Shown: positions 1 through 63,799, counted from the first letter of the whole stretch. The stretch: DNA of 63,799 bases, filler included, from Octopus bimaculoides (GCF_001194135.2; 6 parts of 6 records of this genome joined end to end with filler, not necessarily neighbours in it), one strand, 5' to 3'. Numbers and translations are program-made. The notes: generated by a model not told the origin, from the sequence alone.

Positions 1-68
1 GCCCAAGGTGTACGGTAAACACTCGGCGTGAAATGGAAGAAAATTTGAAGAAAGAAGAAAACAACAAC

Positions 69-137
<69 letters not shown>

Positions 138-3100
138 GGCACTATTGTTATTACTACTGCTATCACCACCATCACTAACAACAGTGATACTAGTAGTGTT
201 GACCAAATGAACAAATGAACAAATGAACAATGACTAGATTGAAATGTAAAACTTTATGGAGTAACAATAGAATTCAGCGAAATTAGGAATGTAGTTTACA
301 ACAATCCAAAATATAGTCAAACAATTATTCATTTTGGTGCAATCAAAGTAAAGAATCCTTGACGTACCCACGAAACCATGATGTCTAAGCCACGTACTGA
401 TTGGCCGAAATAAAGTTAGAATTTATTTAGTGCGCTCACTTGTTGAATTGTCAAAATACAGCACATGATTTAGCATGCAGAAGCTCATCCGAAGATATTT
501 AAAGATTAAATACAGTTATGAATTGCGGAACGTGACTGTCATTACATACTTGATGATTGCGCAACACATGAAGGTACTATTATAAAACATTTCCATAAAC
601 TGAAAACTGATTGAAGACAACACATGTCTACATTTCCACGTGTTTGTACAAATTTAGAATGTGATACTTGACCTCATGTTAAAAATTCTACATAACAATT
701 AAAGTTGCTACTGCTACCATGAACTGTTAATTCAAATAAATAAAGATAGTGTATGCAATTTAACAGATGACAAATAATGGACAACATTGAAATTTTCAAC
801 AATATTCAAAATTTCCACGTCTCCTTGTAATTTCAAGGGTTCATAATACTGCAGTTTTATAGATTCTGTGCCAGCAGGATGTGATTATTTCAGAATGTTA
901 ACTTGATTTTGTTCGGGGAATGATATTTCATACATCTCCGTCGTACAATTTTGATACACTTCATTCTTTTGCTTAGTTTCACATATTACTTAACTTTGTA
1001 AGAGATTTAAAAAGTGCGTTGGAATCATTTAATTTCCATATGGATTTAGACCAGAAGATGCAAGATCTTTTTGTTTGTGTTTATTAAATATATAATGTCG
1101 TTTAAATGTTCTCTTGAAATTATTTCGCCGATGGGAGAAATTTCAAGCCTCACTCAACATCATCTGCACAAGAAAATTTAGACTACTTTCATTATAGAAT
1201 CACACAAACAGTAAATGCGTGCTCAGTCGTCATATTTAGAAATTTTAAAAATTAAAACATTTCAAAATTTGAATTTGCTCCTTCAAAAACAGTCAAAATC
1301 CAAATATACAGACACCTATCAAGATGCAACATGTCGATATTCTGTACTCGAAGACAAATTTACCAGTAGCGATGAAGAAGACCTTCCTGAAAATGTTAGC
1401 ACAGAAAACTTAAAGCTTCGAAAATGCATACTATAGAAATATACTTCATTGTGAAAAATATAGCAGAAAAAATCACAAAAAGTAGCGGAAAAGGAAATAG
1501 AAAAAGAAAACTATTTACCAACATTATATTCCACTCATTCGGAAAAGATTTCCTCAGCTTGATAAACAAATCTAAAATACCAAACATATATGAATAAATT
1601 GCAAAATGAACTAAACAGAAGAATAAGAGTAATAAAAATACTATAATCTCTTTGTGAAATCAGATTAACTAAGAAGACTTATGCAGTAGACGACCCTATT
1701 GACACAATGTCGTACCAAGTGCTTATATATAATTCTTTTGCAAGTACTTATATGTACTAAACATACACAGACATTGGATGAACTAAATATCATTAAAGAT
1801 CAGCTGCACACTTCCAGGAAGTGCTAGACATGTTTTTTTGAAATCATACACTCAATTCAATGCACCGCCCAAAAACAGATAAACTCAAAAATATGACTTG
1901 GGACCTCAATTGAATATTGTATAGATATTTTTCTTCATACAATTATACAGGTTTCGTGAAATACAACCAAAATCAGCATGAGACATTTTCAATTGGATAT
2001 ATGGAATTATCTATCGTATTCTCAAACAATAATATTTCTGAAACATTTTTCAAGTAAGAAAATCAATGTTATCTATTTTGAAACACACGTAGTGAAAACC
2101 CATCAGGAAGTTGACGTACACCTCATAGATATTCCCAGTTCAAATACACACAAAGTAAGTTGCCTACATTTAACGTTATTAACACCTACGGGAATATAGG
2201 TCGACAAAAGAGCAATGGCTGATTTGTTATGGTGGACGCGGCAAACGTCAATGTATTGCAGCACAATTTTCCAGACAAGTGTATGGTATAGGTAACTAAG
2301 GCCAAAGATTTACTAAGACTTCTTGGAGTTTCATATAAACTTGCTGCATCGAAATGGTCTTTCTCCATCTTTCTCCTGTTTCTTGTATATGACATGCTTG
2401 AGTCATACACGAACACATGCAGCGAAAACAACTTGTAATATATACACGAAAACAATTTGTAATGTCGATTTACACATAATTGTATGCAGCGATTGAAATT
2501 CCTTACTCTACTTTCTTAATATTACCCATGAACATCTATATNNNNNNNNNNNNNNNNNNNNNNNNNNNNNNNNNNNNNNNNNNNNNNNNNNNNNNNNNNN
2601 NNNNNNNNNNNNNNNNNNNNNNNNNNNNNNNNNNNNNNNNNNNNNNNNNNNNNNNNNNNNNNNNNNNNNNNNNNNNNNNNNNNNNNNNNNNNNNNNNNNN
2701 NNNNNNNNNNNNNNNNNNNNNNNNNNNNNNNNNNNNNNNNNNNNNNNNNNNNNNNNNNNNNNNNNNNNNNNNNNNNNNNNNNNNNNNNNNNNNNNNNNNN
2801 NNNNNNNNNNNNNNNNNNNNNNNNNNNNNNNNNNNNNNNNNNNNNNNNNNNNNNNNNNNNNNNNNNNNNNNNNNNNNNNNNNNNNNNNNNNNNNNNNNNN
2901 NNNNNNNNNNNNNNNNNNNNNNNNNNNNNNNNNNNNNNNNNNNNNNNNNNNNNNNNNNNNNNNNNNNNNNNNNNNNNNNNNNNNNNNNNNNNNNNNNNNN
3001 NNNNNNNNNNNNNNNNNNNNNNNNNNNNNNNNNNNNNNNNNNNNNNNNNNNNNNNNNNNNNNNNNNNNNNNNNNNNNNNNNNNNNNNNNNNNNNNNNNNN

Positions 3101-3484
3101 NNNNNNNNNNNNNNNNNNNNNNNNNNNNNNNNNNNNNNNNNNNNNNNNNNNNNNNNNNNNNNNNNNNNNNNNNNNNNNNNNNNNNNNNNNNNNNNNNNNN
3201 NNNNNNNNNNNNNNNNNNNNNNNNNNNNNNNNNNNNNNNNNNNNNNNNNNNNNNNNNNNNNNNNNNNNNNNNNNNNNNNNNNNNNNNNNNNNNNNNNNNN
3301 NNNNNNNNNNNNNNNNNNNNNNNNNNNNNNNNNNNNNNNNNNNNNNNNNNNNNNNNNNNNNNNNNNNNNNNNNNNNNNNNNNNNNNNNNNNNNNNNNNNN
3401 NNNNNNNNNNNNNNNNNNNNNNNNNNNNNNNNNNNNNNNNNNNNNNNNNNNNNNNNNNNNNNTATATATATATATATATATCTT

Positions 3485-4080
3485 AAGGAGGGATGGAGTA
3501 TGATAGTAATGTTCACTAAACAGTAGAGCCAGTCGGCACGTCAAAGTATCCGTTGAGTGTTACTACTAGTTTAACCTCAGGGTGATTCTCCGCCAGCTGG
3601 TTATCGGTGCAAAACTCTGTACCCTTTATATACAATATATTATTATCAAGGGGCGGACTCCAACTACACTCTAGCAGCTAACAGGATCGCGCGATTGACG
3701 CAGTTTAGAGCTATTTAGATCATCTGCAGTAACGAATGACTGCACACCAGCGTGATATCCAGAATCTGCTATCGCCAACAATATATTTTAAATAATGTGA
3801 CCATCGGTCACTGATTTGCAACAAGCAAAATAGCTAGTTATAAAATCTCAAGAGGAGATAGAGTAGTAACAAATACTAAACAGTAAAGCCTGTCACCACA
3901 TCAAATCGGCTGTTAAATGTCACTACTAGTTTAACCCCAGGCAGATTTTAATACTAGCTACTAACAATATATTGTATATAAAGAGTGTTGCACTGATAAG
4001 CAGCTAGTGTAGGATCTGAGTGGTATTAAACTAGTAGTAACATCCACAGCCACTTCGATGTGCGACTGACTTTATTACCT
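3485..4080. mobile_element. MITE-like structure: about 55-bp inverted arms (3881-3935, 4022-4076) plus another left-arm copy at 3521-3580
   Basis: Core tactactagtttaacc occurs twice on + and once as its reverse complement, with flanking similarity. Confidence 0.55.
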
Positions 4081-4622
4081 ATAAATATATATATATATAT
4101 ACACAATATTCTTTTTCTTTATTCCATTAAATTATTGATTTGCACGCGAAAATATATCGATGCGGTTAACAAAATATTTGGAAACGGAATTAAACTTTAG
4201 TGTAGTTATTTTCTATATTTGCTACCTACCTTACATTCTGAACAGCCAGCAAAAAAAATGTGTAAGTAACCACGACTCTTAACAGCAACTACATAACAAG
4301 TTGTTTTCTAAAGTTTTTTGTTTTTCAATTTTAACATGGCAGTTATAGATTCTGACAAAATTAATGACTTGCTTGTCATAACACATCTTAAATTTATTCA
4401 AATAATATTTACCATATATTTTCAGAGATCACTTTCGAGATGACGGTCTCCTACAAAGTAATTTCTATTGTGAAGAGAAAAAAACCTGAAACAAGTCTTG
4501 AAATTAATTCTATAAATAAATATATCTTAGGCACAAGGCCTAATGTAGAATTAATTCGTGTAGTATGTCGTTCATTCTATAGACAAATCTAAACACAATA
4601 TTAGAAACTAATATCAAGAACC

Positions 4623-4654
<32 letters not shown>

Positions 4655-7600
4655 NNNNNNNNNNTTTTTACTTCCTGGGAGGCATTCTTCGCTTTCGCTG
4701 TGAACTACTCTTTAACCAACTATTTTCCAAACGTGTTTAATCTGGGTTTTTTTTCTTTTATATAGAGTCAAATGATTGGTCTATAAAATCTGATTTAATC
4801 TAAAATAAATTCATATAAATGAAATTCTTACACTCCCCTTAAATGCTACGATACAGTCCTCTCTCAATACAAAACCGAGTAGAAAAATTCTTTTACTTAC
4901 TTGCTGCACAAAATGATCGGCTAAACGTGAAGTCCACATCAACGCTATCTTCAGTATATTTGTATATATATCTATATATGCGTGTGTATCAATTACTTGA
5001 TTCTATTCAAAAAATAATAATGAGATATAGACAGTGAAAACGAAAAGTAACGAGAAGTACACAAGTTACTTTCAATATTTTATTTATTCTTTCACATCAT
5101 GTCTCTGGACATAATTGAATCAAATATTTGCGAGATTACTATTTCAAGTAATTGAATCATAATTTCTTATTTGCGATAGATAAACGTCCTTGAGGCAAGA
5201 TGTATTAAACGATATGCCAAAACATTATGAATTTAGACAAGCCGTTTCTCACTTACCTAACGATTGGAAAAAATATAAAGGAATATTTACTCTCATAAAA
5301 ACAAAATATACCTAATTCTCACTGAAACAAACAAAAAACATTTCCTAGTTTTAACAAAGTTTCGCCAATATTTTTATAATAATGGATTAGTTTTCCAACT
5401 TTAAAATATTGTAATACTATAACAGAACGCAAAACGTATCTGCTTATCTTAATCCAATAAATGAAGAGGAATTTTATCTCGTATCTGCAGTGTCGAATAT
5501 CCGATTATAGTTATTATTCCAGACCTTTGTCCACATAATGCTTGTTGTATTTATATCAAAGAATATTTCATTGTACGCGTTAATGTGTTGCTACCGATAT
5601 TGACGGGAGATTTGGCTGAAAGAATCGTATGTGTCTATGTGTATATTACTATTACAAATGCCAAAACAGTACGCTGGACTGACAGAATCATTTAATGTAA
5701 CAGACAAAGCACCTTCCAATATTTACTTGAGTTACATATCATTCTGTGTTCAAATTCTGCGGACCTCCACAATGCTTTCAAAGATCTACAATACAAAATA
5801 AAACAGTGCTTGTGTCCTAACATGATTTAGTTGCTAAAACTCACTTTCGAATGCTGCAGGCTTATTAGAAACAATTATTAATACTAACAGAAACATTACA
5901 TTCTAGGTTATTTTCTGCTAGATTTTGTAAAACATACATCACTTATATTTATCTGTGTGTACGTGTTTGTTTGTGGGGGTGGGTGTTGTGTGTGTGTGCG
6001 TGCCTGTGTCTATGGTTGTGTATGTGCGTGCACTTATATATTACTCTGTTTTCTGTACATATCAACATTGCCCAATGTCGACCAAAAAATTCGAAAATTA
6101 CTGAAAATTATAAAATGGTGTAATAGAATGGACAATTAAGTTTAAGAGTGAATAGTCTTTTACTCATTTACAAGAACATTTCAAATAACACGTTAGCTAA
6201 ATAACTTTAAATACATTTTCTAAAATTAGGGATTCACGAGATGTCAAGGCAGTAGTTATTTTAATTTACCTAACATGTGGATCTGTTGACACAAGTCTGT
6301 TCGGTGTTAGTTTTAAATAAACTGCTAAAAATGTGGTTATAATGACACAGCTCTCTAAGTGAGTGTTGTACTGTAACACTTCTGCATGAATATGTTATGA
6401 CACAAGTTAGTATTGCTCAAAATGGTACGGATTAGAGAGATGGATGAAATTAGAACGGCTACCTTGTTGAAAGGATATCACATTGGTGGTTGTTACGTCA
6501 CGCTTAAGTATTTATTGCAATAAAATAACCGGCAAGTGTAATAATGTCATAGAGATTTGTTGAATATAAGGATAAAGCTGAGTGCTGGTTGTAACTTAGA
6601 AATGAGGATTTGGTCCTGTACTTTCCATACATAAGCACAGCTCATTAAATTGGGATCTAGTTTGCGTTCACAGTGAGTAACAACAATTTCTAGAACAATT
6701 TGCTTCAGCCACAATTGGGAGAGACTTGCGCAAATATCTTAAATATCTAATCGAAGATGAAGACCAGTATGTATAGTACCCCACGTTAGCTGAGATGAAA
6801 CAAAATAGCATTCTCTTGTGCTACGCTAAAGTGATTGAGAAGAACAGAAAAACATAAATTGAAGGTAGAAAACAACTCGTCGACTCACAGCTAGAGCTAG
6901 TCGACAAATCTAAAGCTGATAATTCTAAAGGTCAGTAGGTGGATGTCCCTTTCAAGTAGATCTGAAACCTATCACCCTTCCCAGAAAATGAGTAATATAT
7001 GATGTACATGATGCAAAGAATAGTAGGCACAGTGCTAGAGATTACGATTACATCTGTAACATTCTAGTGACCTATAGCTCTCCGAGACAATTTTAAATGG
7101 GATGAAAAGATAAACGTTCGAAAATAGGAATATGTAGGATATGGCTTCTTGTTAGCAGTAGGTAAAATACTCAAATATTCGAGGCTTTTCATGGCCATAG
7201 TTATTTTTAAATGGTTTATGTGTGTTTTAGTAGTACAAGTCTTACAAATTTCTCAGTGTTAAACTTTATGTTTGTATGAAAAGAAAGTGTCAATTTATCC
7301 ATCCGGCTTTGATGAAATAAAATCCCAGCAAAGAACTGTAGTTGATTTATTGGACTCCATCATATAGCAGGATATTTCTCGAAGTGGAAGTTAATTTTAA
7401 TAATTATAATAAATAATTATTTCTCTACGGATATGAAACTAAATAATGATAGATGAAATTCATTCGCTATTATTAGACCACTTTTATAAATTGTATTTGT
7501 CTCATGGAAAGACAAAGTATATAATTTGCATAGACCATTGACAAAATTGTATTTTATTTTGCTAAGTACTATTTAAGAAGTTTGCTATATGAATGTTGTA

Positions 7601-8987
7601 TAGTTGAACTGAAATAAAATGAAGTTTGCTAATTTCTCGATCTATATTCCTCGGTAACATATTAATATCAACTCTAAATAAATATCAAGCAGGTGCTGAT
7701 AATACCTTTGCTCCAAACATTTATGTTAGACGTGTCTTATATCGGAGACAGTTTGTATTAAAATATAATAATCTTAACATGAGGTGGAACGTAATAGAGT
7801 GATTAAATCTAAATGAAGGAACTCGTGATGGTGATTAACTGTTGGTGTATTACGCTATGTATAAGGAATTAGTCTCGGAGTATTCTGTATCAAGCTGTGT
7901 AATATATTTTATAGCCTAATACCTCGGGTGAAATTTTGTTTTGCATTAATATGTATGCAACTTTACTTAGAGTCTTCACACAGTTCACTGTTAGTAGAAA
8001 GAGTTCTGAATACATCAATGTTTTATGTTATAGTTTGTGATATTACATATTCAATCCTATATTATGACAAATTTGAAGTGAACACCGGTCATATGTGTTT
8101 AATTATACAAAGTTCATGTTGTGAAGAGAAATAAATATTGGTTCAGTACATTCCAAGTTGCTTATATTAACATAGATTACGGAAATATATAAAATTAATA
8201 TTTGTTTTTGAGTGTATATTATCCACGCTTTATTACATGTAATACAAGGTTATTTTGTAATTTCATGACTCCCGTTTATCTAATACCCTGCATGTTTCTC
8301 CAATATTGGTTTTATGCTCTTAGAATAAATTGTATCTATATAAGAATTTTTTTGCCTTCGCTTTATCCATTTACCAAATTCCCTCACGAGAACATGAACC
8401 AGATTTGCAAGGCAAGATTGTTAACCTCGCACCTAAATCTATATATTTTGTGTGTATATGTATATAGGAATTTAATAGAAGAAAGATGAAATTAAACTAG
8501 TTCTAACAAACAACATTACAGCGAAACATAATTCACAAAGAGAGGTACCTTCGGAAATATTCATATAAAGAATGAGTAATTTCAATTGGCAAGCTATATC
8601 AACACACATAAGTAAGTTGTATATATTTGCAATAGGAAATGATGCATCTTCATTAATATTGATATTAACGAATCGTTTCTATCGCATTTTATGTATCTTA
8701 TGTGTTATATAGAAAAATCACTTATATTATTGAAGATCTGAATTTATATTTTAGTAGTGAGAAATATATCAAAAAGTGTGTGAATTTCCACTAACTACAC
8801 GTAGGAAATATATACAATCGCTCAGCAAAAGTGCAGGTGAAGGATACATCAGTTTGTCACTAAGCGTACCAATTATTTGCCATAGAAAAATGTACTTGGC
8901 AATATTGGCGGCGGAATGTAAGCAGATTCCCGTTAACATAAATAAAGGCAAAAGTCACACCTATATACAAACGAAAACGTACATTAG

Positions 8988-9048
<61 letters not shown>

Positions 9049-9066
9049 GTATGTATGTATGTATGC

Positions 9067-9098
<32 letters not shown>

Positions 9099-9244
9099 GT
9101 GTATATATGTGTGTGTGTGTGTATGTATGTGTGTACACACACATACTCACACAGACACACGCATTCACACACAAACATTTGTATACATATATATAGTAAC
9201 AAAAAGGGAGGAATTTTGATCATCACCACGTGGTGAGATGTAGT

Positions 9245-10270
9245 ATTTGTGATCGTTATTATTGTAGTCAGGGGAGATATTAGTTCATCTTTCGGTGGGG
9301 AGGAAAAATATATATGCACAAAAATTCAAAACCTAGAGCAGTGGACTAAAATATGTAGAGTGATAGGTACGCAATCGTGAATTAAAATATGTATAGAGAT
9401 CAAAGTTGGTTACGAGTGCATATTTAGACATGTTCTGTATTTTTCGATAAATAAACGTTCTTGTATAGAGATTCTTCTATAGGGATTCTACCTGCACATT
9501 TCTCTATATGTTCACTTAAAGGAATCAGTGTGTATTCCGGAAACAGCATCTGCTATTTATGTATAGTGGTTCTCTGTCTCAATGTCGTACTCATCTGCCC
9601 TACATAGTTATGTCCATACCCGAGAAGGTTATTACATGTATTGTATTCTCAGAGACACAAACGAAGTTGGTTTTAATTGCGAACGTCTCTTCTTGTTTGC
9701 AAAAGAAATCCGAGCCTTCAAATACGTTGGAGCAAGTTCCACATTTTGGGCGCCCACATTTTTTAACCGTTGGTTTTGTGATGTTGTGTAAGGCATCGTA
9801 TTTGTTAGAAGTCTCTTTAACGATTTTTGTTGCTTTTTGCATTTAACGAATTTATGTGTTCAGGATGTAGTTCATTTTTGGGTCTTTAGTTAGTAAAAGA
9901 ACATCTTGCACAATAGTTTTGTATGTCTCATACAGACAGATTCATTTAAGTGAACATATACAGAGATGTTCAGGTAACATCAAACCAAGTTTCACAGTTT
10001 TCCCCCATATACCATTGTAAAGATACAATCTCTATACCAAAACATTTAAATAAAGAAAATTTATTCATCGAAAACTACAGTACACGTCTAAATATGTAAA
10101 CATAAGCAACTTTTGATTTCTATACATATTTTAATTCTCAATTACATGGCCATCACTGCACATATTTTCCTCCACTGCACTTGTTTTTGAGTTTTCGCGT
10201 ATATATTTTTTCCTCCCCACCGAAAGATGGACAATTATCTCCCTTGTACTCAATAATAACGATCACCAAT
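9245..10270 (-). mobile_element. Decayed Penelope-like element (RT-EN linker + GIY-YIG endonuclease) with an inverted copy of its 3' end
   Basis: Minus strand, across frameshifts: KDPKMNYIL..KCKKQQKSLKRLL, KKCGRPKCGTC, IHVI..GHNYVGQ..TLRQRTTIHK..IPLSEHIEKC. Plus strand 9931-10270 repeats the EN C-terminus and 3' UTR in inverted orientation. Confidence 0.8.
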
Positions 10271-10842
10271 TAACTCTCCTTAGATGTTCTACTTGTTGAA
10301 TCATTTATTTAAAAATTCCACCCACAACATGAAAACAAATTCTTAAGAAAATGCGTAATTAAAATAATTTCAATGTCATGGTTTGCAAAAGCGAAACCGG
10401 TCGACAAACACAATATCAGATATATTTTTAAATATATTAAAACTATGTAGTGTGTATATTTCCTTCTTAAATTTCCTATATATATATAAAGATAAATCAA
10501 ATATAGAGATCCACTATTGACATTCAAATAAGTTATCCATATTACAATATTACATTAGATACTATGAATGTAACATAACATAATATTATATAACATATAT
10601 AATAATAAAAAAACAATAAAAGGTCAACAAATAGTTTCGACATACATATATTTTTCTTGATATACATAATCACAGTTCCATTATACATAAACTCACTTCA
10701 GGGTCTTTGCTTTAGAATAAAATGGAATTCAGTGTGAAAGGACGGCTGGATTGTAAGAATTAATTCAAATGCTTATGTTTTGTGAGGGTGAGCGTTAATT
10801 ATTCAATCATACATCAATTACAAATTTAAAATTCCTTACTTC

Positions 10843-11358
10843 TTTGCCGCCTACATCGAGGTCCTGAAAATAATTCTTAAGTCCTGAATAGACAGTGTAT
10901 GCAATGGAGGACCATATGTGTTTCAGTAAGACTCTGAACTATCATACAAGGCTCTAGTAACACATGAATGGATGGCTGAAAATGTTTATGATCACATAAC
11001 TCCTAACATTGCTCCCTAATTCCTCAGATTTCAGTCCATTAGATTATTACATATGGAGCGTTGTTGAGAGAGAGGTCAATGAACACGCCAATAACACCAA
11101 AGTTTCTTTGACAGGTGCCATAGTCAGAGTAATGTTCAAAATGAATCAGCACCACTTGATATCGAGCATGTGAATGATTTAGATCTCATTTAGAAACAGT
11201 TGTTGAAGCTGAAGGTGGCTTTATTGAATAATATTATAGAAAAGAAGGTTTATTTTTACCCTCAGAGCATTTTTTGATAGATAAATTTATTCTCTGTTAT
11301 TATACATCTTTTTTTTTTATAAACATAAATCTGTCCTCAAATATATTACGCAGCCTAT
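10843..11358 (+). mobile_element. Tc1/mariner (DD37D, maT-like) transposase 3' remnant
   Basis: AAYIEVL..IDSVCNGGPYVFQ*DS..KALVTHEWMAEN..PNSSDFSPLDYYIWSVVERE..EAEGGFIE*. About 37 residues separate the QD and PLD aspartates once one frameshift is allowed. Confidence 0.85.
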
Positions 11359-11652
11359 ATACTAGGGTAATATATAAACACCTGATTCGCTAAAAATTGA
11401 TTTGGTAGACAGAGGTCCATCGTATCAGTTCCCCCTCTCTCTATATCTCTCTCCGTTCGCTAATTTTAGTGAAAGAGGTGCTTATGAAGTACCCTTGTAT
11501 TTATATATATCTTATATATATAAGTCAATCGCCATATCAATGCGGGTATTCCATTTCCATGTTACTACTTTATTAGCCCCAGGACAAAATGCGTGTTAAA
11601 AAATATTGTCTGCGTGCTCTCAGCACATGAGACTAATAATAGCACATAAAAC

Positions 11653-11815
11653 ATGTGTAGCTGTGTAGTAAGGAGCTTGCTTACCAACCACATGGTTCCG
11701 CACTCAGTCTTACTGCGTGCCACCTTCGGCAACTGTCTATTACTATCGCTACGGGCCGACCAAAGCTTTGTGAGTGGACTTGGTAGACGGAAGTCGAAAG
11801 AGGCCCGTTCTAAAC
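11653..11815 (+). mobile_element. tRNA-type SINE, family A
   Basis: gcttgcttaccaaccacatggttccg..ggccgaccaaagctttgtgagtggacttggtagacggaa, followed by a microsatellite. Confidence 0.8.
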
Positions 11816-11818
11816 ATG

Positions 11819-11902
<84 letters not shown>

Positions 11903-12027
11903 ACATATAGTTAACTTTACACTCAATGTGAATGTTACATATAAAATTAGGACTCAAATTTCAGCGACGTTAATGTCCCGCACGAATATAAAACAGTTCA
12001 GTCGTCGAAACATGAATATTTACTAGT

Positions 12028-12255
12028 GTTAATTATTCAATCATACATCAATTACAAATTTAAAATTCCTTACTTCTTTGCCGCCTACATCGAGGTCCTG
12101 AAAATAATTCTTAAGTCCTGAATAGACAGTGTATGCAATGGAGGACCATATGTGTTTCAGTAAGACTCTGAACTATCATACAAGGCTCTAGTAACACATG
12201 AATGGATGGCTGAAAATTTTTATGATCACATAACTCCTAACATTGCTCCCTAATT
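12028..12255 (+). repeat. 228-bp direct duplicate of 10794-11021 (one mismatch)
   Basis: Direct sequence comparison. Confidence 0.9.
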
Positions 12256-12535
12256 ATGTAGTGACAGAGTCAAATGCAGTTTTTTTTTTCTTTAATATTG
12301 ATGTTTAAGATAAGTCGTTACGCGTGTATCAATAATGAAATTAATAATTAAATCGATTACCGATCAGCTCATCAGATGACAATATCAATATTTTTAAATT
12401 GTCATCCGTTGATCTGAATGATAATCGATTTAATTTTTAATTATGGATTACTAAATTCGTATTTAATATCTGAAATATCAAAAATTTGCTTTCTGCTTTC
12501 GTTGTTTTAAATTATACTCTCTCTCNNNNNNNNNN

Positions 12536-12585
<50 letters not shown>

Positions 12586-14071
12586 TTCTATCTATCTATC
12601 TCTATCTATCTATCTCTCTATATATCTCTCTCTCCTTCTCTCTCTCTAACACACACTTACATCTCCTCCAGCTGCCTAACGACACACATTCTGTGTCCGA
12701 TTAGTATTTGCGAGGGGAGGTCATCGCTTCCATCTCTAGCCTTACGTGATACACATGGATTTGAGTTTCTTAGTGATTACCCGTCCTCAACGTGTGTTAA
12801 TCCCCAGCTAGTGATGGAATCTCATTCAACTCGCAAATCACTATATATTTTTCTAGCGACTCACTAGAGAGAATGTTATATTAAATCTTTGAGCGAGATA
12901 TAAACAGTAGCAGTACTGGAGGAGATGTCTTCCTGGAGCTACAAACATCAGCAGCATTGTCCATTGTAGTTGTATTTCGGGACGGTCATTTATTTTTGCC
13001 AAATAAACACAGGAACTATATATTAGCTCTTCAGTCGTTTATTACTGTTCTTATTCTAACTCATGTTCATTGTCCGGAAATCTTTCGTCACACATCTTTG
13101 ACCTCCTCAGCGACACTATCCGTCTTCGTGTGTCATCTTGCTCTGCTTGTTCCGTTCTGTTCTGCTATGATGTGTATCCTTATATGCGCAAGCGTCTGTG
13201 TTTATTTGTGTATGTGAAGATTGTGTGTGCGCGCGCATGTGTGTCATTTTTCTCAATAGCACTGTGACGAACCCCGTAGCCCCATCCCCTATCCTGTTGC
13301 AACTGTGGCTGCGCTTGAACCTGACTTTATGTACCGTTCTTGTAACTCACTGTGTTAGTGTGTTCACCCACACTGCAGTCAGCGTGGTAGATGCTGTTGC
13401 TGTAGTTTTTGTTGTTGTTGCCGTTATTTTTAGTTGTGTTGCTGATATTTTCCAGTCGTCTATAAAGTTACCGTATGTGTGTTTGTGTGTGTCTATGGGT
13501 TCGCTTCCTATTTCGTTTGTGATCGTATCCTTTATACATTTCTTTTATGTCTCTAATGTTTTAATATTTATCATAGGTATGTGAATATGTATGTCAACTG
13601 TATGTGTATTATGCTGTTTGTATCCTTTATTTTTAACCTTTTCGTCCTTCAGTATTTAGACGTTAGTCGTTATGTTGTGTGTTGTGGTAGTGGGTGTTAT
13701 TATTCCATTCATGTTTTCTACTGAGCCTCGTTCTGTCTATTGCTATGTGTGTAGAAGATCCCTCCCCCAGTGAAAAAGGTTACGAGAGAGTGCAATATTA
13801 GAGTGATAGCGGAACTGGAACAGAGACTACAAGGAAATTAGCACTCTGAGGCGGCGAGTAGTGTTCCTCAGTGCTGGGTGAGTAGCGCACTCTTTATATT
13901 TTCATTTTCAACTATCACGCATGTTATCATAATTTTAATTTGTTTTTCATGTTCATTTTCAAGTGTCATTCATATTATATGTTATTTTTATATATTTCTT
14001 ATTGTTACATGTCTCTACATCTGTTGCAGTATCCCCTCTATGCAATGAAATTATGAAAAATATTGAATTAA

Positions 14072-14150
14072 AGTACTTTGCTTACCAACCGCGTGGTTCT
14101 GGGTTCAGTCCCATTGCGTAACACCTTGGGCAAGTGTCTTGTACTATAGT
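14072..14150 (+). mobile_element. SINE family A, 5' part
   Basis: cttaccaaccgcgtggttctGGGTTCAGTCCC (B-box-like)..accttgggcaagtgtctt. Confidence 0.7.
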
Positions 14151-14216
14151 CACGTGTCGTTTGTTTATGCATTTCATGTTCTTTGCACCGTTGGTGACGT
14201 CCTGTACTCATCTGTG

Positions 14217-14249
<33 letters not shown>

Positions 14250-15137
14250 NNNNNNNNNNNNNNNNNNNNNNNNNNNNNNNNNNNNNNNNNNNNNNNNNNN
14301 NNNNNNNNNNNNNNNNNNNNNNNNNNNNNNNNNNNNNNNNNNNNNNNNNNNNNNNNNNNNNNNNNNNNNNNNNNNNNNNNNNNNNNNNNNNNNNNNNNNN
14401 NNNNNNNNNNNNNNNNNNNNNNNNNNNNNNNNNNNNNNNNNNNNNNNNNNNNNNNNNNNNNNNNNNNNNNNNNNNNNNNNNNNNNNNNNNNNNNNNNNNN
14501 NNNNNNNNNNNNNNNNNNNNNNNNNNNNNNNNNNNNNNNNNNNNNNNNNNNNNNNNNNNNNNNATTATGGTATTCACCAAAACCTGGTCGCTTAAGAAGT
14601 TTTCGCAATTCAAAGTTTGATATCGAATGTTAATACTATTCAGCCATGATAAGGGACAAATTTAGCTGAAGGTGTATGGCTAAAAACAGGTGATCTAGTT
14701 TTATATAAATACAATGAGCAAATTCCTCCTACTCCTTTCCTTTTTATTTTTTCCATCTTTTTTCCCTTTTCTTTTCTTCTTTGCTTCTCTCCTCTCTTCC
14801 TATCTTCATTTACGTTAAGACGCAACGAATATATGCGCTACGAGAAGGAAAGGAAAATGTCCTGTAGGCCAGGAAACCCAAAAAAGTTTCGCATGGAAGA
14901 AAAGAATGAAAGGCGAAAAAGACAAAACGGTGTAAAACAAAACCATGTTGAAAATAAAGAGCGAGAGAAGCGCGAGTGAACGAGTCTGCAATCAGGTGGA
15001 AAGGGAAACGGAACTGGGAGATAAAAATTATCACGGATCGCATGGTAGTGGAGTGACAGGGGGTTAAGTTGGTGTGAGAGGGAAGGAGAGAGTGATGAAG
15101 GCAAAAGAAAAAAAAACGAGAGGGAAAAGAGAGAGAA

Positions 15138-15206
<69 letters not shown>

Positions 15207-15589
15207 TGCCCGAGATGAATGCATCTGGGTCTGTGTCGAATTTGCCTCGACTTTGTGAAATTTATACTCTTTCAGGAGAGATTATGAGCTATATTGATAT
15301 TATGCCATTAGTGAAGTTGTCGTTTGTTGGAGGCAGTTGGTCACGAGATCAGAGAACTATGTTGTTTTATTAATAACAGCAGCGCTAAATGTTTAGGCTT
15401 TATTAGGCCAATGAAAATTGTATGTTGTAGAATACGTAACATTGGGAATCATGTCCGTGCATCAAAACATGTCCCAGAATTAACGATAATTGCACCAGAA
15501 ATCAAGTGTGAATGTTTCAAGTGAATTTTGAAAAACAGTCAAATAGTTTACTTGCTGGTTAACATGAATATGCACAGTTTGTGTGTTAT

Positions 15590-16100
15590 GATCCGAGTTG
15601 TAATTGTATAAAGCTTCTGTTTGATAATTTGTTATAGTTTATTCGGTTCTGGTTTGTATTTTCCAAAATACATAGGCATTTTTTTGTTTTTCTGTATTTC
15701 AGTTTCTACACGGTATATTGGGAAAACTGGGAATTCTGATAATTTTTTTTGCTGCAATTATGATTCTCTAACTCTGCCAATTCGCTGCCTAGTAGGTAAT
15801 TTTTGAAGGATTTTCGTTGACTTTTCCTGTTGAATATTTTGTATAATTCAAGTGCTTCTTTCGTTCCTGGGGTTTGCTTTAATAATGGAATATTTTGATG
15901 GATAATGTTGCATGCTTTTGTTTCTTTTGTTGTATGTTGAGACGTACGTTAGAGCATTTTCTGTATTTTAATAGTTTTGTTTTCTTTTGTCCTTCGTAAT
16001 TTTTGAATGCTTATTGCTTTGGTGCGTTCTATTCCTCTATCAATCAATTTTGTTCGGCAGAGTTTTCCAAATGGTATTTGCTTTCCGCACATCTAAATAC
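15590..16100 (-). mobile_element. Second decayed, internally deleted Penelope-like fragment
   Basis: Minus strand: LIDRGIERTKAISIQKLRRTK..LTYVSTYN..NIIHQNIPLLK.., then FPVFPIYR..KYKPEPN, resembling the PLE linker and EN C-terminus. Confidence 0.55.
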
Positions 16101-16813
16101 ACTGTGACAACAAAGGGAACAGGCAATCCACTATTGTACTTGATATTTTCACACAAAATTACATAGACTAGCATAAAGAGAGACAATAAAACTATTTCTA
16201 TAATGTTATCGTTTCTAATAGAGTTTTGTGTTCATGTCACATCACATATTCACTGGAAATTATATTGCCTTTCTTTTTGGTAAAACTAGCCAGTAACTTA
16301 ATATGCAGACCTAAATCGCAAGCGCGATCGCTAGCCACTCTGCAATATTTTTAGCAGCTTCAGCTAAACAAATTGCACTTAAACTAATAGCAATCTATAT
16401 AAAAATTGAGGGGAATGGAAGCAAACATTTATGAAGACTCACAGTTAACTGTCAACCTTACATTTATTTAAACTTCCGGTGTGCACTGACTGTTTACTCA
16501 GTGCTAGTCTACACGGATTTCACGGGAATTCGATCTAACGTCCCGTGGTATAGTGCAAGTTGCAGAGAAAGCGCAAATTATGCTGAAATTCGATGATACA
16601 GCACTCTTAACTACAGCCGATAGTGAAATATAGTGAGCCGACATTATCTGTTTTTTTTTCTCACCAAACATCTATATACAATAATTTCTCAGGGCTATTG
16701 GCACAGTTTATGATGTTTAACACTGCACATCCAAAGTAATCTGGAGGTGCAAAAAATAAATATGTATGTATATGTGTATTTGTATATATCTATACATATA
16801 TATGCATATATAC

Positions 16814-16918
<105 letters not shown>

Positions 16919-17163
16919 AATATAAATAGAGAGAGAGAGAAGGAAAGAGAGGAGGTATAAGATAAATGTGCTAAATAAATATATTCAGCTACCTCATCCC
17001 TTCGTATTTTATAAACGCACACTGAAATATTCGTTAATAATTGGATTTTCTGGATTTAAACTGCATTGGACTAGACATTATACCCTTTTGCTTTGGTTCA
17101 TTTGGTTTGTCGTCGCATCCACCAAAAGAACTTTTTTAATTAGTACAACTAGTTTAGGTAAAT

Positions 17164-17199
<36 letters not shown>

Positions 17200-17910
17200 T
17201 TGTGTATTATTACATAAAACTTTTGTAAATGTTGAGATTTTCTTTTTTTTGTGAGGAGGCTCAGGAATTCTTAATATGTAAAGGATTTTAGCGGAGTTTT
17301 CTAATATATTAACTATGTATTTCTTTTATGGCATCTCTGGAGCCAGTCCACTTAGAAATATCGTAAATGAGTGTGCATGCGGATTTCAGATTTGAAAGGA
17401 AGACTTGGTTTGAAATTTGCTCATTTGATATTGTCTATCATACGTAATTTACCAGCTAACATCTTGTGGTATAATCATGTTCTTTGTAAACATATTACCC
17501 GCATATTACTGCATCTACCTAAAGTATTCTATAATTTAGTCCGTTTTTAAGGGGTTGGCTTTGAGAGTTGCATTTCCTCGCATTCGGTAAAAATGTGTTT
17601 TTTATAGTAGTCTGACCTTAGAGTCCCTCATGGCGTGAGGCGTTATTGTATAGTAATGCCATTATATAAATATAAATATATATTTCGGGAATAAATGATG
17701 GATTTTTTCCCTTATGAGGTTTTTTCACGCTAGCTACTTGATAAATTCTTGTAAAAGAATTCGTCCTATTATTGAATTTAAATATATTACCAGAATATAT
17801 TCAGTGCTGAATTTATTCTGAGTAAGAGGCATATTTACCGAGATGCAATTCGAAATTCCCTCCACTTACATAGGGAAATAGCGATGAACAGTCGTCTATA
17901 TGCTATGCTG

Positions 17911-18010
17911 NNNNNNNNNNNNNNNNNNNNNNNNNNNNNNNNNNNNNNNNNNNNTTAATTAATTAANNNNNNNNNNNNNNNNNNNNNNNNNNNNNNNNNN
18001 NNNNNNNNNN
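17911..18010. other. 100-bp scaffold spacer N44-TTAATTAATTAA-N44 (assembly artefact); same linker at 49485, 57970, 60631 and 61909
   Basis: An identical 12-mer with stops in all six frames is centred in N runs five times. Confidence 0.95.
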
Positions 18011-18157
18011 ATGCTGCAGTCAACCCTGCCAATCATCATAACAAAGCAAGCGGGGTGAGGTGGGGTAGGGGTGAAGCGTGCTCGAAAATAGCAGCCAAAC
18101 CACCCTCACATTACCCCGTATTGTATTTTTAAAAAAAACGGGGTCGTTATGATTGTA

Positions 18158-18369
18158 CAGGGTGTCCACAAAGTCTGGGTACATGGGGATTAACACATAC
18201 TTTAAGAAATTATCATTTCTTATATTTAATTGTTTACGTTATGATTTTATTTACTCCATGTACCCACATAGGGATTAACACATACTTTAAGAAATTGTTA
18301 TTTCTTATATGTAATTGTTTATGTTACGATTTTATTTACTCCATGTACCCAGATTTTGTGGATACCCTG
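18158..18369. mobile_element. Tc1/mariner-type MITE with an internal tandem duplication
   Basis: TA|CAGGGTGTCCACAAAGTCTGGGTACATGG ... CCATGTACCCAGATTTTGTGGATACCCTG. Core of about 80 bp is present twice. Same family as 23044-23170. Confidence 0.88.
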
Positions 18370-18685
18370 CAGAATGTTATTGACTTTATTTTGATTACGA
18401 AAGAATATTTATTTTATTTACTGTGTTATGCGTATTTACATATCATCTGTCTGTCTCTCTGTCTCTCTCTGTCTCTCTGTCTCTCTCTGTCTCTCTGTCT
18501 CTCTGTCTCTCTCTGTCTCTCTCTCTTTCTCTGTCTGTCTCTGTCTCTGTCTCTCTCTCTTACGCATACATCCGCTAAGCATTCTTCGGGTGATCTGACT
18601 ATATACGTCCTTTAGAAAAGACCCTACAAAACATCGGCAACACCACCGCCGCCACCATCCCCTACACTACCTCCACCACCAACTA

Positions 18686-18821
18686 ATGCTGCAGTCAACC
18701 CTGCCAATCATCATAACAAAGCAAGCGGGGTGAGGTGGGGTAGGGGTGAAGCGTGCTCGAAAATAGCAGCCAAACCACCCTCACATTACCCCGTATTGTA
18801 TTTTTAAAAAAAACGGGGTCG
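18686..18821 (+). repeat. 136-bp exact duplicate of 18011-18146
   Basis: Direct comparison. The first copy abuts a gap, so a misassembly is likely. Confidence 0.85.
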
Positions 18822-19986
18822 GGACGCGGTAGATATTGTGTTCTTGAGTTCCCCGCACAAAAGAAAAAAAAGGGAAACACAAAAACAAGAAAAAGGGAAA
18901 GATGGGATGATCACAGCTAAAATGACTTTGATCGTATGTATGCCTATGCTCGATCAGGGCTGACCTTGGGCTAAACAAGAACGACAACAACATCGTCTTA
19001 GGTTTGTGCATGGTTGACGGTTTTATCTCTGCTGCCATAAAGATAATAGTTACCCTTTAGACCTTTCTCTACCCTTTCTCTACCCTTTCNNNNNNNNNNN
19101 NNNNNNNNNNNNNNNNNNNNNNNNNNNNNNNNNNNNNNNNNNNNNNNNNNNNNNNNNNNNNNNNNNNNNNNNNNNNNNNNNNNNNNNNNNNNNNNNNNNN
19201 NNNNNNNNNNNNNNNNNNNNNNNNNNNNNNNNNNNNNNNNNNNNNNNNNNNNNNNNNNNNNNNNNNNNNNNNNNNNNNNNNNNNNNNNNNNNNNNNNNNN
19301 NNNNNNNNNNNNNNNNNNNNNNNNNNNNNNNNNNNNNNNNNNNNNNNNNNNNNNNNNNNNNNNNNNNNNNNNNNNNNNNNNNNNNNNNNNNNNNNNNNNN
19401 NNNNNNNNNNNNNNNNNNNNNNNNNNNNNNNNNNNNNNNNNNNNNNNNNNNNNNNNNNNNNNNNNNNNNNNNNNNNNNNNNNNNNNNNNNNNNNNNNNNN
19501 NNNNNNNNNNNNNNNNNNNNNNNNNNNNNNNNNNNNNNNNNNNNNNNNNNNNNNNNNNNNNNNNNNNNNNNNNNNNNNNNNNNNNNNNNNNNNNNNNNNN
19601 NNNNNNNNNNNNNNNNNNNNNNNNNNNNNNNNNNNNNNNNNNNNNNNNNNNNNNNNNNNNNNNNNNNNNNNNNNNNNNNNNNNNNNNNNNNNNNNNNNNN
19701 NNNNNNNNNNNNNNNNNNNNNNNNNNNNNNNNNNNNNNNNNNNNNNNNNNNNNNNNNNNNNNNNNNNNNNNNNNNNNNNNNNNNNNNNNNNNNNNNNTAT
19801 ATATATAAACATATACAGTGGCGGACTGACCAGGTTGCCACCTTGCCTGGTGGCAAGCGGGCCCCTGCACCATTAGAATCCATATATGGATTATGGAACC
19901 TGGCATGGCCCCTGGCATGGCCCCTGGCATTACCAGCTCCTGCCGGGCCCTCCAACCTATGCCAGAATGGAAAATGGACGTTAAAC

Positions 19987-20024
<38 letters not shown>

Positions 20025-20400
20025 GATGATAATGATACATACATCCATAGAAACAAACATGAATTCACAAACACACATACACACACACACACATGCGCAT
20101 ACACACATGCATATGCATAATTACATACACATAGAATGGTTTGTCTCTATAAGTCTTTTCTTTTTCTGAATAGGCATGATTTTAGAGATATTTGGCTGTT
20201 ATTTATGGCAAGCAAAGTGACAATGTAGAGGCCCCTCATAATTTCATAGTTCCTTCTGTTCTACACTCGGTGGATTAAGATAAGATTGATCATCTATATT
20301 CCATATTCTAACTTTTCTTAGAGAGAGAAATTGATTGTTCAATATATCTCTTTTCTGAATTCCAATATCTAACTATTGTGTGTGATTATCTTACTTTTAA

Positions 20401-20451
20401 CATTTTTCTTATTCTTTTCTCAGCAGGTTTAAAAGAATGCTGCAAGACTAG
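20401..20451 (+). promoter_or_regulatory. Probable 3' splice site in the 5' UTR of the SMYD-like gene (tandem CAGCAG) followed by a 4-codon uORF
   Basis: catttttcttattcttttctCAGCAG|G at 20401-20427, then ATG CTG CAA GAC TAG at 20437-20451. Confidence 0.5.
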
Positions 20452-20620
20452 TCAGAAGGAGAACAAACTCTGGAATCTATATTCGAAAAACCAAAACTAT
20501 ACATAGTCTAAGACTGTATATATAAAAGTGTGGACGTCTGAGTTTTGAATCATATTGTGTTTGAAGTAAGATTAGAGCTGAAGCACATTTAGATTTTGAT
20601 TAATACCAGAAAACATAACG

Positions 20621-21404
20621 ATGGAGGCTATTGAGAGGCAGGCAGATAAACAAATCGAAAATAAGAATTATTCAGAGGCGATTAAGAAGTTTGATTCTCT
20701 GTTAACAAATCCCATCATTGAACCGCAGTACCTTTACAAGCGTGCCAAATGTCATTATCATCTAAACGTTTTTCAAAACGCACAGGCAGACATTAAAGAA
20801 GCAATCTCAAATGGATTAACAACTAGTCCTGTTTATATTTTGGCTGGTAAAATAGCTGCCAAACAAGCAAAATATGAAGAAGCCCTTACTTATTACAAGA
20901 ACGTTCTTAAGACCGAACCTGGTAACCCCGAAGTAATTGCAGACCTGAAAACGATTCAGAAGGAAATTCTTGATACGTATGAAGCAAATTCCAAAGATGG
21001 TGAAACAGAGGAAGAAAACTTGAGTCCAACGAAATTCTGTACCCAGGACATTTACCCAGGGGACGATCTTCTTCTGAAGAATGAGAAAGAGATTCTTGAA
21101 GTAAATTATAAGATTGTATCTGAGGTAAATGAGTCTGAGGATGATCCCAGATTAAGTTTTTTGCCTGCACATATGAAGAACCCAGCCAAATTAGCAATTC
21201 AGGGTCAGACTTGTCAAATGCGAGGCCAGTTGGAAGAAGCGATGCAGTTCTTTGATATGGCTATTCTGTTAGATAAAACGAACCACAATTTTCGTTTATT
21301 TAAAGCAAGACTTTGCTTTCAGATGGAAAAAAATTTAGAATCCTTACAACAACTCTGGTTAATACCTAAATCTTTAAGGAATCATGAAATCTGGAAACTT
21401 GGAG
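20621..21404 (+). CDS. Coding exon 1 of TPR + SET/MYND (SMYD-family) lysine methyltransferase-like gene; TPR repeats and acidic linker
   Basis: ORF from ATG 20621 has TPR-like helices (YSEAIKKFDSLL..YLYKRAKCHYHL..VYILAGKIAAKQAKYEEALTYYKNVLKTEPGN; later GQLEEAMQFFDMAILLDKTN). Donor GGAG|GTATGT at 21405, phase 1. Confidence 0.92.
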
Positions 21405-21446
21405 GTATGTATGATTTTTAGTTTGGTCTGATAATGATTTTGGGGA

Positions 21447-21503
<57 letters not shown>

Positions 21504-21740
21504 CTTTGTGTGTCTGTCCGCCTGTCTGTCAGTCTGCCTGTCTCTATTTATTTATCTATCTATCTACCTGCTTACCTACCTATTGATCTACCAGTCTACC
21601 TACATACATACATACCTACCTACTTACCTTCCCACATACCCACCCACCCACCTACCTACCTACCTTTTGATCTCTCTATCTATCTAGCTACCAATCTCTC
21701 TATCTGTTAATATCTCTCTATCAACCTTTTCCTATTACAG

Positions 21741-22254
21741 GACTGATTGTAAAAGATTTAGATCTGCCGGTTCTGGCTGAATTCTGGATTCGTAAGGCCA
21801 CACAGTTTTCAAACAATGCTGATGAAGAGTGCAAGATTGCTTTCCAACAAATCCGTATTAAACGTCTCTACTCTCCACTTTGTATAGACTTTCCGGTAGA
21901 AGTAGTTTTTTCCCGCTATGGAAAAGCTGTTGTAGCTACAAGAGACATCGACGCGAATGGTGTCATCTTCAAGGACTGTCCATTGGTCATCGGGCAAGCC
22001 ACAGACACCCTCACATCTTCTCCCACGTGTGATAACTGTGGCTATTCGCTGATGGAGCCGAAGCATTATTTCGGTGATAAACTGAACACAATGAAAGAGG
22101 ATTTAAAAGAGTTAATTGAGTCATACTGGCCAAAGAGGTTCACGGTGGGTTGCGAGGATTGCTACCGTGAGAACTACTGCAGCAAGGCTTGTCGAACAGA
22201 AGCAATGGAAGGTTACCACCGAGTGTTATGCCCAAAGAACAATCCAGCTGCCAG
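21741..22254 (+). CDS. Coding exon 2: end of TPR region, SET-N (YGKAVVATRDI), split MYND finger (CDNC..CEDC..YCSKAC..HRVLC)
   Basis: Acceptor ttttcctattacAG|GA at 21739-40 joins in phase 1. Frame is open to donor AG|GTGAGT at 22255, phase 2. Confidence 0.92.
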
Positions 22255-22449
22255 GTGAGTAACCTTCATAATGTGATGGTGGTGGTGGTGGTGGTGGTGG
22301 TGATAGTGGTAATGTGTGTGTGTGTGAAGAGATTCAACCAAAATCAGAACAGCAGCTTTTGAGAAGAGAAAATTCAAATTGAAATTATTAAAAGGTTATA
22401 TAATATACTTCACTGCAATTCATCTAATTATCACAAACGAGAAAATGTT

Positions 22450-22545
22450 GGTTTAAGATTTTGGCACAAGGCCAGTAATTTTGGGGGGAGGGGGTAATTC
22501 AATTTCATCGAGCTCAGAACTCAGCTGGTACTTATTTTATCAACC
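22450..22545 (-). mobile_element. SINE family B fragment, antisense in SMYD-like intron 2
   Basis: ttttggcacaaggccagtaattttgggggg..ctggtacttattttatcaaccc. Confidence 0.7.
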
Positions 22546-23043
22546 CTGTAAGGTTGATAAAATAAGTACCAGTAAGATGTCAGTGTTATTTTCATTTTTG
22601 CATAATTTAGATGACTATTTTTTCACTGCACCCTGTATGTTTGTCTGAATCATGAGTTTGTGTGGTTGTATCTCTAATACCATGTGTCAGGCTATTTATG
22701 CGATTTATATTGGTAGACGTTACCTTTATTTGATGGATACTAGGAATGAAGACCCAAATATGGCACCAAAATTGGGTTTCCAGTCTGAGGTAACTTTCTC
22801 CTTCACTTCCACCATACTCAGAAGACTTGAAATGGATAATGAGTCCTGCCTGTCTTCCTTAAACAAATTCATTATCTGAGAAAGAAAATAAGAACTACTA
22901 ATTGACATTTGCTGGCCACAAAATAAACTGAATTTATATTGTGGTATAACTCTTTATATTAAAGTGGACTGTTTATAAAGTGGACCATTATAAAGTATGA
23001 GTTCTCTCCCCGTTATCACAGAATACTCATTTACTCCATTCTA

Positions 23044-23170
23044 CAGGGTGTCCACAAAGTCTGGGTACATGGGGATTAACACATACTTTAAGAAATTATT
23101 ATTTCTTATATTTAATTGTTTATGTTATGTTTTTATTTACTCCATGTATCCAGACTTTGTGGACACCCTG
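23044..23170. mobile_element. 127-bp Tc1/mariner-type MITE in intron 2 of the SMYD-like gene
   Basis: 29-bp TIRs (28/29 match) and TA on both sides. Confidence 0.92.
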
Positions 23171-23211
23171 TATAACCATTTTATACATAGTATTTATTTA
23201 CACTAAATCAG

Positions 23212-23745
23212 AAAGCTGGGAGAATTGATAACAAGCCAGGTAAAATGCTTAATGACATTTCATCTGTCTTTACATTCTAAATTCAAATTATGCTGAGATC
23301 AACTTTGCCTTTCATCCTTTCGGAGTCGATAAAATAAGTACCAGTTGAGCAATGGAGTTGATGTAATCGACTGGCCCCCACTCCCCCGAAATTGCTAGCC
23401 TTGTCTCAGAATTTGAAACTCATATTTACTTACACTAAGGCAGCAAACTGGCCGAATCATTACCGCACTGGCTGAAATGCTTAACGGCATTTCTTCCGAC
23501 TTAGGTTGATGTAACAGACTTACTCCCACCTCTGAAATTGCTGGCCTTGTGCTAAAATTTGAAACCAGTATATACTTACAGTAAGGTGGTGATGTGGCAG
23601 AATTGTTAGCACATTTGACAAATTGTTTAGTGGCATTTCTTCTGGGTTCAAATCCCACTGAAGTCTACTTTGCCTTTCATCTTTCAGGGTCGATAAAATA
23701 AAGTACCAGTCAATTGGCGGTCTTGACCCCAAATTTGGAAACGTT
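23212..23745 (+). mobile_element. Three head-to-tail SINE family B copies (about 23212-23421, 23436-23568, 23582-23743)
   Basis: Recurrent gcagaat..aaatgctta..ctttgcctttcatc..gtcgataaaataagtaccag..ggccttgtg..aaatttgaaac. Confidence 0.75.
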
Positions 23746-23860
23746 ATTTGCTGCTGACAGAAACCATCACAAGTTTCCTTGGGTTCTGATGTTCCACCTT
23801 GTAATTGTATGTATGTATGTGATGTTGGTGGTGGTGGCAGTGGCAGTGGTGACGATAGTG

Positions 23861-23892
<32 letters not shown>

Positions 23893-24469
23893 GGCGATGG
23901 TGCTTAGTATGTTATGAGGATGGTAATCCCTCATAGTCCAAGAAAGAAGGTTCTGCAATTTTCTTGCTGACCAATCAGTACAAATTGATTTGTTTCTATT
24001 GATCAAATGTATGTGCTGTACATTAGATCACCAACTTCCATCAAATCAATGTTACCTGAACAGGTGCACTGTGTACCACAAATCAGGTGTCGAAGTGATA
24101 GTAGAGCAACATGAGATGATGCGTTTTGCTCAAGAACACAATGCACCACTCGTTCAAGGAACTAAAACCATGATCTCATGATTGTGACTGCGACACCCTA
24201 AACACTAGACCCTGCACCTTGGGCTGCATTTAGTACAGCATTTTAATATAGTCTGGTCAACTGTAAATAAATCTTCTGTAGAAATGTGCAATCACAACAC
24301 TCCAATCCAGATGTCCAGTTTACCACAGATGACCACTTCTAACCCACTCATGCTCCTAGTTTGTCCAACCAAGAGATTCTTGATTCATAACACTCCAGTC
24401 TGATTCTCTTTTCTTCAAAATGTCTTCTCAGCTCAATGTGTCTTCTTTTTTGCATTTCTTTACTTGCAG

Positions 24470-24679
24470 TCTGTTGTATGATGTTCGAGATGGTGATGGC
24501 TTGGCAGTCAACCCAGAAACAAGAATGCGAGAAGAGTACTGGGGTGGCCATTTCAGCCCCATGATTATTCCACGGATGTATGCTTCGATGATCAGCTACG
24601 CCCAGAAACTGATGGAGGAGGAAGGCCTCTCTGAACCCTCGCTCTTACATTGGTCAATATCTAAAGCCCCTTACAGAAG
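24470..24679 (+). CDS. Coding exon 3: SET-I region (SLLYDVRDG..HFSPMIIPRMYASM..KAPYR)
   Basis: Polypyrimidine acceptor tttctttacttgcAG|T at 24468-69 and donor AG|GTAAAT at 24680. Phases (2/2) match both neighbours. Confidence 0.88.
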
Positions 24680-24840
24680 GTAAATATGTTGGTGGTTCTG
24701 TTTATTTTCAAGTTTGAGAAAACATACATACACACATGCACATAAAATAAGCACACACTCACATATACATTCATATACATGCACACATATACGTATATAT
24801 ATACATATATATATATATATATACATATACATACATATAC

Positions 24841-24879
<39 letters not shown>

Positions 24880-25125
24880 NNNNNNNNNNNNNNNNNNNNN
24901 NNNNNNNNNNNNNNNNNNNNNNNNNNNNNNNNNNNNNNNNNNNNNNNNNNNNNNNNNNNNNNNNNNNNNNNNNNNNNNNNNNNNNNNNNCTAATTAATAA
25001 AGACTATTTCAATATCCTTGATGCAAATACTAATTACCATCTTGCATCATGATGCTAATTTTACTCTATTGTCTACTCTACATCTCCATTTCTTTCTCTC
25101 TCTCCACTCTTTCCTCTCTTTCTTT

Positions 25126-25186
<61 letters not shown>

Positions 25187-25234
25187 ATAATCTTCTCATT
25201 TTGCCTAAAATTGCATTTTCCTTTTATCCCCTAG

Positions 25235-25922
25235 GTTTGTGGCTTTCGGATCATCTAAAGCCGTCCAGAAGAATCCCCTATTTTATGATTTGCTTAAAGA
25301 CGTCTTCAAGAACTACAAAATCCCATATGAAATTACCAAGGCAGATTTCGATGGTCGGTACAACCAAGCCACGTGTAATCTGCAAGCGTTCAGCCCATAC
25401 ACGACGCCTTACCACAAATTCCTTGCCAATCTCCAAGAGGCCGAAATGGACATGACTATAGTGTCCATGATCAAGATGCTTGAGAAAAAACCACCACAAG
25501 CGTCTCTGGCCAGTCTCTTCCCACTGCATGCATGCACAAACCACTCTTGTGATAACAACGCTGATATATTAGATGGGGAGGTTCTTGGTCGGCCAGGGAT
25601 CTGGGTGATGGCACGGCGGCCCATTAGCAAGGGGGAAGAAATCCACATCACCTACATAGACACGGCGATGCAACAGAAGTTACGCCGTGCTTGGCTCTAT
25701 CGCTCTTTTCATTTCTGGTGTAAATGTCGCCGCTGTGAGTTTGAAGGAAGCGACCCAGACATTTGCACCAATTGTGAAAAGAAAGCTCCGGAAGGTAAAA
25801 AGTTTGCCGTTTGCAGCCAATGCAAAAAGGCCTGGTATTGTTCGACGAAGTGTCAAAAATCTTCATGGAAGAACGGCCATAAGACTATCTGTGAAAAGGC
25901 TGAACCAGTGAAAGGAAAGTAA
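25235..25922 (+). CDS. Coding exon 4: SET-C (LFPLHACTNHSC; GEEIHITY), post-SET (WCKCRRC), second MYND finger, stop
   Basis: Acceptor ttttatcccctAG|G at 25233-34, phase 2. Exons 784+514+210+688 = 2196 nt = 731 aa + stop, with no frame break. Confidence 0.93.
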
Positions 25923-25926
25923 TAAC

Positions 25927-26018
<92 letters not shown>

Positions 26019-26443
26019 TCACACACACATGTATACACACACACAAACACATACCTGCAATGTAGTCATCATTCATATACATACAAAGAATTATTCACAA
26101 ACTAGAATTATACTAAAACGTAAATAAGGAAGTTTCTACATGGTCACTTGTCCTCCCAGAAATAGCAGGCAAAACGCCCGCAAATCACACAGCGCTTACT
26201 TAAAGAACGAATGGAATACATTGTAAATGTAGTCTTAGAAATCCTTAAAAAAAGAAGGATGGTCATGGATGGAGTGCTTTTCATGTTAAGTAAGGTTGGT
26301 CAAGATTCACCATCATCACCATCAACCTGTGAACATTACTGTCTTGCGTCCGAGGATTCAGAGGACCAAAGACAAATGCACTCACTCACACACACACACA
26401 CACACGTATTTATATGTATCTATATATGTGTGTGTGTATGTGC

Positions 26444-26481
<38 letters not shown>

Positions 26482-26550
26482 GTGTGTACATATATACTTT
26501 TTGTTTTCGTATGTGTTCTTGCTCCACTTACATATATACATATATATATA

Positions 26551-26596
<46 letters not shown>

Positions 26597-26619
26597 TATG
26601 CACACACACACATACACAT

Positions 26620-26778
26620 AATGGATTACTTCCAGTTTCCATCTACTGAATCCACTCGCAAGGCTTTGGTTGGCGTGAAGATATGGTAGAAGACACTTGT
26701 CGAAAGTGCCACGTATTGGGGTTGAACCCAGAACCATGTGGTTGAGAAGCAAACTTCTTATCACACAGCCACACCTGT
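26620..26778 (-). mobile_element. SINE family A
   Basis: Reverse complement of the family A head. Confidence 0.75.
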
Positions 26779-27926
26779 GCCTTTATGCCACACCTGTACC
26801 TTTATGCCACCCTACTTTACCTGTTAACTTCCTTATTTTGTGATTGGAGGACATCTAGGTGATATCCGTTAGTGTTTTGTATGTTTGGACAACTGTTTTT
26901 GAAGAAAGACTTCTTCCTGTTATGTTTTTGGTCAACTTCTTAATATTGACCAATGGAAGAAAGACACTTCACAAGAATTAATTTATTGAGTGAGAAGAAC
27001 TAATTGATTAATTGATTTAATTTTGTGGGGTACTTTTTAATACTTGAAAAGGGTGGGAAAATAATAAAAATTACAATTTTTTCAATTTTATAATTATAAT
27101 TCTTTTAATATATATAATCTAATGATTATAATTTTATGATATAATATATAATTGTGTTATAATTTTTTAAACAATTTTATAATTATAAAAAGGAATTATA
27201 AAACGATTGAGAGTGCAACAAAAGGGGTGGAAATAAAAAAAAAACTATAAAATATGTGAAAAAAAGATTAACCCATAAAACTATTCAAACGTGTTTATAT
27301 TTTTAAAATCATGATTTCCTACAAATATATTGGATTTTTTTTTGTATCGGGAAGGGAAATGTGATGTGACGATGTTCATACCTCGTTTGGAAAAAAGGTT
27401 TTGTAAGGGATTATAATACTATTCATGTATAAGAAACCCCCATATTTTTTAAACCTAATTTTTGACAAAAAAATAAAAAGGAGTTCCTTGTACACGTTAA
27501 AATACGGTATTCTTTTCTCTACGACTCTCAGCACATTTGTAATATTGATTCTTTATAACTGGGTTCAAAGTAGTCAAGAAAGAGAAACTGGGAGATTGTG
27601 GCGTTCATACATTTCCATGGGTGTTAAAATGCTTCGCGATGTTTGATGACTTCCACCAAGAATTGAGCCCGCGTCGTACATGAGAATGACCTGCATGCAG
27701 GGATTTGTGGATGACTAAAGAAAATAATAATACGAAAGGTGAAACGGCGGAGTAGTTCATTTTACATCACTTTTTTTTTAAAAAAAGAAAAAAGAAAGAA
27801 GAGGTAATGTGACTATTTGCATAATTTCCATTGTTTCTAAAGGAATATATTGCAAAACGATGCCAGTACGAATAGAAGCAAAAATTTATCTTTTCGTGTA
27901 AGTTGGTCCAGATTTGACAAAAGAGT

Positions 27927-28520
27927 ATGTCTCAAGAGAGAAACGATTCGGAAGAAAATAACCCAATGGAGAATTTGAACAATGATCCAAGTGTGAGCAA
28001 TTTGTCACGAACAGAGAATGAGCCAGGTCGTCTGTCACTCCTCAACAACGAGGAAAACATAGAAATGATGGCGTTACGAGGTCAACACAACGATCAAGAT
28101 CCGCACCCACCACAGCATGGAGCTATCAACGGCACTCACTGGTTCTATCTACTTAATTACCTGGTGCTGTCAGTGTTGAGTATATCTTGCAGTATCGTAC
28201 ATATACTGAAAGTATTCCACCACGTTCCAGATAACGTATTTGCGTATCTGAGTGTCGCTTTAGACCTGGTTATAGCCGTCTGTTCGTTGATAATCTTCTG
28301 CGTCGTTTTCCCGTTTTCCAGACGCAGAACAATGTTACCAAATCGCCGACTCGTTTTCTGTCTCTTGTGTACCTTTTGTAACCTGGTGTCGGCTTCTATC
28401 ATCTTCGGTTTGCGGAATGACTGGATTGCAATCGCCGTTCTTGTCATCAGTATCCTGCTTTTGATCCTGTTATGTATACCGAGGTTGATATCGAATTTTT
28501 TAGTCGTCCAAATTTCGTAA
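27927..28520 (+). CDS. Unrecognised 4-TM membrane protein family, paralog P1 (197 aa)
   Basis: Acidic N-terminus, EENIEM motif and four hydrophobic segments. Aligns by eye to P2-P7. Acceptor AG at 27901-02. Confidence 0.85.
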   Translation: MSQERNDSEENNPMENLNNDPSVSNLSRTENEPGRLSLLNNEENIEMMALRGQHNDQDPHPPQHGAINGTHWFYLLNYLVLSVLSISCSIVHILKVFHHVPDNVFAYLSVALDLVIAVCSLIIFCVVFPFSRRRTMLPNRRLVFCLLCTFCNLVSASIIFGLRNDWIAIAVLVISILLLILLCIPRLISNFLVVQIS

Positions 28521-28714
28521 CCTTACCCTTTCACGATTCTTTTTATTACTTTTCAATGTAGACAGTTATAACTTCTAAATATTTTCATTGCTTTTAAAAA
28601 CATAATTGCAGATAAAATGCAACTAAAAATTTTAATTACAGAGGAGTATTAGAGATTTAATTTTTTAATAATTGTAATATCTTGACTACATTATATTTTA
28701 CTTGTTTGTCATTA

Positions 28715-29012
28715 GACTGCGGCCATTCTGGAACACCGCATTGTACTTATTTTTAAGCCTAGTACTTATTCCAGCGGCCTCTTTAGCCGAACTACTAAGT
28801 TACGGATGCGTAAAAGGATCAACTCTAGTTGTCAAGCAGTGGTGACACATGCACACTCACAGTACGGGCTTCTTTCGATTTCCGTCTACCAAATCCATTT
28901 GCGAGGCTTTGGTCGGCCCGAGACTATAGCAGACACTTGTCCAAGATGTCACGCCGTGGGACTGAACCCGGACCAAGTGGTTGAGAAGCAAACTTCTTAC
29001 CATACTGCCACA
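28715..29012 (-). mobile_element. SINE family A, near full length, inserted in the P1 3' flank
   Basis: Head and 3' domain are both present. The flanks resume homology with the P2 3' flank after the insert. Confidence 0.8.
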
Positions 29013-30389
29013 TGAATTTTTACATCCTGAATTTCACAGGAAGTCTGTAACACTTCGCATAAAGCAAGAAATGCCTACTACACAAAGCCCAGAATCCAAA
29101 TTCACCTGTAACCAATCTAATAAAGCTCAAGAACCAACATTATACAGAGATGGAAGAATTCTTTGTTTGAAACGTCCGAATTCCTGTCTTTCTACTACAA
29201 GTAGACCCTCCAAAATCATTTTTACCGATGCAAACTATCACTCGTTTCTTCAGATCACTCACGGCAGCACAAGGTTTTATCTGCAAAAGAAGCGCTTTAC
29301 GTCTGACATCAAGAAATTGTTTTGCTCTGATAATCTCAAACACCTTGTAATGATACGTTGAATGGACATTACTCTCTGGAATGATAGTGTTCATAATTTC
29401 CAAGGACATTAGAACCATTTGTGAAATTTCTATTTATTTATTTATTTTTTTCCAAACTAAAAATTGAAACCATGTTGTGAATTCGAATGTCCGGCATGCA
29501 AGACCGACTGGAGAAAGAAAACGAGTAAAGTAGAAACTATGAAACAATTCATTTAAGATGATTAATTTTCATCAAAAATAAAGGAAATCAGTTTAACCTC
29601 ATACCCTATTGTTTCTTTCGAATAAATACAAAGCCTGGTCGGACGTTGAGACAAATTTTTTTTCACGTCCTTTGCATTTGAAATCCGAGAGAAAAAAAAT
29701 CTTTAGAAGTAAGGGACAATTCTGTAAGAACTGTTGAAATAACCCTGGGAAGTATATCAACACCAATACAAGTACCTACATCTTATTAAGAGCATTGAAT
29801 GATTTGTGACAATCGCTCTCTTAATAGTATTCCATCTTGTGGTGGTAAAAGAGCTTCCGCCAGTGGTCAGAGCTATGCAGCAAGGGCAACGTCGTCCCAT
29901 CTCGTCTCTCCTCCACTCCCAGTGTCGCATCAGGAACCGACGTCTAAAAGGAAGGAGAAGTAGCTAACGTCAGACGTTCCAAAATTGATACATGAAATTC
30001 TTTCGACTAAAAATGGTACCTTTTGCAGCCCAATAATTCCAGTGAAATTGGTAACACGACGTCTGTTGAAAAATGTGAATCAATTTTCTTTGGTTAACAC
30101 AGCAACGACATACGCCGTAATAACGTGACTGTCTATAAAGCCAATCAATAAAGAAATGGGGAAATGTAACTCTATAGATATTTTTTTAAAAAATACTATT
30201 ATTAAGTTAAGCTTTTGCCTTATTCAAAAGTCTAACACTTACACGTGACTAGTTGAAGGGGAGGGGTAAAAGTAAAAAGAGGGTAATGCGAAGGGTGAGA
30301 GGGAAAGGAGTGTTGTGTATTAAGTCTATAAAATTGTACATAAGGTACAACAAAGTGTGTGAGTGTATATATATTCTTTTATTTTACTC

Positions 30390-30700
30390 TTTTACTGTAG
30401 CACCGCCTTTAGTCGAGCAAATCGACTCCAGGACTTATTCTCTGTAAGCCTAGTACTTATTCTATCGGTCTCTTTTGCTGAACCACTAAGTTATGGGGAC
30501 GTAAACACACCACCATCGGTTGTCAAGCGATGTTGGGGGGGGGGGACACACACATATTTACGACTGGCTTCTTTCAGTTTCCGTCTACCAAATCCACTCA
30601 CAAGGCTTTGGTCAGCCAGAGGCTATAGTAGAAGACACTTGCCCAAGGTGCCACGCAGTGGAACTGAACTCGGAACCATGTGGTTCGTAAGCAAGCTATA
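30390..30700 (-). mobile_element. SINE family A, near full length
   Basis: gtcgagcaaatcgac..gaaccactaagtta..ttcagtttccgtctaccaaatccactcacaaggctttggtc..ggaaccatgtgg. Confidence 0.8.
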
Positions 30701-30994
30701 TATATTTAAAGTGCATTAAGTAATCATCGTATTCCAATTTCCTTCCTTTTTCAATGATTAGCAGATGAGCGACTATTTTTTGATACAGACACGACACAGG
30801 CTACGTTTTCAGTTTTTTTTGTTTGAATAAAGTTTTCAGAAATAACCTAATAAGTTTACTATTAATTCCGTAAAGTATTCACGGATCCCGCTAGCTAGTG
30901 TCATTTTTATTTTATAATTTTTTTCTTGTAACTTATTACCACTAATGAGATTTATTTATAAATACAGAAAAACTGGAGAGGTTTCTGCCAAAGG

Positions 30995-31145
30995 GCTTCT
31001 AGTTTCTTTCTCTGAAATCCACTCACAAGGCCTTGGTCGGGTCTAAGCTATATTAAGAGACACTTGCCTTACCCGAAGTGTCACGCAGTGGGATTGAAAC
31101 CGGCGCCATGTGTTTAGGAAGCAAACTTACCACACAGCCACACCT
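30995..31145 (-). mobile_element. SINE family A, 5' part
   Basis: aaatccactcacaaggccttggtcgg..ggattgaaacc..aaacttaccacacagccac. Confidence 0.75.
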
Positions 31146-31569
31146 GAATGATAAACATATCCCGTTTGCGTTTAAAGTGTATAATTTTGTATATAAACAC
31201 ATTTCGTTCGCATTTAAAGTGTACACGTATTGTTTTCGTATAATAAATGTCCTAGTACGTTCGTTTGTTCTGTTGCGCAGGGGAAGCAGAATTGATTTGC
31301 TTCTTTCCGATTTGGAAATGACAAATTTACACCTATAGAAATTTGCAACGCATAGATATATGCATAAGATATATGCTCGGAGTATCGGTAGTGTGAAATA
31401 TGTCATTTTTCAGTAAGTAAATTAACGTATCAGGGATGCAACAAATATTGTGTAGTTATACTATGTTTCGTACATTTGAAACAGTCCCATCCATAGAAAC
31501 AAATAGACACATATGGTTGATCACGTAACAGAAGTAATTTAACCCTGTACAGACCATGAGAAATAAGGA

Positions 31570-31778
31570 TCTCAAATTTTGACACAAGGCCAGCAATTTC
31601 GGGGAGTGAGTAAGACGATTACATCGATCCCAGTACTCAACTGGCACTTATTTTATCGAACCCGAAAACGGTGAAAGGCAAAAATCGATCTCTGCAGACT
31701 TTGAACTCAGAACATGAAGACGGACAAAATGCCGCTAAGCATTTTGACCGGCGCGGTAACGATTCTGCCAGCTCGCCA
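31570..31778 (-). mobile_element. SINE family B, full length
   Basis: Reverse complement of ggcgagctggcagaatcgtt..ctgagttcaaa (B-box-like)..ggccttgtgtcaaaattt. Confidence 0.85.
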
Positions 31779-33908
31779 TAAGGAATACAACTTTATTTAT
31801 GTATATGTTTAATCATTTGTTGAACAGAATAACGCAGTGCAAGAATGCTGGGTCCATAACCCAGAGATCGTTTGGTTAAAACTACGCTTTGCGAAGAAAT
31901 GGGGATTATTTTTTATATATAACACAGCTGAGTTGTCTACAAATCTACCAACCATATGCATATATATATATATATATATACACACACATACACATAATTA
32001 TATGCAACAAAAAGTTATACAGGGTCAAGAGGTCACCAACTGACAAGGGTACATGGTGGACAGCGACTGTACCAATCACTGAATACAAAGGACTTTGTAC
32101 GCATTTAAAGTAGGTTTTAATGCATTTAGTTCTGTACGATATTTATTTCGATCGCATTTGGAATATATAAATATATGTAATTACATTTAATCTCTAATAC
32201 ATTTCATCTGAAATAACCATTTGAAGTTATAAAGTAAAACAAATGCTTCCAAATGCAAACAAAATATATATATTTACACACTTCAAACACAATCGAAACA
32301 CTTTTACAAGATGAAAAAAAATTAATGTCTTTATTTTTTAAAAAATTGCAGACTTAGAATCCTTCATGGTCAATATTTTTTTAAGCATCATAGAAAAATG
32401 TTAGGATATTTGAATTCCAATATCTTTATTTTTACACATTAAGGTCGGCTTACAAACTTGAATGTTATACGTGTTTAATGCTATAAACAAAAGAGTTAGA
32501 ATTTATCATTTTAGGGAAATCAGAGAAGCGGGTGGTGGGATGTGAACAGTGCAAGAGTAATCTGAAATCAGGATCGATTTTTTAATTACCTATAAAAGGC
32601 GATACAAAGAATCTTCCGTCGAACATATAAAGACAATACAAACGCGACAAACACAAAGTCGGGGAACTAAAAACACAAAAAAGAAGATGAAACCAGGATC
32701 TGGCTACTCCCGGGTGGAAAGTTGAAATCGATTTTAGATTGCAGGGAGCTAACATGAAATGTGGTGGTGGGTAACGAAGTCTTTACACCGAGAAAGAACC
32801 ACCATGGGCAAAAAAGAAACAGTTTGGGAAGCAACGTTGCTCTTGTAGCATAGCTCCGATCACAGGTTTGAGCTCGCTTGCCACAAGGTAGCGTATTGTT
32901 AAGAGAATAGTGTGGACACAAAATCATTCAATGTTTTTTGTGAGATGTAAATACTTGCAATAGGTTTATTTACTTCGTTGGGGGCATAAGCTCTAGCAAA
33001 ATCGTTTGTTATTTCTGAGGAAATTATCTTCCCTTATATACTTTAAACGAAATGAAAAACTTCCTGCACTTCAGCATTTAACCATGTTTTGTAAGGGAGG
33101 GACAACTGGTTTCCTTGGTTTTGTAATTTCTAAGAAGAAAAAAAATATCGTCTTAAACGAACTATTCTTCCTTTTTCTTTCTTTAGTCAATCACAGTTGC
33201 TTGTATGCGAGACATCCGAATCCGACTCGTCTTCTATTCTTTGGTTTGAATTTAAACCTCAGCAAGGTTTCCAAGTAAAGTTCAACTGCCATTGAAAATT
33301 TATTCCTTGAAATTATATGAACGCCATATCCTTTATCCTTCCAGTATCTATTAAAGAAATGCGTGTTTGAGGCTATCAAAGTAAAATGTCAACTTTTAGA
33401 CACCAGTCGTGAAGAACTTCATTAGAAGACAATAAGTGGTGCCATACCTTCGTACGAAGAAACTAGAGATAGTTTGCGTCAGTTAAAAACTATTTCGTAA
33501 CGATCTATCTGCGGAATGGCGATGGGAATCTTGACAGTTCTGCAGTAATAGTTATTCGGATGTGTTATTAGATCCGTTGTAAGTGGGTCGAGGTTTATGT
33601 AATAGGCATATTAGGATTAAATCATACAAGCATTTCTTATACCATATAAAGTGTTACAAATTTTCTGTAAAGTTCAGGTGTAAAATTCGATAAGAAATTG
33701 CAATGAAATAAAATTTTAAAATAATAAAATGGAAAGAAAATTAATCTCTAACAGTGTAGCCACTATTATTAGGTCACGTTTTATCTACAATTATTAAAAA
33801 AAAAAAAAAAAAACTGAAATATTTAAAAGTTATGACAGACTACTCGGAAAATAATAATAAAAGAAATAAGAGAGATCGAATATATCAAGTTGAAGTTGGT
33901 TATAGATT

Positions 33909-34709
33909 TTAAAGCACTGTAAAATTTGATCTCGTGCCCGGTAGACAAAACAGAACCAAAAGTATGATACTACTGACAAGAACGGCTGACATTATCCACT
34001 CGTAATGTAAATAGAAGATTATGGTTGAACATACCAGGTTGCATAAAGTACATAGGAGACAGTGGACAAGAGTGCGATTTGGGAAAACCGATCTTCGCTT
34101 CGAAGCCGGGAAAACAATAAAGAGCATTGCAAACGAGTTGCACAATATCACTACGTCAAGAATTAAACTCAAAAACTCAGTAATGTTTTGATAATTGCGA
34201 ACGAGTTGCAACAGATATACAGCGCTACAGGATAGACAGACGAAACCCAACACTAAATAACCGACTATATAGAGCCAGTGTATATTAGAATACTTGTTAT
34301 TTTGCTGTTGGCTTTGTTGTGGAGATTCTCCTCGCGCAGTCAGTTCTAGGTTTTCCTCACGACCGAGACAGGAAGAAAATGACGGACGACGTGTTGGCCC
34401 CTGATCCACCGGGGTTATTAGTAAATGGCACAAAGTTGGATCATAGTTCAAAATATCCATAGAGCGATCTCCATCAGTTGTTTCAGAATCCTCCATTGTT
34501 CCAAAATCTTCCATTCTTTCAGAATCATCTAGTCTTTCAGAGTCTTCTAGTCTTTCAGAACCATCTAGTCTTTCAGAACCATCTAGTCTTTCAGAGTCAT
34601 CTAGTTCTTCAGAGTCTTCTAGTTTTTCAGGGTATTCTAGTCTTTCAGAATCATCTGTTCTTTCAGAGTTTTCTATTCTTTCTAAACTATCCATTATTTC
34701 TTGAGACAT
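33909..34709 (-). CDS. 4-TM family paralog P2 (266 aa from first ATG; ORF track starts at TTG 34733); hexapeptide-repeat N-terminus
   Basis: Same motifs as the other paralogs (PTRRPSF, EENLEL, IHW, ILD, KRRSVFPNR, CLLCTLCN, LHYEW). Ends NFTVL*. Confidence 0.85.
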   Translation of the reverse strand: MSQEIMDSLERIENSERTDDSERLEYPEKLEDSEELDDSERLDGSERLDGSERLEDSERLDDSERMEDFGTMEDSETTDGDRSMDILNYDPTLCHLLITPVDQGPTRRPSFSSCLGREENLELTARGESPQQSQQQNNKYSNIHWLYIVGYLVLGFVCLSCSAVYLLQLVRNYQNITEFLSLILDVVILCNSFAMLFIVFPASKRRSVFPNRTLVHCLLCTLCNLVCSTIIFYLHYEWIMSAVLVSSIILLVLFCLPGTRSNFTVL

Positions 34710-35486
34710 ATTCTTTTGCTGATTTGAAGCCAACTTAAATGAAAGATTTCCTCTGTCCGAAATAGTAACACTTGGTTATGTTCTGTATTTATTGTTGAAG
34801 AAACAATTAAAATTAAACTGTATTTCGCCTTGAATTAAAAAAAAAGTGGCCTTAAATAGACTATTCCAACGTTTTCAACTAACTTTCATCTTTTTATTTT
34901 CAATAATTAATCAAAGTTTCTTGCATGCAAATCATTCATTCAAATCCACAATACGGTTTCGGTTCATAGTCGACGATATCAAACTTCACTTACGCTTCAA
35001 CATGCCATTTGAAATGTATAAACACTACATCCTCTCACTTTCCCTTTCTTAATAAAGTCTGTGTTCTTAGACACAAGAATCAATATTATAAATGTTTTTG
35101 AAAGTTGCATTCGTGACAAGCGGCAAACACCTACTGGTTTCAATTCAAGACTGGAAACATTTCATGTCATGTTTTATGGCTTAGTAAAAAAAGTAACGAC
35201 CGTAACGCTTTTCAAGATGGCATTGGTGACACGAAAGAAGAAAATTATTCCCAGTCTAGTGATAATTGTGAATGAACGTAACTGTTAAGCCTACCAACCC
35301 ACAAAACAGCAGCAGTCATTGAGACGAGTTTCCAAATAAACATTTAACAAATTTCACTCCTAGAGGTCTTAAAAGACACCGACTCAAAATGTCACGTAGA
35401 GGGATTGACTTAGAAACTTCGATATTCTTAAACAAACGTCTGCGCTTAGATTTATAGTGTTTTTCACTTCCGGCACCTCATTTCAA

Positions 35487-36830
35487 TACTTCTTTATTAC
35501 TCACAAGGGGTTAAATATTACAAGGGACAATACAAGGACAGACAAGACGAGACAAACACGTGGGTGGGTGAAAATGGATGTAAGGGTGAAATGAAACGTA
35601 AAACGAATGATGTAATGATGACCCTCGACCCCATGTCCGGACTCCTTCATTTCACTTTTGATTACTTTTTAAAATAGTCTGAGACATTAATATCAATGTC
35701 CGTTTTCAAATTACCAGCACTTATCATAAATGGTATTTCTGTTTTGTCCATTTTAATTTCGAAGTATTTCGCTTTATCCTCGTAATTATCCAATTTCTTT
35801 TTATCAGATGTATCAACTATTGCACATCCCAAATGCTTGGACATTTCGTTCCAAGTATTTACCACTACCGTACTATCCCAGATCTTGATTTCCCTTAATT
35901 GTTCATTAGTTCATAAAAAAATTAAGTATTTTATCACTTTGTTCCCTTTTTTCCTTTACGGGGAGGGAGTTGGGAGACTGGCTCTGCTTCCCTACGTCCA
36001 ATGCCCCACAACACTGTCTGACCGCATGGAATTACCTTTCCAGATGCCGAACTATAAGTCAATCAACTTCTTCATGTTAAGTTTTGATTCGTATTCCTTA
36101 AGAATGGTGCCGATCACCTCGATTTTCTTGGTATTCAATTCCATGACGATGACAGTGTCTGCATATGTCAAGACGGCTCTTTCGAATTCCAGTCCGTACG
36201 AGATACTCCTCAACAGCTCTCATTTCTGCAGTAGTGGCTCGAGAATCATTACGTACAGAAAATCTGAGAGAGGACATTTTTGATGAACTGAGTGCTTAAT
36301 TTTAAACGGTTCCGATAGGTTTAATTTGACTACCCCGAGAAAATGCCGTTGAAGACAAGAGAGTAACTGTCTGCCTTGGGAACAGCCGCCAAGTAGCAAT
36401 GGTGCAAGCTATCAAAATTGATCCAAGTTTATTAGATCTACAGCAAATCCAGGTTTACTACAAACCATCTCTACGATGTATTGTATGAAGAAGAGGTTTA
36501 ATTATCTTGGATAGACCGGGTGCATATTGCGCATATTTGCATTTTCCCGAACACGCAACCGACGACAAGTACCAACATCTTAATAGCTTCTTGGTTAAAA
36601 TCTTAAATATTGCTTCTATCAGAATTATGCGATGGAAATTATAGATTATGTTCCCTTTGTCCGTGTCTTCTTTAGCAACGCTACTACTTCACGGTATACA
36701 GAACTGGGAACTCACCCGTTTAGCTGCTAATTGCTGTAGACGTCTGGTAAGACAACAGTAAACACTACTGACATACATAAAACTCGTAAGACAGGGTTTT
36801 CAAACTAGGTAATATGTGCCTCGTACAACC
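35487..36830 (-). mobile_element. Decayed Tx1/L1-like LINE: RT fragment, ORF2 end and 3' UTR
   Basis: Minus strand with stops and frameshifts: YEFYVCQ..DVYSN..VVALLKK..FKILTK..RSIQDN..LINLDQ..LSDFLYVMILEPLL..LTYADTV..GIWKG..VVGHWT. 3' end reads cccttgtgagtAATAAAgaagta. Confidence 0.8.
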
Positions 36831-37298
36831 AGCTGTCACATCCTGTATTTCAGCTGATGTTAATTTTCGCATATTCCACCGTGAGTCAAGGTGGGCCGTC
36901 GTGTTTAGTTGTAAAATCCATTACTGTATCTGTATAATTATCCGTATAGAACAATAAAGCAAAGTGTCGCCGGAAAAAGTGCACACATTTCTTCGGAAAC
37001 GAGTACTCGTATCCATCCTGCTCATAAAACATTGACATTAGAAGCAATTTGATAACGTTGGCTGTGAATTGAAACCGTTTCGTAGATTACAATGATCTGC
37101 ATTCAAGAAATTTTGATTGACCAAAGAAAATAGAAAGACCCAAGACGAAACGATGGAATAGTTTATTTAAGACTATATATTTGAATCAAGCCAAAGTGTT
37201 ACTGAGTTTCTAGTGTTTCTTTTAAAGTAATAGATACAAAACTGCTAATATTGAAGAGCGAGAGAGAGAGAGAGAGAGAGAGAAAACTTTTCATTCAG

Positions 37299-38003
37299 AT
37301 GGCTTCAAATCAGCAAATGGACGATGTATGCGAAGAAAATCAGCAAAAGGAAAATATATACGAAGAAATAATGGAGAACCCAGAAAGAACTAACCCAGTT
37401 AGTTCTGCCGATAATGAAGACAGTTCTGCGAATAATGAAGATAGTTCTGTGTATCATGCAGATAGTTCTTCGGGTGATTATCTAATTATGGACAATTCGC
37501 TACGGACATCGAATGAATCGAGGACAACACGTCGCCCATCACTAACTCTCAACGAGGAAAACACAGAAACGACCACGCCGGGAGGATCACAACAGCAGCA
37601 GCAACAGCAAAATCAACAACACGCTACCCCTTATCGTTTGCCCGGTTTGTTGATGTTCAACTACATGCTGTTGTCGTTATTTTGTTTATATTCCAGTGTC
37701 GTAGGTTTAGTGGAGCTGGTAAAGCCTAATCTAGGCACTGTAGAGTATTGGACAATTGTTCTACACATCATTATTGGCGCCAGCTCGTTGGCAATTCTCT
37801 ATTTCGTTTATCCGCTTTCGAAACCGTTTACGAAAATGAGATTTGCTCACTGCATCCTATGTGCCTCACTTAGTGTATTGTCTGCTAGCATAATCATTTA
37901 TTTACATTATGACTGGATTATTCTGGCCGTTTTAATCGTTAGTGCCATACTTTTGATTCTGTTCTGTGCACCGAGGCTGGCTTCGAATTTTTCAGTCGTT
38001 TAA
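37299..38003 (+). CDS. 4-TM family paralog P3 (234 aa, MASNQQ...)
   Basis: ATG directly follows the acceptor ttttcattcAG. The ORF-track extension from 37251 is read-through of a (GA)n tract. Motifs TTRRPSL, polyQ, LHYDW; ends NFSVV*. Confidence 0.85.
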   Translation: MASNQQMDDVCEENQQKENIYEEIMENPERTNPVSSADNEDSSANNEDSSVYHADSSSGDYLIMDNSLRTSNESRTTRRPSLTLNEENTETTTPGGSQQQQQQQNQQHATPYRLPGLLMFNYMLLSLFCLYSSVVGLVELVKPNLGTVEYWTIVLHIIIGASSLAILYFVYPLSKPFTKMRFAHCILCASLSVLSASIIIYLHYDWIILAVLIVSAILLILFCAPRLASNFSVV

Positions 38004-38771
38004 AATCTGTAACCAACCTCAACCTTATAGATGCGATCGTTCCTGATTTTTAAAATTTACTTTTAGATGTACTTTGTATATTATCTTTTTAAATATTTTA
38101 ATTGCTTTTAAGAATAATTGTAAATAAATTTAAATACAAACAAGACATTTGAATTAGTGACTGCTCTGTCAAAGATGATTTTAATTTTGATTGTAATTTC
38201 TTGGTCATATTATAGTAGCTTCACACCGTGAACTTTGCAGATAATGAGTAACATTTTACATGATGTAAGATATGACAGTAGGATCGAATACCAAAATGCC
38301 ACCCACAGAAAACCAAATTTGTATATAACGAATCGAATTAAACTTGCGAATTGCTACAATAATGAAAGTCTTCACTCGAAATGATCGGTTTTGTCTACTA
38401 GTGAGACGCTCCATGACTGACGTATAAACACCGAATATTAATTCTTTATGAATGCCCACCACGGTCTTTCTCTTTGCTTAAAAAAAATTTTTTTTAACAG
38501 AAACTGACAAGATATTCCGTTCATAGATATCTAAGGGCATCTATACCTTAAGCAAAATTTCACGTCAGCTAAGAATTGAAACCGCTTAGTTGATTCCGAT
38601 GCCTTAAATGCAAGTAACACTTTAGACAGTTACTTGCCTGTAAGATTGGCTAAAGAAGTGAAAACAGGAAAGGAGAAACAATGGAATAGTTAAAGATGAA
38701 AAAGAAAAGCTAAATAAGGAAAGCTGTTGTTCACCACGCATCTATTCTTTCTTGGAATAATTACAAAACCT

Positions 38772-38975
38772 AAGGTAGCGAACTTGCAGAATCGTTAACA
38801 CGCCGGACAACAGGCTTAGCGTCTTTACGTTCAGAGTTCAAATTCCGCCGAGGTCGACTTTACCTTTCATCCTTTCGGAGTAAATAAAATAAATGCCAGT
38901 TGAGTACTGGGGTCAATATAATTGGTTTACCCCCTCTTCTGGACTTGCTGGCCTTGTGCCAAAATTTGAAACCAG
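38772..38975 (+). mobile_element. SINE family B, inserted in the P3 3' flank
   Basis: gcagaatcgttaacacgccgg..GAGTTCAAATTCCgccgaggtcgacttt..ggccttgtgccaaaatttgaaacc. Confidence 0.85.
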
Positions 38976-39844
38976 TATTTACAAGACCTGGTCAAACATT
39001 CAGCAATTTTTCATGTCATTTGGTTTAAAATCAACAAAGAATGATTATTTCCTTAGAAACTATGGACGATTCTGTAAGAGCTGATAGAAATAGCCCTACG
39101 AAGTATACGAACTATTCATATACTTGCAACTTAATACGAACATTGAATGAGTTGTGGTTCTCATTATCTTAAAGTATGCAACTTTTTCGTGGTAAGATAG
39201 CTTAAACCAATGACCAGAGCTATGCTAGAAGGGCAACATCGCTCCCCACCCATCCTGTTTTTTATTATCTCTCCTCGGTTTAGTTCTGTCCTGATAGTTG
39301 CAATAATACCTGATTGGTCCAGTTATATACGGCTGAATTACGAGTGTATGTGACCAAAGTACAAAAGATCGAAAATCAAAATCTTGCGACAGTTGTGCAC
39401 TTATAAACCGGTGGCCAGTGAAACGGGTCTCTTTTGAGATCAGTCGTGAATGATGTCGTCAGGGCGAAGAGCTACTATTTTCGAGAGTAGACACCAGGCC
39501 GCGTACAGTTTGTCGTTCAGCTGCCAACCCATCCAAAATATATAGACTTTACTAATGCATAGGAATAAGGATTGTATTCAAGCCACAAGGGCCAAACACA
39601 GAGGGGATGATACAAAATAAACACGGGGTCGGGAAGCGTATGGAAATATATAGAAATGAAATTTATGATAATAAAATTTATAATAAAACGAATGGAAAGT
39701 TTATGATAAATTTATGATTATAAAACGAATGAAAAACAAACAATACAACACTACCATTAAGTGGGGAGACGGTTAAGACCCTGCAAGACACGTTCCTCCA
39801 CTGGACCTTTTGGTTTACTCTTTATGGCCTACGCTAGAAATTCA

Positions 39845-39990
39845 GAAAAAATACTTTGTGTTGATTTTAAATAAACCTTAAATTATTCCATCATTTCAAC
39901 TTCAGTTTTTTTCCCCTAATTTGTCACAGCTTCTTGCTTGCAGATCATTCTAATCCGGGACCGGTTTCAATTCTTAACGTTATTAATCTT
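39845..39990 (-). pseudogene. Orphan 5' flank of the 4-TM family with no CDS following
   Basis: atactttgtgttgattttaa..ccttaaattattccatca..ccggtttcaattctt matches the flanks of P4-P7. The CDS position is occupied by unrelated sequence resembling a LINE 3' end. Confidence 0.65.
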
Positions 39991-40014
39991 CTTTACTCTT
40001 TTACTCTCTTACTT

Positions 40015-40402
40015 GTTTCAGTCATTTGACTGTGACCATGCTGGAGAACGGCCTTTAGTCGAGCAAATCGACCCCCAGGACTTATTCTTTGTAAGCCTAG
40101 TGCTTATTCTATCGGTCACTTTTTGCCGAACCGCTAAGTTACGGGGACGTAAACACACCGGCATCGGTTGTGAAGCGATGCTGATGGGACAAACACAGAC
40201 ACAAACATATACACACACATACATATGTATATATAGATACATATATAGGACGGGATTCTTTCAGTTTCCATCTACCAAATCCACTCACAAGGCTTTGGTC
40301 GGCCCGAGGCTATAGTCGAGGACACTTGCTCAAGTTGCCACACAGTGGAACTGAACCCGGAACTATGTGGTTGGTAAGCAAGCTACTTATCACACAGCCA
40401 TT
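40015..40402 (-). mobile_element. SINE family A, full length
   Basis: All family blocks are present in order, including the internal CA tract. Confidence 0.85.
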
Positions 40403-41329
40403 CCTGCGCCCTTTAGGGCATCAAAATATTATTGGAAATATATGGTCTCTATCTCCTCCTAGTCGCTCTTTTTTATATATNNNNNNNNNNNNNNNNNNNN
40501 NNNNNNNNNNNNNNNNNNNNNNNNNNNNNNNNNNNNNNNNNNNNNNNNNNNNNNNNNNNNNNNNNNNNNNNNNNNNNNNNNNNNNNNNNNNNNNNNNNNN
40601 NNNNNNNNNNNNNNNNNNNNNNNNNNNNNNNNNNNNNNNNNNNNNNNNNNNNNNNNNNNNNNNNNNNNNNNNNNNNNNNNNNNNNNNNNNNNNNNNNNNN
40701 NNNNNNNNNNNNNNNNNNNNNNNNNNNNNNNNNNNNNNNNNNNNNNNNNNNNNNNNNNNNNNNNNNNNNNNNNNNNNNNNNNNNNNNNNNNNNNNNNNNN
40801 NNNNNNNNNNNNNNNNNNNNNNNNNNNNNNNNNNNNNNNNNNNNNNNNNNNNNNNNNNNNNNNNNNNNNNNNNNNNNNNNNNNNNNNNNNNNNNNNNNNN
40901 NNNNNNNNNNNNNNNNNNNNNNNNNNNNNNNNNNNNNNNNNNNNNNNNNNNNNNNNNNNNNNNNNNNNNNNNNNNNNNNNNNNNNNNNNNNNNNNNNNNN
41001 NNNNNNNNNNNNNNNNNNNNNNNNNNNNNNNNNNNNNNNNNNNNNNNNNNNNNNNNNNNNNNNNNNNNNNNNNNNNNNNNNNNNNNNNNNNNNNNNNNNN
41101 NNNNNNNNNNNNNNNNNNNNNNNNNNNNNNNNNNNNNNNNNNNNNNNNNNNNNNNNNNNNNNNNNNNNNNNNNNNNNNNNNNNNNNNNNNNNNNNNNNNN
41201 NNNNNNNNNNNNNNNNNNNNNNNNNNNNNNNNNNNNNNNNNNNNNNNNNNNNNNNNNNNNNNNNNNNNNNNNNNNNNNNNNNNNNNNNNNNNNNNNNNNN
41301 NNNNNNNNNNNNACAAAAGCTTTTAGCTT

Positions 41330-41750
41330 GAGGGGAGATAGCTCCATCAAGCAAACCAGTGTAGCAAAATTGAAAAAAAAATTGCATTGTAACAATTAAG
41401 AACATTTCAAGTATTCTTTATTTAAAATGTAATAAAATTTTCAGCTAAGCCTTGAGTGTAAAATTGCAATAGGATTAAGAAATCACGGGTTTAAAAAAGA
41501 ATTAACAAAGCTTAAGGTTTTAACTTGTGACTGTGTAGCCAGGATATTTTAAGTATAAAATTATATTTTAGTATCTTTTTTTTTTTTTTTCAGTTCATCT
41601 GCATTTCTAAAAAGTAAAATATTTAAAGTTTAACTACATCAAAAAATAAAACTGGGAGGATTGAATGTTAAAAGTTGAAGATGGTTATAGATTTTGAAGA
41701 GTGTAACAGTCGACAACGAACACGTACGCAAAACAGATCTGAAAGTATAG
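41330..41750 (-). pseudogene. Remnant C-terminus and 3' flank of an additional 4-TM paralog
   Basis: aagttgaagatggttatagattttgaaga matches the stop region of P2 (33886-33915). 41330-41690 aligns with 47390-47745. Confidence 0.55.
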
Positions 41751-42319
41751 AAAGTATAGAAATGTATATAGTCAGTCAGATGGATATATATAGATAGATA
41801 GATAGATATAGTCAGACAGACAGATAGATAGACAAATAAATATAGACAGATAGATAGATAGATATCAGTCTGCGTCGAAAAAGATTTCGTGAAACTCTAT
41901 CTACTACAGAAAAGCGGAAAATACGAGGTTTGGGCAAATATTTTCGTCTGATCATTTATATTGTAATGCTGTAGGTCGGAGGAGTGGGGAGGAAGAGCTG
42001 TGCAGTATATTTGTGTTGGGGAGTGGGGACAATGAGAGTAGTCGGATGATCTGATTATCGAGAAGACGATTATGGCATGGTAATGTGAAGGTTTTGAAGT
42101 GAGAAACATCACGCAAGAGTGTATGGAGTATCTGAGCGTCAATGCAGAATGTGAGCAAAGCATACAAGTTGATGCTGAGTGGGGAGTAGAAAGAAATCCT
42201 GTTGGAGGGAAGCAGAAATCCTGATGTTTACAACAATTAAATTTTTACCACTATTGTAGTGGCTGGCAAATTCTGTTAGATTCATTACATGTGAATCTGG
42301 TCTTGTGGAAGACAGTTTA

Positions 42320-42937
42320 TTATTGTTTCTTGCAACAATATAATGCACACGAAAACAGAATCATTTGCAATAAAGTACTGAGAAGAACAGCTACAGTTAG
42401 CAACTCCGAGTGCACATAGTACAGACTGGCAGCAGAAAACAAATTAAGTATGGAACATAGGAAAGGAGGATCAAGAGAGCGAGTTTGGAAATCTGATCTT
42501 CGCTTCGAAAGTTGAAAGACGATACTGAAAATTATTGACGAACTGACGACTATAAATGCGTCTAGAATAATATTCCAGTAGTTTGGCACAGTTGAAAAAT
42601 TGCGAATTCGTAGCAACAGATCTATAACGCTGCAAAATAAACAAATAAAGGACATCAACAGGTAGATGAGTATATAAACCCAGTGTATGTAGACGCTGTG
42701 TCTCATATGATCATTTGTAGTATGCTGCTGGTTCTGCTGCTGATCGCGGGGTTGATTTTGTCGAGATGCTCCTAGCGCGGTCATTTCTATATTTTCCTCA
42801 TCGCTGACAGTAGAAGAAAGTGAGACACGACGCGTTGGCCTCGAACCATATGATGTTCCTGGCAAATTGATCATACTTCGAGCATTATTCAAACTCTCCA
42901 TAGAACTATCTCTGTTAGTACTTTCAGAATCCTCCAT
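42320..42937 (-). CDS. 4-TM family paralog P4 (205 aa) with altered TM3 and a replaced C-terminal tail
   Basis: PTRRVSL, EENIEMTALG, IHW, RNFS, ILD, KRRSDF motifs. Acceptor at 42980-81. Ends CCKKQ*. Confidence 0.8.
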   Translation of the reverse strand: MEDSESTNRDSSMESLNNARSMINLPGTSYGSRPTRRVSLSSTVSDEENIEMTALGASRQNQPRDQQQNQQHTTNDHMRHSVYIHWVYILIYLLMSFICLFCSVIDLLLRIRNFSTVPNYWNIILDAFIVVSSSIIFSIVFQLSKRRSDFQTRSLDPPFLCSILNLFSAASLYYVHSELLTVAVLLSTLLQMILFSCALYCCKKQ

Positions 42938-43292
42938 TCTTTCTTGAGATGTAATCTTCTCTCGTCGGTTTGAAGCTAACTGACATAAAAAAAAATTTCC
43001 TCTCTCCGAATTTTTAGCAATTCACCATGTTTGGTATTTATTGTCTCGAAAACAATAGAAATTATTAAAACACCTTGTATCGATTTTAAAGAGTGACCTT
43101 AAATAAACTATTCCATCATGTCAACATTTTTTTCTTTTGGTCAATCACAGCTATTTGCATGCGGGAGCGGTTTCAATTCTTATTCGACGTTTAGTTTTTG
43201 CCATTATTCTAATGACAGGTTTTATTATATTCATTATATGTGAATCTGGTCTTGTAGAAGGCTGTTTACTACTTTGTCCCCACAAGCATATC

Positions 43293-43816
43293 CTACATAC
43301 AATCGAAGCAAAATAACTGATTTATTCTTTCATTATGTAAATAAAAGATAATGGTAGCAGACAACAGATTAAGTACGGCACATATGAGAGAAGGAACGAG
43401 AGGGTGATTTGGAAAATCGGATTTTCGCTTCAAAAATTCAAAGACGATACAGAAGATTGAAAACGAGTTGGCAGCTATAATCACAACTAGAATAATATTC
43501 CAGTAGTTTGGCACAGTTGAAAAATTGCGAATTCTTGGCAACAGATCAATAATGCTGCAGAATAAACAAATAAATGACAGCACCATGTAAATGAGTATAT
43601 ACCCAGTGAATACTATAATCATTGGTAGTGAGCCGCTGGTTTCGCCGAGATGCTCCTAGCAAGGTCATTTCTATGTCTTCCTCGTTGTTGGCATCGGAAG
43701 CAAATGGACAACGTGTTGGCCTCGAACCATACGATGTTCCTGGAGAATTGCTCATACTTAGAGCATTATTTAAACTCTCCACAGGACTATCTCCATTAGT
43801 TCCTTCAGAATTCCAT
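43293..43816 (-). pseudogene. 4-TM family paralog P5, frameshifted; close duplicate of P4
   Basis: Relative to P4: a 2-bp deletion after ATG GA, a 2-bp deletion in the TATATA of the WVYILI codons, and loss of TM4 after LHNE. This explains the split ORFs 43546-43782 and 43293-43622. Confidence 0.8.
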
Positions 43817-45039
43817 TCTGTCTTCAGTCGTAAACTTTTGGCGATTTAAAGCTAACTGACGTAAAACAATTTCCTCTCTTCGAATTATTAACAATTCACC
43901 ATGTTTGGTATTTATTGACAATGAAACAATAAAAGTTTAAAATATACTTTGTGCTGATTTTAAAAAGTGACCTTAAATAAACTATTCCATCATGTCAACC
44001 TTTTCTCTCCTAGTTAGTCACAGTCTCTTACATTTTAATCAACGAGCGATTTCAATCCTTAGTTGACGTCATCAAAATTCATTTGGACATCAAAATGTTA
44101 TTGGAAATACATAAACATTATTTGTCGCTCATATTTTTATTAACGCTTTTATTCAATTTTATACTTGATGCAGACGAGTCTTATTACAGAAGATCTCCTT
44201 TCGAGGGGAGATAACTATCTAGTACCCAGCATGGTGACAAGAAAATTGGAGCAAAGCTGCGTGATAGATGTGATAAGTAGACCATCTGAAATTGCATTTT
44301 TATCCTTCTCTTCCATTTTATTGGCATGCGCAGGTACAGGTCGACAGGTACAAGTCGCCAGGTCACGATCGTCGCCCAGATAGATGCATTTAATTTATGG
44401 GCGTTTGTTGGGGTCTAATGTCACTCAAACACTCCGATACCCCACCACCCGAATGCAAGAGGACTAATATTTAAACTAATGACTTTTCAGATAATGTCAA
44501 TTTGCCACTATTATATACTAAGAAGATATTTTGGCTATTTTTTGTTTTTTTTTTATGTGTGCATGGTAGTCTCATTTTCATAAAATGTGCTCAGCAATCC
44601 ATGCTATGTGAGTGACAATCCCAGCGCTTTATGGGTTAATGACAATCGGTTTGCAAAAGGAAGGCAAAAATTCTGAATATTCTGTTGTAATAATGATTTG
44701 GGTGTTATTAATTTCACTATATGTAAGTACGAGTTGGTGCAGTGGGTATATTAGGATTAAATCACCGTCAAATGTCTGACATCGTGTGAAATGTTACAGG
44801 TTTTCTGAGAAAATCGGGGTGTAGAATTCATTTATCTAACATTTATAAAAAAATTGGAATTATCAAAAACTAAAATTGAAAGAATATTAATCGCCAACAA
44901 TGGAGTCACTGTAATTAGAATGCTTGGCTATAGTTTATATACAATTTTTTAAAAAACCAATTGAAATATTTAAAAGTTATATGTATATAGAAAAGTAATA
45001 TAAAACAGAAATTATCGAATATACAAAATTTCAAGTTGG

Positions 45040-45651
45040 TTACAAGTTTTGAATGACTATAAAGCTCAACCTGAAGCCGTGTGCACACAGTAGTGCAAAA
45101 AGTATGATACTACAGAGAAAAACTGCGAGTGTAAACCGGTCATAATTTAATCCGAAGATAATGGCAGCGGGCAATAGGTTAAATATGGTACAGAAGAGAC
45201 AGTAGATGAGAGTACGATTTGGGAAAAGTAATCCTCGCTTCGAAATCGGGAAAATTGAACAGAAGATTATCAACGAGTTATTTGCGATAATCACGTTCAT
45301 GATAATACTCCAGCGATGTGATATATCTGGATGTTTGCGAACGAGATGCACCAAATCTGTAACACTGCAGGATAAACTGATCGCACTCAACACCAGAGAG
45401 ATGAGTATAAACAGCCAATGTATATCAGAATATTTGGCCATGCGACGTCGGTTCTGATGTTGCTGAGATCCACCTTGATCAGTCATTTGTTCGTTTTCCT
45501 CGTTGCTGGTAGAGGAAGTAAATGACAGACGATATGTTGGCCACGAATCAGTTGAGGCTAGTAACGATTCAATTGTAAGTGGAGCATTGTTCAAATTATC
45601 CGCAGAACTATCAGTGTCAATGTTTTCTTCCATGCTGTCTGAATCCTCCAT
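45040..45651 (-). CDS. 4-TM family paralog P6 (203 aa)
   Basis: PTYRLSF, EENEQM, IHW, KRGLLFPNR, CLFCTIFN motifs and four TM segments. Acceptor at 45691-92. Confidence 0.85.
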   Translation of the reverse strand: MEDSDSMEENIDTDSSADNLNNAPLTIESLLASTDSWPTYRLSFTSSTSNEENEQMTDQGGSQQHQNRRRMAKYSDIHWLFILISLVLSAISLSCSVTDLVHLVRKHPDISHRWSIIMNVIIANNSLIIFCSIFPISKRGLLFPNRTLIYCLFCTIFNLLPAAIIFGLNYDRFTLAVFLCSIILFALLCAHGFRLSFIVIQNL

Positions 45652-46174
45652 TCTCGCCTGAGATAAATTCTTTTTCTTATTCGAAGCCAGCTGACATGAA
45701 ATGTTTCCTTTTCTTAAAATTTTAGTACCGCATCACGTTTTTCTATTTATTCTCTAAGAAACAATAGAAATGATGCAAATCTTTGTTCTGATTTTAGAAA
45801 GTGGCCTTAAATGTGCAATTCCATAATTTCACCGTACATCTTTTTTTTTTTTTTCCTTTAATCAATCACATTGTTTTGCATGCAGTACATTCTCATCTAC
45901 GATGCGGTTTCAATTCTTAGTCGACGTCATCAAACATCACTTTCACTTCAAGATGTCATTTAAAATGTATGAACACTATATTTTTCCAGTTTCCTTTTCT
46001 TATAAAAAGAATGTTCTTAGACGCAAAAATCAATATCATAAAAGTGTTGAGATTTGCTGAGTATAAGGTGAAGTTGTGACAAACTGCAAACACTTCCTGG
46101 TTCCAGTTCTTTTATGGCTCAGTACGAGAGTAATTGTCATAACCCCTTTCACGGTGATATTGGTAACATGAAAG

Positions 46175-47040
46175 AAGTTATTCCCAGTTAGTACCAGACT
46201 TTAAAAGCATAAGACCTAGGGTCGATTTGTTCGGCTAAAAACCCTTCCAGACTGTGCCCCAGCATGGCCGCAGTCAGATGATTGAAACAAAAGATAAAAG
46301 TTAACTACCTCCTCCTTAAAACTGCTGACCTTGTGATTAAATTAGATGCTAGGAAGGTTGATGGATTGACAAAATGGTCAGCATGTCAAAAATGCATTAT
46401 GGTATAATGCTGCTTGCGGAAACATCCATGAACACTACGGTTAACCAGACTACTTAGGTAACGTGCCCTCTCTCGCCCTCTGATCTATAGGATCGTTCAC
46501 TCCTATCATGAACGCCACCCCGACCACCTTTCAACAACTCTTCTAGGAGGCAGCACTTTCCTCACTCATTTTCCTTTTCCCATGTAACAGTTTGATGCCG
46601 GCTTGACCATAGAGAAAAATGTTTGTCTTCGGCCCTTTCAGCATTACGATATCTTGCGAATGAATTTTGTGGTGGAAAACTATACGGAAGCTCGTCTATT
46701 ATGTTCGTATGTCTGTGTGCTTGTTCTCCACCACTGCTTATTAACCGGTGCCGCACACTGGGTCTAAAGCCGAAACTAGGTGACTACAAAGCGAGCTTCT
46801 TCATTACACAACCATGCATTATGAAACGCTAATTAATACAAGATGTAGTTACATAAAGTAACAAATAATTAGGATTACCCACCTACACACAGGCGGTAAC
46901 TGCTTACGTCTCAGTAACCGAAAGGATCGATTAAGAAGAACGATAGACTAAGTACCAACTTAGAAATACGCACTCCGGTCGATTTATCCGACTAAACCCT
47001 TCGAGGCGGTGCCCCAGTATGACCACACTCCAATAATTTA
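46175..47040 (+). mobile_element. Cluster of SINE family A 3' fragments
   Basis: gggtcgatttgttcggctaaaa..ccagcatggccgcagtc at 46220-46280, and gtcgatttatccgactaaacc..gcggtgccccag at 46975-47020. Confidence 0.6.
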
Positions 47041-47389
47041 AGCAAGATAATTTTAATTTTCAATCCGTCTGTTGTATAACATGTCGAAGCCAACCTTCGT
47101 CTTAAGAACTTTATTGTCCTAAATGTTTCAATAACTTAAATGTAATTCTGTGAACTATCGTTGCTTAAAAAAAAAAAAAAAAAAAAAAATAGCGATCGCA
47201 ATCAGTGTTCCGATTACAGCCGTTTCCAAAATTATATATTTCAGAGCTTGGATTTGTTTATGCAATGTAAAATGTATTTCATAAGGAAAATTCTATTTGA
47301 TTTTATGTGATCTTGAAAAAAAAAATTCTTTGATATTTTGGTCCGGTTTCATATTTCATACTTGAGGTAATGGCAAGTGAAAGTTTTGA

Positions 47390-47745
47390 TAAAGGAAAAT
47401 TTTTTTCTTTGAGGGAGATAGCTGCATCTAGCAACCAACGTGGCGATAAAGATTGCGTCGTAACAACTAACGAAAAGATTTCAAACATTCTTTATTTTTA
47501 AAAAGTTATGAAATTTTAAGTTAAGCTCCGAGTATAAAATGGCAATAGGGTTAACAAATTACGAGTTAAGAAAAAGAAAAAATGACATTGCTGACTGATT
47601 GGCGTATGACAATGTAGCCAGGGTATTTTAAATGTTTAGTTACATTTTATTTGTTCGTTCTTCAATATTTAAAAAAATATATTAAAAGTTGAACTACATC
47701 GAAAATAAAACTGGAATGATTGAGTATGGACAGTTGAAGAATGTA
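47390..47745 (-). pseudogene. Second CDS-less 3' flank remnant downstream of P7
   Basis: aactacatcgaaaataaaactggaatgattgagtatggacagttgaag resembles the post-stop flank at 48040-48110 and aligns with 41330-41690. Confidence 0.5.
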
Positions 47746-48119
47746 AAAGTCATCATAGACCTCTGTACACACAAGGCTGGATTCTTTATATGTGAATCTG
47801 GTCTTATGGGCATTATTTTAGTCTTCCATCCCTCAAGCATGTCATACATCATGTAAAATGTTATACGTTGAATGTAACATTCTGAGAGTAGAATTCACTA
47901 ACGCAACGTGGCCAAAAAAAAACGAATGCCAAAAGAAGATTTTTTCCGATAGTATAGTCACGTCTTCGAAGTGTCTGGTTACATTTAAGTTTATAGTTAT
48001 TTTTAAAGGCAATTAAAATATTTAAATGTTATAACGAATTAACTACATTAAAACATGATAAAAAAAAAACTCAGGAATTACTGAATATACAGTTGAAGTT
48101 GATTCTAGATTTTGAATAA

Positions 48120-48725
48120 CTATAAACGCGACATCAACCATGGTATATACAACAGAAGCAAAAGTATGAAAGTACTGATAAGAATGACTAGAGTCATCCC
48201 TTCATGATGTAAGTAGTACATAATTGTAGCAGATAACAGGTTACATACAGCACAAAGGAGACAGACAAAGACAGAGCGATTTGTGAAATCAGCTCTTCGC
48301 TTCAAAGATTGAAAGACGATACACAAAATTGTCAACGAGTTGGCTGTTATAACCACGTCGAGAAAAATATTCCAATAGTCTAACATAGCTGAAAAATTGC
48401 GAATTCTTTTCAACAGATCTATCATACTGCAGAATAAACTAATAAATGATAACACCAGGTAGACGAATTTATGGCTCCAGCGCATAGTATTATCATTAAT
48501 AGTGTGTCGCTGGTTCTGCTGTTGATCGCGGAGTTCAGGTTGCCGAGCCGCTCCTAGTGCGATCATTTCTATATTTTCCTCATTACTAACGTTGGAAGCA
48601 AGTGACTGACGACGTGTTGGCCTCAAAGTATTCGACGGTTGTAGTAAATTGCTCCTGCTTGGATCATTGTTCACATTATCTCCATTAGTTCTTTCAAGGT
48701 TTCCCATTAATTCCGAATCCGCCAT
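48120..48725 (-). CDS. 4-TM family paralog P7 (201 aa from first ATG; ORF track starts at GTG 48767)
   Basis: PTRRQSL, EENIEMIALG, RNFS, FLD, KRRADFTNR, CLLCAVCN, LHHE motifs. Ends MSRL*. Confidence 0.82.
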   Translation of the reverse strand: MADSELMGNLERTNGDNVNNDPSRSNLLQPSNTLRPTRRQSLASNVSNEENIEMIALGAARQPELRDQQQNQRHTINDNTMRWSHKFVYLVLSFISLFCSMIDLLKRIRNFSAMLDYWNIFLDVVITANSLTILCIVFQSLKRRADFTNRSVFVCLLCAVCNLLSATIMYYLHHEGMTLVILISTFILLLLLYIPWLMSRL

Positions 48726-48937
48726 TCTTTCTGGAGATGAAATCTTTTGCCAATTTGAAGTTAACACAAAAATTTCGCTCTTTGAATACTTAACAATTCA
48801 CCATGCTGGATATTTATTGTCTAGGAAACAATAGAAATTAAAAAATACTTTGTATTGATTTTTAAAAATATTACCTTAAATAAACTATTCCATCAAGCCA
48901 GCTTCATTTTTTTTTACCTCCTAGTTAATTACATGTT

Positions 48938-49330
48938 AAATGAAAAATCTAATAAGAGTCAAACTGAATTATGAGATGTTCGAACCCGATGAAAGAGCGG
49001 TTTTATTGGAGGAAGAGAAAAAGGAAAGACTGATGGAGTTATTTGAAACCAGAATTAGACCTACAGGGATATATATACAATACGACAGTTTACCCAATGT
49101 GATGGAATACATAACAGACAAAAAAGACTGATAATTGATATGTATAATGAGAACAGTAAAATGGAACTGCAAGCTTTGGGGGAGGGCGGCTCGTAAGCCA
49201 TTGCATCCTTTCATTGTTAAATATTTCATTTCGTATTTCATCATTCGTTTTATGTACCCCACGTTTTGTGTTGTCTGTCCTTCTCGTAATCTCTCCTCTT
49301 TTTTAAGGCTATATGCCGCAATAAAGAAAT
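48938..49330 (+). mobile_element. 5'-truncated LINE 3' end with a 16-bp target-site duplication, inserted in the P7 upstream flank
   Basis: TAGTTAATTACATGTT at 48922-37 and 49331-46. Insert has an ORF end (..EYITDKKD*), a UTR like that of 35487-35660, and AATAAAGAAA at the end. Confidence 0.8.
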
Positions 49331-49559
49331 TAGTTAATTACATGTTGCAGGTAGATCATTTTAACCCACGCGCGGTTTCAATTCTAGACTTGACGTTATC
49401 AAATTTCATTTGTGCCTTCAAAATACTATTGGAAATATATNNNNNNNNNNNNNNNNNNNNNNNNNNNNNNNNNNNNNNNNNNNNTTAATTAATTAANNNN
49501 NNNNNNNNNNNNNNNNNNNNNNNNNNNNNNNNNNNNNNNNATGAATTTCACATTTACAT

Positions 49560-49611
49560 ATTACAAACATGGATATACATATATGTAAATATGCATCCTT
49601 ATGTATGTATG

Positions 49612-49645
<34 letters not shown>

Positions 49646-49663
49646 TGTATATATGTATGTATG

Positions 49664-49696
<33 letters not shown>

Positions 49697-50058
49697 ACAT
49701 ATGTAAGGATATATATTTATGTGTGTACCTATGTCTGTATGTATGTATGGTTGTATATATTTATGTGTGTATCAATGTGTGTATACATGTATATATGTAT
49801 ATTTGAATATTTTTTATGCATGAACGTGTGTATATTCTGCGTGTGCGTGTTTGTGTATGCGTGTATGTGTAGTATTTCTACACCTATATGTATGTATATG
49901 TGTATGTATGTGCACAGGTGCATGTATCCATGTATTTATGTCTGTCTCTGTCTGTATGTCTGTCTGTGTTTATCTTTCTTCCTATCTTTCTTCATCCTTG
50001 TGTCTCTTATCGTCTGCGTCTGCGCGCGCGTGCGTATATGTGAATGTGTGCATATATA

Positions 50059-50125
<67 letters not shown>

Positions 50126-50705
50126 ATGCGAGAGTACGTGTGCATGTTTAGATGTGTCCCTGACGCCATTACTGCACATGCACGTCCGGGCAACAATTGT
50201 TTCGCTTTGCTTCCGCTCCCTTATTCCCGCCAATCGCTGTCTCGCATGCGCGTATGATTGTGTATTTATAAGTGTATATGAATATATGTACATGTATATA
50301 CTTGTGTGTGTGTGTGTGTGTGTGTATATGCTCATGTGTCTAACTTTAATGAGTGGAACTGTTTGTGTGTGTGTGTGTGTGTGAGTGTGTGTGTCTATGC
50401 TTCTGTCTTTGTATATATGTTTGTGTGTGTGTGTGTGTGTACATTTATATGCGTATTAACGTATGAAAGTATACCTCTCTATATATAAATGCGTGTGTAT
50501 GGATATAAGTGTACATATGTCAGTGTGTGTAAGTCGTGTGTATGTGTATGTGTGTGTAAGTGAGTGTTTGTATCGGTGAATGTTTGCCTGATTGCGTCTA
50601 TGCGTGTATACTTAGTATAGATGTATGCATACAATGTGTATATATATATACCTACATGTTAATATATTTGCATGAATGAATGTACCTGTCTGTCTTCTCT
50701 CTGTT

Positions 50706-50766
<61 letters not shown>

Positions 50767-51065
50767 ACCTATCGAGCTGTCTGTCGGTCTGTTTGTCTGT
50801 CCGTCTGTCTGTCTATGTACGTATGTATGTGTGTATGTTTGTCTGTATGTACGTATGTATCTATTTATTTCTATCTATCTATAAATTTGTAAATACATGT
50901 GTGTATATATATATATATATATGTGTGTGTCTGTTGTGTGTGTGACTGTGTGTTTGTGTGCGTGTGTGTGATTGAATTTTTGTATCAATTTGCGTGTGAA
51001 TGCGTGTATGTATGTGTACATGCTATACATATATGTTTGCAGATTGTTATGTGTATGTATGCGTT

Positions 51066-51103
<38 letters not shown>

Positions 51104-51170
51104 TGTAGGCATGTGCGTATATATGCGTTTATGCATGTATATGGATGTATGCATTTATGTAAGTGCATTA
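49560..51170. repeat. Compound microsatellite field (TA, TG, TATG, CT); similar fields at 53000-54260 and 60530-61860, with many shorter tracts
   Basis: Visible di-, tri- and tetranucleotide arrays. Confidence 0.95.
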
Positions 51171-51273
51171 GTGACTAATTGTGTATTATTAGGTTACTTC
51201 CGGTAAGCCTGATGATGTCATTGTCTACGAAGGCAGTGGTAGGGGTTGGATGTGGTGAGGGTGACGGCTTTTG

Positions 51274-51320
<47 letters not shown>

Positions 51321-51339
51321 AATTACGAGATTGCAAAAA

Positions 51340-51670
51340 TGCTTGAGAACATGTTACATAATGTAGTACTAGATACACCATGGTTGAATTAAAGATAGGG
51401 ATGGTCACATCTGGAACATCTTTGATCATAAATCTTGTGGATTGACTTGAGGTTAAATAACGATTATAACCACTAATACTGTTATACTGTACATTAGATA
51501 ATGTAGTCCTAGATACACTAGGTCTGAATAAAAGATGGGAGGGTCATGGCTGGAACATCTTTGATATTAGGTCTACTGGATCAGGACTGACCTGGGGCTA
51601 AACAACAACTACAACTATAGCCACAAATACTAGATGCTATGCTATACTATGTCAATGTAGTCCTAGATAT
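51340..51670 (-). repeat. About 2.5 tandem copies of a ~150-bp unit, reverse orientation
   Basis: Anchor atgtagt(a/c)ctagatac at about 51361, 51501 and 51656. Confidence 0.8.
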
Positions 51671-51757
51671 ATTATTTCATGACTCGTGTATTTCCGACGG
51701 CCCTTTGTTCCCTATAAAAAAACGAGAACCCTTACAAATACATGCATACGTACATGG

Positions 51758-51829
<72 letters not shown>

Positions 51830-52140
51830 GTACGTCTGTTTTTCCCTTCTTAATTTAGAGTAAATTATGACCGTCCATCTGTTTGGTAGCAAGGCTGTGA
51901 AGGAAAGTATCTTGTTTTAACCATCATCCTTTTAATCTTAAGAAAGTCTTCCAGACTTTTTATAGTTCCAAACATCGCGATCATTTGTAGTGTAGGAATT
52001 AAAGGTTTGTGTTCTCTAAACAAGAAACTAAGTTCTGCCATACTTTACTCCAGACAGATTAGTATATGTATCCTGTTGCTCCTATAATAATGGGTATGAA
52101 GCTGAAAGTGTATCTTGGAAATTGGATTTGCAAACACGTT

Positions 52141-52380
52141 ATTTTTTATTTCTTTATTGCCCACAGGGGGCTAAACATAGGGGGGGGGGGACAAACAAGG
52201 ACGGACAAACGGATTAAGTCGATTACATCGATCCCAGTGCTTAACTGATACTTAATTTATCGACCCTGAAAGGATGAAAGGCAAAGTCGACCTCGGCGGA
52301 ATTTGAACTCAGAGCGTAACGGCAGACGAAATACCGCTAAGCGGCCCGGCGGGCTAACGATTCTGCCAGCTCGCCGCCAT
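52141..52380 (-). mobile_element. SINE family B with a LINE-like 3' tail
   Basis: Family B head and body, but the tail reads gtttgtcc..cccctgtgggcAATAAAgaaataa. Confidence 0.85.
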
Positions 52381-52423
52381 ATTTATGTTATTAATGATCT
52401 TTAGATGTACTTTTTCTCATTTA

Positions 52424-52651
52424 TTGGGTTGTCCGGGAAGTTCGTGCCGATTTATAGTAGCTTACCTTTCGACTTATTTGCCATGAAACCTTTTCAATTC
52501 TGGGAAGAGGGTATTTTCGAGTTAAAGGAAAGATGGAGACGGATTGTGCAACAAAATGGTTCATGTTTGGTTGATTAAAAATGTAATGGCAAGTATTTAT
52601 TGACCTTTTCCTTTCCTTTAAAAATCGGCACGAACTTTCCGGACAACCCAA
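52424..52651 (+). mobile_element. Internally deleted mariner derivative
   Basis: 30-bp TIRs TTGGGTTGTCCGG(G/A)AAGTTCGTGCCGATTT with TA on both sides. Interior encodes FWEEGIFELKERWRRIVQQNGSCLVD*, like a mariner transposase C-terminus. Confidence 0.9.
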
Positions 52652-52906
52652 TATTATTCGAACCACATTGGCGTCCAGAGAGCCACAGAATTCCACAGCA
52701 GAACATATTTTTTCTTTGTTAACCCACACAGCGATATCTGTCCGGTTATGTTTTAATTTGGTGGATGCTTTAATTCTAAAGTTCCGCCAATATTCTTTTC
52801 AGCCGTCCGTCTCAATATGGTCAACTTCGTTTGTAGGTATTTTCCCTTTTGTCATCCTCTTCCAGACTGTTCTGGCCACTGGGAGATCATACCACGTGGG
52901 AAGATC

Positions 52907-52937
<31 letters not shown>

Positions 52938-53078
52938 TGTTTGCATGCATGTATGTATGCATGCATGCATGTATTATGTATGTATGTATGTATGTTTGTA
53001 TATGTGTATGTATGTATGTGTGTGTATGTATATAGGTTGTGTGCATGTACACACAGAAAAGAAGTGGAAGTAGTATTG

Positions 53079-53110
<32 letters not shown>

Positions 53111-53393
53111 AGAAGAAGAAGAAGAATTGGACAAATAAAAAGAACAGGAACAACAACAACAACTTGTGTAAACACAACGCTAAAAACAACAGCAAGAAAT
53201 AACAGCACCAGTAACCACAACAACAACAAAACCAGCAACAATAACCATGACAACAAAAGTAACGTCATATAACATTGGTAGCAACAAGAAGAACATGAAG
53301 AAAAAACGCTGCAGACAACGGCAAAAACCACAACAATATTCTTACTAAGCAGTCACGAAATCTTCACCACCACAGCCAACAACAACAACAACG

Positions 53394-53444
<51 letters not shown>

Positions 53445-54404
53445 GCTGCTTCTGCTGCTGCTGCTACTACTGCTACTACGAAGACAAGGACATCAACAAC
53501 TACAACAATGGTTCTACACCTCTAGCATTGATACTGCCTCCAGCACAACCACTAACATCGCCAACACTACCATTATCGGCTTTCCCATTACGACCACCAC
53601 TCATGACATCAACACCACCACCGCTAGCCATCACCGTCACCATCACAGATCATAACAAGTTTACATAAAGTAGAGGTAGTTTCGTTTCATACACACACAC
53701 ACACACACACATGCATACACATACACGCATTCATGCACACACACACACACACGTAATCCCACTCATTAACACACATAACCACACACACACACACTCACAT
53801 ATACACACTCATACATACACATATATACTCTCTCACTCACATACACATACACACTCATACATTCACATATATACTCTCTCACTCACACACACACACTCTC
53901 CCACACGCACACACAATCTTTCTCTCACACACAGTTACTCTCTCACACACTCACACATGCACACACACACACACACACATTCTGTACTTCTCACACATAC
54001 ACACACACATTCTGTACTTCTCACACATATACATACACACGTTCCCTTCCTCTCTACTCTCTCTCTCGTACACACACATACAAAGTCTCTCTCTCGTACA
54101 CACACACACATACTCTCCCTCTCTCTCTCTTTCACACACATACACATACACCCACTCACACACACTGTCTCTCTCTCTTTCACACACACACACATGCCCA
54201 TACACACTCGCGCAGACACACAAACGCTCACAAACAAACACACATACACACATGTAGACATGGATAATATGGCGGATGTTGGCTAATTAAATTAATAAAA
54301 CGTTTCTATGAAATCTGATACAACAAAACGAAACGAAAGATTTAGCGGAGAATATGAACAATATGGCGGACATAAAGAGGAATATTGATATGGTTTTATT
54401 GTTA

Positions 54405-55235
54405 ATGTTGTCGTTTAGCCCCCGGTCACTTCTGATCTAGAGACCTATGATCAAATGTGTTCCATATGGGACCATGCTATCTTTTATTCTGACATAGTGT
54501 ACCTAGGACTACATCAGATAATGTATAGCATAGGAGTTACTATTTGTGATTGGAGTTGTCGTTGTTGTTTAACCCAAGGTTAGTCATGATCCGGTTGAGC
54601 TGTAATCAAAGATGTTCTGTATGTGACCATCCAATCTTTTATTCAGACATAGTGTACCTAGGACTATATTCTCTAATGTATAGTATAGTAGTTAGTATTA
54701 ATGGCTATAGTTGTTGTTGTTTAACCCCAGGTCAGTAATGATCTGGTGGACCGCTGATCAAACATGTTCCAGCTGGGGACATTCCATTTTTATTCTGGCA
54801 TAGTGTATCTAGGACTACATTAATGTATGGTGTAGTGGTTTGTTTTAGTGGCAATTGCACTTGTGTAGCACAGGTAATGATCAGAGATGCTCCAGCTGTG
54901 ACCATCCCATCTAATATTCAGTGGCTATAGTTGCTGTTGTTGTTGTTGTTGTTGTTTAGTCCCAGGTCAGTCCTGATCCAGACAGACCTGTAATCAAAGA
55001 CGTTCCATCTGTGACCATCCCATTTTTTATTCAGGCATAGTGTATCTAGGACTACATTATCTGATGCATAGTATAGCAGCTAGTATTAGTGGTTATATTT
55101 GCTGTTGTTTAACCCCAGGACAGTCCTGATCCAGCAGACAAATCATTAAGGATGTTCCAGATGTGGCAAACTTATCGTTTATTTAGACACAGTGTACCTA
55201 GGACTACATTATCCAATGTTTAGTACACTAATTAG
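54405..55235 (+). repeat. About 5.5 tandem copies of the same ~150-bp unit, forward orientation
   Basis: Anchor tagtgta(c/t)ctaggactacat at about 54495, 54650, 54801, 55038 and 55190, with a partial unit near 54850-54940. Confidence 0.85.
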
Positions 55236-55313
55236 TATTAGAGGCAATCGCCGTTGTTGCGAACGTCATTATAATTAACATCTCTATTTATCATTAAATT
55301 ATGATTACCATTA

Positions 55314-55392
<79 letters not shown>

Positions 55393-56268
55393 CAACACTA
55401 CTATTGCCATCGCCATCACCACCACTACTACGACTGAACATTACTTTTCTTTGTGGAGTAAAGTTTCAGACGAACACGTGCTCCTGTTGTACAAACACAC
55501 GTGACACCCCTCTCCACCCTATCCCGCACAACATATATATATATATACATACATACATACATACATTTATATANNNNNNNNNNNNNNNNNNNNNNNNNNN
55601 NNNNNNNNNNNNNNNNNNNNNNNNNNNNNNNNNNNNNNNNNNNNNNNNNNNNNNNNNNNNNNNNNNNNNNNNNNNNNNNNNNNNNNNNNNNNNNNNNNNN
55701 NNNNNNNNNNNNNNNNNNNNNNNNNNNNNNNNNNNNNNNNNNNNNNNNNNNNNNNNNNNNNNNNNNNNNNNNNNNNNNNNNNNNNNNNNNNNNNNNNNNN
55801 NNNNNNNNNNNNNNNNNNNNNNNNNNNNNNNNNNNNNNNNNNNNNNNNNNNNNNNNNNNNNNNNNNNNNNNNNNNNNNNNNNNNNNNNNNNNNNNNNNNN
55901 NNNNNNNNNNNNNNNNNNNNNNNNNNNNNNNNNNNNNNNNNNNNNNNNNNNNNNNNNNNNNNNNNNNNNNNNNNNNNNNNNNNNNNNNNNNNNNNNNNNN
56001 NNNNNNNNNNNNNNNNNNNNNNNNNNNNNNNNNNNNNNNNNNNNNNNNNNNNNNNNNNNNNNNNNNNNNNNNNNNNNNNNNNNNNNNNNNNNNNNNNNNN
56101 NNNNNNNNNNNNNNNNNNNNNNNNNNNNNNNNNNNNNNNNNNNNNNNNNNNNNNNNNNNNNNNNNNNNNNNNNNNNNNNNNNNNNNNNNNNNNNNNNNNN
56201 NNNNNNNNNNNNNNNNNNNNNNNNNNNNNNNNNNNNNNNNNNNNNNNNNNNNNNNNNNNNNNNNNNNN

Positions 56269-56320
<52 letters not shown>

Positions 56321-57124
56321 CAAAGACGTTCTGTTTGTTTTTATTTGAGATCAGAAGGAATACAAACCAGGGCACGCTTACATCCACACACAAAAGCACA
56401 CGTGTATATATGTATATACTGGTACATATATATATATATACATACATACATACATAACTATATACATACGTACATAGCGGCATACACACATATACATACG
56501 TACATATATACATGTACATACACACACATGTAAGTATGTATCTATACACGTATACATATATATATATATATATGCATATATATATATATATATATGCATA
56601 TACATTCTTTAAAGAGACAAAACAATGCGTGTAGATGTGTATATGCGTATGTCTTTCTCTCTCTCTCTCTCTTTATATATATATATATAAAGAGATGGAG
56701 TGAGAGTGAGGGGGATAGAGAGAGAAAAATGGAAAGAGAGACATACATATATACTGTCGTAGACATTGTTTGGTTCTTTGAAGAATATGTTATAGCATTC
56801 TTTTCCTCAAATATGACCGCCATATTGTTAAACTAAGCCCTAAACACGAAACTTCCTAAATGGTATAACACGAAAATGGTTGCCAATATACGGCTGATGA
56901 ACCAGTTGGAAATACGGAGAGAAGCTCAAACGACTCTGTTAAGACCGAAGATATTCCGTTATATACAAGGGAGGTGTTTGAAATGCAAGTCTTAGGCGTC
57001 GGTACTGGGAGCTGTTCAAATGGCGTAACAGGAAACCATTGTAGAATGCCTCTGTCTTATTCTCGCTTCGCAGATCTTTTTCTGCTTTCTTTCTTCCATT
57101 GGTTACGATGACAATGGTTCTACT

Positions 57125-57495
57125 TGATCCGATCAACGGAACAGCTTGCTCTTGAAACTAACGTGCAAGTGGTTGAGTACTCCACAGACATGCACACCCT
57201 TGAAGTAGTTCTTAGGGAGTTTCAGCGTGACACAGAATGTGACAAGGCTGGCCCCTTTGAAATGCAAGCACAACTCAGTTTTACCAGCTTAGGGGACTGG
57301 AGCAATGTGAAGTGAAGTGTCTTGCTTAAGGACAGTAGCACTCTGTCGGTTATGACGACAGAGGTTCCAGTGGATCTGGTCAACAGAACAGTGTGCTTGT
57401 TAAATTAACGTGCAAGTGGCTGAGCACTCCACAGACACGTGTACCCTTAATGTAGTTCTCAAGTAGTGACAAGGCTGGCCCTTTGAATTACAGTA
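57125..57495 (+). repeat. Two tandem copies (about 248 bp apart) of an unclassified interspersed repeat
   Basis: caac(g/a)gaacag..taacgtgcaagtgg(t/c)tgag(t/c)actccacagac..gtgacaaggctggccc..tttgaa occurs twice. Confidence 0.7.
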
Positions 57496-57832
57496 ACAAA
57501 TAATTTTTACCTATGGGAAGAGGTGGCTCTATCAAACTGTCCAGCATGTGGAGAGGAACTCAACATCTCCCGCTGTTTCATCTGCCATATATTGACCATC
57601 ATTTTCATATTGTACCGTTGGGAAGTTTCGTGTTTGCAGTTTAGTTTAACAATGCGGAGGTCATATTTGAGGAAAAGAATCTGGACATGCTATAACAAAT
57701 ATACTTCGATGTGTATGTGTGTATATATGTATGTCTCTATTTGTCTGTCTGTCTGTCTCTCTCTCCCTCTCTTACTCCACATATGCATATATGTAAGGAT
57801 GGGTATGTGAAGAAATAGAGAGAAAGAGAGAA

Positions 57833-57865
<33 letters not shown>

Positions 57866-58079
57866 TACATATATACACATATGCACACATCGTGTTTTGT
57901 CGATTTAAACTATATATATATATATNNNNNNNNNNNNNNNNNNNNNNNNNNNNNNNNNNNNNNNNNNNNTTAATTAATTAANNNNNNNNNNNNNNNNNNN
58001 NNNNNNNNNNNNNNNNNNNNNNNNNTATATATATATATATATATATGTGTGTGTATGTATTTGTGTGTCTGTGTTTATC

Positions 58080-58230
58080 TATCCACCATCGCTTGACAAC
58101 CGATGTTGGTGTATTTACGTCCCTGTAACTTAGTGGTTCAGTAAAAGGAAACCGATAGAATAAGTACTAAGCTTACAAAGAATAAGTCCTTGGGTCGATT
58201 TGTTCGACTAAAGGCGGTGCTCCAGCATAA
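58080..58230 (+). mobile_element. SINE family A, 3' part
   Basis: gcttgacaaccgatgttggtgtatttacgtccctgtaacttagtggttca..gggtcgatttgttcgactaaaggcggtgctccagc. Confidence 0.75.
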
Positions 58231-59098
58231 CACTTTTCTCTCTTCCTTTCTCTTATTCTTTTATCTCCTCTTCTCCCTCTCTTTTTTCTATCTTATCCTA
58301 TCTCCAAATCTTTTCCCCTACCCTTCACAGTTCTCTGCCTGTAACTCTCTCTCCCTCACTCTTCTTCCTTTGTTCACGTGGCTCCCACGTGACCATCGGC
58401 CATTTTTCTTTCTCCTCCTAACGTGTTTTTCATTCTTTCTTCATGTTGCAGCTGGACAAAGAAGACGTATTCTTGTCTGTCTCCTGACCAAGCTTGTTTC
58501 TTCGCGTTCGCCACTACAACCTCGTTTAGGCTTAGCAGCCCTTCCTGTTTGTTTTCACTGTCCTGTTTTTGTCAACAATTTTGACCCTCCGCAAAATCCC
58601 AAGTTTTATCTAATTTGCCTTGCGGGAGCAACTGTCTTATCGAAGGTGTATGTTGTCGTGAATTGCTCGAAATACGGATTAAAACAACAGCCGACAACTA
58701 ATGAAAAGTCGTTCTTTGTGCTGTTTGTCTTGTTTTCCATTTGTTTCTTTCGTTGTTCGCAAAAAAGTTCATATTCCATGTCCTCGTACTTCGTATTTTT
58801 TGTTGTTTACGTTTTGTGATGTCCTGTGCCCATATATACATATGTATATACGTATACAAGTAAGTATGTACNNNNNNNNNNNNNNNNNNNNNNNNNNNNN
58901 NNNNNNNNNNNNNNNNNNNNNNNNNNNNNNNNNNNNNNNNNNNNNNNNNNNNNNNNNNNNNNNNNNNNNNNNNNNNNNNNNNNNNNNNNNNNNNNNNNNN
59001 NNNNNNNNNNNNNNNNNNNNNNNNNNNNNNNNNNNNNNNNNNNNNNNNNNNNNNNNNNNNNNNNNNNNNNNNNNNNNNNNNNNNNNNNNNNNNNNNNN

Positions 59099-59127
<29 letters not shown>

Positions 59128-59129
<2 letters not shown>

Positions 59130-59220
59130 CGACGTTTTTCTTTCAGTTTCCGTCTTCTACATCGACTAACAAGGCATTGGTTGACCTGAAGGTATAGTAA
59201 AAGACACTCGCTCAAGGTGC
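59128..59220 (-). mobile_element. SINE family A fragment
   Basis: tttcagtttccgtc..acaaggcattggttg..agacactcgctcaaggtgc. Confidence 0.6.
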
Positions 59221-60528
59221 AAGTACCTTTTACTGTATATATGTATCTGTTAGGTCAACATAATCGTTTCATACCCACAAGGTAACGGATTCGATATTAC
59301 TACGCAGTACCTTGCAGAAGCTGTCTGATGCTGTAGCCTCGAGTTGACTACTATATTTTAATATGAGAATATAATCGCATAGTTTCTTTACCAATGGTAT
59401 GACTGCCTTAGTTTCTATGCTAATTAATACATACTACTAATGAATGTATCGACATACGGATAAATAATGCAAATTCTTATTCCTAAGAGCTTTTTCCACA
59501 GCCAGTCGCACGGGGCTTTCTCTTTCTGTCAAATTAATTGAGTATGAGCTCCTGATGTGGAGGCACTTACCAAGTGAAACTAGTGGAAATGTTCTCTGTT
59601 TCGGTCTGCAGAGCCTTCCCATGTTCATTGGAACAGAAATGATAAATTTATGCTTATAAAATATAAGCAACTCTGTATGTATGTGTGTATGTTCTATCTA
59701 TCTATCTATCTATCTATATATGTATATATATATATCTTTCCAAATTAACGTGTTAACCTTTAAAAGTCCTCTCATATCGACGCATAGCGTATAAAAGCAC
59801 AGACATATAATGGAGCAGACAAGAATCGATGGTATGGGCGACAGAAATACCAAACCACGAGATTTCAGCATACTGAGCTTCTTCAGCGGCAAGAGTCCGG
59901 TGTCTGTAGGATCAGTATTTTTGAAGGATAAAATGTTCATTTTACAATCACAAGATTCCGTGTTCGAATCCGCTGCATGGCATTTTGCACAAATGTTTTC
60001 TATGTCCTTGCGTCGAAACATACATTGCGAGTAAAATTAGGTTGACCGAAATTGTGTAGAAGCCCGTGGGTACATTGTGCCTGTAATTCAAAGAGGTACA
60101 ATCTTGGCATACACTCTGACACGCTAATACATTGTTTTCTATAACCGATAGATTTTATATATATCACACAACAGGAACAATCTAAGAATTATGGAAGCCC
60201 TCCTTATAAAAAAAACTGATGCCAGCCATTAATAACTGGAAAAAAGTGCACGAAACAGACTGGTTGCTATAGTAACAACAGTTTGCGCATGTCACCTTCG
60301 TCCTTCCATCCAAGCCCCTTCTCCTCCCCCCACACACCTGAGCGATAAGCTTATTCTAACCACCACTTTTTCTGAATGTCCCGAAATACAGAAAAATAAG
60401 GTAAAATTGTAACTTTGTCCCGTTTTCTTTTCATTTTGTAGTTTACTTTGGACTTTCTCACATTGTTCTGGCTTTACACAACTACATTCTTTAAAGTTAT
60501 ACCTCACAATGATTCACAAAGACTACCT

Positions 60529-60586
<58 letters not shown>

Positions 60587-60686
60587 NNNNNNNNNNNNNN
60601 NNNNNNNNNNNNNNNNNNNNNNNNNNNNNNTTAATTAATTAANNNNNNNNNNNNNNNNNNNNNNNNNNNNNNNNNNNNNNNNNNNN

Positions 60687-60723
<37 letters not shown>

Positions 60724-61079
60724 GTATATTCACGTACATATACATATATATGTGCATTCAAACATATTTAGATATGCATATATAAATGTATGGATGTATG
60801 TATGTATGTATGTATGTATGTATGTATGTGTGCGTGTATGTATAAACAAACACATTCATATATCTGTGAAGAATGTATATATGTATATTTACATTTTTTT
60901 CCCGCGTGTTTGTGACGTGTCTGTTTATGAGTATTTGTGTTATTCGCGTGTCTATATCATCTTTTTTTTTTTTTTTTTTTTTTGTTAATGTAAAGTGATT
61001 TGTGCATCTGATTAAGCTTTTTCTAATATTTAAATATAATTAAATTTATAAACCACTATAACAAGAAGTAATTATATAT

Positions 61080-61130
<51 letters not shown>

Positions 61131-61580
61131 CACACTCATTTATGTGTCTTTGTGCGTATGCTTATGTGGTGCAAGTATAATTTACAACAGTTTAATGACG
61201 TCTAGATGAATGCAATACTTTATCGTTCGCTCGCGGTCGTCTGCCCGTTTCCTTTTTCTTATTCCTATCTCTCCTTTTATCTTTCTCCTCCAATCTTTCT
61301 TTTATTCCATCTTCGTCCTCTTTCCCTTAAACTTCTACTTCTTCTTCTCCTTCTTCTTCTTCTTCTTCTTCTTCTTCTTCTTCTTCTTCTTCTTCTTCTT
61401 CTTCTTCTTCTTCTTCTTTTTCTTCCTTCCTTTCTTTCTTTCTTTCTTTCCTTTTCATCGTTAGATATTTTTATCAATTTGATCTCACATACTCATATAG
61501 TTACACACATACATACATACATACGTACATGTATACGTACATGTATACGTACATGTATACACAATTTCTGTCTGCACACT

Positions 61581-61613
<33 letters not shown>

Positions 61614-62280
61614 ACACATGCATACACGCATACATGCACATTCACACAAACATACATGCACACGCTCACTTGCACACATTCATAAACGCATAAGCATATA
61701 TCTACATACACAAACACACACACAAGCATACATACATACATACATACACACATACACAAATATAGATACATGCACACATACACACATACACGCATACAGG
61801 CTTATGCACACATAAACACATGTACACACACATACATACACATACACACACACATACATGCATANNNNNNNNNNNNNNNNNNNNNNNNNNNNNNNNNNNN
61901 NNNNNNNNTTAATTAATTAANNNNNNNNNNNNNNNNNNNNNNNNNNNNNNNNNNNNNNNNNNNNATATATATACTATTCGTCTTCCCAAATATGAGGCCA
62001 TGTGATTATGTTAGAAGTCACAGTTCACATCGAAATTATATTTTGATCGGTTTGATTTCTGTTACATTATTGAGTGTATTATACATAGTAACCGAATCTG
62101 AAGATGGAGAGAAAAACAAACAGTAAAAAAAGAAAAAAAGAGAAGGAAAGAAAAAAGATTTATAATCGTATGAAACCAGTTTCTAACTGACTTGGTTTCA
62201 CCAAGACCAATCACTTACCTTCACTTACTTGAGTCTACTATACTACAATAAGGAGTATCATCACCATCATCATCATCATT

Positions 62281-62338
<58 letters not shown>

Positions 62339-62499
62339 GGCCGAACCACTAAGTTACGAGTACGTATGCACACCAACACAACTTGTCAAGCGGTGGTGGG
62401 GAACAAAAACAGACACAAAGACACACACACACACACACATCATCATCTTCATCATAATCATCATCGTCATCATCAATAACAGTGGAAAAGGCATAAATA

Positions 62500-62700
62500 T
62501 TGGTTTCTTATTTTGGCACAAGGCCTGAAATTTTGGGGGAGAGTATAAGTCGACTACAAATAACCCCAGTGTTCAACTGGTACTTATTTTATCGACATCG
62601 GATGGATGAAAGGCGAAGTCAACCTCGGCAAAATCTGAACTCAGATCGCAAAGACTGACGAAATGCCGCCAAGCATTTTGTCCGGCGTGCTAACGTTTCC
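62500..62700 (-). mobile_element. SINE family B
   Basis: ttttggcacaaggcc..ctggtacttattttatcgac..gtcaacctcggc..gcattttgtccggcgtgctaacg. Confidence 0.8.
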
Positions 62701-62907
62701 TCGAGTTTACCGACTTAACCAACATTGATATTGACAATATTTGAAAGATGGTGGTGAGAGTACAGAATTTCAAAGAAAAAGATCTAAACGGGTTTTAAAT
62801 GATTTTCATAGGTTTTTATTCACAAAATTAAGAAGTCACAAATTGTCATCATCGTCATCATCATCATTATCATCGTCGTTGTCGTTGTCGTCGTCGTCGT
62901 CGTCATT

Positions 62908-62946
<39 letters not shown>

Positions 62947-63310
62947 GCTGTAATATCATTAGAACTGATTTTGTTGATTTGTAACACCGACGTGGAACAA
63001 ATTCCCAGGGATACCTTCTGCACGAAGAACATATATATGTGTATATAGAGCAGGTGGTGGTGGTAGTGGTGGTGGTGATGGTAGGGCTAACATGTTTAAT
63101 GTCGTGAACACCCAACCCACCAAACAAAAAAAAAAAAAAATGAAATTACAACCGTCATAATGGGTGTAGGTTTAATTATGAAATTTTAATTAAAAAATAT
63201 TTTTTAGCATACTACAATCACAAAGTTAGACTTCACTTCATCAAATATATTCAAAAATTAGTTTACAAAAATCTTTGGTAATTATGTTTGGCAAATTTTT
63301 ATAATCTAAA

Positions 63311-63349
<39 letters not shown>

Positions 63350-63393
63350 TTGTAATACTCGAACTGTATCATAATGTTTAGTAATTATTGTGT

Positions 63394-63512
<119 letters not shown>

Positions 63513-63549
63513 GTCTATCTATCTGTCTATCTATCTATCTGTTCTTTTA

Positions 63550-63760
63550 TTCTTTTATTTGTTTCAGTCATTTGTCTGCGGCCATGCTGGAACACCACTT
63601 TAAGGGGTTTTAATCGAACAAATCAAGCTTAGAGCTTATTCTTTGTAAGCTTAGTATTTATTCTATCTGTCTCTTTTGCCGAACCGTAAAGACACTAACA
63701 TCAGTTGTCAATCGATGGTGAGGAGGGGGACAAAGACAGACACCAAAATACAAATACATA
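63550..63760 (-). mobile_element. SINE family A, 3' part
   Basis: gtttcagtcattt..gcggccatgctggaacacc..cttattctttgtaagc..ttttgccgaacc. Confidence 0.75.
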
Positions 63761-63799
63761 CATACATACGTACGTACATATATATATATATGTATATAT

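What the first reader, a model, noticed from the sequence alone, without database searches (positions are those of the whole stretch)
27600..49440. Tandem cluster of an unrecognised four-transmembrane protein family (6 intact genes, 1 pseudogene, several remnants)
Seen: seven homologous single-exon ORFs of about 200-270 aa in 22 kb, oriented +,-,+,-,-,-,-. They share an acidic/Ser-rich N-terminus, a TRRxS-like motif, EENxEM, a Q-rich linker and four hydrophobic helices with short loops. Paralogs are strongly diverged, yet six frames remain open, which argues for real genes. I cannot assign the family to tetraspanin, claudin, MS4A, MARVEL or any receptor class by eye. Inference: a lineage-specific, locally expanding membrane family, possibly a receptor accessory, channel or sensory/immune component. 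This is the best candidate for an undescribed system in the window.
Basis: partly seen in the sequence, partly recalled or inferred. Interest (0 to 1): 0.88.

Follow-up and report, generated by a model that had tools for sequence, protein, structure and literature searches.

The report
Octopod-only four-helix membrane protein gene cluster
A 21-kb stretch of an octopus-like genome carries six intact genes and one broken copy of a small four-pass membrane protein family that was found only in octopods, matches no known protein family or fold, and has no known function.

Summary
Seven paralogous single-ORF loci lie at 27927-48767 in orientation +,-,+,-,-,-,-. Six are intact (197-274 codons). One (g5) is a pseudogene with two frameshifts and no fourth helix. 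No further coding remnants exist, only three non-coding flank fragments. The assembly gap (40481-41312) is intergenic and touches no family gene.

A profile search of 1.84 billion representative proteins found 22 relatives. Every one that carries a source name is an "uncharacterized" or "hypothetical" octopod protein (Octopus bimaculoides, O. sinensis, Argonauta hians), and these too sit in tandem clusters. There is no Pfam hit on record, no PDB sequence hit and no significant Foldseek hit. hhalign against CD20 gave 2% probability.

AlphaFold with 29 family sequences gives a confident four-helix bundle after a disordered acidic tail. Charge statistics place both termini in the cytosol. dN/dS is 0.2-0.8, below 1 by bootstrap in 7 of 8 pairs tested, so these are real, fast-evolving genes. 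Each copy has a conserved TATA-like block upstream.

Function is inferred only. I favour a phosphorylation-regulated membrane adaptor or auxiliary subunit. No transcript evidence could be obtained. This is an orphan, clade-restricted family of moderate interest.

The parts
27927..28520 (+). g1: intact family gene, 197 aa, ATG start. It lacks the RRxS motif (has GRLS).
   Evidence: Family HMM E = 2.7e-73.
33909..34733 (-). g2: intact family gene. The ancestral start codon is TTG here, so the first ATG is at 34709 (about 266 aa). The N-tail carries an 18-nt repeat of 11.2 copies at 34481-34682, which encodes the (D/E)SERL(D/E) units seen in the ORF translation.
   Evidence: Its relative on L001 keeps ATG-GCA-TCA-AAT.
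37251..38003 (+). g3: intact family gene. The probable start is the ATG at 37299 (MASNQQ, 234 aa). It has a 21-nt repeat of 3.3 copies in the N-tail.
42320..42937 (-). g4: intact family gene, 205 aa, with a divergent C-terminus (CCKKQ).
43293..43816 (-). g5: pseudogene closest to g4 and g7. It has two 2-nt frameshift deletions, in-frame deletions of 3 and 24 nt, a premature stop, and has lost TM4.
45040..45651 (-). g6: intact family gene, 203 aa. Its motif is degenerate (TYRLS), and the ancestral upstream start is CTG.
48120..48767 (-). g7: intact family gene. The probable start is the ATG at 48725 (MADSEL, 201 aa). This copy was used for the structure model.
43097..43114 (-). Conserved upstream block GGAATAGTTTATTTAAGG (TATA-like), 117-179 nt before the start codon. 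Other copies: 34850-34867(-), 37155-37172(+), 43971-43988(-), 48874-48891(-). Diverged copies: 27749-27766(+, g1) and 45805-45822(-, g6).
   Evidence: (5 matches against 0.08 expected by chance). The same block lies 165-181 nt upstream of P0002 in O. bimaculoides.
39831..39976 (-). Orphan upstream-element remnant (positions -252 to -83 of a family gene) with a degenerate TATA-like block at 39876-39889. Its distal piece is at 40413-40443, and a SINE-like insert at 39977-40412 splits the two. No coding sequence survives below it.
41642..41748 (-). Fragment of the 3' end of a family gene (-56 to +60 around a stop codon). No reading frame is left.
49345..49440 (-). Distal upstream element (-319 to -222). 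It is most simply g7's own, displaced by an insertion of roughly 350 nt. It is cut by the end of the piece.
40481..41312 (.). Assembly gap. It is intergenic, between the orphan upstream remnant and the 3' fragment, and no family frame crosses it.

Best explanation
What it is (shown): a tandem array of an orphan gene family that was found only in octopods. Each copy is an independent single-coding-exon gene that carries a conserved TATA-like block upstream.

The protein has two parts:
- a disordered, strongly acidic N-terminal tail of 55-260 residues that evolves by in-frame tandem-repeat expansion;
- a compact bundle of four antiparallel transmembrane helices with very short loops.

Topology (inferred from charge bias and sequons): both termini and the basic TM2-TM3 loop (S-K-R-R..F-P-N-R) face the cytosol. 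Only about 10 and 4 residues face outward.

How it most likely works (inferred, not shown): the helix bundle anchors and positions the protein in a membrane. The bundle is rich in conserved Ser, Cys, Asn, Asp and His, and probably packs against itself or against a partner membrane protein. The cytosolic tail presents two conserved linear motifs: a basophilic-kinase-type site, P-x-R-R-x-S-[LF], and an acidic E-E-N-x-E-M motif. On this reading the family acts as phosphorylation-regulated membrane adaptors or auxiliary subunits. That resembles MS4A/FcεRIβ or LAPTM proteins in logic, but not in descent.

My confidence differs by claim: about 0.9 that this is a real octopod-restricted four-helix membrane family, and about 0.3 for the adaptor mechanism.
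For: Reality of the genes:
- Seven loci share 33-52% amino-acid identity.
- Among paralogs pS exceeds pN in every pair over the full alignment, with dN/dS 0.43-0.70.
- For eight closest-relative pairs dN/dS is 0.23-0.79, and the bootstrap 95% upper bound is below 1 in 7 of them.
- O. bimaculoides has five open ORFs of the family in 20.7 kb, one of them cut by the start of the locus.

Taxonomic range:
- The profile search of 1.84e9 representatives gave 23 hits, 22 of them genuine.
- All named hits are O. bimaculoides, O. sinensis or A. hians, labelled uncharacterized or hypothetical. Many carry consecutive locus tags.

No known family:
- Pfam is '-' for P0001, P0002, P0003, P0007, P0008 and P0017.
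- PDB profile searches gave nothing.
- Foldseek against PDB gave best E = 0.13, to generic soluble four-helix bundles; against BFVD the best E was 0.03.
- CD20 hhalign probability was 2.2%.

Structure and topology:
- The AF2 model built from 29 sequences has pLDDT of about 80-91 over the transmembrane domain. Helices span 75-109, 115-142, 149-172 and 176-200. Most of residues 1-55 score below 50, and the first 60 average 47-50.
- Loop 2 has 72 K/R against 13 D/E. Loops 1 and 3 are net negative. The tail averages -8 per sequence. An N-x-S/T sequon sits in loop 1 in 10 of 29 members.

Motifs:
- [RK][RK]x[ST] occurs in the tail of 15 of 29 members, Argonauta paralogs included.
- E-E-N is invariant in the six window proteins.

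Conserved polar transmembrane positions: C99, S100, H103, D123, S130, C155, C158, N162, S184, S185.

Promoter-like block.
Against: - No transcript or protein evidence could be obtained. The Logan contigs that carry relatives are genomic.
- The exact look-ups that were run found the O. bimaculoides, O. sinensis and A. hians family proteins only on genome assemblies.
- Selection is weak. dN/dS reaches 0.79 and one bootstrap interval includes 1.
- The RRxS motif is absent from g1 and from about half the family.
- The kinase-site, glycosylation and adaptor readings rest on consensus patterns only.
- A four-helix bundle is too simple a fold for Foldseek to exclude distant homology.
- The iterated search was limited. 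Only one exhaustive profile search was allowed, and it was built from the six window sequences.
Confidence: 0.6

Rival explanations
1. The proteins oligomerise into a small ion or proton channel, or a cation-binding pore (Orai-, CALHM- or viroporin-like in logic). Conserved polar residues in the helices would line the pathway.
For: - Polar or ionisable residues are conserved inside or at the outer ends of the helices: H103 (TM1), D123 and S130 (TM2), N162 (TM3), D175 (loop 3), S184/S185 (TM4).
- The compact four-helix unit has minimal loops.
- The basic cytosolic loop and the regulated tail would suit gating.
Against: - There is no structural or sequence match to any solved channel.
- Small polar residues are equally typical of tight helix packing.
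- None of the polar positions is invariant across the family.
Confidence: 0.15
2. They are extremely diverged members of a known tetraspan superfamily (MS4A/CD20-TMEM176, MARVEL, SCAMP-like or similar) whose sequence signal has been erased by fast evolution.
For: - The gross architecture matches MS4A: about 200-270 aa, four transmembrane helices, both ends cytosolic, and tandem gene arrays.
- Evolution is fast. The closest relatives in other species share only 45-70% identity.
Against: - No Pfam hit is on record for six members.
- hhalign against CD20 gave 2.2% probability, and the only aligned stretch is an acidic tail segment.
- CD20, FcεRIβ, claudin, tetraspanin and Orai chains are all absent from the top 50 Foldseek hits.
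- Loops of 10 and 4 residues exclude the tetraspanin EC2 and the claudin ECL1.
Confidence: 0.15
3. The ORFs are not functional genes. They would be a decaying array of duplicated sequence or ORFs carried by a repeat element, kept open by chance or by recent duplication.
For: - One copy is already a pseudogene, and flank remnants exist.
- dN/dS is fairly high.
- No transcript evidence was found.
- Start codons have been lost and replaced in four copies.
Against: - dS among copies is 0.5-1.5, yet six frames of about 200 codons stay open. The family stays open in three other octopod genomes too.
- The four-helix pattern, the motifs and the charge bias are conserved as far as Argonauta.
- There are no terminal repeats, transposase or reverse transcriptase in the repeated unit, which is only about 1.2-1.5 kb of gene plus flanks.
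- Copies sit in a few clusters and are not dispersed.
Confidence: 0.05
4. Each ORF is only the last or largest exon of a longer multi-exon gene, so the protein and promoter described here are incomplete.
For: - Eukaryotic context.
- The conserved region extends about 300 nt upstream of the ATG.
- The O. sinensis model P0004 spans 1134 nt for 366 aa, and the tool reports that the locus does not translate to the query.
Against: - NCBI's model for P0002 is one uninterrupted 723-nt coding stretch.
- Relatives begin with Met at the same aligned place (MASN.. or MEDSE..).
- A TATA-like block sits 117-179 nt upstream of the start, with no conserved acceptor-like AG tract right before the ATG.
- A 5'UTR intron cannot be excluded.
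Confidence: 0.05

Closest known systems
MS4A / CD20 / FcεRIβ family (Pfam CD20, PF04103) and TMEM176
   Same: Small proteins of about 200-300 aa with four transmembrane helices and both termini cytosolic. Genes lie in tandem arrays and paralogs evolve fast. The cytosolic tails carry phosphorylation and signalling motifs, and the proteins work as oligomeric adaptors or co-receptors rather than enzymes.
   Different: There is no detectable homology: hhalign probability 2.2%, no Pfam hit and no Foldseek hit. The MS4A TM1 signature is absent. The second extracellular loop here is 4 residues, against about 45 in CD20. The long tail is N-terminal and acidic.
LAPTM4/5 and SCAMP-type trafficking tetraspans
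   Same: Four closely spaced helices with minimal luminal loops. Function resides in cytosolic linear motifs and in a conserved basic TM2-TM3 loop (SCAMP 'E peptide'). This comparison rests on my background knowledge.
   Different: No sequence or Pfam relationship is on record. There are no PY or NPF motifs. The motifs here are RRxS and EENxEM.
Clade-specific tandem gene arrays of cephalopods
   Same: Albertin et al. 2022 (PMC9068888) report arrays of genes with no similarity to known proteins and regard them as clade-specific families. The present array fits that picture.
   Different: That paper names decapodiform examples (suckerins, beak proteins, unnamed D. pealeii arrays). No paper in the searchable library mentions the octopod accessions of this family.
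Generic four-helix up-down bundles (ROP, pectin methylesterase inhibitor)
   Same: These are the best Foldseek matches: TM-score 0.41-0.42 normalised to the query and 0.52-0.67 normalised to the target.
   Different: They are soluble proteins, E is 0.13 or worse, and identity is 8-14%. This is a geometric resemblance only.

Membership tests
MS4A/CD20 (PF04103) | Sequence-profile similarity of the four-TM domain to CD20 or FcεRIβ | tested here: not met
   hhalign of the 29-sequence family alignment against human CD20 gave 2.2% probability. Only an acidic tail segment aligned. No Pfam hit is on record for six members.
MS4A/CD20 (PF04103) | Fold match to solved CD20 or FcεRIβ structures | tested here: not met
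   Foldseek against PDB. CD20 and FcεRIβ chains are in the library but absent from the top 50 hits, and the best E overall is 0.13.
Tetraspanin (PF00335) | Large second extracellular loop (EC2) with a CCG motif and conserved cysteines | tested here: not met
   The TM3-TM4 loop is 3-4 residues (H-x-D-W) in the model and in the alignment. No Pfam hit is on record.
Claudin / PMP22 / LHFPL (PF00822, PF13903) | First extracellular loop of about 50 residues forming a β-sheet, with W-GLW-C-C | tested here: not met
   Loop 1 is about 10 residues and has no cysteine pair. The model has no strands. There is no Pfam or Foldseek match.
MARVEL (PF01284) | Match to the MARVEL domain profile | tested here: not met
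   The precomputed Pfam column is '-' for P0001, P0002, P0003, P0007, P0008 and P0017. No independent HHpred run was possible.
Transposon- or virus-derived ORF | Association with terminal repeats, transposase, RT or integrase, dispersed copies, or viral structural homologues | tested here: not met
   The repeat unit is the gene plus about 300-nt flanks only. Copies are clustered. BFVD Foldseek gave a best E of 0.03, to uncharacterised giant-virus membrane proteins.
Octopod orphan four-TM family (defined here) | Acidic disordered N-tail, then a P-x-R-R-x-S-type motif, then an E-x-E-M-type acidic motif, then four helices carrying the SCSxxH, (D/E)Y..LD, CLxCxxxNL and D-W..SS signatures | tested here: met
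   All six intact window genes score E of 1e-60 to 1e-78 against the family HMM.
Expressed protein-coding gene | Transcript or peptide evidence | not testable with these tools
   No RNA-seq resource is at hand. The Logan contigs with relatives are genomic. Only indirect support is available: dN/dS below 1 and NCBI and Argonauta gene models.

The most novel reading that the evidence does not exclude
The family is a new, octopod-invented class of membrane signalling subunit. These would be tetraspan proteins that assemble with octopod sensory or neuronal receptors or channels (for example in suckers, skin or brain), or that form a cation- or proton-sensitive pore using the conserved His/Asp/Asn positions. 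Kinase phosphorylation of the RRxS tail would switch them. This would be an evolutionarily independent counterpart of MS4A/TARP-type auxiliary subunits.
Probability: 0.1. Interest if true: 0.8.

Novelty: new variant of a known kind. Interest (0 to 1): 0.42.

Why it matters
Cephalopod novelties are thought to owe much to clade-specific gene families arranged in tandem arrays, and most of these have no assigned function. This family gives a cleanly delimited example:
- it is octopod-wide (Octopus to Argonauta);
- it has a confident four-helix membrane fold;
- its tail carries conserved short motifs that can be tested directly;
- its copies share an upstream block, which suggests co-regulation.

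If the genes prove to be expressed in a specialised tissue, they become candidates for an independently evolved class of membrane adaptor or channel subunit. If they are not expressed, the array shows how long weakly constrained ORFs can persist. Either way, several intact copies appear to lack gene models. The window's six proteins are absent from the protein collection, and only one of the five ORFs in the O. bimaculoides locus has a gene model in the data returned for that locus.

Tried and rejected
1. Word-indexed homology search. With the seven-sequence alignment it returned nothing (8000 candidates, probably saturated by low-complexity words). With a TM-only 28-sequence alignment it returned only P0017, missing members whose exact sequence was in the query. 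I judged it uninformative and left the third search unused.
2. PDB sequence profiles gave nothing. NCBIfam gave nothing.
3. The first AF2 run with 6 sequences was poor (pLDDT 52.6). It was replaced by the 29-sequence run.
4. Exact look-ups of window proteins for contigs or transcripts found none on record.
5. I tried to read the Logan contigs as transcripts. They are genomic: no poly(A), microsatellite ends, and collinear flanks.
6. Searches for the SRA run numbers and for five accessions in the literature gave nothing relevant.
7. An internal duplication (TM1-2 against TM3-4) was rejected: hhalign probability 1%.
8. An eighth gene spanning the assembly gap was rejected. Both flanking remnants are on the minus strand, and both place their gene bodies away from the gap.
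9. Synteny with the SMYD-like gene was not seen within ±10 kb of the O. sinensis, A. hians or O. bimaculoides loci fetched.
10. PDZ-ligand and dileucine readings of the termini were considered and dropped because they are inconsistent across members.
11. Rfam and tRNA scans of the piece were empty.

Full report

The ORF list, a protein alignment and tblastn of each copy against the piece confirm seven paralogous loci:

| Copy | Coordinates | Strand | Length / note |
|---|---|---|---|
| g1 | 27927-28520 | + | 197 aa |
| g2 | 33909-34733 | - | 274 codons from a TTG |
| g3 | 37251-38003 | + | |
| g4 | 42320-42937 | - | 205 aa |
| g5 | 43293-43816 | - | pseudogene |
| g6 | 45040-45651 | - | 203 aa |
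| g7 | 48120-48767 | - | |

Amino-acid identity between copies is 33-52%.

- an acidic, Ser-rich N-terminus;
- P-T-R-R-x-S (absent in g1, TYRLS in g6);
- E-E-N-x-E-M, with E-E-N invariant in the six intact copies;
- a Q-rich linker;
- four hydrophobic helices.

A DNA alignment of g5 with g4 and g7 shows why g5 is broken. It has a 2-nt deletion directly after the ATG and a second 2-nt deletion at the start of TM1. It also has in-frame deletions of 3 nt (in the RRx motif) and 24 nt (Q linker). A premature stop leaves a diverged 3' end that removes TM4.

**2. Remnants and the assembly gap**

A six-frame HMM scan with the family profile found nothing beyond the seven loci; the next best hit has E = 0.087. 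"Several remnants" is therefore true only for non-coding flank pieces:

- An orphan copy of the family's upstream element lies on the minus strand at 39831-39976. Its distal part is at 40413-40443. A SINE-like insert at 39977-40412 separates the two.
- A fragment of a gene's 3' end lies at 41642-41748, also on the minus strand.
- The piece at 49345-49440 is best read as g7's own distal upstream region, displaced by an insertion.

The gap at 40481-41312 lies between the first two remnants. Both are on the minus strand. The promoter remnant points to lower coordinates, and the 3' fragment implies a gene body at higher coordinates. No coding frame therefore runs into the gap, and the ORFs "across" it are runs of X. 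The gap's true length and content remain unknown.

**3. Relatives elsewhere**

The word-indexed search found nothing useful. The exhaustive HMM search of 1.84 billion cluster representatives, using a profile of the six intact proteins, found 23 hits with E ≤ 1e-3. Twenty-two of them have the same architecture.

Sources:
- O. bimaculoides XP_014789313.1, "uncharacterized protein LOC106882980";
- O. sinensis XP_036366638.1, "uncharacterized protein LOC118766890";
- about 17 Argonauta hians "hypothetical proteins", many with consecutive locus tags (000608300-000608700, 000612600-000613400, 001334400-001335100);
- five unnamed proteins from SRA-derived (Logan) contigs. Three of these contigs were fetched and are genomic.

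No hit came from outside octopods. The window's own six proteins are not in the 15-billion-protein collection.

The O. bimaculoides locus (L002, CM046620.1 near 9.97 Mb) holds five open family ORFs at about 5-kb spacing, all on one strand. One of them is cut by the start of the locus. Only one of the five has a gene model on record there.

The window shares 65-79% DNA identity with that locus. It therefore comes from a different octopod.

**4. History of the cluster**

A neighbour-joining tree gives these pairings:

| Window copy | Closest relative |
|---|---|
| g2 | L001 |
| g7 (with g4 as sister) | O. bimaculoides P0002 |
| g3 | Obi_d |
| g6 | P0006 |
| g1 | P0005, next to the Obi_e / O. sinensis P0004 pair |

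An Argonauta protein falls outside the last group. Most duplications therefore predate the split of these octopods. g5 was not in the tree; it is closest to g4 and g7 (about 61% identity). Only the g4/g5/g7 group looks like a recent local duplication.

The tails differ between close relatives through different in-frame tandem repeats:
- an 18-nt unit of 11.2 copies in g2, and a 21-nt unit in g3;
- an 11-residue DSPEDNLRTDG unit in P0004 and Obi_e;
- NG(N/K) repeats in P0002.

The ancestral start codon (ATG GCT TCA AAT, MASN...) survives in g3 and in the L001 relative. It is TTG in g2, CTG in g6 and lost in g4 and g7, all of which can use a downstream ATG.

**5. Are they genes?**

- Nei-Gojobori estimates among the window paralogs give pS above pN in every pair over the full alignment, with dN/dS 0.43-0.70.
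- Eight closest-relative pairs give dN/dS 0.23-0.79. The bootstrap 95% upper bound is below 1 in seven of them.
- With dS of 0.5-1.5, unconstrained 200-codon frames at 38% GC would not stay open. About 6.6% of random codons are stops, which is my estimate.
- The helix pattern, the motifs and the charge distribution persist as far as Argonauta.

This argues for real but weakly constrained, fast-evolving genes.

Upstream of each copy lies a block, GGAATAGTTTATTTAAGG, 117-179 nt before the start codon:
- The window has five matches with at most 3 mismatches, against 0.08 expected by chance.
- g1 and g6 carry diverged versions.
- The same block lies upstream of P0002 in O. bimaculoides.

Further conserved blocks lie nearer the ATG. 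A distal block contains a TGACGTC-like core in g5 and g6.

I read this as a shared TATA-type core promoter plus regulatory sites. That reading is inference.

I could find no direct transcript evidence.

**6. The protein**

AlphaFold2 with the 29-sequence alignment gives mean pLDDT 74 and pTM 0.56. The transmembrane domain scores about 80-91. Helices span 75-109, 115-142, 149-172 and 176-200 of the 201-aa g7 protein. Most of residues 1-55 score below 50, and the first 60 average 47-50.

Charge counts across the family:

| Region | Charge |
|---|---|
| TM2-TM3 loop | 72 K/R against 13 D/E |
| Loops 1 and 3 | net negative |
| N-tail | -8 per protein |

By the positive-inside rule both termini and loop 2 are cytosolic. 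An N-x-S/T sequon sits in loop 1 in 10 of 29 members, which is consistent with that loop facing outward.

The most conserved positions are polar or small residues in the helices:
- C99, S100 and H103 in TM1;
- Y117, D123 and S130 in TM2;
- C155, C158 and N162 in TM3;
- D175 in loop 3;
- S184 and S185 in TM4.

TM1-2 and TM3-4 show no sign of an internal duplication.

**7. Comparison with known families**

- The Pfam column is empty for six members.
- PDB sequence profiles gave nothing. NCBIfam gave nothing.
- Foldseek against PDB gave best E = 0.13, to soluble up-down bundles (ROP, pectin methylesterase inhibitor) and to partial GPCR overlaps with TM-scores of 0.2-0.3. No CD20, FcεRIβ, claudin, tetraspanin, Orai or CALHM chain is in the top 50.
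- BFVD gave best E = 0.03, to uncharacterised giant-virus membrane proteins.
- hhalign of the family against human CD20 gave 2.2% probability. The CD20 sequence was verified against 6vja. The only aligned stretch is an acidic tail segment (NEEDIEI against NEENIEM), which I take as chance.
- Loop lengths alone exclude tetraspanin and claudin.

In architecture and genomic habit the family works like MS4A-type tetraspans. It is not a detectable member of any known family.

The literature library holds no mention of the accessions. Albertin et al. 2022 note that cephalopod genomes contain arrays of genes with no similarity to known proteins (PMC9068888).

**8. Mechanism**

Shown: the domain layout and the motif conservation.

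Inferred from the charge bias and the loop-1 sequons: the topology.

Also inferred: so little of the protein faces outward that the working parts must be the bundle within the membrane and the cytosolic tail and loop.

My preferred reading is a non-enzymatic membrane adaptor or auxiliary subunit. The bundle would pack with itself or with a partner membrane protein. The tail would recruit cytosolic factors under control of a basophilic kinase acting at RRxS. I put this at about 0.3.

The rivals are:
- a small oligomeric channel using the conserved His, Asp and Asn (0.15);
- a diverged member of a known tetraspan superfamily (0.15);
- non-functional ORFs (0.05);
- an incomplete gene model (0.05).

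**9. Verdict**

It overstates local expansion, and it leaves function open.

Relatives are already deposited as uncharacterised proteins, and clade-specific arrays are a known feature of cephalopod genomes. This is therefore a new family of a familiar kind rather than a new kind of system. Interest is moderate, and would be higher if tissue-specific expression or a partner were shown.

Noticed in passing
window 20621-21421 (+) and 25239-25922 (+): A neighbouring multi-exon SMYD-like gene. One ORF is TPR-like by my reading of its sequence (not tested). A later ORF matches the C-terminal half of the SET domain of SMYD3 (residues 195-285, E = 1e-13). It ends in a MYND zinc finger that matches the CBFA2T1 MYND. 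Having the MYND after the SET domain, rather than inside it, is unusual for SMYD proteins. An N gap at 24880-24989 lies between the exons.
   Followed up: partly
window 28747-28944, 30438-30703, 30996-31068, 39977-40412: Four copies of a SINE-like dispersed repeat of about 300-400 nt (73-92% identity), some followed by CA/TA microsatellite. One copy splits the orphan upstream element. There are no Rfam or tRNA hits.
   Followed up: partly
window 34481-34682 (g2), 37307-37469 (g3); P0004, P0002, L002:19219-20262: The N-terminal tails grow by in-frame tandem repeats, and the repeats differ between close relatives. g2 has an 18-nt unit of 11 copies (DSERLE-like). g3 has 21-nt and 30-nt units. O. 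sinensis and O. bimaculoides have an 11-residue DSPEDNLRTDG unit. P0002 has NG(N/K) repeats.
   Followed up: partly
window 34731-34733, 37299-37301, about 42985, about 45700, about 48765: Start-codon turnover. The ancestral ATG (MASN...) is kept in g3 and in the L001 relative. It is TTG in g2, CTG in g6 and lost in g4 and g7, which start at a downstream ATG. g4 and g6 also carry a short out-of-frame upstream ATG (ATGTCAG...) in the presumed leader.
   Followed up: partly
L002 (O. bimaculoides CM046620.1:9964032-9984754): Five open family ORFs sit at about 5-kb spacing on one strand, one of them cut by the start of the locus. Only one (XP_014789313.1) is listed as a called gene in this locus, so the others may be unannotated.
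   Followed up: partly
L006 (O. sinensis CM016876.1) 5147-5742, 10001-11134 and 19079-19687: Three g1-like copies lie in 21 kb. The copy at 5147-5742 matches in two frames that join at 5443, so it has a frameshift: either a pseudogene or an assembly error. The NCBI model P0004 spans 1134 nt for 366 aa, and the tool reports that the locus does not translate to the query.
   Followed up: no
window 36118-36605, against L002 8976-9460: The best-conserved non-coding stretch between the window and O. bimaculoides (79% over 493 nt) lies in intergenic DNA between family genes. It could be a shared transposable element or a conserved regulatory region.
   Followed up: no
window 31604-31771, 38780-38936, 23215-23372; L002 7569-8554 and 12158-12280: Another dispersed repeat family (76-84% identity) is shared between the window and the O. 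bimaculoides locus. It is presumably a transposable element.
   Followed up: no
window 44062-44074 (g5), 45920-45932 (g6): The distal upstream block, about 250-280 nt before the start codon, contains TGATGACGTC(A/G)AC, a near-consensus cAMP-response-element core. The other copies carry degenerate versions.
   Followed up: no
human CD20 residues 252-271, against the family motif: The only hhalign overlap with CD20 is its cytosolic 'SSQPKNEEDIEIIPI' against the family's 'SNVSNEENIEMIAL'. CD20 also has an N-terminal RRMSS. Both are probably chance resemblances between acidic or basophilic linear motifs.
   Followed up: partly
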